Source: Amoebophrya sp. A120 (Eukaryota; Protista; Dinoflagellata). From it: a stretch of DNA of 64,000 nt. The stretch covers positions 84,736 through 148,735 of the forward strand of contig CAJINV010000033.1 of assembly GCA_905178155.1 (NCBI GenBank), read 5' to 3'. The translations under genes were made by a program, and so were the position numbers. The notes beneath the pieces are model-generated. The model saw only the letters and a list, made by a program, of their open reading frames with translations. It did no database searches and was not told the DNA's origin. This document shows positions 1 to 64,000 of the stretch, one piece after another; position 1 is the stretch's first letter, and each line of letters begins with the position of its first letter.

Positions 1-1520
1 ATATCAAAAGTGCTATCACTCTTGTTAGCCCCTGCACATCAACCAGAATCCACTGTGAGCATAGGCATACCTAGTATCCCTTTCTCTAGAAAGGCGTGCC
101 TGCTTGTACAGTGGACAAGAAACATTTAGCTATGTAGGAGCACCTTTTCAAGCGGAAAAGAAATTCTAAAATGGAACTACAATGTTGACCTCCTTTTGAG
201 GCGGAAAAGGAAATCAGTTGAAAAGTAGAATAACAAGAGAGAAACAACCAGTGGACCAACATTTTATTGCACCCTCGAGCTGGAAGCGGGTAAATTTTGC
301 AAAAGGCAGAACACTCGTGGTCCGCGATACGAAATGGTGCGTCTTGCGGCCCTTGCGGCAGGACAAACTACATGTACTTCTACTGAACGTATGGCGCCGC
401 GGCCCACATATTTCGTACAGGGACAGGAGTAACACAACCGGCGCCCACTACAAATCAAACGAAAATTGTTGAGCGAGCTCTACTCCGAGCTTGCAAAAAA
501 CAATGAAAAAACACCGGGTCACAGTTCTTGACTATGACACGATGACGGACCCACTATGAGACCTCCAAGTAGAGCCTCTCACCCTCATCGATTGGAACTG
601 CTTTTTGTACATTATTCAAGCGTTGTAGACCTCAGCTTCAAGAATTCGAATGTGTGCTGCGCCCGCACACGACGCTGCGCCGAGAACCCACACGAGAGAC
701 TTCACGAAGAGATGAATCCGCTTGCATATTGCCTTTTTTCTTGTTGTTCTACTACTTATCGATTTTGATAATTCACTTACACTGTGGATTGAGTGCACTT
801 CTGCCACTTTTCCACCGTTTTTTCGAATTGAAGCTGCGAAGTCACCACGTACAAAAGAAAAATAGATGTTGCAAACGAAATAAGAGGTCCCCGTACGAGA
901 TCTCCACGCCACATGTACTTCATCGATCTCAAAAAATGTAGATCTACAGGCACAGATGCTTGAAGTGATTTCTCAAAAGACATGACACCACACTGTGAAA
1001 TCCACCGTATACGGATCCGTACGTACGAGAAGGTCCGAGAAAGAAAGATCCTGAGTCTTGATCTAAAAACAAAATCAAACATGGTGTTGAAGGTGATCCA
1101 TCACGCGCAACGTGGCGAATTTGAAGAAGATCTTCCCGATCAACGATACTTGTGCGATCTTTTCAACCATTTTGCAAAACGACTCTACTCCACTGCTTTC
1201 ATCGTCTCTGCTGCTACAGTGGGAGCTTTATATATATATTTCTGATATAATTATAATCTTAATCTCCGAAAGAGGAAGACAAGAGCAGGGCACGTGGCGT
1301 TGTGCACAGAATAATTTGATGTTCTACAACAGCAAGTGCATAAAGTTAATAAAGTTGTAAGAACTAAAAGTAGGCGACCAACATACAACAACGCTAGTAG
1401 AACCTGCGACAGAGTAGAAGTTGTCACTTTTTGATACAAAACTACAGTTGCTTTTTCTTGTACTATTCTACTTTTCCGTGCTGTATGAATCAAAAACACG
1501 ACATTAGAAACTTTTAGATC

Positions 1521-4500
1521 ATGGGGGGTTTTTCGCGGCGCAACCGGAAGCAGAGCCAGCAGGCTGGCGGCGAAGTGAGCATGACTTTGTCCCTGCTGCA
1601 AGACCGGATAAAACGGGACTCTCTCGCGTACAAACAGGAGTTTCAAGCGCAAGTACAGCACTTCGAGTCCGTTCTCGAGCTTTTGCTCCTCAACCCGCAG
1701 AAGCCCTCGAAACAGTTCGATGAGCAGGTGATGTTTCTCGCGCACGTATGCCCCTATTATGAATACAAGGACTTCCCGCAGAAAATCATCAAACTGCTGA
1801 AGGAAAAATCCAACTTACTCCACGCCCAAACGCGGAAGGTGCTGGTGCAGGCATTGATTCTGCTGAGGAACCGGAACCAGTACGAGTTGATCGACGCCCT
1901 GCCGCTCCACTTTCAGCTGCTGGCTTTGGACGACAAAAACGTCCGGTCCATGGTGCACACCCACATCGTCCGCGATGTGCTGCGCATGAACGAGAAGAGT
2001 CAAAACATGATCGAGAACAAGAAATTGCAAGGGTTTTTCTTCGCCCAGTTGGATCATGGGAATAATAAAACGCAAAATGGGATGAAGAATGTATCCAATA
2101 CAGGAAATAATAATAACCTCCAAAGTAGCAACAGTTCGACGGTGTCGGTGGGGGACGCAAATTATACCGCAAGTTCAAGTGGCAGCCCTAACACGATCGT
2201 GGCAGCGCGGAAGGCGCTGATCATCCTGATCTCGTTGTACAAGAAAAATATTTGGACCACCGCCTCGGTCGTCAACGCCATCGCGCAGGCGGTTCTCCAC
2301 AACGACATGCACGTGGCCAAGGCGGCCGCGAATTTTCTGTTGGGGAACACGCATTTGGTTGCGGAGGAGGATGGGGAGGACTCGGAGGATGAAAACAAGA
2401 AGGAAATCGGCAATGTCAGCAAGAAAGTATTGGATTCGACGTGAAATTCACTTTGAATATGATTTTTGTTTTCATCTGTCGATCTTTGTATATTTAGATT
2501 TGACTCATCTAGTTCTTATTTCTGCTTCGCGTGATCGGCACACCACATTATATGCCTATACGAAACTTCCGCTTCCCCAGGTCCTTGGTATCAAGCGGTT
2601 TGCGAAATCGGGTCAGAAAAAGAAAAAGATGGAAAAAGCGAAGAAAAAAGCTCTGAAGTCCATGAGCGGGAGCAAAAAAGCGAAATCCGGTCTCGAGAAC
2701 AAGCAAAATTTCGCGGCGATTGACCTGCTCCACGACCCGCAGAAGCTGGCGGAGCAGTTGCTCGTCCGGATCATGCGCGGGAACGAAAACTACGCGTTTC
2801 GGTTGTTGTTGCTGCAGCTGACGAGTAGGTTGATGGGGCGGCACAAGCTGATCATCCCGAATTTCTACCCCTACTTGCAAAAGTATCTGTCTCCGACGCA
2901 GCGCGAGGTCACGACCGTTTTGGCGTGCCTAGCGCAATCCTGCCACACGGAACTGGCTTGTGAGGTGGTCCGGCCCGCGGTGGCGCACGTGTTTTCGACC
3001 TTCGTGAATGAGACCAACGCACCGGAGGTATACAGAATTTCACCGTATGTAACATGTGCTAGCTATAGTAGTATTTGTACTTTTCAGATGGCGTAGCATG
3101 TGGTCCTCGGGTGCTCTAAATCCTAAACCCTACTTAAGTGGCTACTTAGTCTTCGATGCGTATGAAACGATGAGGGAATATGTACTGCCTCCAATAAAAA
3201 GCATTATGCGGTCCTAACGGATGAATCATATCAAAATTTTTTTTGATCTACCAATTTATTTGCGCTTTACTCATCATTCTCTTCCTGCAAAACCAAAATG
3301 AAAATTTCCCAACCCAACAAAAATCTCTAGGTGATCACGGTGGGTATCAACAGTCTGCGCGAGATCGCGTGCCGCGTCCCCCACGCGCTCACCGAGGAGG
3401 AGGTACACGACCTGTGCGGGTTCCGAAAGTACAAGCACAAGGGTATTCCAAGTAAAAACGTCCCTACCCCATAGTTGTCATGCAGATTTGCAGTTACAGA
3501 AAGATTTGCAGTGCGCATCCCCATGAGAGGCATTTCCAGTTGCGTTTTGGACTCTGTAATGCTATAAACAGGATGCGTAGATGGATTTGTGTTGCGGCTG
3601 TACTTGCCAAACTGCACTACAGTACAGAGACGAACTTGTCATGCGTGACTCCCAAGACTTCTCGACTTGTGTTGCGAGACCGCCATCTTGACTCTGGGGT
3701 GGGGACGTTTTTACACAGAATAAAGGGCGTCCGCGTGGGCGTGAAGTCGCTGGTGAACATGTATCGTGAACTGAACCCCGCGTTCCTGCAGAAGCAATTC
3801 CGCGGCAAGGAAGCGGCGGAAGCCTTGGCAAGGGGGGAACTGAAAAACAATGGCGAGGTCACCGCGGAAACGTTGTTTGGCCAGGGGATGGAGTTGCTCG
3901 CTGCGCGGAAACTGCGGAAGGAGGAGAAGAAGAGAGAGAAGGAGGAAAACACCGGAGCTGATTCAGGATCGGAGGAAAATGACTCTGATGCCGCAGAAGT
4001 AGATTCTGATGCTGAACAGAGCATAGAAGACTGGCTCGACGAAGAGGAAGAGGATTCTCAATCAGGGACCGAGGGCGATGACGAGAATGATAGTACGGAA
4101 AACATCAAGCCTACGACGAAGAACAGCCCTCCTGGAGGTAAAAATAATAGCACAGTAGACGTCAAAAAGACGGTCAAGAAAGCTGGTGCATCGAAGGCGT
4201 CTACTTCGGATGTTGACGATGCTTGCAAGTCCAACTCAAAGAAGCAAGAAAGAAGGTCAAAAAGTAGCTCGAAAAAAGAGAGTGAAAAGGATGCAGAATT
4301 GTCAAATTCAGAGGAGGAATCGGGCTTCGAAGATTTAGAGGAGGAGGACTTCAGCGATCTGGAAGAGGAAATCTCAGACTTCGACGAAGTTCCTTCCGGC
4401 TCCGAAGCAGAAGACGAAGATCTTGCACAAGATGGTGCAAATAGCGACAGCGCGAACGACACGAAAAATGATGATAGTACTACTTCCCGAAAGCGACCGA

Positions 4501-5216
4501 CCAAGGAGCTGTCGAACGCGACGCGAAAGAAGCGAAAGCTAGCCGAAAAGCGGGAGGAGAAGAGACAAATGGACGAGAAAAAACAGAAAATCGAAGCCGC
4601 GGCCAAGAACATCATGATGGACCAAATTTTGGGTCCGGAGGACTTCAAAAAGATGCGAAAACTCCAGGCGCAGAAGGCGATGCAGATGCAGACCGGGCGG
4701 GGGCGGAAGAAAAACGCAGATCCCTATGAATTTTCCACCGATACTAGTTCGGATAGTGACAACGAAAAGGATAACTCGGATAAAGAGAACGACTCCGACG
4801 ACGAGGATGGTTCGGACAACGACATAGAGTCCTCTTCCGACGAAAATCTTGACCCTGCGGAGAAAGCCAAGAGGGAGAAGCAGAAGCAGTCGAAGAAAGT
4901 GTACAACGATTTGGATTTTTTGGATCCTTCCAAGCTCACCGGCTTCACACGGAAAAAGCACGACAAGCACACACGCCTGCAATCCGTGAAGAAGGGGCGC
5001 GAGGGGCGGGAGAAGTTCGGGCAGAAGAAACAAACCCGGACCGGGGGCAGCACGAACAAGGAAAAGAGAAGGAACAAGCCAATGTTGATGCAAATCCAGT
5101 CGCGACAGGTTCGAACCAAAAAGAACGGGCAGAAGGCCACCGCGAAGTTGGCCAACCTGCGAAAGCACATTGGCAATCTGAAAAAGGGAGGCAAACACCA
5201 GAAGCGGAGACGATAA
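1521..5216 (+). CDS. SDA1: SDA1 family 60S ribosome biogenesis protein; exons 1521-2426, 2581-3027, 3331-3443, 3728-5216
   Basis: N-terminal LQDRIKRD..AYKQEF, central VGINSLREIACRVP..KYKHKGVRVGVKSLVNMYRELNPAFLQKQFRGK, and C-terminal STNKEKRRNKPMLM match SDA1. Two GT-AG introns plus one introner keep the frame. Confidence 0.92.
3444..3722. mobile_element. Introner family B (non-canonical intron in SDA1)
   Basis: TIR tattccaagtaaaaacgtccctacccc / ggggtggggacgtttttacacagaata; direct repeat aaggg; removal joins KHKG-VRVG. Confidence 0.92.
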
Positions 5217-5944
5217 TGCACCTAGTAGTATATTTTGGACAAAGACGTGAAAAAATGGCTAGGAAGATGAATTATTTTTGCTCTTTGCTGGGCCTGGGAA
5301 TAAAAATAATTCATCATGCGGCCAGTAATTATATCATGTTTGTCGAAAGATTGAACGTGCGACCACTAGAACCACGCTCGATTTGGTACATGAAAGGCGT
5401 CCTCCTGAAGCGGATTTACAACAGTGAAACTGGAAGATGCGGCGCTCTCATAGTGTACAGTAAGATGAAGACACATTTATTTTTTTACTAATCGAGACTC
5501 TGACTCGCCGCGGTCTCCGTCTACCTTCACCTTCTTCCTGCATCCTAGGAAATAAGTAAGCCCATGCGCCGTCCTTAGTTGATGTGGACCGCATTGCTCT
5601 TGTGTTCTGCAGAATCTCATTGATGTTGCAGGCTCCGTGTGTGTTTTGCTTTGCGTCGTGCGGAGGAAGGAATTTCGGTCTGTTTTAAAAATTTGGTTCT
5701 ATTTTTTTCTTTTGATCATGAATTTGTCGGATGCGGTGATCCCGGTCTTCCTTGGTATGCTAGTGATCTTCTATCTAGAAGTGCCAGTCCTCTGCAGAGG
5801 ACTGTTCCGGAGCTACAAATTAATACCTGATATTCACTCATCCAAAAGTGCGGGTATGACTTAGTCACCTTGTTCCAGCAACGTACGTAGTTTAGAAAAG
5901 CATCTTACTCAACCATCATTCCAAGAAGAAATTCACAAGCAAAA

Positions 5945-6419
5945 ATGGAGCAAGTGGCGCGAAAAATTTTCAAAAAGTACCAGGCGGAAACACCTGACCG
6001 CATCAAGTTGCTCGATCTCTACGCATTCTCCTTGGCGCTCGTGGGTATACTTTTACTTGTTTTATTGCAACAGGTTTATGGTTAACGTGCTTTCTAATTC
6101 TATTATTTGATTCCTTTGCTTCGTCACCCCGACGCATGACAGACGCTGGTTGTTTCTCGAAGATCATGTGCTACAAACATGCATCAAATCCACATCAGGC
6201 GCTGTTCTTTTCGTCTACGTGGTGATAGTAGGCACGTTTCCCTTCAACAGCTTTCTGTCAGGCTTTATCGCCGCGATGGGCACGAGCGTGATCACAGTGT
6301 GTCTTCGGGTCCAGCTCATGGACCCCGATACGTTTAAGCTCAGCGTGGAAAGAATGATTGCCGACTACCTGCTTGCAAATCTGTGTTTACACATTGCCTG
6401 TATTTGCTTTTTGGGATGA
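5945..6419 (+). CDS. DAD1: Oligosaccharyltransferase subunit DAD1/OST2; exons 5945-6044, 6199-6419
   Basis: TPDRIKLLDLY and VGTFPFNSFLSGF signature; one GT-AG intron. Confidence 0.95.
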
Positions 6420-7030
6420 CATAGAAGAAGGTCGTCCGCAAAAGGAGGCTCAAATGGATATTAGCGAAGACTTGCCTGAGAATACAGGAACAGACAGAGA
6501 ATGAGTGACAGCCAATCGATTCATCTGAACAAGAAGAAACCCCGTTTAGTCTTCGCGCTGCCACCTCTCGTCCTTACCAGCGCGCGATGTTGAGTAGAAG
6601 CGAAGCGGCGACTTTGTTCTTCTGACCACAAGAACCCTCGCAGCAGCGGTTGCGGGATAAGATTCTGACATTTCTTCTTGAAATACAACAGGAAAAGCAA
6701 CAAAAATACTTATCAAAACTGAAGAAGAAGATCCGCAAGAAGGATGGATCCCTATGGTTTTTGTTGAAGCTGCTGCTTGATCATGTTTTTCTTTCTCTTC
6801 AAACTCGCTGTTGGTTCCTGCGAATGTTTTTCATTGTCCTCTTGTCGGGAAAACTGTGAAAAAGACAGGATCTGATGTTCTTACCACCTTGCTATGCCAA
6901 GGAAGGCTTTAGATACTATGATAACTACATGAAAGATTGACGCGTAAAAATCACCTGTGCATAGTTCTTTTGAAGAAGGTGAGGTTTATATTTTAGTTTT
7001 TTTGAGAAAGACGAGAAATGGATACAAATA

Positions 7031-10000
7031 ATGGTGGTATCTGAGTCGTTTGCAAATTCTGGTGCGCCAAAACCAGCAATGACTTCTCCGGAAGGAAGTC
7101 CTGCTTTGCCAGACGTTCTTGGCCCGGGTGGTCAGGAAAATTTCCACCACAGAAGCGCGCAGGTGACGAAGTGTGAAGAAGAAGGAGAAGATGTTGGTGC
7201 TGACAACAAGGATCACAGCACAGATGATCCTTTTGCACCACAACCAGCTGCAGGCAGCACCAACCCCATCAGCCCGAGCAGCAACACAAACAAGGTAGAG
7301 GACGAGGCAGTACGGGATTTGAAAAAATGCATTCTCCGCAACACCAAGCAGACCAGCCTGAAGCGCTCGGAATCCGAGCCCGACTTGAGGCGCAGTAAAA
7401 TGCGGTCGGGCCGAATTGCGCAACCCGGCGGCTTCCGGAGACACTTTGTCTTGACGCACGAACAAGGAGCAGCGAGTGGATCCTCTCTTGAGGCTGCTGG
7501 AGAGAACAAGCATCAAGGTTTGCTCCACGTTTCGTCTTCGGGCCGGACTCTCGATAGCAGCGATGGTAGTTCTACGATCCGGGAAAAAGCCAGCAGCCTC
7601 GCACCGCAGCTCTACCGGAATCGTGGGCAGTCGTGCTTGGCGGGCGGTAGTAGTACTACAGGTGGAGCAGCTGCAGCAGCAGCTTCTCCGGCTCCGCGCA
7701 CACCTCCTATGGGCGCAGGCGCAAATCATGCGACTGGGGTCTTGACGAGGGTGATTCAGGGAGGACTCTTCACTGAAGACACCAGTCCGGTTCTTGGCGA
7801 GGATAGTAAAGAACACCACGACCTCCAGGCGGGCGCCGTTGAAACAACTTCTTTTGATGCAACGGCGCGAGGACAAGGCGTCCAAAATCCTGAAGATGGC
7901 GAAATTGATGGTCACGCTGTAGTAGTTGGCGAGAAGATTAAGGCCGCTCCACGGTTGAGCAAGACGTGGAGCTTTCCGGTTTCGTTTCAAGAAATGCAGG
8001 AGGCAAACAGCTCGTGCAGCGCCACTGTGAAAGACAAGCCCGATAGCAGCTGTGCAACGCAGGAGCAAGATGACAGAAAACAACCAAGCAGCGCGAAGAT
8101 GAAAGACACTGGAGTAGATCATGGGCAGCTAATTCTTTCTGCCGACGCAGCTCCTGTGGTCGCTGCGGGTGCTGGCGCACCTCCGACGAGTTGTGCCGTT
8201 GCTAGTACTGGTGCTACAACCGCTACGGCTCCTCAAAGTTGTATCAAACAAGACGGCAACAAGCTGACGAAGCAGAACCAAAGCGCTCCGGGAGTGTTGG
8301 AGTGTGCTGCTGCGTCCAGAAACAAGAACGCGCTTGTTACCGAGCCGGCTGTTTCCGCCGTTTCGGGACACGCCGACGTCCCGGACCTTCATCAAGGAGG
8401 CACAACTTCTATAGGTTTAGAAGGTGCTGACAATAATATAGTACCTTCCTACCCCTGTACTAGCACCCGCTCCACGAGGACGTCGTCGACCTCTGCCGCA
8501 GCTACGATCGTCAGCAGCGTCGCTACAGTGCTTCCCGTCGCTGCGGCTGCAAACTCTGCGAAAGTGGTGCGCAGCGCTGCTGGCCACGCTAGTACAACAA
8601 CTTCTGCAACTGCGAAAGCAGCTGGATCGAGTAGAGCTACAACGGGCAATAAAGTTGCTTCGTCTAGTACAACTACAACTATTTACGGTACCTGTGCAGC
8701 TTCTGCATCCTCGAAAAATCAACAACCTTCAAAAAACAAAAAGAAGCAGCCAAACCTTTCCTACGCACGCATCCCGCTCTTGTCCCAGTTGTTGGATCCT
8801 CGGTTCGCGTTTCCCGGTTTTTCCGCGGACGAAGAGGACGAAAGCGACACCGAAAACAGCAACGCAGCGTTGAAAGCCGTGCAGCAGCGGTTGACATGGA
8901 CCCCGATTTTGGAACTCTCGGACGATGACGAAGAACTGTTGTATGGCAGTTCAGAACAACTCGGAGATAGTTCTTGTGAAGACCATACGCGAAATAGAAA
9001 TTACAGCCGTAGCATCTACGGCTCAACATCGTCAACACCGGACAAGCTGCGTGATTTCGAGAACAATGCGAATGAGCTATTGGTGGACAGGCGTCTCCTC
9101 GGCAAGAGGAACAAAGCCACCACTCCACCCCTGCTACCGAACAAGGGCCCAGCCGACCGTGGCATCAACCGGGCTGGAAGTAGGAAAAAAGAGCACAACA
9201 GGCTGGATGATAGCAGAACCGCGTCTGGCTCAAGAGCAAAAAAGCTGAAGCATGACCGCAGTCGACGTGCCAAGGCCGCGAATCAAATAGGATCATTTGG
9301 AGGTGGGGGTCTCGGTGGCGAAGATACCACACCGGAAGAAATTTCCTCGACGCTGCGGCATGAACTACATCACGAAGAAGTCCACGACTCGGCTTCGTCA
9401 GATGACGATGAAACGCAGGCCCTGCTTGCGCGCACTCTGACGGCGACTAGCGGACCCAATGGCACTACTACAAGTACTACACACGTCCGGAAACTGGTAA
9501 CAGCGACGAAAAAAAGGGAAAGCACGTCGAGCTTGAAGAAAGGGACGCAGAATGAAAAGTTTGCAATCACTCCTGGAACTACTACATTAGCGACACAAAG
9601 TGCCATGCCAGAAAAGAAGGTGAGTCGCGCGGCCACGATGACGACGGTTTTCATTTTGACGAAAAGCATGATTGGAACGGGAATCTTTACCTTGGCGAGA
9701 CCGCTGGGAAAGGCGAGTGTTGTGAACGGCTCGCTGGTTTTCACATTTATCTCCTGCCTCTGCGCCTACTGCTGCTTGTTGCTCATCCGAGCACGAAACG
9801 CGCACCACGACCGATTGAGGAGTGCGGGGCAGACGGAAATTTCGAAGGTGATAAAGATGTAAGTATATGCGTGGCGCCGCTTATCATGACAATAGGGGAC
9901 GTAGATGGAGATTTTTGTAGTACAACGCAGGTGAACGACTGGAAGTTGATGCAGAAGAGTAAGTACCGATTGACAATAGTGCGTGATTGTATTTGTATTG

Positions 10001-13000
10001 CCAGCCATTTTATGCTTATGTATGAAATCTGTATAAAAATTATATCAACTACACAGGACCAGCTCACGTTCGAATCTCTCGCCGCCCACGCGTTAGGGGG
10101 AAAGTGGGGCAAGATTGTTTTCTCCTTTTTTCTCCTCGCGGCGGAGTTCGCCATGGTGATCTCCTCGTGTATCGCCATCGCCTCTGCGTTGTCCGGCGCT
10201 TTCCGCAATATCGTGCCCGAGAAGGTTTTGGGGGACAGTGTGTCCCGGGAAACGGCGCTCTTACTCGTCGTGACGCTATTGCTGATTCCGCAGTGCTGGG
10301 TGCGGAAAATCAAATACTTCGTCTACAACAGTTTCGTCGGTGCGTTGACGACGCTGTGGTGCTTGTTCTACGTGTTGGGGTCCAACACCTTCCAACTGAT
10401 TTTCGAAGAAGCGGCGACAACACCTCCAGGTCTGAACTCGGTGGTATCAAAGCCGGAAACTTTGGTGGGACAACTGCCAGGAGGCGTTCTCCTGTCAGAG
10501 ACCGCCTTGATGGCAGGAGCATCTTCTCTGTTAGAAGATTATACACAGGAGCATGGAGCTACTGGAAGTACTTCTAGAGAACAACAAACATCAGTGCTAC
10601 AACAAGCTGCTTCGCCAGTTGTCTTTTCGGCGAACCGAGCGGCTCGTATGCGCGGCGGTGCGGAAGCAGAAGGTCTTAATGAGGACGAAGGTGTTCCAGT
10701 AGTTCTTGGGGACGAGGAGGAACCAGCAAGGCCAGGCACGAGCTCATCACCTGCGGGCGAGTTTGTTCCGGGAGGAACCCTTGCAACAAGTAGAACCGCA
10801 CCTCCTTCGGAAGGTCGTGACCAGGAACAAGGGCAGCGGAATTCTGCGGAAGAACGGATGTCCCCAGGTGGTGGTGGTGGTGGTTCACCATCTCCTGTTG
10901 TTGTTGACCAAGATGTAGTTGCACAGCCGTTTGATACCATGCCAACTTCTCCTCCTCCCTCTCCTCCCTCTCCGCCCCTGCACCACCACACGCGACACCC
11001 ATCAAATCGTGAAGGTAAGAATGATGACTTGAACGCAGCCAGCACGACCCCTCTATTTGATCGTATCGGTCTTCCCGACCAAATGACCAACGCGTTCGCT
11101 CAAGCGGATGAAGATCCACCAACGTCGAGTAGTACTAAAGGCCCAACAAGACAACAACTTCTCCCGAAAAGACCGCGGTTGGACAGCCCGTTAACCGAGG
11201 ACTTTCTTTCTAAGCACGACCAGGCTATTGGGGCCCGCCCGATGGGAACAAGTTTTTTTCAAAACGCCCCGGATGAAGTTGTAGATCCGCGCTGGAGCCA
11301 GGACCCGCTGAAGGGCGGCAAGAACAAGAAAAACTACGCCAACGATCAGGAAACGGGGCGAAGCCAACTCACCGAGTCAACCCGACCACCCGACAGCGCT
11401 ATTCACAGCGGCATCCGCAGTCCGGTGAGTTCGAGCTCGGACGTTTCGCGGATGGGGGGAGCGGACGGGGGGTCAGCCGAGCAGGAGAATTTGCTGGACT
11501 TACTGCTGGAGCGAACTACGACGAATAATGATGTTGGTCGTGAGACAGCCACCGGTTCTGCTGGCCGTCTTGCGGAACCCGACGCCTCCTCCTCGTCCGG
11601 CTTGATGCTGTACCGAACTTGCACGACCGAGGGGGAGGATGGTGCGCGAATCGTTTCTTTGGTGCCAAAATCGCCCAGTGCAGCGGAGGATGAGGACAGC
11701 GAGAAGAGTCCCGAGGTTCTTGTTCCACCTGTGGCTTGTTCAAACACGGATCATCCGGGTGTTGAGGGCTGCGGTGGTGCAGCACTTCAACAAACTGGCG
11801 CAACATTGAACCCCGGATCGCTTGCTCCGGCAGAAGACCTTGATGAACGAACTCGTGCCCCCCACCTCCGGAGGGCAATATCTTCGCCACTTTCATCTGG
11901 TCAACAAAACTGTCCCCCACCCAAGTCGAAACCCCCGTCGCTGAAAAATCGACGACGTCCCTCGCCCCTCGTCACCCGCAACAATGCAGCAGCTGCTGCA
12001 CCTCCTTTCCGCCGCGAGTTGACCCCGCCGGACGAAGCGGATGAAGTGGAGACGAGCCAGTTGTTGGAGAAAAATCCACTGGGACAGCAAGCGCTTGGAA
12101 CAACTATTCCGGGAGCTGCTACTGCTCCTTCGGCCGGCGTTTATCTTGCAGGTCAAGATGCAGTAATTTCGTCGTCCAACAGTAGCTCATCATCTTCACA
12201 ATCGGCTGCTCCAGACGGTAAGAGTCCGGGAGCTGTTGGTGTTGTACTTCTAGAGAACAAGACCAGCGGGGGCACAGGGGGTGCAGGGGATGGCAGAACA
12301 GGTGGTGGTCCAGGGGATCATGGCAGCGGGGGTGTGGTGCATCAACTAAGCGAAAATACAAGTAGCGGAAAAAACACCCCAGCTGCACCATCACCGCTGT
12401 TGCAAAACGGTTCGAAAACTAGTTTAAAGCCGTCAAATGAAATTTCCGGTGCGACATCAACCCCACAACTTCGAAGCGCGCAAACCGCAGGCCCCAGCAC
12501 AGGGAACAAGAGCAATTCCAGCGTCGGGATCATATCGGAACGCAAATTTTTGCAACCAGGCGGAAGTGCTGGCGTGTTTCTTGCGGCCGATAATTCCGAT
12601 AAAAATTCGGGCAGAAGTGGAGGTGCAGACAAAAATGAGATCATTTTCGGAGTACTACCACCAGAACTCGCCTCAGGAATATTAAAACAGGGAGGCACAA
12701 CAGCAAATACCCGTGTTCGAGGAGGAGGCCAACCTCATCCACGACAACCCGGCAACATGATAGTACCTGCTCCTCTCTCGTCGTCCTCCTCGTCGTCCAC
12801 CCCACTTGACATGAACGATCCGTACGACGTCGATATTCAAAACGGATCAACAGCGCCGACCCCAAGAACTTCTACTGCGACTTCCATCAATTGGTATGTG
12901 CCCGAGGATTTTATGTCACTCGTCTCCCTGGCTGGAATGACCCTGTACTCCGCGGAGTATATCCCAGAGAAAAAAGCTGGCAGGGCACATTTGTAATGCA

Positions 13001-14435
13001 AAAATAAATACACAGAAAAAATTGTCATGGGTGGCCCCGTAGCATGCTGCTTCGGATACGCAATACAGATTTTTTTGTGTATTTATTTTTGCATTACCTG
13101 CCCGCTTTTTTCTGTGGGATAGAGTACGTGAACACCATCCTCCCCATCTACGAGGCGCATGAGAAAAAGGACAACTTCCCCCTCATTTTCATCCTCTGCG
13201 CGGTTTGTGTGGCGGGGCTCGCCTGGGCGATCAGCTTCACGTCGTATTTGACGAACCCGTTATCCGAGTCCACCTACTGCTTCGCGGATCTGCCGGAGGG
13301 TCCGCTCCGCACCGCGGTGCAATTGTGCGTCACTGCCGGTTGCTTTCTGTCCATTCCGGTGCTGTTCTTCGTGATCCCGCACTTCTACGAGAAACAACTC
13401 TTCCACCAGTTGCTCAGCATGACCGGGAAGTCCGAGGAGGAAGTCAGTCGGCGAAAATGGTGCAAAAACGGGGTGTATCAAATGTAAAAATGTCTGGGTC
13501 TGGAAGATTGCAACTTGTCATGCTAAATCTGCAGCATGCAAAAATCTGTGTTGCATGATTACCAAAAGTCGCCAAATTTTGACCAAGTGGGGAGGTAGTT
13601 TCTCATGCAGAATAGGCATTAGAAAGGTCGCGCAGAATCTGTCATGCTAGGTCCGGCATTCCAGACCTCATGGGTCATGGAAAAGCAGCATCACAAATCG
13701 CGCATTCTTCCAGACCCAGACATTTTTGCAATTCATAGGGTGCGCACGCTGATCCTGTGCTCCATCGTCCTCGTCGCGATCCTGCTTGGCGAGCAGAACG
13801 TCCGTATCAAATGCAAAAGTGTCTGAGCAGTCTGGAAGATTGCGAGATTTGTCATGCTTGTCTGGCATGACCAAAAAGTTTGTGATGCGTGTCCAAGAAG
13901 AGACCCTTTTGCCTGTCATGCAAAAACGCAGTTTGTCATGCTCATGCGACAAACTGCGTTTTTGCATGACAGGGCATTCACTATTCCCAACGCAGCATTA
14001 CAAGTTTCCAGACCCAGACATTTTTACAGTTGATAGTCCGCGTTTTGACGTCCTTCGTCGGTGGCTTTGCCTGCGCGCCCTTGGCGTTCATATTTCCGGT
14101 ATTTATAAATGAAAGGACAAAAAATGCTGGAGTGGTGCCAAGAGTAGCTGCAAAAAGGCAGAAATAAACAACTGTATAAGCAAAAATACGGACACCAAGC
14201 ATCGATCGAAAATGGGGTGAAAAATGGGGTGAAAAATGATTGGGTGTTTCCTCAAAGAAAGTGAAAGATTTGAATTTGAACAATACTCATATAATTCCAG
14301 GTAATCATCTTCAACCAGCTGGGGGAGCCTACGCCCGTGCTCAAAGTGCTCAACTACGGCATTGGGGTTTTTGGAATTCTGGCCTGTATCAGCTGCACCT
14401 ACTTGGCGTTTACCGACCCAGGGGGCGGACATTGA
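7031..14435 (+). CDS. AAAP/Aa_trans family (Avt3/Avt4-like) amino-acid transporter with long low-complexity N-terminus and internal insertion; exons about 7031-9847, 10057-12959, 13127-13475, 13743-13804, 14041-14098, 14301-14435
   Basis: PGGFRR motif, KSMIGTGIFTL, YSAEYVNTILPIY and SFVGGFACAPLAFIFP appear after splicing two GT-AG introns and three introners. Confidence 0.85.
12960..13121. mobile_element. Introner family C
   Basis: TIR tatcccagagaaaaaagc / gcttttttctgtgggata; DR gagta. Confidence 0.92.
13476..13737. mobile_element. Introner family A (262-bp subfamily)
   Basis: TIR tatcaaatgtaaaaatgtctgggtctggaag / cttccagacccagacatttttgcaattcata; DR gggtg. Confidence 0.92.
13805..14035. mobile_element. 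Introner family A
   Basis: family A TIR; DR gtccg; removal joins QNVR-VLTSFVGG. Confidence 0.9.
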
Positions 14436-16128
14436 GTGTGACTTCGTGCTGTCGAAGATCTCGTGAACAAGCTGTTTCCACCACCTCCTCCGCAAGTGCG
14501 TGTTGGAAGCGACGAACAGCAGCAGGCTTTCGGGAGATAGATTTGATTACCTGGTGGCCAGAGACCGTTGTGCGGAGGAGTCAGTTGTTTTTGTTGAGGG
14601 CACCAGCATGGTTAACCGTTTTAACGTTTAGAGATCTCACTAAAAAACTTTGTGTTTGAAGTTTTCAAGACTTGAATTGACAACTCAAGAAAGCTGTACA
14701 TCGGTCCGCTCCGAGTCCGAGCCGACAGGAAGCTTAACAAGGAAAACAAATAGAACCGTGTGCAGGAGAAGCGGTTCGATTTCACAGCATCACGTTCTGG
14801 ACCTCCTCTAGTGCTTAATTAGAAATCTGTGATATCAACAACATCGAAGACATTCTGTAGTTGCTCCCGCTGTTGCTCTAGTAGTACCCCTTCAAGGATC
14901 AGTAATAGGGCTACGCGACCATCATGTCGTGTAGCTGCATGAATGAAGAGGCGTCGCGGCAATTTTATCGGTTTTTATAATTTTGTCGAGAACTTTTACT
15001 CTACTCTGAAGTCACTTTGATTTTTACCGTTTTTCGTTTGGAATTGAATTAGTTACTTATTTTGCAAAAGGAAAATAATAGCGAGGAGACTCCACATGGT
15101 GCTCCTACATAGTCTAGTGGTTCAATTATACTTTCGTTTTCATTTTCGTTGTCCGAAGCAAACAAAGTTCTTCTCTTTCTTGCTCTCGAGAACACAGCAT
15201 CAACGTTGGCTCCTGTAGTAGGTACCAAACCGCAACATGAGAAAGTTGCTAAATCATGTGAAATTCAACTTGTTGACTCCGATCGAGCAGTATGATCTTT
15301 TGTATTCACTTACATTTTCAATTTCAAAAGTTCAAGTCCGCGTAAGGTACCCAAAACAAACCAATTCTACTTATGCTCCTTTCTGCTGAATACAGACCCT
15401 CAATAAATTCAAAATGAAAAACCACACGAAATAAAATATTACAGAAAAAAACTCTAGCGTAGCTGGAAATTTTGAGCGCAACTCTGCTCTGAAGCTTGTG
15501 CTGCAGAATGGATGAGCAAAGGGTGCGCGGTGTTCCGAGAAAAAAAAATGTGTGATGCAACAGGTTATTGCTAATCCTAATGCTATTCCACGACGACTAC
15601 AAGTACAAGTTTGTCCACGCTCTGAATGATTAATGACAGAGCTCAATATAATGAAGAAAGACAAAGATCCGGCGTGGAAATTTCCCTGCACTAAAAGACG
15701 TGTCGACGCGGACGCGCCAAAAAATATTTTCCAATGAAATGCATTCCTAGGGCCTGGTTGTAAAAATATTTATCATTTATTATCAACAAAGCCCGACCAC
15801 AGCGGAACAACATCAACAATACTTCTAAGTGCATAGGTATTTTTGTTAAGAGAAAGACATTGAGTATAAATAAGTTGAGTCGTCCTCGTGACGGCGACGT
15901 ATTGATGACAACTTTACAATTTTAGGTGCCAAATAAAATGAGTCCGCACTAAAGGATGTTGGGTACTATAGTTAAAGTTGGTGAACATCACGGTGATCGT
16001 CGATGAACACGGTCGTGAAGCAGGTGCAGCCTGGGCAAAAATAGTACCGCAGAAAGAGCTTCTGCTTCGATATCGCAGCTCGGAAAGCGGAACATCAAGC
16101 CATCGGAGTAGAGTATTCTATTGATATC

Positions 16129-19100
16129 ATGACGAAGACGACGAAGTTTCACACGGGAGGTAGTTGTGGCGGACCAGCCCACGGGCAGCAGCAGCACCAC
16201 CACCAAAATCCGCCTCCCCCTCCCCCGTCCACGACGAGTACGACTACAGCAGCAGCGAATAGTAATTACCCGGTACAGCTTCTACATGGACAACAACAAC
16301 ATCACCAGCACAATACTAATTACAGTGCTGTACCCAACCAGATCATGCAACAGCATCCTGTGTTGACAGTCGAGGAGAACATCAGCCTCGAAGAGCGACA
16401 CCCCTACGACCACGACCAAGAACATATTAGCCCGGGAGACGAGGACCTCCACGTTGACCATGACCATGACCACAACTATCACGACAACGACCACGACGAA
16501 CACGACAGCCAGCACGAGGACCAGCATTCCCAGTACGACGACGACTGCAGCAATCACTCGGAACTAGACGAGGAGGAGCTCGCGGAGAGACAGCACATTA
16601 TCCAAAAAACTAACAACGTCGACGTGTCGCGTGCGACGACCCCAGAGTTGATGTCATGCAGATTTGCAATGACAACAGCTGATAAACACTTGTGATCATC
16701 ATGCGCAGCCAGCCCATGACTGGCATTTGTTCCATGTTTTGATACAAACTTGTAATGCTGTAAAGAGGATAAAAATTATCAGGTGGACATGGATTATTTG
16801 TAAAAATGCGGCTGTCCTTGCTAAAAACCTGCACTACACGACTATCGGGACTGCAAGAACTTGTCACGCGTGACTCTGAAATAACCTATGTGTCGCGAAA
16901 TCAATAATTAATCTCCATCTAGTTGTACTTGTACTTGAGGACTCTGGGGTCGTGTGGGCCCCCGGCCCGTTCTATTTCCTCAGGATACACGTTCCGCTGT
17001 ACCCATCCTCCTCACATGACTGCGACGAGGAGTACCTACCGCCCTCCGGCTATGGAAGCGTCAGGTTTGAAATCGTCAAAGTTGAAATAATTTGTAATGC
17101 ATAAAATGCGACACAAAAAGCGACTCTATTGCAGAGGACCCACGGGCGGCAGATTATAGTCCTGGTAAGGGTCAAAAGTTGGACTGCTAACTAGCATGAC
17201 AGAAGGCAGCTCCTTTGCCCTAAACCGCATGACAGACTCGCTTCCAGGACCGGGAAAATTTGTCATGCACCGACTACAAACTGTAGGTCTAACTGGTATC
17301 CGTTTTATGCATGACAAACTATTTCAACTTTGACGATTTCAAACCTGACACATCCATACCGGCACCGGATCGGCCCGGGGAAGTTACCACGACCACGGGT
17401 CCAACCACGGGGATGGTACCATGAGCAATTCGGGAAATAACCACCACTATGGATTGTAAAAATGTCTGGGCCTGGAAGGTTGGAACTTGTAATGCGGGTC
17501 ATGCATTCCTGGAAAATCTGTGTTGCATGAGCAGCAAAAGAGAGGCTTTCTTTGTCATGCAAAAACGCAGTTTGTAATGCGTGCTAGGCATCAGCAGGCC
17601 TCTCAAAAGCTTGTCATGCTTGGCTGCCATTGGAAGCGCTTCAATCATGCGCAATTCAGCATCACAAGTTTCCAGACCCAGACATTTTTACAGTTGATAA
17701 CCACTACAGCCAGGACGGCACTAGTTCCGGCAATCCGGGCGGGGTTTGTTCGTCTGGGGAGATGAATCATTTCCAAGGTGGAACTACATCCAATGTCAAC
17801 ACCTCCGGGGGAAATATGAATTCGCAGCAGCAGCTCCAAGCGGGCGGGCAGCAGCAGCAGCACCCAACCAGCACCGGTGGTCAGCATCACCACCACAACT
17901 ACGGTCGCGTACACATGAACGGGGGTGGCCACCCGGCGAGCATATCAAATGCAAAAATGTCTGGGTCTGGAAACTTGTGATGCTAAAATGTGCATGATGA
18001 AAACACTTCCGAATGCAGTCCAGTATGACAATTTCCCAAAACGCTTTCCCATAGGCAATCTGCATGAGAAACTGCGTTTTTGCATGACAAAAGAGGCTGC
18101 GGCTTTTGTTGGTTATGCAATACAGATTTCCCAGGAATGTAGAGCTAGCATTACAAGTTCCAACCTTCCAGACCCAGACATTTTTGCAGTGCATAGAGCA
18201 CCAGTGGCAGCAATTTCGCGCATCTCGAAGGGACTGGAGCGGAGGCGGACGGCCACTACAACCAGTACTATAACGACCACCAGTTGGCGATCATCCAAAA
18301 TTACGGGCACAACCCGGAGGGGAGAATCGCCTACGAGGGCTACGATGGGTACGGGCAGCCCACCATCGGCTTAGGGGTGGTCGGCTTCATATGCATTGCA
18401 AAAGCATCTTCGCGCTAGTAGTTGTAGCAATCGAATTTTGGCATCACAAAGGTTCCATAATACAGCAGTTCGAAAGTCAGTGAGGTGGAATTTCTGATGC
18501 TGATTCAGCTAAGAAAGGAAATGTGCTGTCATGCAGTCTGGCAAAAATTCGTACGAGTGCGATACTTCTTTTGCAGAGGATAGTTCACGGGCGTCGACGA
18601 CACGATCGAACCGGCGAAGCTGTGCGACATGTCGGAACAGTACTCTTTCGTCGAGTGGGGTGTGTTGCTTCATAAGGAGCGGGAGGGGAAGCCGCGGTAT
18701 GCCTCGCAAAAGTGGATAAACCGGCTGCGCGACGAGGTGGAGCGGCGGCAGAAGGACCGGTGCGAAGCCGGACGAAATAACCTGAACGGGTCCGCCTGCG
18801 CGAACGGGGGTGGCGGCCACGGACACCCTCAACGGCCCCGAGGTAGAAAGAAAAGTACGAAATACTTGTTCATCTTCTGTGTGGCTTGCTATAAAATTTT
18901 TGAATTTTTGATCACGTGACGCTGCTGCACTGCGAGCCTTTATACGAAGAAGTGGTAAGAAGTCCCCTAGTACGAACGACGAACAACGTATTAATTGCAC
19001 TTCCTTATCAGGTGGCAAGAAGCAGACCCAAGGGTACCAAATTCGGCTCGCCGCGCATCTTGGGGGTGAGTACTGCCTCCAAGCACTCAACGGGGATGAC

Positions 19101-20080
19101 AAATTCATCCGGGAAACGCTAGTGAAAGAGCTTGGGTACAACTACTTTTTTGAAACTTTCTGCTGCAGTAACCTAAATATTGCACTGGTGATGTTGATGA
19201 CACCATGATGCGAATAAGTAAGTGTGTTGCGGTTCTTGCGACATCAACAGCTTGAACTTCTATCGCAAATTAGTAAAGGTACTAGATACGAACGATTACG
19301 AGCGAAACAATAAACAGGTTTTCCCGTATCCAGCTGAACCCTACCAAGCCGAACGGCGTGAACGAGTCAAATCTGTTGAAGTTTATGAAACCCTTGCAGC
19401 AGCTGTTGGGCACGTTCGAACGGGAGTTCGAGCACGTGGAGTTCATATTCCAGGTGAACAAGCAAACCAAGGACTTGGCATTCGCGCTGATGGATGACCC
19501 AAGGCCAAATCTCGCCTTCCTCTACGACAGCAGCATGGGAGCAGGGAAAACGCCGTACACTTTTTGAATAATGATTCGTTTGGTGATAAGAAATAGAAGC
19601 AGGATCTTCTTTTGCTGGATGACAATGACCACGACGTCCACGTACTGATATGGCTTCACTTGTTGAATGGGAAGTAGAACCCGCGCGGCGACAAATGATC
19701 TTTCTATAGGAAGAGCCCTTACTAGCGCTGCAACCCAAGAACTACGTTGGTCCCCTTGGTCCAACAATCTTGAATGTACTTAAATTTTTCTCAATTGCAG
19801 TGCCCGCCGCCCCGTGCCGCTCGCGCACCCAGGCGTGCATGTCGGCTACGCAGGGGGGATCGGTCCCCATAACTTGCGCGACGAGCTGAAGAAGGTCATG
19901 ACGGCCGTCGTGAACAGTGACGACCAGCAGCAAAACTACACCAATCTCCACGAGGAGCGCACAATATGGCTGGATATGGAGAGCTCTCTGCGGAACAAGG
20001 AGGACCTCTTTGACATCACCAGGTGCGAATCGATTGTGGGGCAGCTGTTCGACATGGGGGTGCTACGAGATGCAGATTGA
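16129..20080 (+). CDS. Phosphoribosylanthranilate-isomerase (TrpF)-like TIM-barrel protein with a His/Gln/Asp-rich N-terminal extension; multi-exon
   Basis: Spliced GFTGVDD..FVEWGVL..EGKPRYASQKWI, FLYDSSMGAG, YAGGIGPHNL and WLDMESSLR..FDI; five introners and three GT-AG introns. Confidence 0.65.
16599..16987. mobile_element. Introner family B, degenerate
   Basis: tatcc...ggata ends; internal cccagagttg..tcatgcagatttgc; DR cacat/cacgt. Confidence 0.75.
17051..17358. mobile_element. Introner, singleton family with ~55-bp TIR
   Basis: tatggaagcgtcaggtttgaaatcgtcaaagttgaaata / tatttcaactttgacgatttcaaacctgacacatccata; DR ccggc. Confidence 0.92.
17448..17699. mobile_element. Introner family A
   Basis: family A TIR; DR accac. 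Confidence 0.9.
17943..18195. mobile_element. Introner family A (inverted relative to 17448)
   Basis: family A TIR; DR gagca. Confidence 0.9.
18390..18582. mobile_element. Introner family D
   Basis: tatgcattgcaaaagcatc / ttttgcagaggata; DR cttca/gttca; removal joins VGF-TGVDD. Confidence 0.85.
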
Positions 20081-21145
20081 TACAACTTCTTTTTGTCATC
20101 ACATCTTCGTCGTGTTGAAGTTGCACACCAGGACGACGAGAGGATTTGCAGATTGCTGTTGCTCTTCGAGGTTCTTGTTCACACGAAAAAGATAAATGAA
20201 TAATAAAGCGACCTTCTTTATTTTACGTTCCTGATAAAGTACACGTACACCCGTTATACTTTTTAGTTCCCGCTGAGAACGAGGGCGAGCCCAGTACTCA
20301 GTTAGTAGAAGTTCTTCTTGGCACAAACGACTAAGACTCGTTGAAAATTATACGCGCCAGGATCATGTACTTAAGCAAGTAAGTAAGCGCCGCCGTCGAC
20401 CGATATTAAATTAATACTGAAGCGCGAAGAGGCTCAGTGCTATCGGATCGGGTCGTGTTCTATCGTGTGCCTTGTCCTCGTAGAGTGCTGTTCGTCTTCG
20501 AAAGGAGTGCGTTTTCTACTTTTCGTGTTGGTTTCTCCTTATATGCAAAGTCAGAACTGAGGAAAAGAAAGCCGCAGAGAAAGCACGCTGGCGCGTCGTT
20601 GACGCTGTTCTTCAAGAACACTGGAAGCGGTTGCACGTCGTAGTATACTTGGAGAAAGAGTTTATCGTGGAGAGACTGCTTCATTTGATTCCATGGTATT
20701 TGTGGACTTTGTTCTTCGGCAGCTGCAACCTGAGTGCAGTATTGAAAAAATCCGGTATGATGTCATCCTTTATTTCTAGCACTGTAGCGCAGATGAGAAC
20801 AAGTTGTAAGTGAGTAGAAGAACTACACCACTTGTAGCGTTAAAAATTGTGGTGCATATAATTAGCAGTGCAAAGCAAAAGAAGGATGGCAGGAGCAGAA
20901 ACCGCAGAGTCGTTCATCGCGCATGAAGATACTACAACCGGAGGACATTCACAGGAGCACAGCTGCGCACGTGGCGTGACATGATCACTAGCTTGTGCTG
21001 ATTCAATCATTTTGTGATGTTCTTGGCAGCTGCCATAAATCAGAGAACATCAGCAATTCTACCCGAAACTGACTCGACCCGCGAAGGAAGTGGACGACGA
21101 TAGATACCTATAGGTGCAGAAGAACAAGTCGGTCGCCGTGCGAGG

Positions 21146-21990
21146 ATGTTGCTGCACTGGAAAAGAACGCCACCGTCGGCTGCGCGATCCGTCGCGTTAC
21201 TGTTGCTCCACGTGTGTAATATTTTTACCACGGTAGAAGTTCTTTTCACGACAATCTCCACCACGGCGGCGGCAGGAAGGCAAGTGCAAATGCGGCAAGA
21301 AGAACTGCACGAACAACAACATGACCAGCAAGATCCAGTGGTGCCCGCCAGTGCGGCGCAGAAGTTGCTGAGTCCGGATGTGTTTCGCACGGAGCTCTTA
21401 AATCTCCTCGCCGATTACGACGCGCGGCATGGCAGGTACCTGGTACCCGAGGAGTATTTGTTGGAAATCGTGGAACAAGCGCAAAACCAGACATTTCTAA
21501 ACACGTCCAAAAATTCTTCTAGCACCAATTCAACATCCACGAATGCATCTTCCGGGTCGCAAAATGCGACGTCAAGTGGAACATCAACTCCTTTTGCGTT
21601 CACGGCCTCGTCGTTCTTCGCAAATAAAATGATGTCGAGGACAACCTCATCCCCGTCATCTCTTCCACAACATGCGACCTTCAAGATGTTGCCATGGCAG
21701 GCTGCGAGAACGCCTTCCATACTCGCGGAACAGCAACAACAGCACGGGAAGAGTACCACGATAAGGGACCACGCGTCGGTTCTTCGTGCTGGTAGTACAA
21801 AAACAACTTCGAACACCAGCAGCAACAACTCTACTATCACAGCCTTGGCAGAGATCCAGCTCGTGTTTCGCAACGACTCGATCAGTTTGGAGGAACTATT
21901 GAACGGAACGGAGGTGAGCATATTCAGTGGTACTTCTAACGGGTCCTCTTCTAGTACAAATCCTGCTGGAGTCACAAACAACTCGAATAA

Positions 21991-22040
<50 letters not shown>

Positions 22041-25000
22041 CCTCAGGGAACAATAACAGCAGTAGTCGGGTTGTGTTGAACTCGAACTCGTCTGCACAGA
22101 CCGCAGTTTTGAATCTTTCCTTCGTCTTCGGGGAGCTGCTCGGCGGGCTGTTGCAGTTGGGGCAGGACGACTTGAAAATCGAGGCGGTGGTTGTCAAGAA
22201 GCGAGTCAACTTTGAAAGAAAGAAAAAAGAAAACGCAACGAATTCCACGGACCAGGAGAGTGATTCTAATTCTAATTCCACAAAGAACGCAAGTGGAGAG
22301 CAGAACGCGTCTGCCCCATCGTCGAGCAGCAGTAGCTTCATATCTACTCATCTTCAGAGTAGCAGTTCTAGTTCGGCTTTATCAAAATCTGCAGTGCTGG
22401 CCTTCACCTCTTCTACTTCTACGCAGAAGTCCTCTATCGCTGACCGAGTTGCAGCGCGAGAGGGTCGTGGTGGTCTTGTCACTGGAACTTCTAGTTCACA
22501 GCAAAACGAAACCTCCTCTAGTACTACTGGACCTGGCGACGAAAAAATCACGGAAACCGCGACCGTAGAAGTCCGGTACACGCTTTATCCCAGAGAAAAA
22601 AGCTGGCAGGGCATATTTGTAATGCAAAAATAAACACACAGAAAAATTTGTCATGGGTGGCCCCCTAGCATGCTGTTTCGGATATGCAATACAGATTTTT
22701 TTGTGTATTTATTTTGTCATTACAAATATGCCCTGCCAGCTTTTTTCTGTGTGATACGCTTGCGAATCTGAACGCTACCCGCGTTGCGGACCTCCAATCC
22801 GTCCTGTTCCGCACCTACACCTACTCTCTGCAGCTCCGCGAGGGTTTGAAGCTCATGTTCAAACAGGACAAGCTGTTCGACAAGATTGTGTCCAAACCTC
22901 CCGCCACCGGCCTGAAGCTCAACGCGCCGAAATTCGTCACCGACTGGGGCCGGTCCTTCTTGTGGCGCGAGGTGTCGGCGATGCAGCTGCACAACGAAAT
23001 CCCCGAGGCCGCGGCGGCGCAGGTCGCTCGGGCGCTTCTGGCGCAAAGCGCCAGCGGCAACAAAAACGACGCGATGAGCAACGCCACGCAGGTGGAGTCC
23101 TTTGCGACGAAGCTATTGTTGCAGGCCGCGAAGTATCCTGTGCAAAAATCATGAATCTATCGTAATGGTACTCGTAGGAAATCAAGTGCCAGTTGTCTTG
23201 CATGACTCGTCACCTAGTACTTGTTTTCCCTGAAGCTGCAGGTGGGCAGATAATTTTTCCGTCTTTTCCTTTTGGAAGGAAAGATATCGATTTGTGTAAA
23301 ATGCAATTTGTTCTAGTCCTAGATACTGATACGAAATCGAAATATTTTTGCAATGCATACTTCGCAGACGTACGCGACGGCGCTGAAGCCGGACGGGTCG
23401 GTGGAGCACGCGGGGCCCTGGATGGACCGGCTCTGGACGAAAATCCGCACGGAGTACAATTCCGTCCCCGTGGAAAACTTCACAATTGGCACGTTTCTGT
23501 ACGCGAAAGCGTTCGATCCGGTGGAGACCATCCAAGAAATGCTGCAGTTTTACCACAGCCACAACGAAACCGGGGTCATCAACCTAGTTTCCGGGCTTTT
23601 GACTGCCGCCGGGCTGCCGGCGTTGCAGTCCGTGTGGGCCGCGGGGAAGATGAAGAACGGGAGTAGCGGGACGAGTAGTTCTTCTGGGGCATCAACTACA
23701 GCAACTGGTACTTCTTCTGCCCCAACAACGGTCGTGGCGAACAGCAGCAACGGGAGTGCCGGTGCAAACATTTCGAACAACAACACGATAACTGCACCAC
23801 TCACGAACGCGCAACTCCTTTCCTACCTGCTGTTCTACAGCTCGCCTGGTGTCGTTTTGAACACTTTTTCTACAACCCCTGCGGCAGCAGTGAACAACAG
23901 TTCTGGCACTGCGACAAACACGAGCGCTGGCGGGAACAACAGCAGCTCGACTAACAGCACTTCTAAAAACAGCACCTCCGCATCGTCGGGGTCCAATTTG
24001 AATTTTATCAGTAACCAAACGCAGCAACAAATCCTGGCCTCGCTGTCGCAGCTTCTCCCAAAGTACTACTACATTGGGCTGCCGCTGCGCGACACGCTCG
24101 AGTGTGAACACAGTCAGGGTCTGGATTTTGGGAACGGACGCGAGGAGGACCTGGTCCGGAACACGAACAACACTGTAGTGTCCGTGCAAAATGCGACGAC
24201 GACCACAAACGATCCCGATTTTCTCGCCATTCTCCGTACGGCCAGCGAAGAATTCGACCAACGAATGATCAAGGAGGGGAACGACTGGCTGGCGAATCAG
24301 AGCATCCACGGGATGACGGTCTCTACCTATCTCTTGGACAACAGCAATAATAATGGAACATCTTCATCAGCTTCAGGAGCTACAGCCAACGCATCATCTT
24401 CCAACAGCTCGAATGCAACAGCGGCTTTTAGTTCTTCGAGTAGCTCGATGTCGATGTCCTCATTAGTCGAGAACGTTGTGCGCGGGATAAGGAAGAAACT
24501 GGGCGGACGAGAAAGGAGCGAGGCACGACAGGTTGCGGTCGACGTGGGAAAGAAAAATAAAAGCGAAAGGACAAGATCAAGAATCGTATTCGACGAGACG
24601 TTCTTACCGGCTGCAACAAGTTCGTGGTCTGAGGTGGAGAGTAGAGTGAGAATACATGCAGACAAGCGAGAAATTATTGAAAATTTGTTCCAGAAAGCAC
24701 AGACTACGCCAGACGTAGGCAGGCCAAAATCAACTCCCTCCTCCTCATCATTCATCTCACCGGCGCAACTCGTAATACCTTCGCGGAAGACCACGAGCAG
24801 CAACGGAATACTAGAGGAACGAGCAGACGAAGACGACGATCTTGAAAGCGGTGTTGCACTTGCGGGTGGTGACATAAAAACGCATGTGATACTAGAAACG
24901 CCGATAACAAATAAAATCGCGAGAACAGGAAGAAGAGAAGAGCATGAAGAAGATCCAGAAATAAGCACCGCGCAACGTGAAGTTGTAGAACTGCAGCCGC

Positions 25001-28000
25001 AGGAAAAGCTCCTGAAAGAAATCAATTCCGAGGGATCGTCTCCTGCAGAACAAACGAGCACCGCCTTTCTGGCAGAGGACCTGCTTTCGGAAGAAGCACA
25101 GAAGGCACCATCTTCACACGAAGTAGTACAGGCAGAAGATGCTTCTCGTAAAGCGGCCCCTGCTTCTACTACCGCTGGTGCAGATCATGTTGATCTAGTT
25201 CCTGCAGAAGATGTTGTATCTATGCCAACTACACGTAGTACAGGCACATCATCAACGCAATCACACCTCGATGGAACTTCTACCAGCAAGCTCGACCTGG
25301 CGGCCACCGGCGAAGTGTTGCTCGCGTTGCAGGACTTAAGTAAACACAGCACGACCGCGACCAGTGGTAGTAGCGAGAGGATGATGAAGATGGCAAGTAC
25401 AGATAGAGCTGAGAATCAAAAGTTATTGACGAGCACAGGAGTCCTCGGCACCACGCCTGGGTCCGGCGCAACCGGTCTGCAGGTGGACACGGATACGGTG
25501 ATCACGTCCTACATCCCGATCGCGTGTCTGCAAAACTGCACCGTTCCTGACTCCGACGAGTGCATCCGCTGCAAGCAGTACACGGTGATGCAGCAGTGGT
25601 GCATCGCCCACCACAACGACCCGAGCTGCATGCACGTGTTACTGGACTCCGGGGGGTACTTGCTGAAGCACGAACTGCACTACCGGAACGGGTCCCTGAA
25701 GATTGACTGGGCGAACTTTTCCCTTTCGGAGCACTTGGTCGTGTCGACAGACGACGGGGAGGGAAGCGGTGGCAGACGAGCCGGGGAGAACGGGATGGTC
25801 ATGACTACAGCGGGGCAAATGTCGCAAATTTCCGACGAGATGCCTCTCCCGGACGGCATGGAGGAGAAAACCGGGCCCTGCAGCTACCAGAAGATGGTGG
25901 GGCACTGCGTCCTGACCGGGGAGCACGGCCGCGACCAGCAGCTGGTCCGCCACGCCCTGCCGCACTTGCTGGCGGAGGCCGACTGCCGCGAGGCGTGCGA
26001 CGCGGGCGGCGACGAGTGTGTGGGGTTCGAGTTTGTCGAGTTCACCCGCGCCGCGGCGGACAACCTCGCGCAGTGCACGGTGGTTCTAAACCCCCTGTTC
26101 GCGGACAACAGCGGGATCGCGATCCGGCGGGGTAACCAGGAGCTGGGGGCTTTCTGCTCCGCGAAGAACGGTTTGGTGCCCGTGGACTACACGAACCAAA
26201 ACTCGTTTCTGGAGCAAGAAAGTTCGGCTGCCGGCGGTCGTGCTGGCACGACGTCCTGGTCTAGCAACAACGGATCTAGTACTTCTGCGTTAAGCGTCGC
26301 CTCCGCGCCCGTGGTCTCGGTTGATGCAGCTAGCAGTATCCCGCGGTCGCGGGACAGCATCATAGTTTCGTCCCTAAACCTCTCGTCACCGCTCCATCTC
26401 GACAGCCGGCCGGCCGAGCAGTTCTCCGCCTACCATGATCCGACGTTCCGCCGGGCGCTGGCGATCACCGACGGACTGCAGCGGAGCAAGTAGAAATAAA
26501 GGATAGCACTTTCATCTTATTTCGTCATGATAATGTGTTGTTGATGATACGTGCTGGTATATTTCTTCTTTTCGTGAAGTATGAAGAAATCCACTTCCTG
26601 GTTTGTAAATGCAAGCGAGCATCATGCAAATGCATATACAGTTCTGCATAAGCATAACTAGACTAAAGTGTTGTTCAATCTCAATCTCATTCCAGTTCTG
26701 CCGTTTTTGCTTTTGCTTACGTGGACGATTTTTACTCGAGCCCACTTGTTCAATAACAAACAGCTACAACACGGACCTGGTCGCTTTCCGCGCGGCCATG
26801 TCCACCGACGATCCGGATCGCAAGAAGCTGGCGGATCTCCGTGGCGTGGGACTCTGGGCGAGCAGTTGTAGCCTCCCCGGGAACGTGGTGCCGTTGCGGT
26901 ATTTTGTCCAGGCGAGGCCCACCTTCATTCCCAAGAAGTTCTGCGTCACCAGTGCAAACCCGGCGCAGCAGTCATTCTGTCAAACGGAAGTAATAGGAGG
27001 CCATCATCTTCAAGACGGCCGCGGGAGTCAAACTATCTCCAGAGGTGGTGACGAGAAAGCAGGCTCAATAGTGACCCGGACCAAGGCAAAGGTGCTGTAT
27101 GAGAAGGGAAGAAGTAGAGGTAGAGATACAACTAGAAGTTCAGAAGCTGACCAGGATCCAGAGACCGGAGTGTTTTATTCTATCCCGAAAGCGAAAACGA
27201 CATCGCGAAAAGGGGTCACCAGTACAACCAGCAGTACCTCGGAAGGGGCAAATGACGAGGTAGGACCTTCCTCAAGGATTCTGAGTCAGGGTAGTTCTTT
27301 AAATTACGGGTCTTTTCTAGAGAAGGAAATGGACGACGACAATCCACGAGATGTAATTGGAAACAGCAGGAGTTCCTCCTCTTCTACTAGTAGTGATCCA
27401 GGCGCAAGAACAAAAACGGCATCCGCGATACAAACGGCAGCAAGGAGTAGAGTACGGAAAAAAAGTCAGGACGACGGTGCCACCAACGCCCACCCCGCCG
27501 CGCCGGGCTACCTGAGCGCCCCGGTTGCGAGAATCGAGAACAATCCGTATCAACTGCAAACGTGGCTGGGCCTGGAACGGCAGCAAGCTCTGTTGCGCAC
27601 TAGGCATGATCAGAAAGTAGAAGCGTTGTAAAAGGTGGTAGGTCATGCAGCAACACATAGTTCTTCGCTGCAATTTCTTTGTGCAGGCGTTGCGATCAAC
27701 ATTCCACGATGCAGCATAATCCCGCAGATAATTTTCAGGTCCAGGAGAAATCAGATTTGCCACGCATAACCCGTTCAATTTCACGCTCGAGGATTTCATG
27801 CCGCTTTACGACGCGGAGGGCATGCCGACGCAAGTTCCAAGAATCGCTGCGCTTCCTATCATCGAACAGGACTACTGGAAGCACGAATTGATGAAGGATT
27901 TCCTCGCCCGCGTGGGTACGTCTCACCTGAAACTGCAGGACAACGAAGCGTATGCTGGTTCGCAAACCTATCGCACTTACTCGTCGCTGTACCTAGCATT

Positions 28001-28987
28001 TTTGCAATCATGGATGACAAATGCATTCTAGGAAATGGAAATAAAATCAGCATGACCACTAACTTACTACCGACGTTTTCCCTTGACGAAGAATTTTATA
28101 TTGCAAGTTACTATGCGACGAATAAAACGATGCCGCTTTTCCATGCTTGCATAAGGCGAGTTCGCTCGCCGCGAACTCTGTCGGCATGCAGGCTTACCAC
28201 AACGTGTTGACTAGTCAAGACTGCTGGTTGCTGTGTTCCGAGTGGAGCGACTGCGTCATTTGGAAGTACACAGACTGCAATGATTTGGACAGCTGCCGGT
28301 ACACCAACGGCGCCTGCGTCCTCTATATGAGAGTGCACGAACAATCCCCCTCCCTTTCCTCATTTGAAAGGCAATTAGTTTAACTACATGGACAGAAACA
28401 TCACACGCAAAAGCGTCACAAAAAATCGACGCCTCCCGTTTGACAAATCCGCAGACAGATTGTAGTGATCATCCAAGTTTCTTGGGTTTGGGACACAGCT
28501 TTCTACTCATGAAAAGACTGCCTTATGGTTGTGCTTGTGGCAAGAAGTGGATTTCTTGGTACTATTTTGCATAAAACAGCACGAGGGTCGGGAGGGGGGA
28601 AATTTGTGCGCTCTGATTCTCTACAGCGACCCGGACGTGGTGCTGATGCCGAACCTCTACGAATCGCAGCAGGCCTCTGAGTCCCGGTACTGGGTGGACC
28701 ACAACTACTATCACGGCCACCGGTTTTGCCGGGTGGACTGGCAGGAGACCGGGTTCTCGAGGAAGTTCTACGAATTCCTGCCTTTCGGGCTACTCAGTTT
28801 GGCCGCGTGCTGCTTCGGGGTGTTCCTGTCGCACTGCAAGCGGACCTACTACCACAAAACGTCCCAGCTGCACCAGGAACAGCACCTGCACCACCCGCGC
28901 AGGGCGTACCGGAAGGATTCGGGGACGGATATTTCCCAGCCGGCCCGCTGGCTGCCGCACACGACAAGACTGCACAACCACGAATGA
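21146..28987 (+). CDS. Large Ser/Asn-rich predicted type I membrane/surface protein with PAN/apple-like Cys modules; multi-exon
   Basis: N-terminal hydrophobic segment; EADCREACDAGGDECVGFEF..C and SQDCWLLCSEWSDCVIWKY..C motifs; C-terminal hydrophobic FLPFGLLSLAACCFGVFL. The junction near 27620-27740 is not resolved. Confidence 0.6.
21992..22036 (+). repeat. (TCA)15 microsatellite encoding poly-Ser
   Basis: perfect trinucleotide run inside the exon. Confidence 0.95.
22586..22756. mobile_element. Introner family C (close copy of 12960-13121)
   Basis: long TIR tatcccagagaaaaaagctggcagggcatatttgtaatg; DR cgctt. Confidence 0.92.
23134..23359. mobile_element. Introner family D-like with inverted rather than direct 5-nt flank
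   Basis: tatcctgtgcaaaaat / atttttgcaatgcata; flanks cgaag and cttcg; removing element+5 nt is in frame. Confidence 0.75.
27951..28153. mobile_element. Degenerate introner
   Basis: tatgc...gcata ends; DR aagcg/aggcg; in-frame join NEA-SSLAA. Confidence 0.7.
28326..28618. mobile_element. Introner family E
   Basis: tatgagagtgcac..tcccc TIR; DR ctcta. Confidence 0.82.
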
Positions 28988-30013
28988 CGCTGCTGGGATG
29001 GTTAAGACGAAAAGGAAGAAAAATTCCATCGCGTTTATCTTGATCCAACAAGTAAACAAGTTCCTCGTGCGGGGACGATTGTAATTTGTGCCATCGATCA
29101 TATCAATCTCGTAAACGATGTTGTATCGATTTATAGTTTTTCCCAATGAATAATCTTTTGTCTTACCCGCAAAGCAAAAGCTATGTTTGTTCAAATCGAC
29201 GACTTTTTGTCGCACAAACGAGGCCAGTTCTTTCGGTCATGTCTTTCATTTTCTCTATATGTATGATTTTTGCCTTGCTATCGCTTGGTCGTAGTGCGCG
29301 GCGCAAAAAAGTTTCCAAGAAAATGAACCGACTGAGAACTAAAGGGCGTTGACAGTGCGTAGTCAGCGTTCATTTATGAAATGCACCGGAGACAATGACG
29401 ACCCTAATCAATGTACATCTTCCAAAATGACCCCGCCTGTATGACTTTAGTAGAACTTTAACTTTTCTTATATTTGATTTGGTGAAAAAATAAGAGCTCA
29501 CAAGAATCGTAGTCGTAAGTATGAGTGCGTCTTCAATGGCGTCCTAGATGTCGTCAGAGGGATACGTGTGCAGTAGCATTCCCTGTCAATATGTTCTTCG
29601 CATCTTCAAATTCATCCAGATCAGCAACGTGGTCAGTTTTTTTTCTCCTAAGTTCTTCCCTCCAATGACGCCGGGCGGTTGCTTCGGTTTGATGTGCTTC
29701 AAACGTAAAAACACTTTGTCCATAGCTGAGGTCGGTCTGCTAGAAGGTGCAAACTGTTCATCACCTCTCTTACGATTCGGGCGGTGGTGAGCGTGAGGCT
29801 GAGGGTGACATAGACAGTGCTTGGCCTTCGTTCAGGCATGTTGCTCAAGAGCATCTACCGCTTTGGAGGTGTTGTTGAAAGGGACTCCTGATTGTGAGGC
29901 CATACTCAATATTCGGCTGCCGCGATTTTTTTTTGTATGTATCTATGCAGGTATGTACTTGTGCATGACGAACTCCTGCATTTTTCCAGACCGAGACCTT
30001 TTTACATTTGATA

Positions 30014-30819
30014 TACGGATCTCTTGCGGGCGGACGACAAGCCCGAACAAGTGCAGCAGCAAGTTCCGCGCGTCATGGCGAACCTGACCGACAACGTTTT
30101 CGCGAACTACGCCCCCGGGGTGCTGGACGTCCATTCCGAGAAACGGCTCCAGCCCGAAACGCCGCCCGCCGATCGTGCAGACTTGATCCGGTGTGCGAAA
30201 AAAAGAGCCAACGCCAAAAAGGGGCCGCTGTGGAACGCTGCGGCGAATTTCTTGACGGAGTACATTGCCGTGTGTCAAGCGAACAAGCTGGAACTGAAGG
30301 ACCGGAACAAGTACCTTTTGCAAACCGTGAAACTGTCTTTCAACAAGATGAACGGGATCGGCCAGGAGGTGTACAAACTCCACCTGGATGCGGCGATTCA
30401 GCAGAACCTCGTAGAGACGAAGTTGTTCGGAAACTTGCCCGAACTCATGCGGTATGAATTGTAAAAGCATCGTACTAGCAGTAATTGCATTACAAATTAT
30501 AACCCAGCATGAGCATGACAAATGGAATTTGTCATGCTGTTTTACCTTGGGATGGAGATTTGAAATGCATAATTGCAATTACTACGAGTACGATGCTTTT
30601 GCGCTGGATATGCGGGAAGACCCGATGTTCAACGAGCTGTACTACGTCGGCTACGACCTGTTCGCGGCGATGTCTGAGAAGGCTAAGTATGATGTCGATG
30701 AGGACAAAGTCGACGACTTTTTTGACTGGATCATCTTCGCCGTGGGGCTGGGTAGTGCCCGCTTGGACACGGCCTTTCTCGATGAGCGCCTCGATGCATC
30801 GGAGTGGGTGGAGCTCTAG
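30014..30819 (+). CDS. Hypothetical protein, 5'-incomplete; exons about 30019-30452 and 30616-30819
   Basis: Coding-like GC-rich frame joined LPELMR-EDPMF by introner removal; begins directly after an orphan right TIR; no family recognised. Confidence 0.55.
30453..30610. mobile_element. Introner family D
   Basis: tatgaattgtaaaagcatcgtact / agtacgatgcttttgcgctggata; DR tgcgg. Confidence 0.9.
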
Positions 30820-30995
30820 AGAGCTCTCGTTGATGACCGTTGGACGACCACTTCTTTGCAAGCAGATCTTCCCGAGGGTGCATAAGCATCTTCTTGAAAA
30901 ATATACCGACACCGCCGACGTGATGGAATCTGTATTCAGTTGTACTCCTTTTTTACTACCTCCGACCACATTACGTATGTTCTCTTTCTTTCGTG

Positions 30996-31053
30996 AAGTA
31001 CTTACATCACTCGTGCTTTCTTTCGGAAAGTACTTACATCACTCGTGCTTTCT
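30996..31053 (+). repeat. Two-copy direct repeat aagtacttacatcactcgtgctttct
   Basis: 26-nt unit repeated with 32-nt period downstream of a stop codon. Confidence 0.85.
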
Positions 31054-32021
31054 ATCGTATGAAGATCAAACCTGCTTCTTCCCCTCATTTAATTCTGAAG
31101 TTTTGCTCTCTCCACCTGAGTAGTTTATTTCGCACGACCCGTCAGTGGTTGTGCTTGTGCCTTGTGGTTTATTTGCCTATTTTGTCCTTAACATTTACTT
31201 TAGATTTTCATCTTTGTCTTCCTGCATACGTCGTTATCTTCACGCCCTGCTACAGGAAAATTCAAATCTTTTTGAAAGATTTGAATTGGATATAATTCCG
31301 AAACGTTCTTGACTTATCCCCTGCTGTCTTGACACGCGAAAAGCGCCGACAAGCTGCAGTTCCACCCCGGTCGGCCTTTTGAAATAAAAAATACACAAGG
31401 CTATTCTAATTCGTGCTGTACCTGCAGTTGGGATTGCTCGGGAAGAAGTGAAAGTGTTTCGGAAAACGCCTTGATGTTTGTCTTTGTTTTATTTCGATGA
31501 GATCGAGATGGAGATGTACTTAAGTTCTTGGCGCTCTTTGACACAATGAAAAAGTTGGAAACACCGAGCGAAAACAAAAAGAGAGGTACAAAAACAGCTT
31601 TTGCATTCATGAAGTTGCTTTGTCATCTGTGTCAGATGGTGCGAGAGAGTTTTTTTATTTTTTGTTCCTTAGCGAAAACAAGCGAGGACAGGGGAGGGGG
31701 GGAGCAGTGGCGGCTGTGAAGAATTACTCGGGAAGATTTTGGCTGTTGCTGGGAGCCACGATTGGGGTCTTGATCGATGATCTCTATGGGGAAGACATAA
31801 TTTCCTTTTAGTTCATTCTAAACGAAAACTGAAACTGAAGCACTATTGAGAGGCATCGTTATTTCCCATCGCCAGACCAGTAGTTTCGAAGAACGAATTC
31901 TTTGTTTCTCTTTTTGTTTCACCGTGTTTCATCGTCATCGTGTTGGAGATAGTTGTTACTTTTTGTTTTCGTTTGTTTCGCATTTTTGGTTTTACTTAAC
32001 GAGATAAAATAAGAGAAAAAG

Positions 32022-35000
32022 ATGTTTTCCTTTTCGCTTGACGGCAAAGGGGCAAAGCCTACGGGGCTCAATAGTACTGGTGCGTCGACCACCTCTACAT
32101 CGGGTAGTAGTTTCAAACCGCTCTCTGCGTCGCCGCTGCGGGCGCCGACACTGTAAGACAGTAGCAGTAGCAGAGTCGTTTCTATTTTTTCCGCTATGCT
32201 CTTGATGTAGTCTTCGTTATATCAACTGCGTGTTTCTGTTTATTAGGACAACAACTACAAGCTTGGACTAGGGGGGCGCTTTCCACGATTGGATTTTTTT
32301 CAAAGGTGCTGATAATTGCTGTCAAGTGCTGGTCGATATTTCTCTAAAAATCTCATCTGAAAATCAGCACCGGTGCTTTCCGCCAGTCTCCACCCGCCCC
32401 AAAGTCAACGGTAGGACCACTTATACCGCCAACATCTACTACTTCCACCTATATTAACCCAACGTACATTCCCGCACCGGCTTCGCAGCTTCCTGGCGCA
32501 CCACCTGCGCATGTCTTGCTGACAAACGGCGGTGGTGCGGTCTCGTCGCATCAACAGCTGAGCAGGGTGAACAAGAACTCCACACGAGTTTCATCAGCGG
32601 GAAGCGCTTCCAACGGGAAGATGAACCATAGTACAGCCGGTAGTTCTACTTCTGGTGGAACTGTGAGAACAACAGTTTCCACCACTTTGCCGGCGGGCAG
32701 CACTTTCCCTCCTCCGCCCGTACAACTGCATTCTGTTGCCGATGGCACGAGTTCTTCTCACGGCGGGTCGACGTCCTCCAGAAGCGCCACCGCCGGTAGA
32801 AGAAGCGGTGATCCCGCGCCATCCGTGTCATCATCACACACGCAAGCAGGAGGTCCCCCCGTGAACAAGCAGGTCCTGCACGATGCTCGCGCAGGAGCAC
32901 CAGCGGTGGATCTTCATGATCTTCCGTCTGTTACTCGTCGAGGCTCTCAGCCTGCTCCAGTTCAGCTTACCGCTGGAGGTGCCGTTGACACGACTGAAGG
33001 AAATAAAGAAGAGCTTCAGCCATCGGGAGAGGTGGCGCAGAAATTGTCCTCGACGTCTTCGGGTGGTACAACAAACAAAAACGGAGAAACGCCTGGCACG
33101 CTGGAAAAAAGTGGGAAAATGAATACAGCGCAAGATGAAACTAGTACGAATAGCAGGGGTGCGGCGGTGGAACCGGTGGACGAACAAAGAACATTGCGCA
33201 CTAAACCGACAACGCTGTTCACTCCAGCAAGCGGCACTACCGCCACGACTGGCGCAGGTAAAAACGCACCAGACGGTGGAGTGCTGCCAGGACAAGTATT
33301 AGATACCGGGCCTACGACTTCTGCTACAACTTCTACACCCGAGAACGTTTCCCCTCCGCAACGTAGCAGCGCTACAAGAGCAAAGGCCACTGCCACTACT
33401 GCTGCAACCGCACCTGTAGAACACGGGGGCTCAACAGTAGATCCAGTTCCTCCACTCCTATCGTCTTCAACCGCTACACCTATACCCGGCTTCGATGCGC
33501 GAGCCTCACCCGACCACGGCCTGCGGCCCGGGGATAAGGTATACAACAACAAATGTTGGAGAGGAATTGTCTTCATGCACGACGACCAGGAGGTTTTTTG
33601 AAATTGATATGAATGCGTTCTTCTTCTTGCAGATCAAAGGTCAAACTTGTCCACCTCCCACACCGAATCTAATACATAAGATCTTTGTCGTCCTCGTATC
33701 GTAATAAATTCTATCAGGTCATCTTTTCCGAGGTAATCACCTCCTCTTCCCCCGACCAACGGCGGCACAGCGCTACCCTCTTCCGCGTGGATGGGGAGTG
33801 CTTCGAATCCCGCGAGGCCATGATGGAGTACATGAAGAACAACTATGCACTGCAAATATATGAAATTTGGATCTGGAAACAATACTTGTGATGCTGAATC
33901 CTGATAACTGACTGCGCCTCTAAGGGCAGTGAAGCATGACAAACGTTCAGGACAACGCTTTCTCATAATGCCTAGTGCGCGAAAATACTTAAACAAAAAG
34001 CGGCGCTTCTATATGTAAGTATGCAGTACGGAATCATTTTCAGGATTCCGCAATAAGCGATACAGATTGAAAGTGTCCAGATGGAGCCATACATATCAAT
34101 TTGCAGTGGATAATATCCAACAGAGCACCAAACGCGTGATCGGCGAGTATTACACCGGCACATCAGAAGGGGGTCGAGGTGCGGCTGGTTCTAGTTCCGC
34201 CGGAAGCACGACAAATTCTGCAGGTGTTTCTTCAACGGCTGCCGTGTCCTACCAGTGCCCACTGTGCGGGAAAGGTGATTAGGCACTGGAGAGAAAATAA
34301 GTCTTCCACAGTCACGAAGTCTAAGTTGCAGGCCTTGCATGACAAATTTCTTTGGCACCGCAACAGAATTGATTATGAATTCTCTTACACAGCTTCAGAG
34401 TGCACTCCTTGGCTTGTCCGTGAGTAGTAGTAGATCGTGACGAGCGTTTTTCTCTGGAAAGTGATGCGACGAACGGCACAAGTGAGCAACCAACTAATCC
34501 GGTGGAATTCCCCACGCGGGAGGAATTTTTGAAGCACATGGGGGAAATGCACGAGAACAAGGTGACGACGCGTCTCCTGGAGGGGGATGAGGTAATCTTG
34601 ACTAACAGATACAGATGATGAATATCACGTGAACGCTTTTCAATGAATTTTTTCACTAGTATCGTTTCAGGAAAGATGCTTGATACTAGACGTAACTGTC
34701 TGGCGTCGAAAGCCATGATCCAACTTTTTTGTTCTTCACAGGCGGCACCTGTAACAAGTACTCTGTCAAATTAGCAGGTGGTCGACGACAGTGGTGAAGT
34801 TCTGACTCCTCGTCGAGCGGAAGAGGCTCGCCAGAAATTGTCCCAACGGAAGTCTGAGCTGGGTCCGTCGGGAGAACTGCAAAGCAGCCCGGCCACTAGA
34901 AACGGTGAAGAAGAAGCCGCACATCAAGCCAGCATGCAGATTGTGACGCAGACGAACCCAGAGACAGGGGATACGAGGACCATTCTGCGCGATGCTGAAA

Positions 35001-36898
35001 CCGGCCGCATTGAAGCTGCATTTGATGAAGACACGGCGGAATTTCTGTTGGAGGACAAGCACACTGCAAGTTGTAAAAACACCGCCGTTGGCACCACCAC
35101 GACCCCGGCACAAGGAAGTTGTACTTCTCCAACTTCAAAGGTTTCTGCAAATATTAAATCTAAAGCAAAATCCAAACCCAAAGCCCCCACCTTGTCCGAA
35201 GAGCAGGAGAAGTACCTGCAGGAGCTGTCGCTCCTCGCGTTCCGCGTATGAGAGTGCACAACTCCCCTCTCCCTCATTCGTATGCAATACAAACAACTGA
35301 AGCTGCCTGTGCATGACTAGTTCTCCGGCCGAAGGTGGTACTATTTGGCCTTCCGAAATTAAAATTTGTCACGCAAACAGTGCCACAGGGCAGAAAATGG
35401 ATTTACGGTTTTGCCTGACAATCGAGGGGGAGGGGGAGTTGTGCACTTTCATACCGCGCGTTGGTGCAGGATATGGGGAAGCGGTTACTGATATCATCTG
35501 TAAAAACGTCTCCACCCCAGAGTTGTCATGCGAATTTGCATGCCCAAATTGTTTCTCATGCGCAGCCCACTGAGGAGTATTTTAATTTTTTCATGCTGTC
35601 TGGCTCTGGGCCTTTGTTTGTCATGCTCTAATCCGGATTAGAGCCCAGATTTGTAGTGATGCGGTCTCACTAGCCAACCACGACTACACTACAGGCCCAA
35701 ATTCGTCATGCGCAACAGGCAAACCTTGTGGGTTTGTGTTGCAAAATCGCCAACTTGACCTTTATAGTGGGAACGTTTTCGCACAGGATAACTGAAGCAG
35801 TCCAAGAGCTTTCACGAGAAGAAGCGGCGGAAGGAATCGGAAGCGGTGCGGCAGGCGATGGAATTTTTCGGCCTGAAGGAGGAGGGAGCCACGGCGCAGG
35901 AGGCGAATGCGGCCTACAAGAAAAAGGCACGGGAAATGCACCCGGACAAGTGCGGGGGGACGGACGAGGCAAAGCAGGCCTTTCAGGAAATGAAGGCTTT
36001 GTACGATATGGTGAAAAGCACACTGGAGGGTGCAGGTTCTGGAAGCGGAAGCAAGGCGGTCGGCGAGGACGAGTCGCAGAGTCCGGGTAAGTACTACTAT
36101 TGAAAAGTTGTATTGATACGATCTTTTATTTATTTTTCGACTTGCTCGCCGACAAGTTTCAGTCTGTCATGCGGATGTGGAAGCCGCTGCCGCGAATCGA
36201 ATGCGCATGCGAATGCTCTTTTCTGAGATCCGTTATTGTCTCGCTGGACCATTATAAACAAGATCATGTGTGAAGATATTTACTACTTTAATTCGGCTTT
36301 TTGAAAAATATCATATATTATTGTTGATGCCCGCTTGAGTTTATGGTTACCTTATTTAAATAATTCAAATGTAATCGTCTGATGGTGCAACTCAAACTCT
36401 AGATCGGGCGCAACCGGAAGGCCGTCAAAAAGAAGCTTACGACGAGGACAGCCCACCGCAGGGAAAGCGGGACCAATATCCTGGGCAAAAACGTCCTCGC
36501 ATCAGAGTCAAGTTGGAAACTTAGCAACACAAATGCAGAAGTTTTGGGAGCCACGCATGACAAGTTTTCCTCTGAATAATTGTAGTGCAGGTAACCAAGG
36601 ATAAGGAAATCCGCATCACAAATCCATTTCCTCATCCTGTCTACAGCATAACAGATGCCAGATAAACACGACTGGAAACTACACTTCCCACAAGAATGTG
36701 CATTACAAATGTTCCTGAAATTGCGAAGCTGCATGACAACCCTGTGGTGGGGACGTTTTTGCTCAGGATAACCAAGACGAAGCTGCAAAAGCCATCTCGT
36801 ACGATCCGAGTTCGCGGGACAGCATGCGGGAGGCGCTGGAGAGGATGTTGGCGCAGATTCGAAATGCTCGCCGACAAAGCGAGGACTTGGACAAATGA
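32022..36898 (+). CDS. J-domain (DnaJ-type) protein with C2H2 zinc-finger-like motif and low-complexity N-terminus; start uncertain
   Basis: AYKKKAREMHPDKCGGTDEAKQAFQEM (HPD motif); CPLCGK..EFPTREEFLKHMGEMH; four introners plus GT-AG introns; stop at 36896-36898. Confidence 0.7.
33844..34112. mobile_element. Introner family A-like, degenerate
   Basis: tatgcactgcaaa / tttgcagtggata; flanks acaac/atatc; in frame. Confidence 0.75.
35247..35453. mobile_element. Introner family E
   Basis: tatgagagtgcacaactcccc / ggggagttgtgcactttcata; DR ccgcg. Confidence 0.92.
35492..35790. mobile_element. Introner family B
   Basis: family B TIR; DR actga. Confidence 0.88.
36477..36770. mobile_element. Introner family B (inverted relative to 3444)
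   Basis: tatcctgggcaaaaacgtcc / ggacgtttttgctcaggata; DR accaa. Confidence 0.9.
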
Positions 36899-37750
36899 TC
36901 TGCCACTACTCCCGTACGGGTACTTACCCGCCCCGGCGAGATTACTTAATGATATGCAGCTCGTTGGTTCAGACGATGAAGAATTTATAAAAGTTTCTGC
37001 TCGTTGATGAAGTGAAGAATAAACGTTTCAGTGGTGTTTCATTTTGTTGTCACTTTCTCTCGGAAGCATTCTACTCATCCTGAAGGCACTTCACTATGTG
37101 TCGTGGTCAACAAGCTGCAAGTCCTCTGACAGCTTTGCGACTGCCTGTTCTTGTGTCCCGTCTTCAGTTCCTTCTGATCATGTCAAGACACGTTGATTAT
37201 ATGGCAATGAATAGCAATGATCAGTCACGTACTTGTACTTCTGGTGAAATCCCGGCTCGATGGCACCATGATCCCAGCACTTGTACGCAATGAAGAAAGG
37301 ACGAGAGAACAAGAGTTGATGTTTCTGGAGTAGCCAGGGAGGAGCGTGCCACTAAAGATCCCAAACTAAATATGTGAGAGAATGATCTGGTCGGTGGCCA
37401 GCATGAAAAAGATGATGCACTATGTTCGCACAAGAATTGTGGGGCGATTCACATTCACACTGACACCGGGCAAAGATTCTATAAAAATGATGTTATTTTG
37501 TTATCTTTGAGTAGCTCCTTCTGCTACTTTTGTAGTTTAGACTCTCTCTAGGATCATCAAGATGAAGCATCTTTGGCCGTTGTTTTCAGGTGCATTCCCT
37601 GTGGTCGTGACGCTCGGTCCTCGGCGTTTTGCGTGTTGAACAGGTAGTTGCGTTGTCTGCTCTTGGACACATCACGACTGAGCAGGTCCTCTCCCGCAGC
37701 AAGGCCGCGTTCTCGATCGCACGACCAGCACACCGTCGTCGAAATAACAA

Positions 37751-40700
37751 ATGTCTTCTCCAACGGCGAGTGCCGGGCCCAGCGATGGGGTTCTGTACAT
37801 GGGAGATGTCATCCTGTTGCGGGTCAAGATCACGGAGAAGCGCATGGGCTACGTTAGTTGCGACGGGTTCACGAATCCAGAGATGTCCGTGGTTTCTCCG
37901 CCGGACATGCAGGCGATCGACGACATTCGGGATTGTTTGTTCAAAGTGGTACGTGCAGAAGAAGAAGTGCGTTGTAGTTTATTTTTCAATTGATTGCAAA
38001 AGATCATCGACGAAGCCGAAGGCTAGTTCCGCCTGAGCAGTCTGTGTGCACTCCTAAGTACGCCGCCTTACACCGAAACTAATCGATTCCGATTGCAGTT
38101 TATCATCTACGGGCAAAAGTTAAAGTATAAACGTGTGAAAAGCTTTTCTCAGGTTTGCAAGCTCGACTACACGGCCCAGCGCGAGCTTGCGAAGTTACAA
38201 AATGAACGGAAGATGGAGGGTGACCCGCTGCGGTCCGCGAGTCGGTTCAGTGCGAAGGAGAAAAATCTGGACGCGGACATCCGGCGGGCGCAGGGGAAGG
38301 TGGAGCTGGAAGCGCAGACGAACCGGGAGAAGGAGAGGTTTGTGCACCCGGTGACCTATGGCGACACGATTCAGCTGTTTCACATCAAGTCAGGGAAGTA
38401 CCTCACCGTTCGCTCGCAGGAGTCGGCCTCGGTGGAAAACCACAACCGACTGGTCTCCGTGGCCGACGGGAACCAGTACTCCGCATTTCCTATGTCCGGC
38501 TTAGCGGGACGAATCGCAACCTGGTGGACCATAAGTAATGTTGTACAGTCGGAACTTCTCTTGTACAAAGGGCGAGAGCGCAGACGCAGAACTTGCTTAC
38601 TTCAACTTCTGCTTGTTGAGATGAAATTTGGCCATGCTAGAATGAAAACAACTCTCCTTTACTGACGCATTTTGCATGATCGCAATCTCTTCAACATCGT
38701 CCTTCTGAGAAGATTCTTCCTCCACCTGAGCCGGGTATATTCCGCGTCCGCAGTTTTTACAAGCACAAGTACCAGGGCGAACGGGTGAGGTTCAACGAGC
38801 AGGTGATTTTTGACGTTCAGAGACTCGGCAAGGAGTGGACGTTGCGCACGGCCGGGACCGAGTGCGAGACGCCGGACGGCATCCCGTTTTTCGAAATGAA
38901 CTGTGCGTGCGACCAGGTGACCGGGTACTTTCCCATGCTGTACAGCCGCAATCCGGACCACCTAAACTACGCGTCCGTCGTGCGCCTCTACTACTGCGGC
39001 GCGAATGCCATGGTGGGGGCGAGCTGCCACGATGAGGAGGCCACGAGTACCCTGGTCTTGGAGAAGGAGAAGGATGTGCAGCAACTGTCCGAGCTGATGA
39101 CAGGGTCCGGGCTGCTGCAAAACGAGCTGCGCATGAAGGGCAAGGTGATCCCGTCGGGGGCGAAAACCGACATGACGATGCGGGAAATACGGGAAAAACT
39201 CCCAGCGGACGTGGTGTTTCACTGGAAGACCAACGTGAAAACCCCGTATTTGCGGCCCCTGCCACAACTCGCCTACGACCACGTGGACAATCTGTGGTCG
39301 AAGGGCTGCTGGTTGATAGAACAAACCGCAAACCGGTTGGGCGGGGGCGCGGTGGAGTGGAAAAAACCGATCTGCTTCCGGCACTTGGGCAGCGGCAGAT
39401 ACCTCAGTGTCTCGAACCGGTTCCCGGATGGGGAAGGGAATTTCGGGTAGAAGGAAAAATGACTTCCACTAGAAGCCAACTCATTTTTTTCAAGTCTGAT
39501 CGGTCGTCCCTAGGCTAATTGTTTCAATCTGCATGTCGATGAAACTGAAAGCAAAAGAAACGGATGTTGAGGCATGGTGCAGCTGTTGTATCGCAGCATG
39601 ATGGAGAAGATACACAAAAGAACTTCAACTTGGCAATCAACAGTGCCTGCATGCTGAAGCGCGCGGACGCGACGTCTTTCTTTTTTCTCGAACCTATCGA
39701 GCCCATCGACGGTGCCAAAGTACCTCTCGGGCGTATCCGCTGCCTGATCGGGTGGAAGGATGAGTCGACCGGGCAGCAGTACTTTTTGTCTGTCGGCTAT
39801 CGCAAGAAAAAAACTATGTGAGTGTAAATCTGTGATGCAGAAAGTGCAAAACTGTTACACTTGTCATGCTGGATCTGCGTCATGCGCTACTTTCATACGT
39901 GTTTCCACGTACTAGCTGCGCATGACAGATTTTCCCTGTAATGCAAAGCTAATTTGTGCTGCTGTTTTTCCGTACACAGTTACACTTACACATTTTTTTT
40001 CCTGGATATCGGCGGGCAAAAAGCTTCCCGGCTCTCGGCCGCCGCTACGCTGCGCAAGCGACAGCTGAACGCCACCCGGGCGCGGGGCGGCCAAGCGGTC
40101 AACGAGGGCGAGGGCAGCCAGAGCAGCCGCGACATTTTGTTTCTCAACTCGCGCCGGGTGCGGGACGCGGTGCAGATTGAGTGCATGGAGGGGAAATCCA
40201 AGGATACGGACCCCTATGTCCTGCCGGAGTTGCTCACCTACGTCACCGACATTAATCGCTTGTACGTGACCAAGAACTTTTTCAAAACCTCCTGCCGCCG
40301 CCTAGCGCAGCTGCGCGACACCTTGAAGCTGTGGCACAAGCAGGGCGGGCCCAAGGCGAGCAACAGTCCGACGAGCAATCGGCCGGCAGAGCAAAGGCGG
40401 ACCTCCCGCCGGTTGTCGGACGAAGCTGCGTATCAATCGCAAATTATGGATCTCAGAGTCTGGTTCTGGAAGGAAACAGAGGTTTTTCCTGCAGCTGTGG
40501 TCGCATGAGCATAACCACCCAGAAAGTGAAAGTCGGGTAGGAAGAACAAAGTGGCCCTAGCATCACAGGTTTTGAGACAAGGAGGTTTTTTCATCTCAAT
40601 GCCTGCCCCGCATGTCGAGACAGCGACAGCGCTGCTGGTTTCGGTGGCCGGTCTGCCGGAAGCGGCAACCTTATGCTGCCCAAGCATGACACTTTTTTGC

Positions 40701-43700
40701 GTACTAGTCCTCTGAAAAGCGCATCTTCACAACAAGTTTGCAGGTTCTCCCCAGAACACGAGAAGACATAGTTGCAGTGCATACGGATCGGGCGGTGGAC
40801 TTCGAGGCCGTGGTGATTGCGGAGCGGAAAACATACCTGCAAATCGCCCGGGTGGTCAACGAGTCCATTGCCTTCATGCTGACCGTATCGAATGTAAAAA
40901 TGTCTGGGTCTGGAAGAATGCAACTTGTCATGCTAAATCTGAAGCATGTAAAAATCTGTGTTGCATGATTACCAAAAGTCGTCCAGTTTTGACCAAGTCG
41001 GGAGGGAGTTTCTCATGCAGGATAGGCATGAGAGAGATCGCACAGAATCTTTCATGCTAGGTCCTGCATTCCAGACCTCATGGCTCATGGGAAATCTGCA
41101 TGACAAATCGCGCATTCTTCCAGACCCAGGCATTTTTGCATTTGATAGACCAGCGCGGAGGCTGAGGCATTGCCGGAGAACTTCACCGCGCTGGCCATGG
41201 GAATCGCGGGGAGGCGGAAGTGCAACATGATCCGGCAGAAAATCGCCAAAGAGCTGAAGTTCATTGACGCTTCCGTTTCCATGGAGGAAGCCATCTGGAT
41301 GCTGGGCGGGTGCAGGTTCATGAAGGGCGTCTCGCGGACAGTAATCGATCTAAACCCAAACGCGACCGCCGCGGCAGCGAAGGCGTCAACGGTACTGATA
41401 GTGTGTTTGTGAGTAGATACAACTTGCAATATCGAACTGGAATCAGGCAGCTTAGATCTTGACGACGACAAATCCAAGTGCGTCCTTCTCCTTCTACCAT
41501 CTAATTTGTCATGCGAAACCTCCTATGCGAAAGCGAAACCGAATGTGATGCGAAACCTCCTATACGAATCCGTCTATCAGACCGGCTCCATGGCGGAGAA
41601 TGTGGACCTCGCGGACACGCCTTCGCCGGAGAAAGTGAACTGCATGAAGCTGTTGCTCATCCTGTGGCAAAAGTGCTTCCAGGCAAACCTGCCGGTGGAG
41701 GACTACTTTGTGCGCAATGAATGGATGGAGTTGATCAACAGTCTGAACGGGCTGGGGCTCGGCGCCGCAAGCGTCCTCGGGGTCATGATGGAAACAAACG
41801 CAAACTTGGTCCGGAACGCCAAACCCCACGTGGTGCTTCAGTTCGTTGATTTCTTGAAGCGGCTCGGCCCCGACGCCACCTGGCTAAACTTGCTCCAAGG
41901 GTTCTGCAGCTGTCTCGGCGTGCCGATCCAGTGCCAGCAGCAGCTGGTGCTGCAATCTGTGTACGATCCGGGGAGTATATGAGAATGCACAACTTCTACC
42001 CCTCCTACTCAATTGTCATGCAAAATTACCAAAAGCATATGCGCCCTTTGCCTCTTGGCGTTGGCCCTTTTTGCATTTACAGATTCATCTGGCAGCCCAT
42101 ACAGAACTAGAACAATACGCAGTGCAGTTGTCATGCAAAACCTTCACTCTTGCCGAGCCGACGCTACGCAGCTGCTCATGCACCTCGAATGAGGGGGAGG
42201 GGGAGTTGTGCACTCTCATAGAGTATTCAGCCGAATACGGAGTGGATTGGGAACAAAAAGAAACTACTCCTCTCCTGCCGCTATGCATTGCAAAAACATC
42301 TTCGCGCTAGATAGACAAAAATTGCTTCAGAATATTAAAAGTGTGCTAAGTTGTTAGTAGACTCGTTGAATGTTGCCATCTGTCCTCACTACAACGCGCG
42401 ACAGATTATATTTTGCAAAGGATAGTCGCCTCGGTTCCGTCGTGTGCCCCTTTCCGGAAACCCTCCGTGCCCAGTACACCGGCGGCGAAGCGAGTGCAGC
42501 GATCTACGGACACACCCTCCTCGCCTCGGGGATCCGCGATTTGTTTGTCTCCTGGCACAGCTCCGACGGGCAGCTGTGGCAGTTGGGGAACACGGAAAAG
42601 TTCGGGCTGTACTTCTCGCCGAAACAGCTGGGCCTGAAAACCTTCACGTTTCCGGACGACAGCGACCGGCGGCAATGGGTGAATTTGGCGGACATCATGT
42701 GGGTTTTGGATCCCAACGCCTGTTTTAACGTGGTCTTCGACACCAGGGAGCGGTGGCCGGACCGACAGAAAAAAATGTCGAAGTCGGAGAAGGCCAGCAT
42801 GCAGGCGAAGCAGGTGCTCGCGAACTTCTTCATCGCGCAGCTGCAGATGCTGACGGAGATGTGTCTGGATCGGCAGGTGAACGCGATCGGGGCGATCGAG
42901 AAGGAGTACTTCTACGAACTGGTGGTGTGCGGCGTGTGGCACCCCTTCCTCCCCGAAATCGTAAGGTCGAGGTTCGCGGCGCTGACCGACAATTTGTGGA
43001 TCGACCGGCACCCGCACTACGAAATGGAGGTGCCGAACTTCATCCGGAAGTACTTTGGAACCACCGCCATGCAGATGATCACCGCGGGCACCGCGCAGCA
43101 CCAGTCGGAACTGCCGAAGTTTGAGTTGATAACCCCGCCCGTGACCTCGAAACAGGGCGAGGCGGAGCAGGCCGGTAACATGAAGGTGAACCCGTTTTAC
43201 GGGATTACCAGCTCGCAGAAGTTCCAACTTCTGCTGGGCTACATCCAGTACCACATGGAAAAGATGGAGGGGAAGATGTGCATCACGCAGAAGGGTCTGA
43301 ACCAATACACGGGTGCGTTGATGGAGATGGGCCTGCACTTGCTACGCTTCGGCTTTATCCCCACCTGGGACCAGCTCTGCGACATCCTGGAACCCATCCT
43401 GAAGTGCATGGACGGCCGGACCGACTGGCTGAAGCAAGCTTATGGCGTTCTCAAACGTTACATTCTCAACTGTTACATGATTTGTCATGCAAAATGACCA
43501 TGACCCGCCAGACGATCAAGCTGCTGCGCATGACAAATTCTCGGAGGTCTAAACAGCACTATAATCCGCACGAAACCTGTAATGCAAGACGCGCAAGGTT
43601 CTCCCTCTCACCTGTGCTAGTCTTGCGTTACAAATTCATGTAACAGTTGAAAACGCCATAAAGCTACCGACCAGCTCACTCCCCGGTCCGCGTTTGTGCT

Positions 43701-46700
43701 GGACGTGGGGCCTATCAAATGTAAAAATGTCTGGGTCTGGAAGAATGCCAGACTTGTCATGCATATTTTGCATGACTCGGGATGTCTGTAATGCGTGATC
43801 TGGCATCACATATTTCTAGAGGCCTTCCTGATGCCTATCCCGCATGACAAATGCCCTCCCCGCGTAGCACAAACTGGGCGCCTCTTCCTGGTCATGCAAT
43901 ACAGATTTTTTTAGAGTCCAAAGTTAGCATCACAAGTTGCATTCTTCCAGACCCAGACACTTTTGCATTTGATAGGGCCGAACGGCCTAGACCCGCACGG
44001 TGCAGCGCTGGCAAGCGCGGAACAGGGCGGTGGCGGGGGCATTTCGCCGAGCTCGACGATCGTGTCGGGGTCGAGCGCCACGAAGCTCGCGGCGGAGCCG
44101 CTGCTGAGCGGGTTTTCGACGAAAAGCGGGGGGTTCTGCGACGTGAGTGTGCAGGAAGACGTCGAGATGCGCGTGACGAGGAGAAGGCCAATACATTCCC
44201 CGCGGTGGGCGGGAACAAGAATGTATAGTGCCGAATAGATGCTGTAGCGTTTGTCGCAATAGTACAAGTGCCGATGCGAAGGCGTCTACGTCTTTGCAAC
44301 ACAAACTTTTTGTTGATTCGCAGTACTAACTTACGTAGAGAAAATCCAACTTCAATATGCTTCATTTCTTGTATACCATTTGCATTTGTTTCACCTCGCC
44401 GCTCCTTACAAATTGAAATTTCCCCTGCCTAGTCCTTCATGGAAGATTTTCTGCCCGACGAGGATCACTTCCAAAGAATGTAAACGTACTTACACGATGG
44501 ATCCAGGTTTCCCCCCATCCCCACCGTCGCAGAAGACGAACTAGTTCGATGGCACGACAGCCCAGAGAACGCCGAACTGATGGAATGTAAGTCGTACATG
44601 TGCGAACTCTGCCTCCGTGTACACGACCTGGCGATCGATCAGATCCTAGGCCGCATCGTCCCTCTCTTCAAACAGTGGGAGGCCACCACCGCGGGCGGTC
44701 GGCAGGGCTACACTGGCGCGCGGTTCAGTGAGCAACAGGGCGCTCTATGGATCGTGAATGTATCGTACTACAGTACGGAGACGAACTGCAAAACTTAGCA
44801 TGAAAAATGGGATTTGGAATGCGGATCTTCCACCTTAGGAGTGGAGAGGGATTTGTATTGATGCATGATTGCAATTACTAGAGACTCCTACGAATATTAC
44901 GATACTTTTGCAAACCATACTCTCCCGTTTCCATTGATTTGGTCGAGCAGGTATTGCTACCCATTGCAAATGTGCCTGGGTCCCCCGGAATTTTGCCATG
45001 CGAAAAGTAGATGAAGATGAATGACAAATGACTGACTGGCTCCAGTACGCAGCTAAGCATGAGAAGTTTCACAGCGGTTTTACTTTTACAACGGTAGTGC
45101 GAAGTGCGCATGAGAATAAAACACGTTTTTTCGACGTGACAGAGACGTGCCGCTCTGCGGCAACATGCATCACAGAGTTCAGAACGGGTTCGAGTATATT
45201 ATACAATAATGCGTGTCCAGCTCCAGAATGTGAATGAGGACAAGTCATATTTGCAATGCATAGATGCGGCAAATCACGCTGAAGAAGTTCGGGTTCGATA
45301 CGTATATGGACGGCGGCAACTTCACGGTCTATCAAAATGAAAAATCCCCCCACCCCACATCAAAACGAAGTTTGTTATGTTGGATTTGCGTACACAAATC
45401 AGATTTGTCTTGCTTGGAGAGAGGACTGCAGGCCCCTGCCATGCCTGAGTAGAGAGGTTTTGGCCTAGGCGCTTAGCATGAGAAACGTCTATGCTGTAGC
45501 CAACAGCATGACAAACCGCCTGCATAATGCGGCAGAGCCTGTGGAGTTGTCTTCTTGCAACACAGACGTGCGCTGTGGTCTCAAATCAGCAAGAGGAAGT
45601 TCGGCGTGTCGGGTGAGGGACCCCCGACGTCTGGCCTACGGATATCATGGGGAACTAAGGCTCAAATCAGCAAGACAAATTTTCGGAAACATAGCGCTTC
45701 GATATGGGGAGGGGGGATTTTCACTCTCGATACGGTCATGCTACTGGACTTGCTGATGTACGAAAATGCGAACTTGTTTCAGTTGGTGTTGGAATTGATC
45801 TTTAAAACGGGGTTCCGCACGAAGGAGGCCTTGAAAAATATGGACAGCGTCTTCCTGGTGCTCAACACGGACGAGGACAGGAGAATAGCGACGATGCGGC
45901 GGGACATCGTCACTCTCACGAACGGCTTTCACACGTTCGAATCCTGGGGGCAGTCGGACTCCTTTTCCCAGCACGATTCCGAGAAGGCGAAAAACATGAA
46001 CGCGATTTGCCGCCGCTTGCGGCACAACTGCTCGGTCGGCGGCCAGGACACGGGCGACACGAGTGTGCCGGACGAAACGGCGCAGCGGAACCTACTGGAC
46101 CTCGGTCTGATGCGCGCGATTTCCGCCGCGATAAGCATCCCGATCACGGAGTTTCAAGGCGAGGGTTTGAACGTGTTGAAAGAGATGATGAAGGAGGTCA
46201 CGGGGCTCCTGACCATGTTTGTCTACGACAACAAGCGAAACCAGCATGCGGCTTTCGAGCACCTCCCCACACTGCGCATATCAAATGCAAAAATGTGTGG
46301 GTCTGGAAACTTGTGATGCTGGGTGGCGTATCATGAGGAGGCCACAAGTGCTGGCTCAGCATGGCAAATTTTTGAGCTTCCAGGTGTTGCCTATTCTGCA
46401 TGAAAGGGACACGCCGTTGGGTCGTCCGCCATCGTGATAGGATCGCCGTGTCTGATCATTCGACCCCCTGTATGCTTTTTAGCGCGCAACCGGTCACAGA
46501 AGTAAGTCTTAGAGCAAGTTTGTAAGACTAACCCATCAAGGCAATACTGGAGCTCCACCGTGCTCGCGGGCTTGGATGGTAAGGCAGGTCAGCCACACAT
46601 AGCGCCCACTGGCTGTAGCCATGCGTAAGCAATCGATAGCAGTTTTGCAGGTGCAGCCGGGTGGTAGTTAGGAAGTGGGCCGGGTCCCCACGACCTAGGG

Positions 46701-49700
46701 GCATCGGCAGAGGCTAAATGTGTTCTAGCGCCCAGGTATTGGCAGAGGCTAAATCTGTTCTAACGCCAACCCGCCAGGAGTTAAATGGTACTACTACTAC
46801 TACTGCATGACAGAAAAATGGTGCTCTTGGGTAACGTGCATGACTACAGATTCGAGAGTCATGCCAGACAAGCATGACAAACATGCATTCTCCCAGACCC
46901 AGACATTTTTGCAGTTGATAGCGCACCTGGTTTAACTACGGCGTCGGCATGGCAAACCCCATCGCAAGTATTTTCCGCAACAACCGGGAGCTGTGCGAGA
47001 AGGTCCCCGTGGCTCTGATCTACGACTTCGCTTTCGCGCTGCAGGCCCGGTCCCGCGGCTTCTTGCCGCACCAGCTGGCGTTTTTCCACTCGATCCTGGT
47101 GGTGGGGGACCGAAAAATCAACCGAAACGCGGATATTCTAGCGGAAATCCTGTCGAAGCCAAGGTTTGATAAGGTTCTCCACTGCTTGTTCGACTCCGAC
47201 GGGCGGAAGAAACGCCGGAGCATGCTGCGGAAGTTTGCGAGTTTGGAGGAATTGTCGAAGCCCGAGCCGTATGAATTGCAAAAGTATCGTACTCGTATAA
47301 ACGCATTACAAATTTCCTCAGCATGTTGATAAATAAAATTTGTAAAAATGCGGATATACCTAAGGAAAAAGATTTGTAATGCATGGGCGCAATTACTACG
47401 AGTACGAGACTTTTGCACAGGATAAGCCGTTCCGAAAGTGGAACGGCGACGACGCCGAGCTTGTCTACTCCGTGAAGTCGGTCGAGCTTCTCAGCTTGAT
47501 TTGCCTCGGCCAGGGTGACGGCGGACGGTCCAGCTTCGTGGTGAACATGATTTCGCCAGACTCACTGACGGTCCAGTACATGGAAGTCCATGAGACCGTC
47601 TACATTACCACCGAGCCGGTCGGCGGCCAGCCCTCGATCTCCAAGGCCGCACAGGAGATGGCCCGGGTGTTACAGGGCGCGATGCTGGACCTGATGTCCA
47701 ACTGCTACTACGAGACGGAAGTAAGGGACGACCGGTTCTGGAATTCGGATATTCACTTGTATCTACTCGAACTGCTCACCACGGAAATTGACAAAATCTT
47801 CAACGTATCAACTGCAACTATGTCTGGGGCTGGGAGATTGCGAGACTTGTCATGCTAGTCTGGCATGACTCTGAGCTCTCTATTACGTGGCCGCGAAGAG
47901 CTCCGCTTGCCCGTCATGCAAAAACGCAGTCTCTCGTGCGGAGTACGCAACTCAGAACCACAGCAAAACTTGTCATGCTGGGCAGCGCATTACAGTGCTT
48001 TCACTGTACAACTCCCTTCCCTGCAACACAGGTTTCCAGACCCAGACATGTTTGCATTTGATACAACGTGAGTGCAAAGAACCGCCCGGTCACGGACAGC
48101 GAGGAGATTTTCGTCCACAGGGTGCTCCGCGCGCTAAACAACTACGTGCAGTGGGCGATGAGCATCACGGAGAAGCACGGCACCACGCACAAGGGCATCC
48201 TGGATTTGTGCTATCCTGAGTAAAAACGTCCCCACACCAGAGTTGTCATGCAGATTTGCAATGACAGGAACATTTGTAATGCGCATCGCCAGGAGAGGCA
48301 TTTTTAGTCGTGTTTTGGAATTTGTAATGTTGTAAACAGGATGAGCAGATGGATTTCTGATGCAGCTGGCCATGCGAACCTGCACTAAACTACGGACTGC
48401 AACTTGTGACGCGTGACCCTCAAAAGTTCTAGGTTTGTGTTGCAAAATCCCCATCTTGACTAGGTTTGTGTTGCAAAATCCGCCGCATTTTTTTAAAAAA
48501 TTGCCGGTTGCAGCGGCATCTAACTCGAAGTTTGACAAAGCACTTTATAAGAAAAAGCACTTCGTAAAGAAAAGCACTTCGTAAAGAAAAGCACTTCGTA
48601 AAACAAAACGTAGTCATGTAAAGCAGCACGGCAGATACTTCAACATACTAGCAGTGTGCGGGGGGGGCCAATGTGGTCCCCCCCACGCGCTGCGCCTATA
48701 AATAAAACACGCCAGGGAATTTTCTTTTTTTTCCAGCAGAGGCTGGCTGTGGGACTTGGGGCAATGCCGGGGATTAGAAATGCAAATATGATGGCAGTGC
48801 GTTTCTACTCTTAAGTATCCTGCTTCAAACATGTTTTATTTTTTTTTGGCCTTTTGTCACGCTCTTTGTCATTGTCTTTGGATTAGTACCGCGTCACACA
48901 ATTGCACAAGTATTTAGAAAACATCATGGAAAATGGCACGCGGAGTCGGAAACATTGAAAACGACGCCGAGCTCGACGGANNNNNNNNNNNNNNNNNNNN
49001 NNNNNNNNNNNNNNNNNNNNNNNNNNNNNNNNNNNNNNNNNNNNNNNNNNNNNNNNNNNNNNNNNNNNNNNNNNNNNNNNTGTACGAAAATGCGAACTTG
49101 TTTCAGTTGGTGTTGGAATTGATCTTTAAAACGGGGTTCCGCACGAAGGAGGCCTTGAAAAATATGGACAGCGTCTTCCTGGTGCTCAACACGGACGAGG
49201 ACAGGAGAATAGCGACGATGCGGCGGGACATCGTCACTCTCACGAACGGCTTTCACACGTTCGAATCCTGGGGGCAGTCGGACTCCTTTTCCCAGCACGA
49301 TTCCGAGAAGGCGAAAAACATGAACGCGATTTGCCGCCGCTTGCGGCACAACTGCTCGGTCGGCGGCCAGGACACGGGCGACACGAGTGTGCCGGACGAA
49401 ACGGCGCAGCGGAACCTACTGGACCTCGGTCTGATGCGCGCGATTTCCGCCGCGATAAGCATCCCGATCACGGAGTTTCAAGGCGAGGGTTTGAACGTGT
49501 TGAAAGAGATGATGAAGGAGGTCACGGGGCTCCTGACCATGTTTGTCTACGACAACAAGCGAAACCAGCATGCGGCTTTCGAGCACCTCCCCACACTGCG
49601 CATATCAAATGCAAAAATGTGTGGGTCTGGAAACTTGTGATGCTGGGTGGCGTATCATGAGGAGGCCACAAGTGCTGGCTCAGCATGGCAAATTTTTGAG

Positions 49701-52700
49701 CTTCCAGGTGTTGCCTATTCTGCATGAAAGGGACACGCCGTTGGGTCGTCCGCCATCGTGATAGGATCGCCGTGTCTGATCATTCGACCCCCTGTATGCT
49801 TTTTAGCGCGCAACCGGTCACAGAAGTAAGTCTTAGAGCAAGTTTGTAAGACTAACCCATCAAGGCAATACTGGAGCTCCACCGTGCTCGCGGGCTTGGA
49901 TGGTAAGGCAGGTCAGCCACACATAGCGCCCACTGGCTGTAGCCATGCGTAAGCAATCGATAGCAGTTTTGCAGGTGCAGCCGGGTGGTAGTTAGGAAGT
50001 GGGCCGGGTCCCCACGACCTAGGGGCATCGGCAGAGGCTAAATGTGTTCTAGCGCCCAGGTATTGGCAGAGGCTAAATCTGTTCTAACGCCAACCCGCCA
50101 GGAGTTAAATGGTACTACTACTACTACTGCATGACAGAAAAATGGTGCTCTTGGGTAACGTGCATGACTACAGATTCGAGAGTCATGCCAGACAAGCATG
50201 ACAAACATGCATTCTCCCAGACCCAGACATTTTTGCAGTTGATAGCGCACCTGGTTTAACTACGGCGTCGGCATGGCAAACCCCATCGCAAGTATTTTCC
50301 GCAACAACCGGGAGCTGTGCGAGAAGGTCCCCGTGGCTCTGATCTACGACTTCGCTTTCGCGCTGCAGGCCCGGTCCCGCGGCTTCTTGCCGCACCAGCT
50401 GGCGTTTTTCCACTCGATCCTGGTGGTGGGGGACCGAAAAATCAACCGAAACGCGGATATTCTAGCGGAAATCCTGTCGAAGCCAAGGTTTGATAAGGTT
50501 CTCCACTGCTTGTTCGACTCCGACGGGCGGAAGAAACGCCGGAGCATGCTGCGGAAGTTTGCGAGTTTGGAGGAATTGTCGAAGCCCGAGCCGTATGAAT
50601 TGCAAAAGTATCGTACTCGTATAAACGCATTACAAATTTCCTCAGCATGTTGATAAATAAAATTTGTAAAAATGCGGATATACCTAAGGAAAAAGATTTG
50701 TAATGCATGGGCGCAATTACTACGAGTACGAGACTTTTGCACAGGATAAGCCGTTCCGAAAGTGGAACGGCGACGACGCCGAGCTTGTCTACTCCGTGAA
50801 GTCGGTCGAGCTTCTCAGCTTGATTTGCCTCGGCCAGGGTGACGGCGGACGGTCCAGCTTCGTGGTGAACATGATTTCGCCAGACTCACTGACGGTCCAG
50901 TACATGGAAGTCCATGAGACCGTCTACATTACCACCGAGCCGGTCGGCGGCCAGCCCTCGATCTCCAAGGCCGCACAGGAGATGGCCCGGGTGTTACAGG
51001 GCGCGATGCTGGACCTGATGTCCAACTGCTACTACGAGACGGAAGTAAGGGACGACCGGTTCTGGAATTCGGATATTCACTTGTATCTACTCGAACTGCT
51101 CACCACGGAAATTGACAAAATCTTCAACGTATCAACTGCAACTATGTCTGGGGCTGGGAGATTGCGAGACTTGTCATGCTAGTCTGGCATGACTCTGAGC
51201 TCTCTATTACGTGGCCGCGAAGAGCTCCGCTTGCCCGTCATGCAAAAACGCAGTCTCTCGTGCGGAGTACGCAACTCAGAACCACAGCAAAACTTGTCAT
51301 GCTGGGCAGCGCATTACAGTGCTTTCACTGTACAACTCCCTTCCCTGCAACACAGGTTTCCAGACCCAGACATGTTTGCATTTGATACAACGTGAGTGCA
51401 AAGAACCGCCCGGTCACGGACAGCGAGGAGATTTTCGTCCACAGGGTGCTCCGCGCGCTAAACAACTACGTGCAGTGGGCGATGAGCATCACGGAGAAGC
51501 ACGGCACCACGCACAAGGGCATCCTGGATTTGTGCTATCCTGAGTAAAAACGTCCCCACACCAGAGTTGTCATGCAGATTTGCAATGACAGGAACATTTG
51601 TAATGCGCATCGCCAGGAGAGGCATTTTTAGTCGTGTTTTGGAATTTGTAATGTTGTAAACAGGATGAGCAGATGGATTTCTGATGCAGCTGGCCATGCG
51701 AACCTGCACTAAACTACGGACTGCAACTTGTGACGCGTGACCCTCAAAAGTTCTAGGTTTGTGTTGCAAAATCCCCATCTTGACTAGGTTTGTGTTGCAA
51801 AATCCGCCGCATTTTTTTAAAAAATTGCCGGTTGCAGCGGCATCTAACTCGAAGTTTGACAAAGCACTTTATAAGAAAAAGCACTTCGTAAAGAAAAGCA
51901 CTTCGTAAAGAAAAGCACTTCGTAAAACAAAACGTAGTCATGTAAAGCAGCACGGCAGATACTTCAACATACTAGCAGTGTGCGGGGGGGGCCAATGTGG
52001 TCCCCCCCACGCGCTGCGCCTATAAATAAAACACGCCAGGGAATTTTCTTTTTTTTCCAGCAGAGGCTGGCTGTGGGACTTGGGGCAATGCCGGGGATTA
52101 GAAATGCAAATATGATGGCAGTGCGTTTCTACTCTTAAGTATCCTGCTTCAAACATGTTTTATTTTTTTTTGGCCTTTTGTCACGCTCTTTGTCATTGTC
52201 TTTGGATTAGTACCGCGTCACACAATTGCACAAGTATTTAGAAAACATCATGGAAAATGGCACGCGGAGTCGGAAACATTGAAAACGACGCCGAGCTCGA
52301 CGGAGCCGCATGAAGGGCGGCGGGGGGTTGGAAGATCTGCGCGCGTTGTCGGGGCCACAGAAAGAGGAAGACCAGGCCGCGGGGCATACGCACGCGGGGG
52401 AGGAGGGGGAAAACGGAGGCGAAACGAGAACAAGGGGCGCAGTACGAAAACGGATCGAGAACCAACATGCTGGAGCAGGGGACAAGAGCGGAAAAGTAAG
52501 AAATCGGGAAAAAAAAGCCGTATACCTGCGCAATTCCTTACATGTGAATAACATGGTGGGCGGGAGGGGTTCTTCACATTTTTGGAAACGCCCACCGCCC
52601 CGACTAGAATAACTGAATGATGAAAAAATTGGGGGCAGGGCAAAAAAAAAATCCCCATCTTGACTCTGGTGTGGGGATGTTTTTACTCAGGATTTGTGCA

Positions 52701-55700
52701 GGGGCCGGATGAGCGGGCTGCTGAAGCAGATTCAGAACCGGGAGTTGCCCATCAGCAAGGACGTGTTTCTGATCGAGAACAAGCGGCTAATCGCCTGGAT
52801 CGAGGGTTCCGACGCGAAAGACCAACTTCGCATTCCGTCCGGGGTCATCACCGGCACGGCGAACAAGGGCCAGCAGGGCAACAGGAAGTCCTCCAGCTCC
52901 TCCTCCTCCGACAGTCATCATGGCGACCTGAAGCACAGTCGCGGGCGGTACACGCGGTTTCTGTCGCAGTTGAAGCACTCGCCACTGGTGAAGCACGAAC
53001 TGCAGCGGGAATCGGACCTCTTGATCGCGAAGATGATTTCCATCGACCAGTACACCGATCCGACCAACGCGCAGTTTCAGTCGGCGAAAAAGCTGTCCAT
53101 GGCCACGGGGCAGCCGATCGGGTGCGACTACCGCCGGATCAAGATCAAACTCGAAGATTTGGTCGACCGCATGGTGCGCCACTGCATGCAGATCATGGGC
53201 GAGATTAGTGGCATGCCGACGATCTTGCGAGTGTACGAGCTGCTAAATTTGATCATCGACTACTGTGATATTAGTTCGGGCAGTACTACTACGAACGCCA
53301 TGTACACCCTGGTCGAGTGTCAAACCATTTTCACGAAAGCCGGCGTGGTGCGGCTGATCATCGAGACCTTGATGCTCAAGCCGGACGCACACATCACGCA
53401 GAAAGCGCTTTCCTTATGGCGTTCTCAAACGTTACATTCTCGACTTGTACATGAAATCTGTCATGCAAGAATGGCAAGAGTGAAAGGGAAAAGATCGGCC
53501 CTTTTGCATTACAGGTTTGGAGCAGATTATAATGGTATCTAGCGCGTCGAGAAGTTGTCATGCGGAGAAGGCTTGATCGTGTGCAGAGCGATAGTATTTT
53601 TGCATGACAAATCATGTAACAGTTGAGAATGTAACATTTGAGAACGCCATACTCCTTGGGGATTTCCATGCTGCGGCCGAACAACGAAACCGTGCAGCAG
53701 GCCTTCACCTATCACAGGAAAAAAGTGTATACAGTTACACATTTGTTGGAGTTTCTGCATCACAGAGTGGCTCGTCATGGCAAAGAAAACCTGTAATGTG
53801 CAGACTATAAGGGAAAACACGAATGAAATGAGATAGGCAAGCATGTCCTGCATGACAGAGGTTGTCTGTCTTGCTTGTCTCCCATTGGAGTGTGTAACTG
53901 TAACACTTTTTTCCCACGATATCACCGAGGTGTTCTACAGTACGGACGATTCCGGACTCTGGTCGGTCTTCTGCACGATTTACGACCAAATTCTGAACAA
54001 CTTGAAACCCGTCCGGACGCTGAAGAAGGTGCAGCGGAAGTACGAGCAGAAGCGGGCCCAGGTTCGCAAGGAGCGGCCGGACTTGGCCGCGCAATTGGAC
54101 GAGGTGTCTGACTCGGCCTTGACCAGCGAAGAGCAAGAGTATTTGCAAATCTGGTCCGATATCCTACCGAAAAAAGCATAATGAAACCATGTTGATTTCT
54201 TGATGTGAAGATGCAAATCGAAGTCGACTCATGCTGAAAATTTACCACGTGCAGCATGCCATGTGTGTGCGCTCCCGCCTCATGGCAAACCCGCTTCCTG
54301 TGTCGTGCAACTACGATCTATATTTTCGCATGACTTTCACATCAAGTCGAAGTTGTCTTCTGCGCCGTTTTTCGGTGTGATCTCTGAGCAGGTCGAGAGC
54401 TGCTGCAAGTGCATTGAGTTCCAGCAGAAACTGTCCGAGGGGCACAACCTAACCATGCAGAACTACACCTACAACCAGCACGACAACTCGGCTATTACAA
54501 TGAAAAATGCCCCCACCCCCGAACTTGGGAGCATTTGTATTGCAAACCTTTCCAAATGAAACATTCGCCCTCTTGCATCTATCAGCATCACAGATCTCCA
54601 ATCGTGAATAGCAAAAATTTGTATTGCAAAATACCCCAGCAAGAGCGGCGCTTGTCGTGCAAGCGATGCGATAGATACACACCTAGGCTCTGCATCAGAA
54701 AGATTCATACTCCTTTCATGCATGACAAAAAGTTTTCATTTGGAAACTTCGCATCACAAATTTTTGCAATTTCAGGGTTGGGGGGCACTTTTCGCTGTAA
54801 TATCGGCGTCAGTGAATTTTGTGGAAAAAACTGTGGACTTATTTGTGAAATTGACCAAGTCCCGGGAAATTGTGGACGACCTAGACGAAGAAGAGCTAAT
54901 ATGCATTGCGAACACCAATTATATCCCTGGATGTCTGGAAGGTTGCAACTTGTCATGCTAAGTCTTGGATGATCATGCAAAAGTCTGTGTTGCATGATTA
55001 CCAAAAGTTGTTCACTTTTGACCAGGTTAAGAGGCAGTTTCTCATGCAGGATAGGCCTGATAGAGATCTCACTCTCACAGCATTGGTCATGTTAGGCGCT
55101 GGCGCATTCCAGCCCTCATGGGTCATGGAAAACTGGCATCATAACTCGTGCATTCTTCCAAACTACCCGCCAGACATATTTTTTGCATTTGATAGCTAGC
55201 GCTCGCCTGCAACAGCCTGGATCTGATCATCGAAGTCTTGCAAGGGCCGTGCGCGAGGAACCAGGTGTACGTGTCTGTGTCCGGGCTGGTGGAGCAAATC
55301 AACAAAATTCTCCGCTGGCCCTTCGCGAACATCGTCGATTTGAACGACGTATGATCCTGTGCAAAAGTATCGTACTCGTACTGTAATTGCAGTAGTTATG
55401 CAGGACAAATCTCTTACTCTTTCTCGAGGCAAATCGGCATTACATAATGCTGAGGTAATTTCATATTCATTTGTATTGCAATTTACGCTAGTCGCGCGAT
55501 ACTCTTGTATCAATGCATACGACGGCGATCAGTACCCGGACAGCGTGCGCGAGCTGAAGTACAAGTGCTGTCTCTGTTTGAACTGTCTGCTGGAACTTCG
55601 TCCGGACACAGAAGTTATCCACTGGAAGAACCATGTCTGGGTCTGGAAACTCGTACTGCTGGGTTTGGAATATTAGTGTATCATGCTCTCTAGTAAAAAT

Positions 55701-58700
55701 GCACAGCCAAGCATGTTGAGAAATATCATCTGCGCTGCTTTTTAGTGTTGCGTTTTCCGCGTGACGGACTGCGTTTTTGCGTGGCAGTACATACATAGAT
55801 ACAAAAGGGTCTGCTCGTCTTCTTGGACACGCATTGTCACAAAGAACAACTCTTCAGTCATGGCAAAAGACAAGCCTGAAGACCACAAACCTTCGTATCC
55901 TTCCAGACCCGGTGGACATGATTGCGATGCATAGAAGTGCACCGAAATATCATCCACCGCGTGGACATTTCCACCTTTCAAAACCGAGTCATTTTTGCGC
56001 ACCGCTATTTCTTGTCCGAGGTGCTGAACTGCGGACCCACAATATCCTGAAGAAAAACGTCCCCACACCAGCGTCAAGATGGAAAATCTGCTAGACAAAT
56101 CAGCCAGCTTTGGTTGTTTCGCATGACAGGTCTATCCTCGTAGTGTAGTCGTGTTTAGGTAGTTTACCAGCGTCACAGATCTAGCATATCGTGCTGGTTA
56201 TAGCATCATAAATTCCAAAACACGACTAGGGAATGCGAGTGCCTCTCATGGCGCTCCGCATGAGAAACTTTTTTGGCGTGCAGATTTGCATCACAACTCC
56301 GGGGTGGCGGTGGGGACGTTTTATCTCAGAATACACAAATCTAGAGGCCTTCGACGAGCCGGACACTAAACTGAAGCTCCCCAATATCGCAAGAAATGCG
56401 TGTTACAGTTACACATTGTGTTGCAGGCAGAGCGAGACAGACAAGCTCTGTCATGCCGGGTATGCATAGGAGCGTTGTTTCATACGCGTTTTCATTCCCG
56501 TAGGAGTCACAACAAATGTGTAACTGTAACACTTTTTTCGTGTGATACCCAATAAGTCGCCACAGTTGGTGGTGGAAAACTTTACGAATGATTTAGGCAT
56601 TGCAGGAGCAACAGTATCTTCTGATATTAGTAGCAATTGCTAGAAGTGCTCGTGGTCCTCACAAAAATACGAGAAATAGAACTTGCATGCAATCATGTTG
56701 TTGACGTTTGGAAAATGGTCATGTAGGAATATAATTGCAGTTGCTACTATGAATTAAGTAGGTGCATGAAAAATACTTTTGCAGAGGATATGGTCAGTTG
56801 CAAGACTATTTCGGCTATGGATTGTAAAAATGTCTGGGTCTGGAAGATTGTCAGATTTGTCATGCAGCTTTTCCATGACCCACGAGGTCTGGAATGCAGG
56901 GCCTAGCATGACAGATTCTATGCGATCTCTCTCATGCCTACCCTGCATGAGAAACTCCCTCCCGACTTGGTCAAAACTGGGCCACTTTTGGTAATCATGC
57001 AACACTGATTTTTGCATGCTTCAGATTTAGCATGACAAGTTGCATTCTTCCAGACCCACACACTTTCACATTTGATATCGGCGAGGCCTGGGAGCTGATC
57101 ATGGTGATGAACCAATTGTCTGAAGCGGACGAGTATGCACTGCAAAAATGTCGGGGTCTGGAAGGATGGAACTTGTAATGCTTATTCTGGATCGTGCAAA
57201 AATCTGTGTTGCATGAATGCCAAAAGTTGTCCACTTTTGACCAAGTTGAGAGGAAGTCTCTCATGCAGGATAGGCATGATAGGGATCTCACAGGATCTGT
57301 CATGCTAGGTCCTGCATTCCAGACGATGCAGCTCATGGAAAATATGCATGACAAGTCTCACAATCTTCCAGACCCAGACATTTTCGCATTTGATAACGAG
57401 GACTTCAAAAAGGCCGCAAGACCAAACTTCGCGCTGGCCGAGAAGCAGTTTGGCCCACTGGACTTCGCCAACGACAGCGAGCGGCAAACCGCGGAAAACG
57501 CCCGGACGTACGTATCGCGAGGGAAAATCCTCCCTTCCCATATCAAGATGGAAATCTGTGATGCAGATTTTTGGTCACAATGCTATAAGGGCAATAAAGT
57601 TGCGGACTGTAGTGCTGGGTGGTGTGGGAAAGCCTTGCATATTCAGCATGACAGGTGGCAGCTGGAATTGGGACACAGCATGACAAATTAACTGCAAGCG
57701 AAGCCACAGCTGCGGCTGTTGGCCTTCTAGCAATACAAGTCGATTTGTGTTGTACTCAAATACAGCACGATAAATTCGTTTTCGATGTTGGGAGCAGGGC
57801 GGATTTTTCTTCTTGATAGTGCGCGAAGAAGTTTGTGTTGGCGCACGAGTTTTTCTCGCGGTGGATTAAATCGATTGAAATCATGGTGGACGGAAACATT
57901 TTTGACGTGTGGTTCTATGCATTTTTGCAAAAGTGCAATATAGTATCCGATACTCGGTGTATAAAATAAAGTTGCGGTCGTGCATGTAGTGATAAGTCGA
58001 ACTTCATCGTCCCACCTGAAGATCTAGAAGCATTGCATTTTTTTCTTGAAATTTTTTTGCACGCTATTCCTTTTTATTATAGTTCTCCGATACTTTAACT
58101 TTTGCAATGCATATACTCCGCATGCCAGTGATTTGCGATTTTGTGTTGGGCAGTGCGAAAAGGGACATTGTGAACAAAATCAACTTCTCGTCGCCAGAAG
58201 AAAAAGCGGCCGAGTTCGTGGAAATGAGCGAAGCGATCTTCGCACAGGTACTTATTCCACAAATACTCCATACTTTCTAGAAGCACTACTACTTAAACGA
58301 CGAGGCAACACTATTTCATTTATCTTGCCACCAGCACGAAAATCTGACCAATGGTGTTTATTCATGCGCTAGTACAACGAACTCCTACTTCAACTACGTA
58401 GAAGCAAAAATGCTCGCACGTGATGAATTATTTTTTTAAAATAGCGCTGCAAAAGAAGAAGAACAACGTAAGTACTATCTCTCATCTACCTCTACACAGA
58501 CGGAGCACACTCGTGCGCTTTCGAAGTGGGAGTGGCCGATGGCGTTGTTGGTTCCAGGGCCGGCGAAGCGGCCGTTCAACTTTTTTCTGAAGAACGATTC
58601 GCAGAACTTGATGCGAATATCGGAGTACACGCTCTACATCGCAGTAGTGTTAAATTTGATCCTGGGAAACAACATGTACCTTGCTGACGTGAACGATGTG

Positions 58701-61700
58701 CAGGGAGATTTGCACCACCCCATCTACCCCATCCTCCACGCCGACGCCTATTGGTCCGTGATGGCAATCGCTTGGTTCTACCAGGTGCTCTATCACATGC
58801 AAATATGTTGTCTGGCTCTGGGAGGTGGTCCTCTGGGCAAAGCGGCTTACTTTTGATGTAGCGCATGAACGCACTCTTACAAGTTTTAGTTTATTTTTCG
58901 GTCACCTCGTCATGGAGAATTCATTCGCATGCAGCAAGCAAAGAAGTTGTTTGTTACCTCGTGGTCCCAGCACGACAAAAAAACTGGTCATTCCTATTCA
59001 TGCAACAGGATTACTAAAGAAGATTTTGGGGTTAAAATTTAGTACATTGATTCCGCAAGATCACACATGACATCTATCAGCATCCAGACCCACCAGACAT
59101 GTTTGCAATGTATATTCGAATGCTGATTACCAGCTTTATTTCCATCTGCCTCTACTCCCCTCTGGACCTGCGCAAATTTGAGGAAGAAACGAAAGTCGGC
59201 AAAAACGCGAGCTTTTTTGAGTACGTGAAGTCGACCAGGCCACTCGATTATCCACTGCAATAGAACAAATATGGTCTTCATCAAGTTGTCTGGAAAATGA
59301 CAACTGAGCTTGTCTTTGTCATGGTAAATGTGAACCGTGCATCGAAGTAAATCTGTGTTGCGTCAGCGGCAAATGCTACCCAATTTTCCTCGCCAAGCAA
59401 AGGGCGAACTTTCATCAATATGGAAAAATGGGTGTTTTCAAGCTCCGTTACGCAATCTTTTGTGACGCAGTTGTAGCTGCTTCCTCTGGTGTTTTTTTAC
59501 AACCTTTCTATCTTCGTCAACTTCACGAGAAGATTCGATTGATAAATGACTAATTCCAGAACAGCACCATCCAAGTTTCAATGCATATCGAAACCCTGTT
59601 GGCGGTGCTCACTCTGATCGCCGCGGTATACTGCTTTTCCATTCTCTACAAGATGCACTGGCTATCCTACAGAAAAAAGCGGTCAGGGCATATTTGCGAC
59701 GAAAAAATAAGTTAAGACAGAGAAATCAAATCACTCTGTTTAAATTCATCTGTGCTGGGCGCTCCGCGTGCTGTTTAAATTACAGCATACAAAGGACATG
59801 TTGCAAGAGGGATTGGTTCTTTTGCGTCTTTATTTTTGCATTACATACAAGTACCTGCTTTTTTTTCCGTGTGACACTGGCTGGCCTCCGTGATTGCGGT
59901 TTTCTTTCTGTGCGGGTTCTGGGACGACATTTGGCAGAAGCCGGAGGGGCACCGCCGAAACCACCGGTGTCCAAACAACTACTGGGCGCATCTGATTCGG
60001 ACGGTCGCCTATGCACCGCACATATGTCTGGGTCTGGAAAGGACAAGAAGTGAACTTCTCATGCGCATTCCACAACACACACAAATCTCTCATGCATAGG
60101 CAGCAAAAGTTAAAGTTGCCCACTTTCTGTCAGGAAATTGGGGGATTGTCATGCGGATTAGGAATTGTAGAATCTTCTCGATACCTGTGAAGATGCTAGG
60201 GCCTCCATGCCCGACCTTCTGTGTCATCCAAAAACAGCATGACAAAAATCTGCACCCTTCCAGACCGAGACATATTTGCATTTGATATCGCCATCGCCGG
60301 GGAAATATGCATTGCAAAAGTATCGTACTAGTATAGATTGCATCACAAATTTTTTCAAGAAGAGAAATGGAATTTGTAATGCTGATTTAGCTAAAAAGGG
60401 ATATTTGTCATGCATGATCGCAATTACTACGAGTACGATACTTTTGCACAGGATAGGAAAGAAGACCAATCTGGCGCCGCGTCGGACTGTCCATCATTTG
60501 TTGGCTGGGCATCTTTATGAATTGCAACAAAAGTACCGTAGTTTAAGTATCTTAATTGCAGCGCTGCCTGGAATTGGAAACTCAAATTTTTCATCAGGCA
60601 GCTTACAACTACGTAGTAATCTATTCTATTGAAATCAAAGTACTTACTCTTAGTGCGGTACTTGTGTAAAAATGCATAATCTTTGATGCGTGGTATTTCT
60701 TTTCCTTTCTGCTCCTGGACACGATGTTTCAGTACCCCATGCTGGAAAACGGTATCGAAGCGGAAAAAAAGCTCACCGCACACGACCCCGAGGACCTCGA
60801 CTGGTGGCCTTGCATGACAAGAAAACAGGTTACTACTTCTTGCCACGTTCAGCATTACAAGTTCCAATGCATACAAACCTGGCTTCTATCGAAGTGGATG
60901 AACAAGTTTGTGATGCGCGACTCTGCTTATTGATGTCGTTCTCGTTTGTAGATCCACAACATTCCACCAGGTTTGTACAACTACTCCAACGCCAACGTCG
61001 TGCGCGGAAAAGAAATTCGAATTGCATAACCTTGTTGAAAGCGGTGATGATACCGATAAAATCGCTGGGGCTGACCTTTCTACTTGGAATGATCATCATG
61101 TACACTTACGCGTTTGTGGGATTTTACTACTTCCGCCCGGATTTCTATCGCACGAAATACTTGCGGTCCCAGTCTCAACTTGTTGTAACAAGAACAACTT
61201 CGATAATTGTCGATTTTTTTTGTCCTCGAAGACGCATTAAATTTGTCTCCATTGAACTTCCCTTCACTGCTAAAATGGGCGGTGTTGCGTCGTTCAAGAT
61301 GCCTGGCTCTCAATGCAATCCAGTGCAGACAATTTACCTTCAGGAAACTTAGACAGTTCGTTAGCAGTTCCTGGCTCGCCTTGGCAGCTATTACAGTGCC
61401 GAAGAAGCTTGCTCCACATTGTCTTCCTGATGCGCCATGTCGAGCATGGCAGAATCTGTTATGCTGGACATGGCGGAAGAAAGCCAAGCATAGGTGGCTT
61501 TCGTGCGTTTTTTCTTTTGCTTTTGATGCATCAGAGTTTTTACTTTATATGAATGTGAATCGGTATGTAGCTGAAATTCCAATCTTCAAAAGGCCATCTA
61601 CTGAGACTGAGACATTTTTTTTTTCTTGCGATATCCCTGAGGGCGCCTGCACAAATATCGCGGATTGCACGGTGACGACGATTTATCAGGTAATATAGCA

Positions 61701-63052
61701 TCTTCATCTTGTCTAGAAATGTTTTTCTAGTTGCTCTCCAAAAACCGGTTACAAATATGAAAATTCGGAAACAAACTGCAGAAAGATGATGCTACATATG
61801 GGTGGATCGAATGTTGTCTTCACCGCACCATCAAGAGGAAGAGGTACAACAAGGAGGCAGCGTGATCATGATCGATTCTGTGTTGTAGTAATAAATCGAA
61901 CGCCTTCAACTTCAACATAACATCTTCGACCAGGGCATGCGTTCCGACATCGGCTCCGCCCTGCACGGGGTTTCGCCTTCGGTTCCGAATTGGTACGAAC
62001 GAGTGGGCTACGACCTGTCCTACTTCATCATCATCACCACCGTGCTGATGAACGTGATTTTCGGTATCATTTTGGACACCTTCGGGTCCCTCCGGGACGA
62101 AACCCAACAGCGGGAGGAGTACATGAAAAATGTCTCCTTCATCTCCTGCCTGGACCGGTCGGAAATCGAGAAGGCAGCGAGCGTGTTGGAGAATCCAGAG
62201 ATCCGATATCCAGAAAAAAACACCCATCCGCATCCATTTTTTGCATGCCAAACACTGGACCTTATGCATGTTCTGCATGACAAACTGGAACTGGATGGGG
62301 ATGGGTGTTTTTTCCTGGATATCCGATCCGGGTTCAAGTACGTGGAGGAGCAAAAGCAAAACAAGTGGAACTATGCACGGCAATAAACATGTGGGCTGGG
62401 CCAGCATCTGGAAACAAGTTCGATACTTGTACAGCTATCTTCACCCTCTTTTGTTACACAAGAACACACTTTATTCACATTCGCATGCGGACTGCGTGTA
62501 ATGCGAGAGCGTTCTGGTGGAATAAACATAACGTTGTCATGTTTATTATTTGGCTGCATTTGATGGAAGTGTTTGCATCGATCATCCGCATCATGATTTT
62601 GGCATCGCAACTTCCTACACCCTGACCCAGATCTTCGATATTTGCATTTGATAGGAACTACCTGAACTACATGTTCTATCTTTTCCGGAAAGAAAAGGAG
62701 AACTACTCCGGTCCCGAGTATCCTTTGTAAATAAGTATCGCACTAGTATCGACTAAATTTCTGTTGCAGATAGATATGCGTGCCAAAGTTTTTTCTTAAG
62801 GTAAAGGTATTAAACCAAGAGCATGACAAGAAAGAACTCAAAGGTTTTTCATGCAGACCAAGAATCTTGTATGTGAATGCGATTTAGACGACACGACTAC
62901 TAGCGCGATAGTAGTTTTGCAAGGTCGATATCGAGTCCTACGTGGCAAACCTGATGAAGGAGGGCGACAGCTCCTGGCTTCCCATAGGAAAATGCCGGCT
63001 TGTCGACGCCGCAACGGCAAAAATCGAGGAGGCGCACCAGCATAAGAAGTGA
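37751..63052 (+). CDS. Inositol 1,4,5-trisphosphate receptor-like Ca2+ release channel (IP3R/RyR superfamily), split by ~40 introners and several GT-AG introns
   Basis: LYMGDVILL..DIRDCLFKV, YGDTIQLFHIKSGKYLTV, FRHLGSGRYL, EGHNLTMQNY, QGPCARNQ, YDLSYFIIITTVLMNVIFGIILDTFGSLRDE and YSGPESYVA occur in IP3R order; stop at 63050-63052. Confidence 0.92.
38491..38739. mobile_element. Introner, singleton
   Basis: tatgtccggcttag / ctgagccgggtata; flanks tttcc/ttccg. Confidence 0.8.
39798..40008. mobile_element. Introner family G-like
   Basis: tatcgcaagaaaaaaa / tttttttcctggata; DR tcggc. Confidence 0.85.
40431..40783. mobile_element. Introner family A-like, degenerate
   Basis: tatcaatcgcaa / ttgcagtgcata; DR decayed; element+5 nt removal is in frame. 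Confidence 0.7.
40886..41147. mobile_element. Introner family A (262-bp subfamily)
   Basis: close copy of 13476-13737; DR gaccg/gacca. Confidence 0.92.
41978..42220. mobile_element. Introner family E
   Basis: family E TIR; DR gagta. Confidence 0.9.
42282..42424. mobile_element. Introner family D
   Basis: tatgcattgcaaaaacatcttcgcgctag as at 18390; DR gccgc/gtcgc. Confidence 0.82.
43441..43660. mobile_element. Introner family F
   Basis: tatggcgttctcaa / ttgaaaacgccata; DR aagct. Confidence 0.9.
43713..43974. mobile_element. Introner family A
   Basis: family A TIR; DR gggcc. Confidence 0.92.
44746..44919. mobile_element. Introner family D, degenerate
   Basis: tatgg...ccata ends; DR cgctc/ctctc. 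Confidence 0.75.
44958..45262. mobile_element. Introner family A-like, degenerate
   Basis: tacccattgcaaatgtg / catatttgcaatgcata; DR attgc/gatgc; joins EQVL-RQITL. Confidence 0.7.
45330..45732. mobile_element. Introner family H
   Basis: tatcaaaatgaaaaatccccccacccc / ggggaggggggatttttcactctcgata; DR cggtc. Confidence 0.88.
46279..46920. mobile_element. Introner family A, enlarged (642 bp); duplicated at 49603-50244
   Basis: family A TIR; DR gcgca. Confidence 0.9.
47270..47424. mobile_element. Introner family D; duplicated at 50594-50748
   Basis: tatgaattgcaaaagtatcgtactcgta TIR; DR agccg. Confidence 0.9.
47806..48063. mobile_element. Introner family A; duplicated at 51130-51387
   Basis: family A TIR; DR caacg. 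Confidence 0.9.
48981..49080. other. Assembly gap (100 N)
   Basis: run of n. Confidence 1.
49081..52304 (+). repeat. Copy 2 of the 3224-bp duplication
   Basis: matches 45757-48980; continues correctly into downstream IP3R exons. Confidence 0.95.
51536..52694. mobile_element. Introner family B, 1159 bp, carrying a nested ~840-bp insert (partial copy starts at 48212)
   Basis: tatcctgagtaaaaacgtccccacaccagag / ctctggtgtggggatgtttttactcaggatt; DR tgtgc; joins LDLC-RGRMS. Confidence 0.88.
51861..51925 (+). repeat. 17-bp tandem repeat aagaaaagcacttcgta, about 4 copies (also at 48537-48601)
   Basis: seen directly inside the nested insert. Confidence 0.9.
53415..53651. mobile_element. Introner family F (inverted relative to 43441)
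   Basis: long TIR tatggcgttctcaaacgttacattctc; DR ttcct/ctcct. Confidence 0.92.
53710..53921. mobile_element. Introner family G
   Basis: gaaaaaagtgt.tacagttacaca TIR; DR tcacc. Confidence 0.9.
54160..54382. mobile_element. Introner, singleton
   Basis: tatcctaccgaaaaa / tttttcggtgtgatc; DR tccga/tctga. Confidence 0.78.
54493..54802. mobile_element. Introner family H
   Basis: tattacaatgaaaaatgcccccacccc TIR; DR tcggc. Confidence 0.9.
54900..55194. mobile_element. Introner family A (diverged member of the 262-bp subfamily)
   Basis: internal similarity to 13476/40886; DR gctaa/gctag. Confidence 0.85.
55350..55519. mobile_element. Introner family D
   Basis: family D TIR; DR cgacg. Confidence 0.85.
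55616..55933. mobile_element. Introner family A
   Basis: gtctgggtctggaa / ttccagaccc; DR gaagt. Confidence 0.85.
56043..56333. mobile_element. Introner family B (inverted)
   Basis: family B TIR; DR cacaa. Confidence 0.88.
56385..56547. mobile_element. Introner family G
   Basis: gtgttacagttacaca TIR; DR cccaa. Confidence 0.9.
56594..56790. mobile_element. Introner family D, degenerate
   Basis: taggcattgca / ttttgcagaggata; flanks tgatt/tggtc. Confidence 0.65.
56816..57077. mobile_element. Introner family A (262-bp subfamily, inverted)
   Basis: reverse complement resembles 40886-41147; DR tcggc. Confidence 0.92.
57134..57395. mobile_element. Introner family A (262-bp subfamily)
   Basis: family A TIR; DR acgag. 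Confidence 0.92.
57513..57818. mobile_element. Introner family H-like
   Basis: tatcgcgagggaaaatcc / ggatttttcttcttgata; DR gtacg/gtgcg. Confidence 0.8.
57916..58113. mobile_element. Introner family D-like
   Basis: tatgcatttttgcaaaagt / acttttgcaatgcata; flanks ggttc/tactc; joins VWF-RMP. Confidence 0.8.
58791..59114. mobile_element. Introner family A, DR decayed
   Basis: tatcacatgcaaatatgt / acatgtttgcaatgtata; element+5 nt removal is in frame. Confidence 0.78.
59249..59587. mobile_element. Degenerate introner
   Basis: tatccactgcaa / ttcaatgcata; DR tcgat/tcgaa. Confidence 0.75.
59663..59876. mobile_element. Introner family C, diverged
   Basis: tatcctacagaaaaaagcgg TIR; DR ctggc. Confidence 0.82.
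60010..60287. mobile_element. Introner family A
   Basis: family A TIR; DR tcgcc. Confidence 0.9.
60306..60455. mobile_element. Introner family D
   Basis: tgcaaaagtatcgtact / agtacgatacttttgca; DR ggaaa. Confidence 0.92.
60516..60678. mobile_element. Introner family D, degenerate
   Basis: tatgaattgc / aatgcata; DR atctt. Confidence 0.82.
60753..61028. mobile_element. Degenerate introner
   Basis: tatcg...gcata ends; flanks aacgg/acctt; in-frame join LEN-VLKAV. Confidence 0.72.
61146..61633. mobile_element. Introner, singleton, DR decayed
   Basis: tatcgcacgaaa / tttcttgcgata; in-frame join PDF-EGAC. Confidence 0.75.
62207..62321. mobile_element. Introner, singleton, 115 bp and stop-free in frame
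   Basis: tatccagaaaaaaacacccatcc / ggatgggtgttttttcctggata; DR tccga. Confidence 0.92.
62372..62653. mobile_element. Introner family A-like
   Basis: tatgcacggcaa / ttgcatttgata; DR ggaac; joins KWN-YLNY. Confidence 0.85.
62719..62930. mobile_element. Introner family D, degenerate
   Basis: tatcc...cgata ends; DR ccgag/tcgag; joins YSGPE-SYVA. Confidence 0.85.
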
Positions 63053-64000
63053 AGTAGTAGCCTCGTGCTCGTACGAGGAATAAAAATAGAAGGGGCAGGC
63101 CGGGAAACTTCAAAAATGATCTTCGTCCTCCGTTGAAAATTGCTTTCCTCGAGCTCGACTTACACTTTGCCATGCAGGAAGATAGCTGCGAAATACTAGA
63201 ACGAAGTACTACACAGGAACTTAAGTATCAAAACTGTTATTTCCAGGAATGATCTTACTAAGCAAAATAACGTAAAAGAATCTGCGTCTAGAAGTTTCTA
63301 AAAAGATTGCCCTTGACGAAAGGCTGTGAAATAAATCTGCTGAATACTTTTGCATGCTTTCTCCAGTACAGACAACTTGATAGTAATAGAAACACAAGAG
63401 TCAGCATCTCGCTTGTGGGTCCGAATAGAGGTAAGTAGAAGTACACCTGTCGAGCTTTCGCTGCAATAGCGTTGAGTGACGAGGCTGTAATAATTTGTTT
63501 TCGCGGTGAATGATGTATACGAATCTTTTGGATGAACATGGGCCGGATAGAAGTAGGCTGTTCAATATTCAGTTTCTTTTGTAATCACACACCTGCAGTT
63601 GATGCCGTAAATCCTATTAACAAAAAGAAGCTGAGCAATTTCTTTTTCTGAATTCCAAAGGTGGTGACTGAAGAACTTGTAACCTTTTGGTACTATGAAA
63701 GCCGGCATGCCACATGGATAAGTATGTGCCCCCGTGTGTTTGGCAAGCTGCTCAACACCTTCTAAAGGGCACGTCGGGAAATGCAAGCTACAATTGCATT
63801 TGTAAAGAGGATGAAAATTAGAATTACAACATGATTTTTTCAAAGGCAGCCCACAGCTACTTACAACCTTCTCACCCGTCGTCTTTGAAGACAAAGTTTG
63901 GTGTGTAATCTTGAAAAAATGAAAAATCGTATCGTCGCTGAAAATCATATCGATAGCGCAGGAAAAATCTTTGCGGCGCACGTAGATGACCACCTGGAGA

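Follow-up and report, generated by a model that had tools for sequence, protein, structure and literature searches.

The introners of Amoebophrya sp. A120, which are likely to be non-autonomous cut-and-paste transposons, leave transcripts together with exactly five flanking bases, one upstream and four downstream (-1/+4) at the three junctions which can be placed to the base, and are probably removed by a relaxed major spliceosome; we give this reading a probability of roughly 0.55. The element class is already known, since the 64,000-nt window (the whole stretch of DNA analysed) matches Amoebophrya sp. A120, in which PMC7789003 described introners, as the sequence-only reading had suspected. 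Added here are the skipping of element plus five nucleotides, the -1/+4 register at three junctions and the fixed 5-bp length of the flanking repeat. A cut register fixed in this way is likely to amount to a splicing code. It is also a better than even proposition that A120 possesses a second, genome-wide code, N-UAU...AUA-NNNN, in which the 1 + 4 register matches the 5 bp duplicated at the target and the cutter is either a U1-less ruler spliceosome or an unfamiliar ribonuclease-ligase.

Sixty distinct elements of 115-1159 bp were found in the window by a relaxed scan and hand curation (Table 1). The sequence-only reading had counted about 58 inserts of this size range in seven of eight genes, some 40 of them in the IP3 receptor (IP3R)-like gene; in the present reading eight of nine host genes bear elements, and the IP3R-like gene alone carries 40. 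A strict detector requiring TAT..ATA ends, a perfect 5-nt flanking repeat and at least 14 of 24 arm matches found 33 pairs, against 0-1 per Markov shuffle (10 shuffles). The 5' terminus is TAT in 58 elements and the 3' terminus ATA in 56, in keeping with the first description, the conservation of these ends being partly by construction for the roughly 16 elements whose boundaries were hand-set under the guidance of TAT/ATA and the reading frame. TAT followed by 7 nt and at least 3 A occurs in 53 left and 51 right arms. The 5-nt direct repeat, originally described as flanking almost all the inserts, is perfect in 36 elements but imperfect in 24 (4/5 in 13, 3/5 in three, 2/5 in seven and 0/5 in one). 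In the 24 old elements of the window, arm positions 1-3 are 96% matched, compared with 43% at positions 16-24. Clustering, which left out three elements added later, gave eight multi-copy families with 38 elements, the rest being singletons, in line with the minimum of eight TIR families first proposed. The upper size limit is real, but it is reached by a 279-bp family B copy with another insert nested inside it and not by a single plain element. This 862-bp insert has an 18-bp flanking repeat and an A-rich end. It contains the longest ATG-started frame (136 aa); other frames within elements do not exceed 86 aa. The stretch 45757-48980 is identical to 49081-52304 across a 100-N gap and is likely to be an assembly overlap; the three whole elements and one partial element within it were counted once.

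Table 1. Elements, host gene and duplicated stretch in the window
Positions	Strand	Feature	Basis or gene
3444..3722	+	element, family B, in SDA1, repeat AAGGG/AAGGG	strict detector; spliced protein = annotated A120 SDA1
12960..13121	+	element, family C, transporter-like gene	strict detector
13476..13737	+	element, family A	strict detector
13805..14035	+	element, family A	strict detector
16599..16987	+	decayed element, repeat 4/5, gene 4	hand-set
17051..17358	+	element, singleton in window	strict detector
17448..17699	+	element, family A	strict detector
17943..18195	+	element, family A, inverted relative to 17448	strict detector
18390..18582	+	element, family D, repeat 4/5	relaxed scan and clustering
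22586..22756	+	element, family C, gene 5	strict detector
23134..23359	+	old element, repeat 2/5	hand-set; frame restored by removing element + 5
27548..27768	+	old element, gene 6	hand-set
27951..28153	+	old element, gene 6, GC-AG reading formally possible	hand-set
28326..28618	+	element with ATT end, gene 6	
29717..30013	+	decayed family A element with TGT start, gene 7	spliced protein = annotated P0050
30453..30610	+	element, family D, gene 7	strict detector
33844..34112	+	element, family A, gene 8 (ORF not rebuilt)	
35247..35453	+	element, family E	strict detector
35492..35790	+	element, family B	strict detector
36477..36770	+	element, family B	strict detector
37751..63052	+	IP3R-like host gene, 40 elements and 6 GT-AG introns, ORF 3025 aa	PF08709, PF02815 on exons
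38491..38739	+	element, repeat 3/5	IP3R-like ORF
39798..40008	+	element	IP3R-like ORF
40431..40783	+	old element, repeat 2/5	hand-set; IP3R-like ORF
40886..41147	+	element, family A, repeat 4/5	IP3R-like ORF
41978..42220	+	element, family E	strict detector; IP3R-like ORF
42282..42424	+	element, family D	IP3R-like ORF
43441..43660	+	element, family F	strict detector; IP3R-like ORF
43713..43974	+	element, family A, reverse orientation vs 13476	strict detector; IP3R-like ORF
44746..44919	+	element, family D	IP3R-like ORF
44952..45262	+	old element, repeat 2/5	hand-set; IP3R-like ORF
45330..45732	+	element, family G	strict detector; IP3R-like ORF
45757..48980	.	duplicate of 49081-52304 with copies 46279-46920, 47270-47424, 47806-48063, partial at 48212	sequence identity
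49603..50244	+	element, family A, 642 bp with internal insert	strict detector; IP3R-like ORF
50594..50748	+	element, family D	strict detector; IP3R-like ORF
51130..51387	+	element, family A	strict detector; IP3R-like ORF
51536..52694	+	1159-bp element: 279-bp family B copy and nested 862-bp insert, ATT end	
53415..53651	+	element, family F, reverse vs 43441	IP3R-like ORF
53710..53921	+	element, family H	strict detector; IP3R-like ORF
54160..54382	+	element with ATC end	hand-set; IP3R-like ORF
54493..54802	+	element	strict detector; IP3R-like ORF
54900..55194	+	old family A element	hand-set; IP3R-like ORF
55350..55519	+	element, family D, reverse vs 60306	strict detector; IP3R-like ORF
55616..55933	+	decayed family A element	IP3R-like ORF
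56043..56333	+	element, family B	strict detector; IP3R-like ORF
56385..56547	+	element, family H	strict detector; IP3R-like ORF
56594..56790	+	old element with TAG start	hand-set; IP3R-like ORF
56816..57077	+	element, family A, reverse	strict detector; IP3R-like ORF
57134..57395	+	element, family A	strict detector; IP3R-like ORF
57513..57818	+	element, family G, 311 nt skipped, 3-5 nt of upstream repeat kept	RNA-type contig
57916..58113	+	element, repeat 2/5, 203 nt skipped, 3-5 nt kept	RNA-type contig
58791..59114	+	element, repeat 2/5, pinned intron 58790-59118, CT..CG	RNA-type X1, X3
59249..59587	+	element, 344 nt skipped, at most 4 nt of upstream repeat kept	RNA-type contig
59663..59876	+	element, family C, ACA end, 219 nt skipped	RNA-type contig
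60010..60287	+	element, family A, skipped; 13-nt micro-exon after	RNA-type contig
60306..60455	+	element, family D, skipped	RNA-type contig
60516..60678	+	element, 168 nt skipped	RNA-type contig
60753..61028	+	old element, repeat 2/5, weak predicted stem, pinned intron 60752-61032, GT..CT	X1, X4
61146..61633	+	element, repeat 0/5, pinned intron 61145-61637, CT..CC	RNA-type X1, X4
62207..62321	+	shortest element, 115 bp, 120 nt skipped	RNA-type X1, X3, X4
62372..62653	+	element, 287 nt skipped	RNA-type X1, X3, X4
62719..62930	+	element inside GPE-SYV, 217 nt skipped	RNA-type X1, X4

Removal of each element with 5 nt restores reading frames. SDA1 becomes a 984-aa protein identical to the annotated A120 protein, and gene 7, once spliced, encodes 220 aa identical to the annotated protein P0050; these identities establish the host as Amoebophrya A120. 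The IP3R-like ORF runs for 3025 aa with no stops, ends ...GPESYV..., and its exons match Pfam PF08709 and PF02815. The motif rebuilding claimed earlier for both genes is upheld. Retention of a single element introduces a stop into this ORF in 39 of 40 cases, and removal of an element without one repeat copy does so in all 40. The ORF of gene 8 was not rebuilt. The gene with elements from 12960 presumably encodes a transporter. In gene 7, a hybrid intron joining a canonical donor to an element 3' end (29951-30017) was dropped, P0050 fitting the full decayed element.

The ends of the elements are not those of U2-type introns. Sliding through the repeat yields GT/GC-AG in none of the 36 perfect-repeat elements, which extends an observation first made on two cases, and under the N-TAT..ATA-NNNN rule such ends occur in 0 of 60, the one formally possible GC-AG reading being that of the old element at 27951. 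Ordinary GT-AG introns share genes with the elements, as originally noted. In the RNA-type contigs covering 57400-63150 of the IP3R-like gene, 13 of 13 elements, those of the 60 for which joints are listed, are skipped, each time as element plus 5 nt, and two GT-AG introns are skipped in the same contigs. Contigs cover this gene, whose exons are not reached by the raw-read runs X11 and X12. Meanwhile a DNA-like run, X7, reads unchanged through elements (e.g. 57734-60100) at ~80-fold depth with no differences. The joined form is deeper (24.6-37.3 in X1 versus 2.65 for unspliced pieces); the low-depth unspliced pieces also cover a GT-AG intron. The elements are not retained as the main form and nearby GT-AG sites are not used, which sustains the earlier proposal of removal at the RNA level.

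Decayed direct repeats fix three junctions exactly, all in one gene and one sample, as N-TAT...ATA-NNNN, and the other ten are compatible. The cuts lie 1 base before TAT and 4 bases after ATA, giving the ends CT..CG, GT..CT and CT..CC and confirming that these introns are not GT-AG. Among the 11 single-element joints three fix the length of upstream repeat kept, one bounds it from above and two from below; 4 nt is the sole value fitting all. The joined repeat is a hybrid of four upstream bases and one downstream base. Fifteen different 3' dinucleotides occur under the rule. No back-joints appear among the 14 joints listed, although contigs cannot show their absence, and neither lariats nor branch points nor circles came to light. 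Among the papers listed by searches of the open literature, only PMC7789003 and reviews deal with the register at which Amoebophrya introns are cut.

The anatomy of the elements fits the earlier proposal of non-autonomous DNA transposons: they have TIRs, a target duplication of fixed length and no coding capacity, as MITEs do. Among 334 TIR pairs picked from a second assembly without a repeat condition, 245 have a 5-bp repeat, three a 4-bp repeat and none a 6-bp repeat, and their target sites show no base bias. At the rule positions AG is found in 15 of 166 target sites and G in 50 of 166, without enrichment. Copies in JACKZZ01 contigs are up to ~95% identical, and the main family lies in genes in 38 plus and 29 minus orientations, the strand being inferred by a codon model. 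The enzymatic side of the proposal fared less well, as no transposase was found in the window, and Pfam, applied to 80 of the 150 long ORFs in 620 kb of loci, recognised host genes only, with no transposase or integrase. A 6.2-kb TIR/repeat pair (L067) was a chance pairing spanning many ordinary elements, and a 1031-bp candidate (L062) was rejected as it also contains element ends. Rfam gave no matches in the window, and viral contigs none to the family A arm.

It is attractive to consider that the elements are inserted, in either orientation and at any site, by an integrase-like DDE transposase whose gene lies elsewhere, and that 5 bp are duplicated in the process. The intron N-UAU...AUA-NNNN would then take 1 + 4 = 5 flanking bases with it, as shown at the three junctions, cancelling one copy of the duplication and restoring the exon whatever the target. 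NUAU may mimic the host donor GUA(U/C), retaining U at +2 and tolerating any base at +1, whilst arm pairing would draw the element ends together and the 3' cut would be measured from AUA rather than read from AG. Since both arms carry the same motif, either orientation would work. The predominant non-canonical motifs of A120 are all nine NT-NN, and those of A25 TT-NN (PMC7789003, Table S4); according to the same paper, A120 retains U2, U4, U5 and U6 together with almost the full set of spliceosomal proteins, but its U1 snRNA was not detected.

The constraint on the arms bears on how the ends are recognised. The outer T of the sense 5' arm shows 1 change against 12 in its 3' partner (p = 0.003), and arm positions 2-3 show no such bias. 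Of the canonical donors listed, 10 of 12 start GTA, four of them GTAT. Drift of the intronic repeat copy toward pyrimidines is weak (14 purine-to-pyrimidine changes versus 7 in the opposite direction, counted before two boundaries were corrected). Pairing is predicted for most arms, in support of the structure-guided route once suggested; against it, the pinned element at 60753 has ~2 expected arm pairs and almost no predicted terminal stem, and G-U mismatches on the sense strand do not exceed A-C mismatches (68 against 79 in the window and 134 against 141 in the loci), so that there is no sign of RNA-level selection on the stem.

The same elements and register could instead be served independently of the spliceosome by an endonuclease which recognises the UAU/AUA stem end and cuts 1 nt before and 4 nt after, an RNA ligase joining the exons as proposed for euglenozoan nonconventional introns. 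We regard this as a possible but tentative alternative. The use of any 3' dinucleotide, the symmetric signal with both orientations occurring, and the predicted arm pairing all suit it. Spliceosomes normally use a terminal G-G pair in the second step. The pinned ends, C..G, G..U and C..C, have no such pair, which counts against a spliceosome. Precedents exist in Euglena introns, which have a paired triplet at fixed spacing (5'-N3CDG..CH'GN5-6; PMC12501133) and leave circles (PMC11282704), and RNase III plus ligase has been proposed (PMC12621601). However, the +2 U is under tighter constraint than the base with which it pairs, an asymmetry for which a symmetric duplex cutter has no need; NUAU resembles the host's own donors, weak-stem elements are spliced at the same register, and the G-U bias is absent.

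A second alternative concerns mobilisation only: splicing would proceed as in the relaxed-spliceosome reading, with spread mediated by RNA, through reverse splicing or a retrotransposon integrase acting on a cDNA copy. In its favour, Farhat et al. (PMC7789003), in the text available, detected no transposase in A120 and dismissed transposases as a general means of mobilisation, an A120 TIR family contains Copia/Gypsy-like ORFs (PMC12130899), and LTR integrases yield 3-6 bp duplications. Reverse splicing, however, would account neither for a new 5-bp duplication at every insertion nor for the occurrence of both orientations, and the old flanking bases (1 + 4) within the spliced intron are not passed on to new copies. 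Overall, RNA-mediated spread appears unlikely.

TA-type termini with TIRs resemble ciliate internal eliminated sequences. Precise DNA excision of that kind in the expressing stage, the stage of X7 not being on record, is nevertheless highly improbable given that X7 keeps the elements, that the joined repeat is a hybrid and that the 5' T is constrained in a strand-asymmetric way, which points to RNA. Least credible of all is that the joints are reverse-transcriptase template switches, for which a hairpin with direct repeats is the classic setting, and that real transcripts keep the elements or are otherwise processed: although the cDNA-type contigs stem from a single sample with no record of its library and low-depth unspliced pieces are present, joints occur in frame and at one register even where repeats match 0/5 or 2/5, the joined form is deeper, the unspliced pieces span a GT-AG intron too, and retention would stop the IP3R-like ORF in nearly every case.

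At stake is the removal route of two thirds of A120 introns, for which the accessible text of PMC7789003 left the cut position undefined. If the proposed code holds, any element with such ends would make a perfect intron wherever it inserted and whichever way it faced, and the cutter would keep only the +2 U of the spliceosomal donor, setting the 3' cut by distance with no AG. Exact removal independent of target and orientation would explain how the genome tolerates tens of thousands of insertions. Furthermore, a fixed register permits precise tests, defining the branch point or circle junction site, the bases to mutate and what an snRNA or protein must recognise.

A number of parallels can be drawn with known systems. 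The A120 introners of PMC7789003 share the TAT + 7 variable nt + at least 3 A motif, direct repeats, lengths of ~240-260 nt, mixing with GT-AG introns and many families; in the parts of that paper available, however, repeats are given as 3-5 nt and the splice position relative to the hairpin as variable or unknown (Fig. 3 and S23 legends), whereas here the repeat is fixed at 5 bp and the pinned cuts at -1/+4. Micromonas/Aureococcus-type introners are likewise TIR transposon-derived introns with flanking direct repeats but use canonical splice motifs (PMC7789003), in contrast to the 0 of 60 GT-AG ends and the lack of AG/G target enrichment here. IS3EU/GingerRoot elements, an integrase-related DDE superfamily, have TA..TA termini in common with these elements, yet their duplication is usually 6 bp (PMC10045372), and the present elements, with 5 bp (245 cases versus 0 of 6 bp), are not filed there. 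The introns of Fritillaria borealis also bear TIRs and TSDs and have non-canonical ends, and their removal by an evolved U2 spliceosome is a precedent for the reading preferred here (PMC11282704), although they prefer AG-AC and AG-AT ends, where in A120 +2 T alone is fixed and the 3' dinucleotide is free. Euglena nonconventional introns resemble the A120 elements in that they lack GT-AG ends, carry direct repeats and terminal triplets that pair at a set distance from the cuts, occur alongside GT-AG introns and are likely to derive from MITEs (PMC12501133, PMC11282704). Their code, N3-CDG..CH'G-N5-6 with an exonic purine, differs from N1-TAT..ATA-N4 in all but geometry, and their circles have been shown. 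The lineages are unrelated, and the A120 code would parallel that of Euglena.

Transcript evidence comes from X1-X4, four runs of one sample presumed to be RNA, whose contigs were aligned at 98% likeness to a segment in which 13 of the window's 60 elements have listed joints. All 13 are skipped, each with exactly 5 extra bases, and both GT-AG introns of the segment are likewise skipped. This upholds the sequence-only reading, in which each element plus 5 nt is removed from RNA; low-depth unspliced pieces also occur in X1-X4, including across a GT-AG intron. One joint covers two elements flanking a 13-nt exon; since this exon is retained in an X1 contig, the adjacent elements are removed separately.

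Where the copies of the flanking repeat differ, they reveal the origin of each base in the joined sequence, and three joints are thereby pinned exactly. All three keep 4 upstream-copy bases and 1 downstream-copy base, so the intron reads N-TAT...ATA-NNNN (register -1/+4), with ends CT..CG, GT..CT and CT..CC. The joint of element 59249 (elements are named by start coordinate) rules out keeping 5 upstream bases, those of 57513 and 57916 rule out keeping fewer than 3, and the remaining joints are compatible with the 4-base register, the double joint having been checked by length. Under this rule GT-AG occurs in 0/60 elements, in line with the earlier finding for elements 3444 and 12960 that no slide through the repeat gives GT-AG; all four NT 5' dinucleotides and 15 different 3' dinucleotides are present. 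The evidence for a fixed register is good but thin: it comes from three joints in one gene and one sample, and the chance of their agreeing among six possible registers is about 1 in 36. All nine predominant non-canonical motifs of A120 in Table S4 of Farhat et al. 2021 (PMC7789003) are NT-NN, which counts as support, with a possible contribution from aligner bias; the portions of that paper available here report no clear splice signature and a position relative to the hairpin that is variable or unknown.

A strict detector (TAT..ATA, a perfect 5-nt flanking repeat, at least 14/24 arm matches) found 33 pairs in the window versus 0-1 per shuffle (10 shuffles), confirming that the proposed TIR/direct-repeat intron system is real. 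A relaxed scan (3 chance pairs removed, 1 boundary shifted) and hand curation (about 16 boundaries hand-set) brought the set to 60 distinct elements, 115-1159 bp long and spread over 8 of 9 genes, revising the earlier ~58 in 7 of 8; the ~40 assigned to the IP3R-like gene stand at 40. Eight multi-copy families are present. TAT starts 58/60 elements and ATA ends 56/60; the flanking repeat is perfect in 36/60 and imperfect in 24/60. Three whole elements and one partial element in the first copy of a 3224-bp duplicate were left out; the duplicate is likely a scaffolding overlap, which would break the IP3R-like gene model.

Window coordinates of the features discussed (L069 is an outside locus)
Feature	Position	Observation
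IP3R-like gene	37751..63052 (+)	
Segment aligned to X1-X4	57400-63150	
Pinned joint	58789/59119	X1, X3
Pinned joint	60751/61033	X1, X4
Pinned joint	61144/61638	X1, X4
13-nt exon	60292-60304	Between two elements
X7 contig (example)	57734-60100	Runs through elements
Exact duplicate	45757-52304	45757-48980 identical to 49081-52304 across 100-N gap
Element with 862-bp insert	51536-52694	
862-bp insert	51768-52665	18-bp flanking repeat starting AAAA; A-rich 3' end
Mapped reads, raw-read run X12	51772-52494	Hundreds of RNA reads of related sequence
Related insert, family A element	L069:7024-7995	79% over 98 nt; 19-bp repeat; A tail
642-bp family A element	49603-50244	~380-bp internal insert ending in TAC repeats
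Further nested repeat	61251-61422	Within element 61146-61633; matched by other-locus contigs (X2-X4, loose ends)
Gene 8 intervening sequence	34275-34500	Interrupts apparent C2H2 motif; no AG acceptor in expected frame, no TAT/ATA ends; short GATTAG/CTAATC inverted ends, GGTG repeat
Element 23134	23129-23364	Flanks CGAAG/CTTCG, reverse complements, not direct repeats; stem reaches into exon

The 862-bp insert (no Rfam match) resembles a non-LTR retroposon that landed inside an introner, and the ~380-bp insert is possibly another such nested retroposon.

Cutting element plus 5 nt and GT-AG introns leaves stop-free ORFs in SDA1, the transporter-like gene, genes 4-7 and the IP3R-like gene, gene 8 lying outside this set; the frame is restored even at element 23134, despite its flanks. 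The gene 8 intervening sequence is possibly an old non-canonical intron of a different type. DAD1-like, transporter-like and J-domain/zinc-finger are provisional gene labels. The IP3R-like ORF has 3025 aa, with Pfam PF08709 and PF02815 matched on exons; a single retained element introduces a stop in 39/40 cases, and cutting an element without one repeat copy in 40/40. Exon 1 of SDA1 matches a protein named Amoebophrya sp. A120 at 100% identity, and the spliced product equals that protein over the full 984 aa; the orthologue in A25, a second Amoebophrya, reads KHKGVRV across the element site, where KHKG-V had been rebuilt earlier. The spliced gene 7 protein equals another A120 protein. Because RNA data of this organism went into the A120 annotation, it is not independent of the runs used here. 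All nine window genes lie on the + strand, which fits the unidirectional clusters reported for A120.

A pattern scan of DNA sequence gave ~150 outside loci (620 kb; those listed from JACKZZ01 contigs), in which the window's families recur with identities of up to ~95%. Among 334 arm pairs picked without the repeat condition, the repeat is exactly 5 bp in 245, 4 bp in 3 and 6 bp in 0; target bases are unbiased. A codon model, with the window as its training set (49/49 correct there), oriented 166/221 elements on these loci. By predicted strand, families occur in both orientations within genes (family A, 38 plus and 29 minus), and oriented elements show no target enrichment for AG or G at rule positions. 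Across 220/295 oriented elements and the window's 60, a change of the outermost T in the 5' arm was counted once, against 12 changes of the outermost A in the 3' arm (p = 0.003), with no such bias at arm positions 2 and 3 (the boundary shift at 29717 adds one position-2 change).

The structure-guided removal proposed earlier holds in part. Most arms are predicted to pair; sense-strand G-U and A-C mismatches, however, are equally common (68 vs 79 in the window, 134 vs 141 in the loci) and for 60753, one of the pinned elements, hardly any terminal stem is predicted, which argues against a pure structure model. In old elements terminal triplets are 96% matched and inner arm positions down to 43%. 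The splicing signal looks like terminal sequence plus spacing, aided by pairing. Arm positions 4-10 vary from one arm to the other and among close copies; they are 63% matched in elements that are still young, and a small set of variants reappears from family to family.

A relaxed major spliceosome is the favoured removal machinery, with a probability of about 0.55. This reading draws on the constrained +2 U, on the likeness of NUAU to host canonical donors (GTA start in 10/12), on the U2-U6 machinery of A120, in which U1 was undetected (PMC7789003), and on the Fritillaria precedent for spliceosomal removal of non-canonical introns (PMC11282704). An endonuclease/ligase route is a tentative alternative; the terminal bases are free and the signal symmetric, and by analogy such a route, proposed for euglenozoans (PMC12621601), might operate here. 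Excision from DNA is unlikely, with run X7, which behaves as DNA, giving contigs that run through elements without differences at ~80-fold depth, and the joints are unlikely to be template-switch artefacts. Insertion would be by an integrase-like transposase supplied in trans. Of the earlier reading as non-autonomous DNA transposons, the TIRs and 5-bp duplication are borne out; no transposase was found in window elements or in 80 of the 150 long ORFs from the outside loci.

The element class is already known in A120, as protein identity and arm motifs together indicate. The introners described there have arms of TAT, 7 nt and at least 3 A, with 3-5-nt repeats (PMC7789003), and this motif fits 53/60 left and 51/60 right arms here. 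A TIR family with Copia/Gypsy-like ORFs has also been described in A120 (PMC12130899). IS3EU shares TA..TA ends with these elements, but its duplication is usually 6 bp (PMC10045372) rather than the 5 bp found here, and the assignment was rejected on this ground. Within the accessible Amoebophrya and introner literature, figures aside, no earlier statement of a fixed -1/+4 register matched to the 5-bp duplication was found; such a register makes the mechanism of introner splicing directly testable.

What the first reader, a model, noticed from the sequence alone, without database searches (positions are those of the whole stretch)
60748..61033. Diverged direct repeats reveal a fixed 4+1 splice register
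Where the two 5-nt flanks differ, the protein constrains the cut. At 60753 (aacgg/acctt) only 4 nt from the left copy plus the last nt of the right copy gives N-V-L-K-A-V, like the IP3R 'NV.K.V' consensus. At 38491 the same rule gives A-F-R-V-R. At 56594 taking all 5 left nt creates a TAG stop. At 57916 the left copy is needed for V-W-F. So the intron would be N-TAT...ATA-NNNN: cut 1 nt before the left TIR and 4 nt after the right TIR, whatever the dinucleotides. The 5-nt spacing persists even where the repeat has decayed (58791, 61146, 40431). Inference: splice sites are measured from the base of the terminal stem, a ruler mechanism with a staggered geometry.
Basis: partly seen in the sequence, partly recalled or inferred. 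Interest (0 to 1): 0.85.

Follow-up and report, generated by a model that had tools for sequence, protein, structure and literature searches.

The report
Fixed 4+1 cut in transposon introns
In the marine parasite Amoebophrya A120, transposon-derived introns without GT-AG ends are joined at one fixed place in transcript contigs, 1 base before their TAT start and 4 bases after their ATA end, which likely reflects a measuring rule and makes an unsolved splicing mechanism testable.

Summary
Confirmed with transcript data. The window is Amoebophrya sp. A120. The finding is one of 40 TAT...ATA introners in an IP3-receptor gene, each between two 5-nt direct repeats. Spliced contigs of two runs of one sample resolve 14 of the 18 mismatched-repeat elements in the laid regions. 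Four are exact (60753, 61146, 40431, 58791): 4 nt of the left copy plus the last nt of the right. All 14 fit that register, and no other single register fits. At three exact sites the protein is the same for 4+1 and 5+0, so the register comes from the machinery. 'Whatever the dinucleotides' needs one fix: +2 T and +3 A do not vary in any oriented element, as in the GTA donors of the canonical introns here, while their 3' partners do (9 vs 0). Likely mechanism: a relaxed N|UA donor plus a 3' cut measured from the paired ends. Stem dependence is not shown; the focal stem is weak. The introners are published (Farhat 2021), with borders called variable or unknown; I found no statement of this register.

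The parts
60748..60752 (+). Left 5-nt direct repeat AACGG; 60748-60751 stay in the mRNA, 60752 is intron +1
   Evidence: joint 60751->61033, both=0, runs X1 and X2
60752..61032 (+). Focal intron, 281 nt, G-TAT...ATA-ACCT (ends GT..CT)
60753..61028 (+). Decayed TAT...ATA introner, 276 nt; weak terminal inverted repeat (8 of 20 pairs); no close family member found among 60 window elements or 152 loci
61029..61033 (+). Right 5-nt direct repeat ACCTT; only 61033 stays in the mRNA
61145..61637 (+). Intron with exact 4+1 join; repeat fully decayed (ATTTC/TCCCT); ends CT..CC
   Evidence: joint 61144->61638, both=0
40430..40787 (+). Intron with exact 4+1 join (CTGCG/CGGAT); ends GT..GA
   Evidence: joint 40429->40788, both=0
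58790..59118 (+). Intron with exact 4+1 join (TGCTC/TTCGA); ends CT..CG
   Evidence: piece end 58789 plus contig arithmetic
56593..56794 (+). Intron with TAG start variant (TGATT/TGGTC); k=3 or 4; k=5 would give a stop
   Evidence: table 5c
38490..38743 (+). Intron (TTTCC/TTCCG); k=3 or 4
   Evidence: table 8
40885..41151 (+). Intron (GACCG/GACCA); k<=4; 91% identical to the element at 56816 in the opposite orientation
59248..59591 (+). Intron (TCGAT/TCGAA); k<=4
33843..34116 (+). Intron in a second gene (ACAAC/ATATC); k=4 or 5
   Evidence: joint 33842->34117, both=1
54899..55198 (+).
   Evidence: offsets; joint not shown
57915..58117 (+).
   Evidence: offsets; joint not shown
37751..63052 (+). 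Host gene: inositol trisphosphate receptor-like channel; 3027-codon open frame after removing 40 introners, 6 GT-AG introns and one duplicated assembly block (true start not fixed)
   Evidence: Pfam Ins145_P3_rec, MIR, Ion_trans on single exons

Best explanation
These Amoebophrya A120 introners are removed from transcripts at one fixed register, 1 nt before the TAT and 4 nt after the ATA, likely because the 5' end is read as a relaxed N|UA donor and the 3' cut is likely measured from the paired intron ends instead of found by an AG. Shown: the register, its independence of the +1 base, of the last two bases and of the direct repeat, and removal in both orientations. Because 1 + 4 equals the 5-nt target duplication, exactly one copy is removed and the exon is restored. 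Inferred: the TIRs fold back and hold the ends together; +2 U and +3 A are read as sequence, as in the GUA donors of the canonical introns; the catalyst is a modified, U1-less spliceosome. Untested: the chemistry and the form of the excised intron.
For: Register: 4 exact and 10 compatible joins of 14 resolved; model coordinates match both contigs at constant offsets. Not set by protein: k=4 and k=5 give the same residue at 40431, 58791 and 61146. Not set by the repeat: exact at 0/5, 2/5, 2/5 and 2/5 matches. Not set by AG: an AG end is on offer at k=1 at 42282 and 44958 and is not used; none of 60 elements can be GT-AG at any k. 5' read as sequence: +2 T and +3 A in 60 of 60 window elements. 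Broken terminal pairs 1-2 lie on the 3' side in 9 of 9 oriented cases (5 window, 4 from the 152 loci; p=0.004). All 8 transcript-supported canonical introns start GTA. 3' tolerant: ATA, ATC, ATT, ACA, AAA in the window; ATG, AGA, GTA, CTA in loci. Pairing: each element's own ends pair better than swapped ends at TIR positions 5-20 (p<=0.004); terminal pairs P>=0.5 in 36 of 44 vs 6 of 120 controls. Opposite-orientation copies 40886/56816 (91%) and 43441/53415 (78%) are all removed. Literature: U1 not detected in A120 or A25 though most spliceosome proteins are (PMC7789003 section 10); U1 is present in a GT-AG Amoebophrya (PMC12005148 passage); all nine top A120 classes have T at +2 and all nine top A25 classes start TT (Table S4).
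Against: The stem step is weakly supported: no G-U over A-C excess (70 vs 65); terminal pairing P is 0.22-0.42 at the focal exact site, 0.45-0.48 at 58791, and 0 at 34280 and 55616, which are still removed at the right length. The +2/+3 asymmetry was seen after the fact, rests on 9 cases, and orientation in the loci comes from a codon score (19 of 20 right on non-training window elements); one element with CAT (L046) could not be oriented and would break the rule if it reads forward (then 11 vs 1, p=0.006). Window elements were first sought as TAT...ATA, which favours invariance. No branch point was found: -7 A is constant in the window but varies in L003 and L110. The two runs are one sample, kept as contigs, so minor join forms are invisible, and their RNA status is the tool's guess. 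Spliceosomal exon ligation normally needs the terminal G's (recalled).
Confidence: 0.55

Rival explanations
1. Pure stem-end ruler outside the spliceosome: a protein endonuclease reads the base of the terminal stem, makes two staggered cuts, and a ligase joins the exons. This is closest to the first reader's model and to what is proposed for Euglena.
For: Fixed 1/4 stagger whatever the flanking bases; predicted terminal pairing in 36 of 44; removal in both orientations; in Euglena paired motifs with fixed spacers are required, and non-spliceosomal factors are suggested (PMC12501133 sections 8, 12).
Against: Pairing alone does not explain why broken terminal pairs 1-2 fall on the 3' side in 9 of 9 cases, nor the shared TA at +2/+3 with canonical donors; weak predicted stems at 60753, 34280, 55616.
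Confidence: 0.2
2. Motif ruler without pairing: N|UA(U) and AUA-N4| are read separately, and the inverted repeats are only a trace of transposon origin.
For: Exact cut at 60753 despite 8 of 20 pairs; no G-U excess; the cut follows the terminal triplets at 40431, where the predicted duplex has a bulge next to them.
Against: A 3-nt motif that tolerates changes at each position (nine variants) carries too little information to place a 3' site alone; ATA occurs many times inside these introns (inference).
Confidence: 0.2
3. Cuts vary within the repeat, and the agreement reflects selection on the protein or the majority form kept by contigs.
For: Farhat 2021 calls the sites variable (Fig. 3 legend); annotation-based tables list mixed gt/gc/ga/at and 24-30% ag ends in large A120 families; contigs hide minor forms.
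Against: All 14 resolved sites fit one k; three exact sites are protein-neutral between k=4 and 5; sliding inside perfect repeats explains mixed annotation, since an AG end is available at some k in 23 of 60 elements but at k=4 in 1.
Confidence: 0.04
4. The joins are artefacts of reverse-transcriptase template switching at direct repeats, or element-free DNA alleles, or editing of one junction base.
For: Direct repeats around a hairpin are the classic substrate for template switching (recalled); no DNA run was laid as a control; X1/X2 are only guessed to be RNA.
Against: Exact join at 61146 with no repeat identity; the same contigs also lack all canonical GT-AG introns and give a 3027-codon frame; the fifth base equals the right-copy base at all 8 sites where it could be read and differs from the left.
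Confidence: 0.01

Closest known systems
Amoebophrya A120 introner elements (Farhat et al. 2021, PMC7789003)
   Same: Same organism and same objects: non-canonical introns with TAT-starting inverted repeats and 3-5 nt direct repeats over the borders.
   Different: [quoted passage not shown] 3 legend) and places IRs 1-5 nt from the sites (Fig. S23 legend). [quoted passage not shown] A single 1/4 register is not stated in the parts I read.
Euglena nonconventional introns (Nomura et al. 2025, PMC12501133)
   Same: No GT-AG, paired ends, likely MITE origin, cut sites at fixed unequal spacers from a paired triplet (3 nt and 5-6 nt, shown by knock-in).
   Different: Motif CAG/CTG versus TAT/ATA; spacers 3 and 5-6 versus 1 and 4; purine at the next exon start in Euglena, but T, T, T, A at the four exact sites here. 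Unrelated lineage, so convergence is likely (inference).
Introners of core dinoflagellates, Micromonas and Aureococcus (10.1101/2020.10.14.339549; PMC11282704)
   Same: TIR elements with target-site duplications that are removed cleanly as introns.
   Different: Those carry or recruit GT/GC/GA and AG and shift frame to find them; here the frame is fixed and no AG is used.
MITEs (non-autonomous TIR DNA transposons)
   Same: Short, TIRs, 5-nt duplication, dispersed families, both orientations.
   Different: Inserted in exons and spliced out; the mobilising transposase was not sought here.

Membership tests
Amoebophrya A120 introner element | Host is Amoebophrya A120 | tested here: met
   SDA1 exon 1521-2435 is 100% identical to a protein named Amoebophrya sp. 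A120; A25 orthologue 62%
Amoebophrya A120 introner element | Terminal inverted repeat starting TAT | tested here: met
   57 of 60 start TAT and 55 of 60 end ATA; own ends pair better than swapped ends; weak in the focal element (8 of 20)
Amoebophrya A120 introner element | 3-5 nt direct repeat over the exon/intron borders | tested here: met
   37 of 60 perfect 5-nt repeats; 137 of 160 de novo perfect-repeat hits in the loci are TAT...ATA, 2 false hits in shuffled loci
Amoebophrya A120 introner element | Removed from mRNA with non-canonical ends | tested here: met
Amoebophrya A120 introner element | Belongs to a repeated family | tested here: inconclusive
   met for 40886, 56816, 13476 and others; the focal element has only 16-17 nt matches in the small set searched
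Euglena-type nonconventional intron | N3-CDG...CH'G-N5-6 signature | tested here: not met
   signature here is N-TAT...ATA-N4
Euglena-type nonconventional intron | Fixed unequal spacers between paired motif and cut sites | tested here: met
   1 and 4 nt at 4 exact sites; 14 of 14 compatible
Euglena-type nonconventional intron | Purine at the first base of the next exon | tested here: not met
   T, T, T, A at the four exact sites
Euglena-type nonconventional intron | Pairing required for splicing; circular excised intron | not testable with these tools
   needs mutants and intron-product sequencing
Canonical U2 intron | GT/GC/GA donor and AG acceptor | tested here: not met
   no GT-AG at any k in 60 elements; AG offered and unused at 42282 and 44958
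Canonical U2 intron | Branch point and lariat | not testable with these tools
   no lariat reads available; -7 A is not invariant in the loci
Splice-site co-opting introners (core dinoflagellates, Micromonas, Aureococcus) | Splice dinucleotides carried by the element or recruited from the duplication | tested here: not met
   28 dinucleotide classes in 45 introns at k=4
MITE | TIRs, target-site duplication, short, dispersed copies | tested here: met
MITE | Cognate autonomous transposase | not tested
   no whole genome held
Template-switching artefact | Join depends on direct-repeat identity | tested here: not met
   exact join at 61146 with 0 of 5 identity

The most novel reading that the evidence does not exclude
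Amoebophrya A120 has a second splicing code for most of its introns: a U1-less machinery that takes any base at +1, reads UA at +2/+3, ignores AG, and sets the 3' cut 4 nt past the paired partner of +2 U. Its 1+4 ruler equals the 5-nt target duplication, so these transposons can insert at any exonic site in either orientation and vanish from the mRNA. It converges on the Euglena spacer code.
Probability: 0.5. Interest if true: 0.85.

Novelty: new variant of a known kind. Interest (0 to 1): 0.72.

Why it matters
About 65% of A120 introns are non-canonical (Table S4), and how they are spliced was left open. One positional rule replaces the apparent diversity of splice dinucleotides, fixes borders that annotation slides inside the repeats, and explains why these insertions are harmless at any site and in both orientations. 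It turns an open question into specific tests: +2/+3 bases, spacer lengths, stem pairing, lariat or circle. It also offers a second lineage to compare with Euglena.

Tried and rejected
No whole genome is held, and the contigs behind the loci are not held as records, so the test is not genome-wide. Raw-read runs gave no test: X8 laid 0 reads, X9 only 143 partly fitting reads, nearly all on a repeat near 51800-52500. No listed holder is on record as RNA. No DNA run was laid. A search for the full-length receptor protein among 591-2000 aa proteins gave one distant hit, and the representative search never ran, so 54160, 54900, 57513 and 57916 stay unresolved. A PDB search with the 36-aa exon after the focal intron found nothing, so the 'NV.K.V' consensus is recalled, not tested. 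A fixed branch A at -7 looked good in the window (60 of 60) and was dropped after GTA (L003) and CTA (L110) ends. G-U over A-C excess: none. Peptides by k at nine mismatched elements in the loci gave no stop-codon discrimination. A25 duplication lengths in the automated table range from 2 to 11 and do not test a 3-nt prediction. Earlier scan findings: none in three look-ups.

Full report
What the window is. The first SDA1 exon (1521-2435) is 100% identical to a protein named Amoebophrya sp. A120. The finding lies in a gene with Ins145_P3_rec, MIR and Ion_trans matches on single exons (5 of 9 pieces matched a family). Removing 40 TAT...ATA elements with one repeat copy each, 6 GT-AG introns and one duplicated assembly block gives 3027 codons without a stop for k=0, 2, 3 or 4; k=1 and k=5 give one stop each (k = bases kept from the left copy). 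I listed 60 elements in the window by hand and script; 37 have perfect 5-nt repeats and 23 are mismatched. One candidate near 29944-30014 was left out because its left end was unclear.

Checking the register. The run search listed ten runs, none on record as RNA among the holders. I laid four runs on 49082-64000 and two on 33700-45320. X1 and X2 (one sample, one study, contigs) lack both the elements and the GT-AG introns, and their coordinates match the model at constant offsets at 9 and 5 checkpoints. They behave as cDNA. They may be the sample behind the assembly, so they are not a second strain. The tool showed 15 of 34 and 15 of 21 joints. Of 18 mismatched elements in the laid regions, 14 were resolved. 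Eight come from listed joints: 60753, 61146, 40431 (k=4 exactly), 33844 (4 or 5), 44746, 44958 (>=2), 53415, 62719 (>=1). One comes from printed letters (56594, 3 or 4) and one from contiguous pieces (38491, 3 or 4). Four come from piece ends and length arithmetic: 58791 (4 exactly), 40886 and 59249 (<=4), 42282 (>=2). Not displayed: 54160, 54900, 57513, 57916. Five more mismatched elements lie outside the laid regions. Only k=4 fits all 14; P = 4e-6 for k=4 and at most 1e-4 for any single k under uniform independent k.

What sets it. Not the protein: k=4 and k=5 encode the same residue at 40431, 58791 and 61146. Not the repeat: the exact sites have 0, 2, 2 and 2 matches of 5. Not AG: no element can be GT-AG at any k, and an AG on offer at k=1 is unused at 42282 and 44958. 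At k=4 the 45 introns in laid regions fall into 28 dinucleotide classes. Copies in opposite orientation are both removed: 40886/56816 at 91% and 43441/53415 at 78%. Since 1 + 4 = 5, the cut removes exactly one repeat copy.

The two ends differ. In the window +2 T and +3 A are 60 of 60, +4 T 57; -7 A 60, -6 T 58, -5 A 57. I oriented elements by a codon score that was right for 19 of 20 non-training window elements; 114 of 160 de novo hits passed the cut-off. Broken pairs at +2/-5 and +3/-6 lie on the 3' side in 5 window and 4 locus cases and on the 5' side in none (p=0.004); two weakly oriented cases agree, and L046 (CAT) is unoriented. The +4/-7 pair breaks on both sides (4 and 2), which removes a fixed branch A at -7. 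All 8 transcript-supported canonical introns begin GTA. So the 5' end looks like a donor relaxed at +1. This was noticed after the fact and rests on few cases.

The stem. Own ends pair better than swapped ends at TIR positions 5-20. Terminal pairs reach P>=0.5 in 36 of 44 folded elements (51536 left out for length) against 6 of 120 random TAT...ATA pairs drawn from 2229, two of the six being real elements. Transposon origin predicts this too. There is no G-U over A-C excess (70 vs 65, p=0.73). The focal element has P 0.22-0.42 and its minimum-energy fold does not close the ends; 34280 and 55616 have P 0. The stem-ruler step is therefore plausible, not shown.

Mechanism. Shown: fixed register, independence of +1, of the last two bases, of the repeat and of orientation. 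Inferred: N|UA read as a donor, 3' cut measured from the paired ends, catalysis by a U1-less spliceosome (0.55). Rivals: stem-end endonuclease plus ligase (0.2), motif ruler without pairing (0.2), variable cuts (0.04), artefact (0.01). My confidence in the register itself is about 0.95.

Prior work. PMC7789003 (abstract, sections 10, 11, 12, 16, 32, supplement passages; figures not seen) describes these elements, reports U1 undetected, and calls the sites variable and the border unknown. Its Table S4 has T at +2 in all nine top A120 classes, and its text mentions four nt upstream of the IR, so the pattern is latent there and the unseen figures may show more. PMC12130899 (passages; 51 of 118 Amoebophrya rows of supplementary file 8; files 13 and 14 not searched) lists mixed splice sites and duplications of 2-5 nt for the A120 rows seen. 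Sliding inside perfect repeats explains this: AG is available at some k in 23 of 60 elements but at k=4 in 1. PMC12501133 (abstract, sections 8, 12) shows fixed 3 and 5-6 nt spacers in Euglena. Passages only: PMC11282704, PMC11453091, 10.1101/2020.10.14.339549 (63), PMC12005148, PMC11170887, PMC9860276. Seven searches found no statement of a fixed register for Amoebophrya; the library lacks most subscription papers.

Verdict. The elements are known; the rule appears new and works like the Euglena spacer code without being a member of it. Interest 0.72.

Noticed in passing
window 45758-48980 and 49082-52304: Exact duplicate (0 differences in 3223 nt) on both sides of an N gap; the transcript contigs run through one copy only, so it is an assembly artefact.
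   Followed up: yes
window 60288-60305 and 56791-56815: Micro-exons between adjacent introners (about 13 and 20 nt kept in the mRNA), retained in the transcript contigs (table 5c).
   Followed up: partly
window 49603-50244 and 51536-52694: Long elements (642 and 1159 nt) that look composite; the first 250 nt of 51536 match the 3444 family at 80%. Both are removed as one intron.
   Followed up: partly
window 34280-34460: Element with TAG...AAA ends and no predicted terminal pairing, still removed at the right length; could also be read as GT..AA at k=0.
   Followed up: partly
window 44223-44506: GT-AG intron that starts GTATAG, matching the N-TAT start; possibly an old introner turned canonical. 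No repeat remains.
   Followed up: no
L152:521-776 (minus strand): Element whose flanks suggest a 4-nt repeat (AGAAG / GAAGA); a 1+4 cut would shift the frame, and it scores as non-coding.
   Followed up: no
window 51770-52020: Run X9 holds reads of a related repeat inside the 51536 element but none on exons, so it likely comes from another strain or locus.
   Followed up: no
window 12960-13121 and 22586-22756: 89% identical, largely palindromic elements in two different genes, which suggests recent spread.
   Followed up: no
L001-L152: All 152 matches to the family pattern in the metagenome collection carry contig names of one assembly, JACKZZ01.
   Followed up: partly
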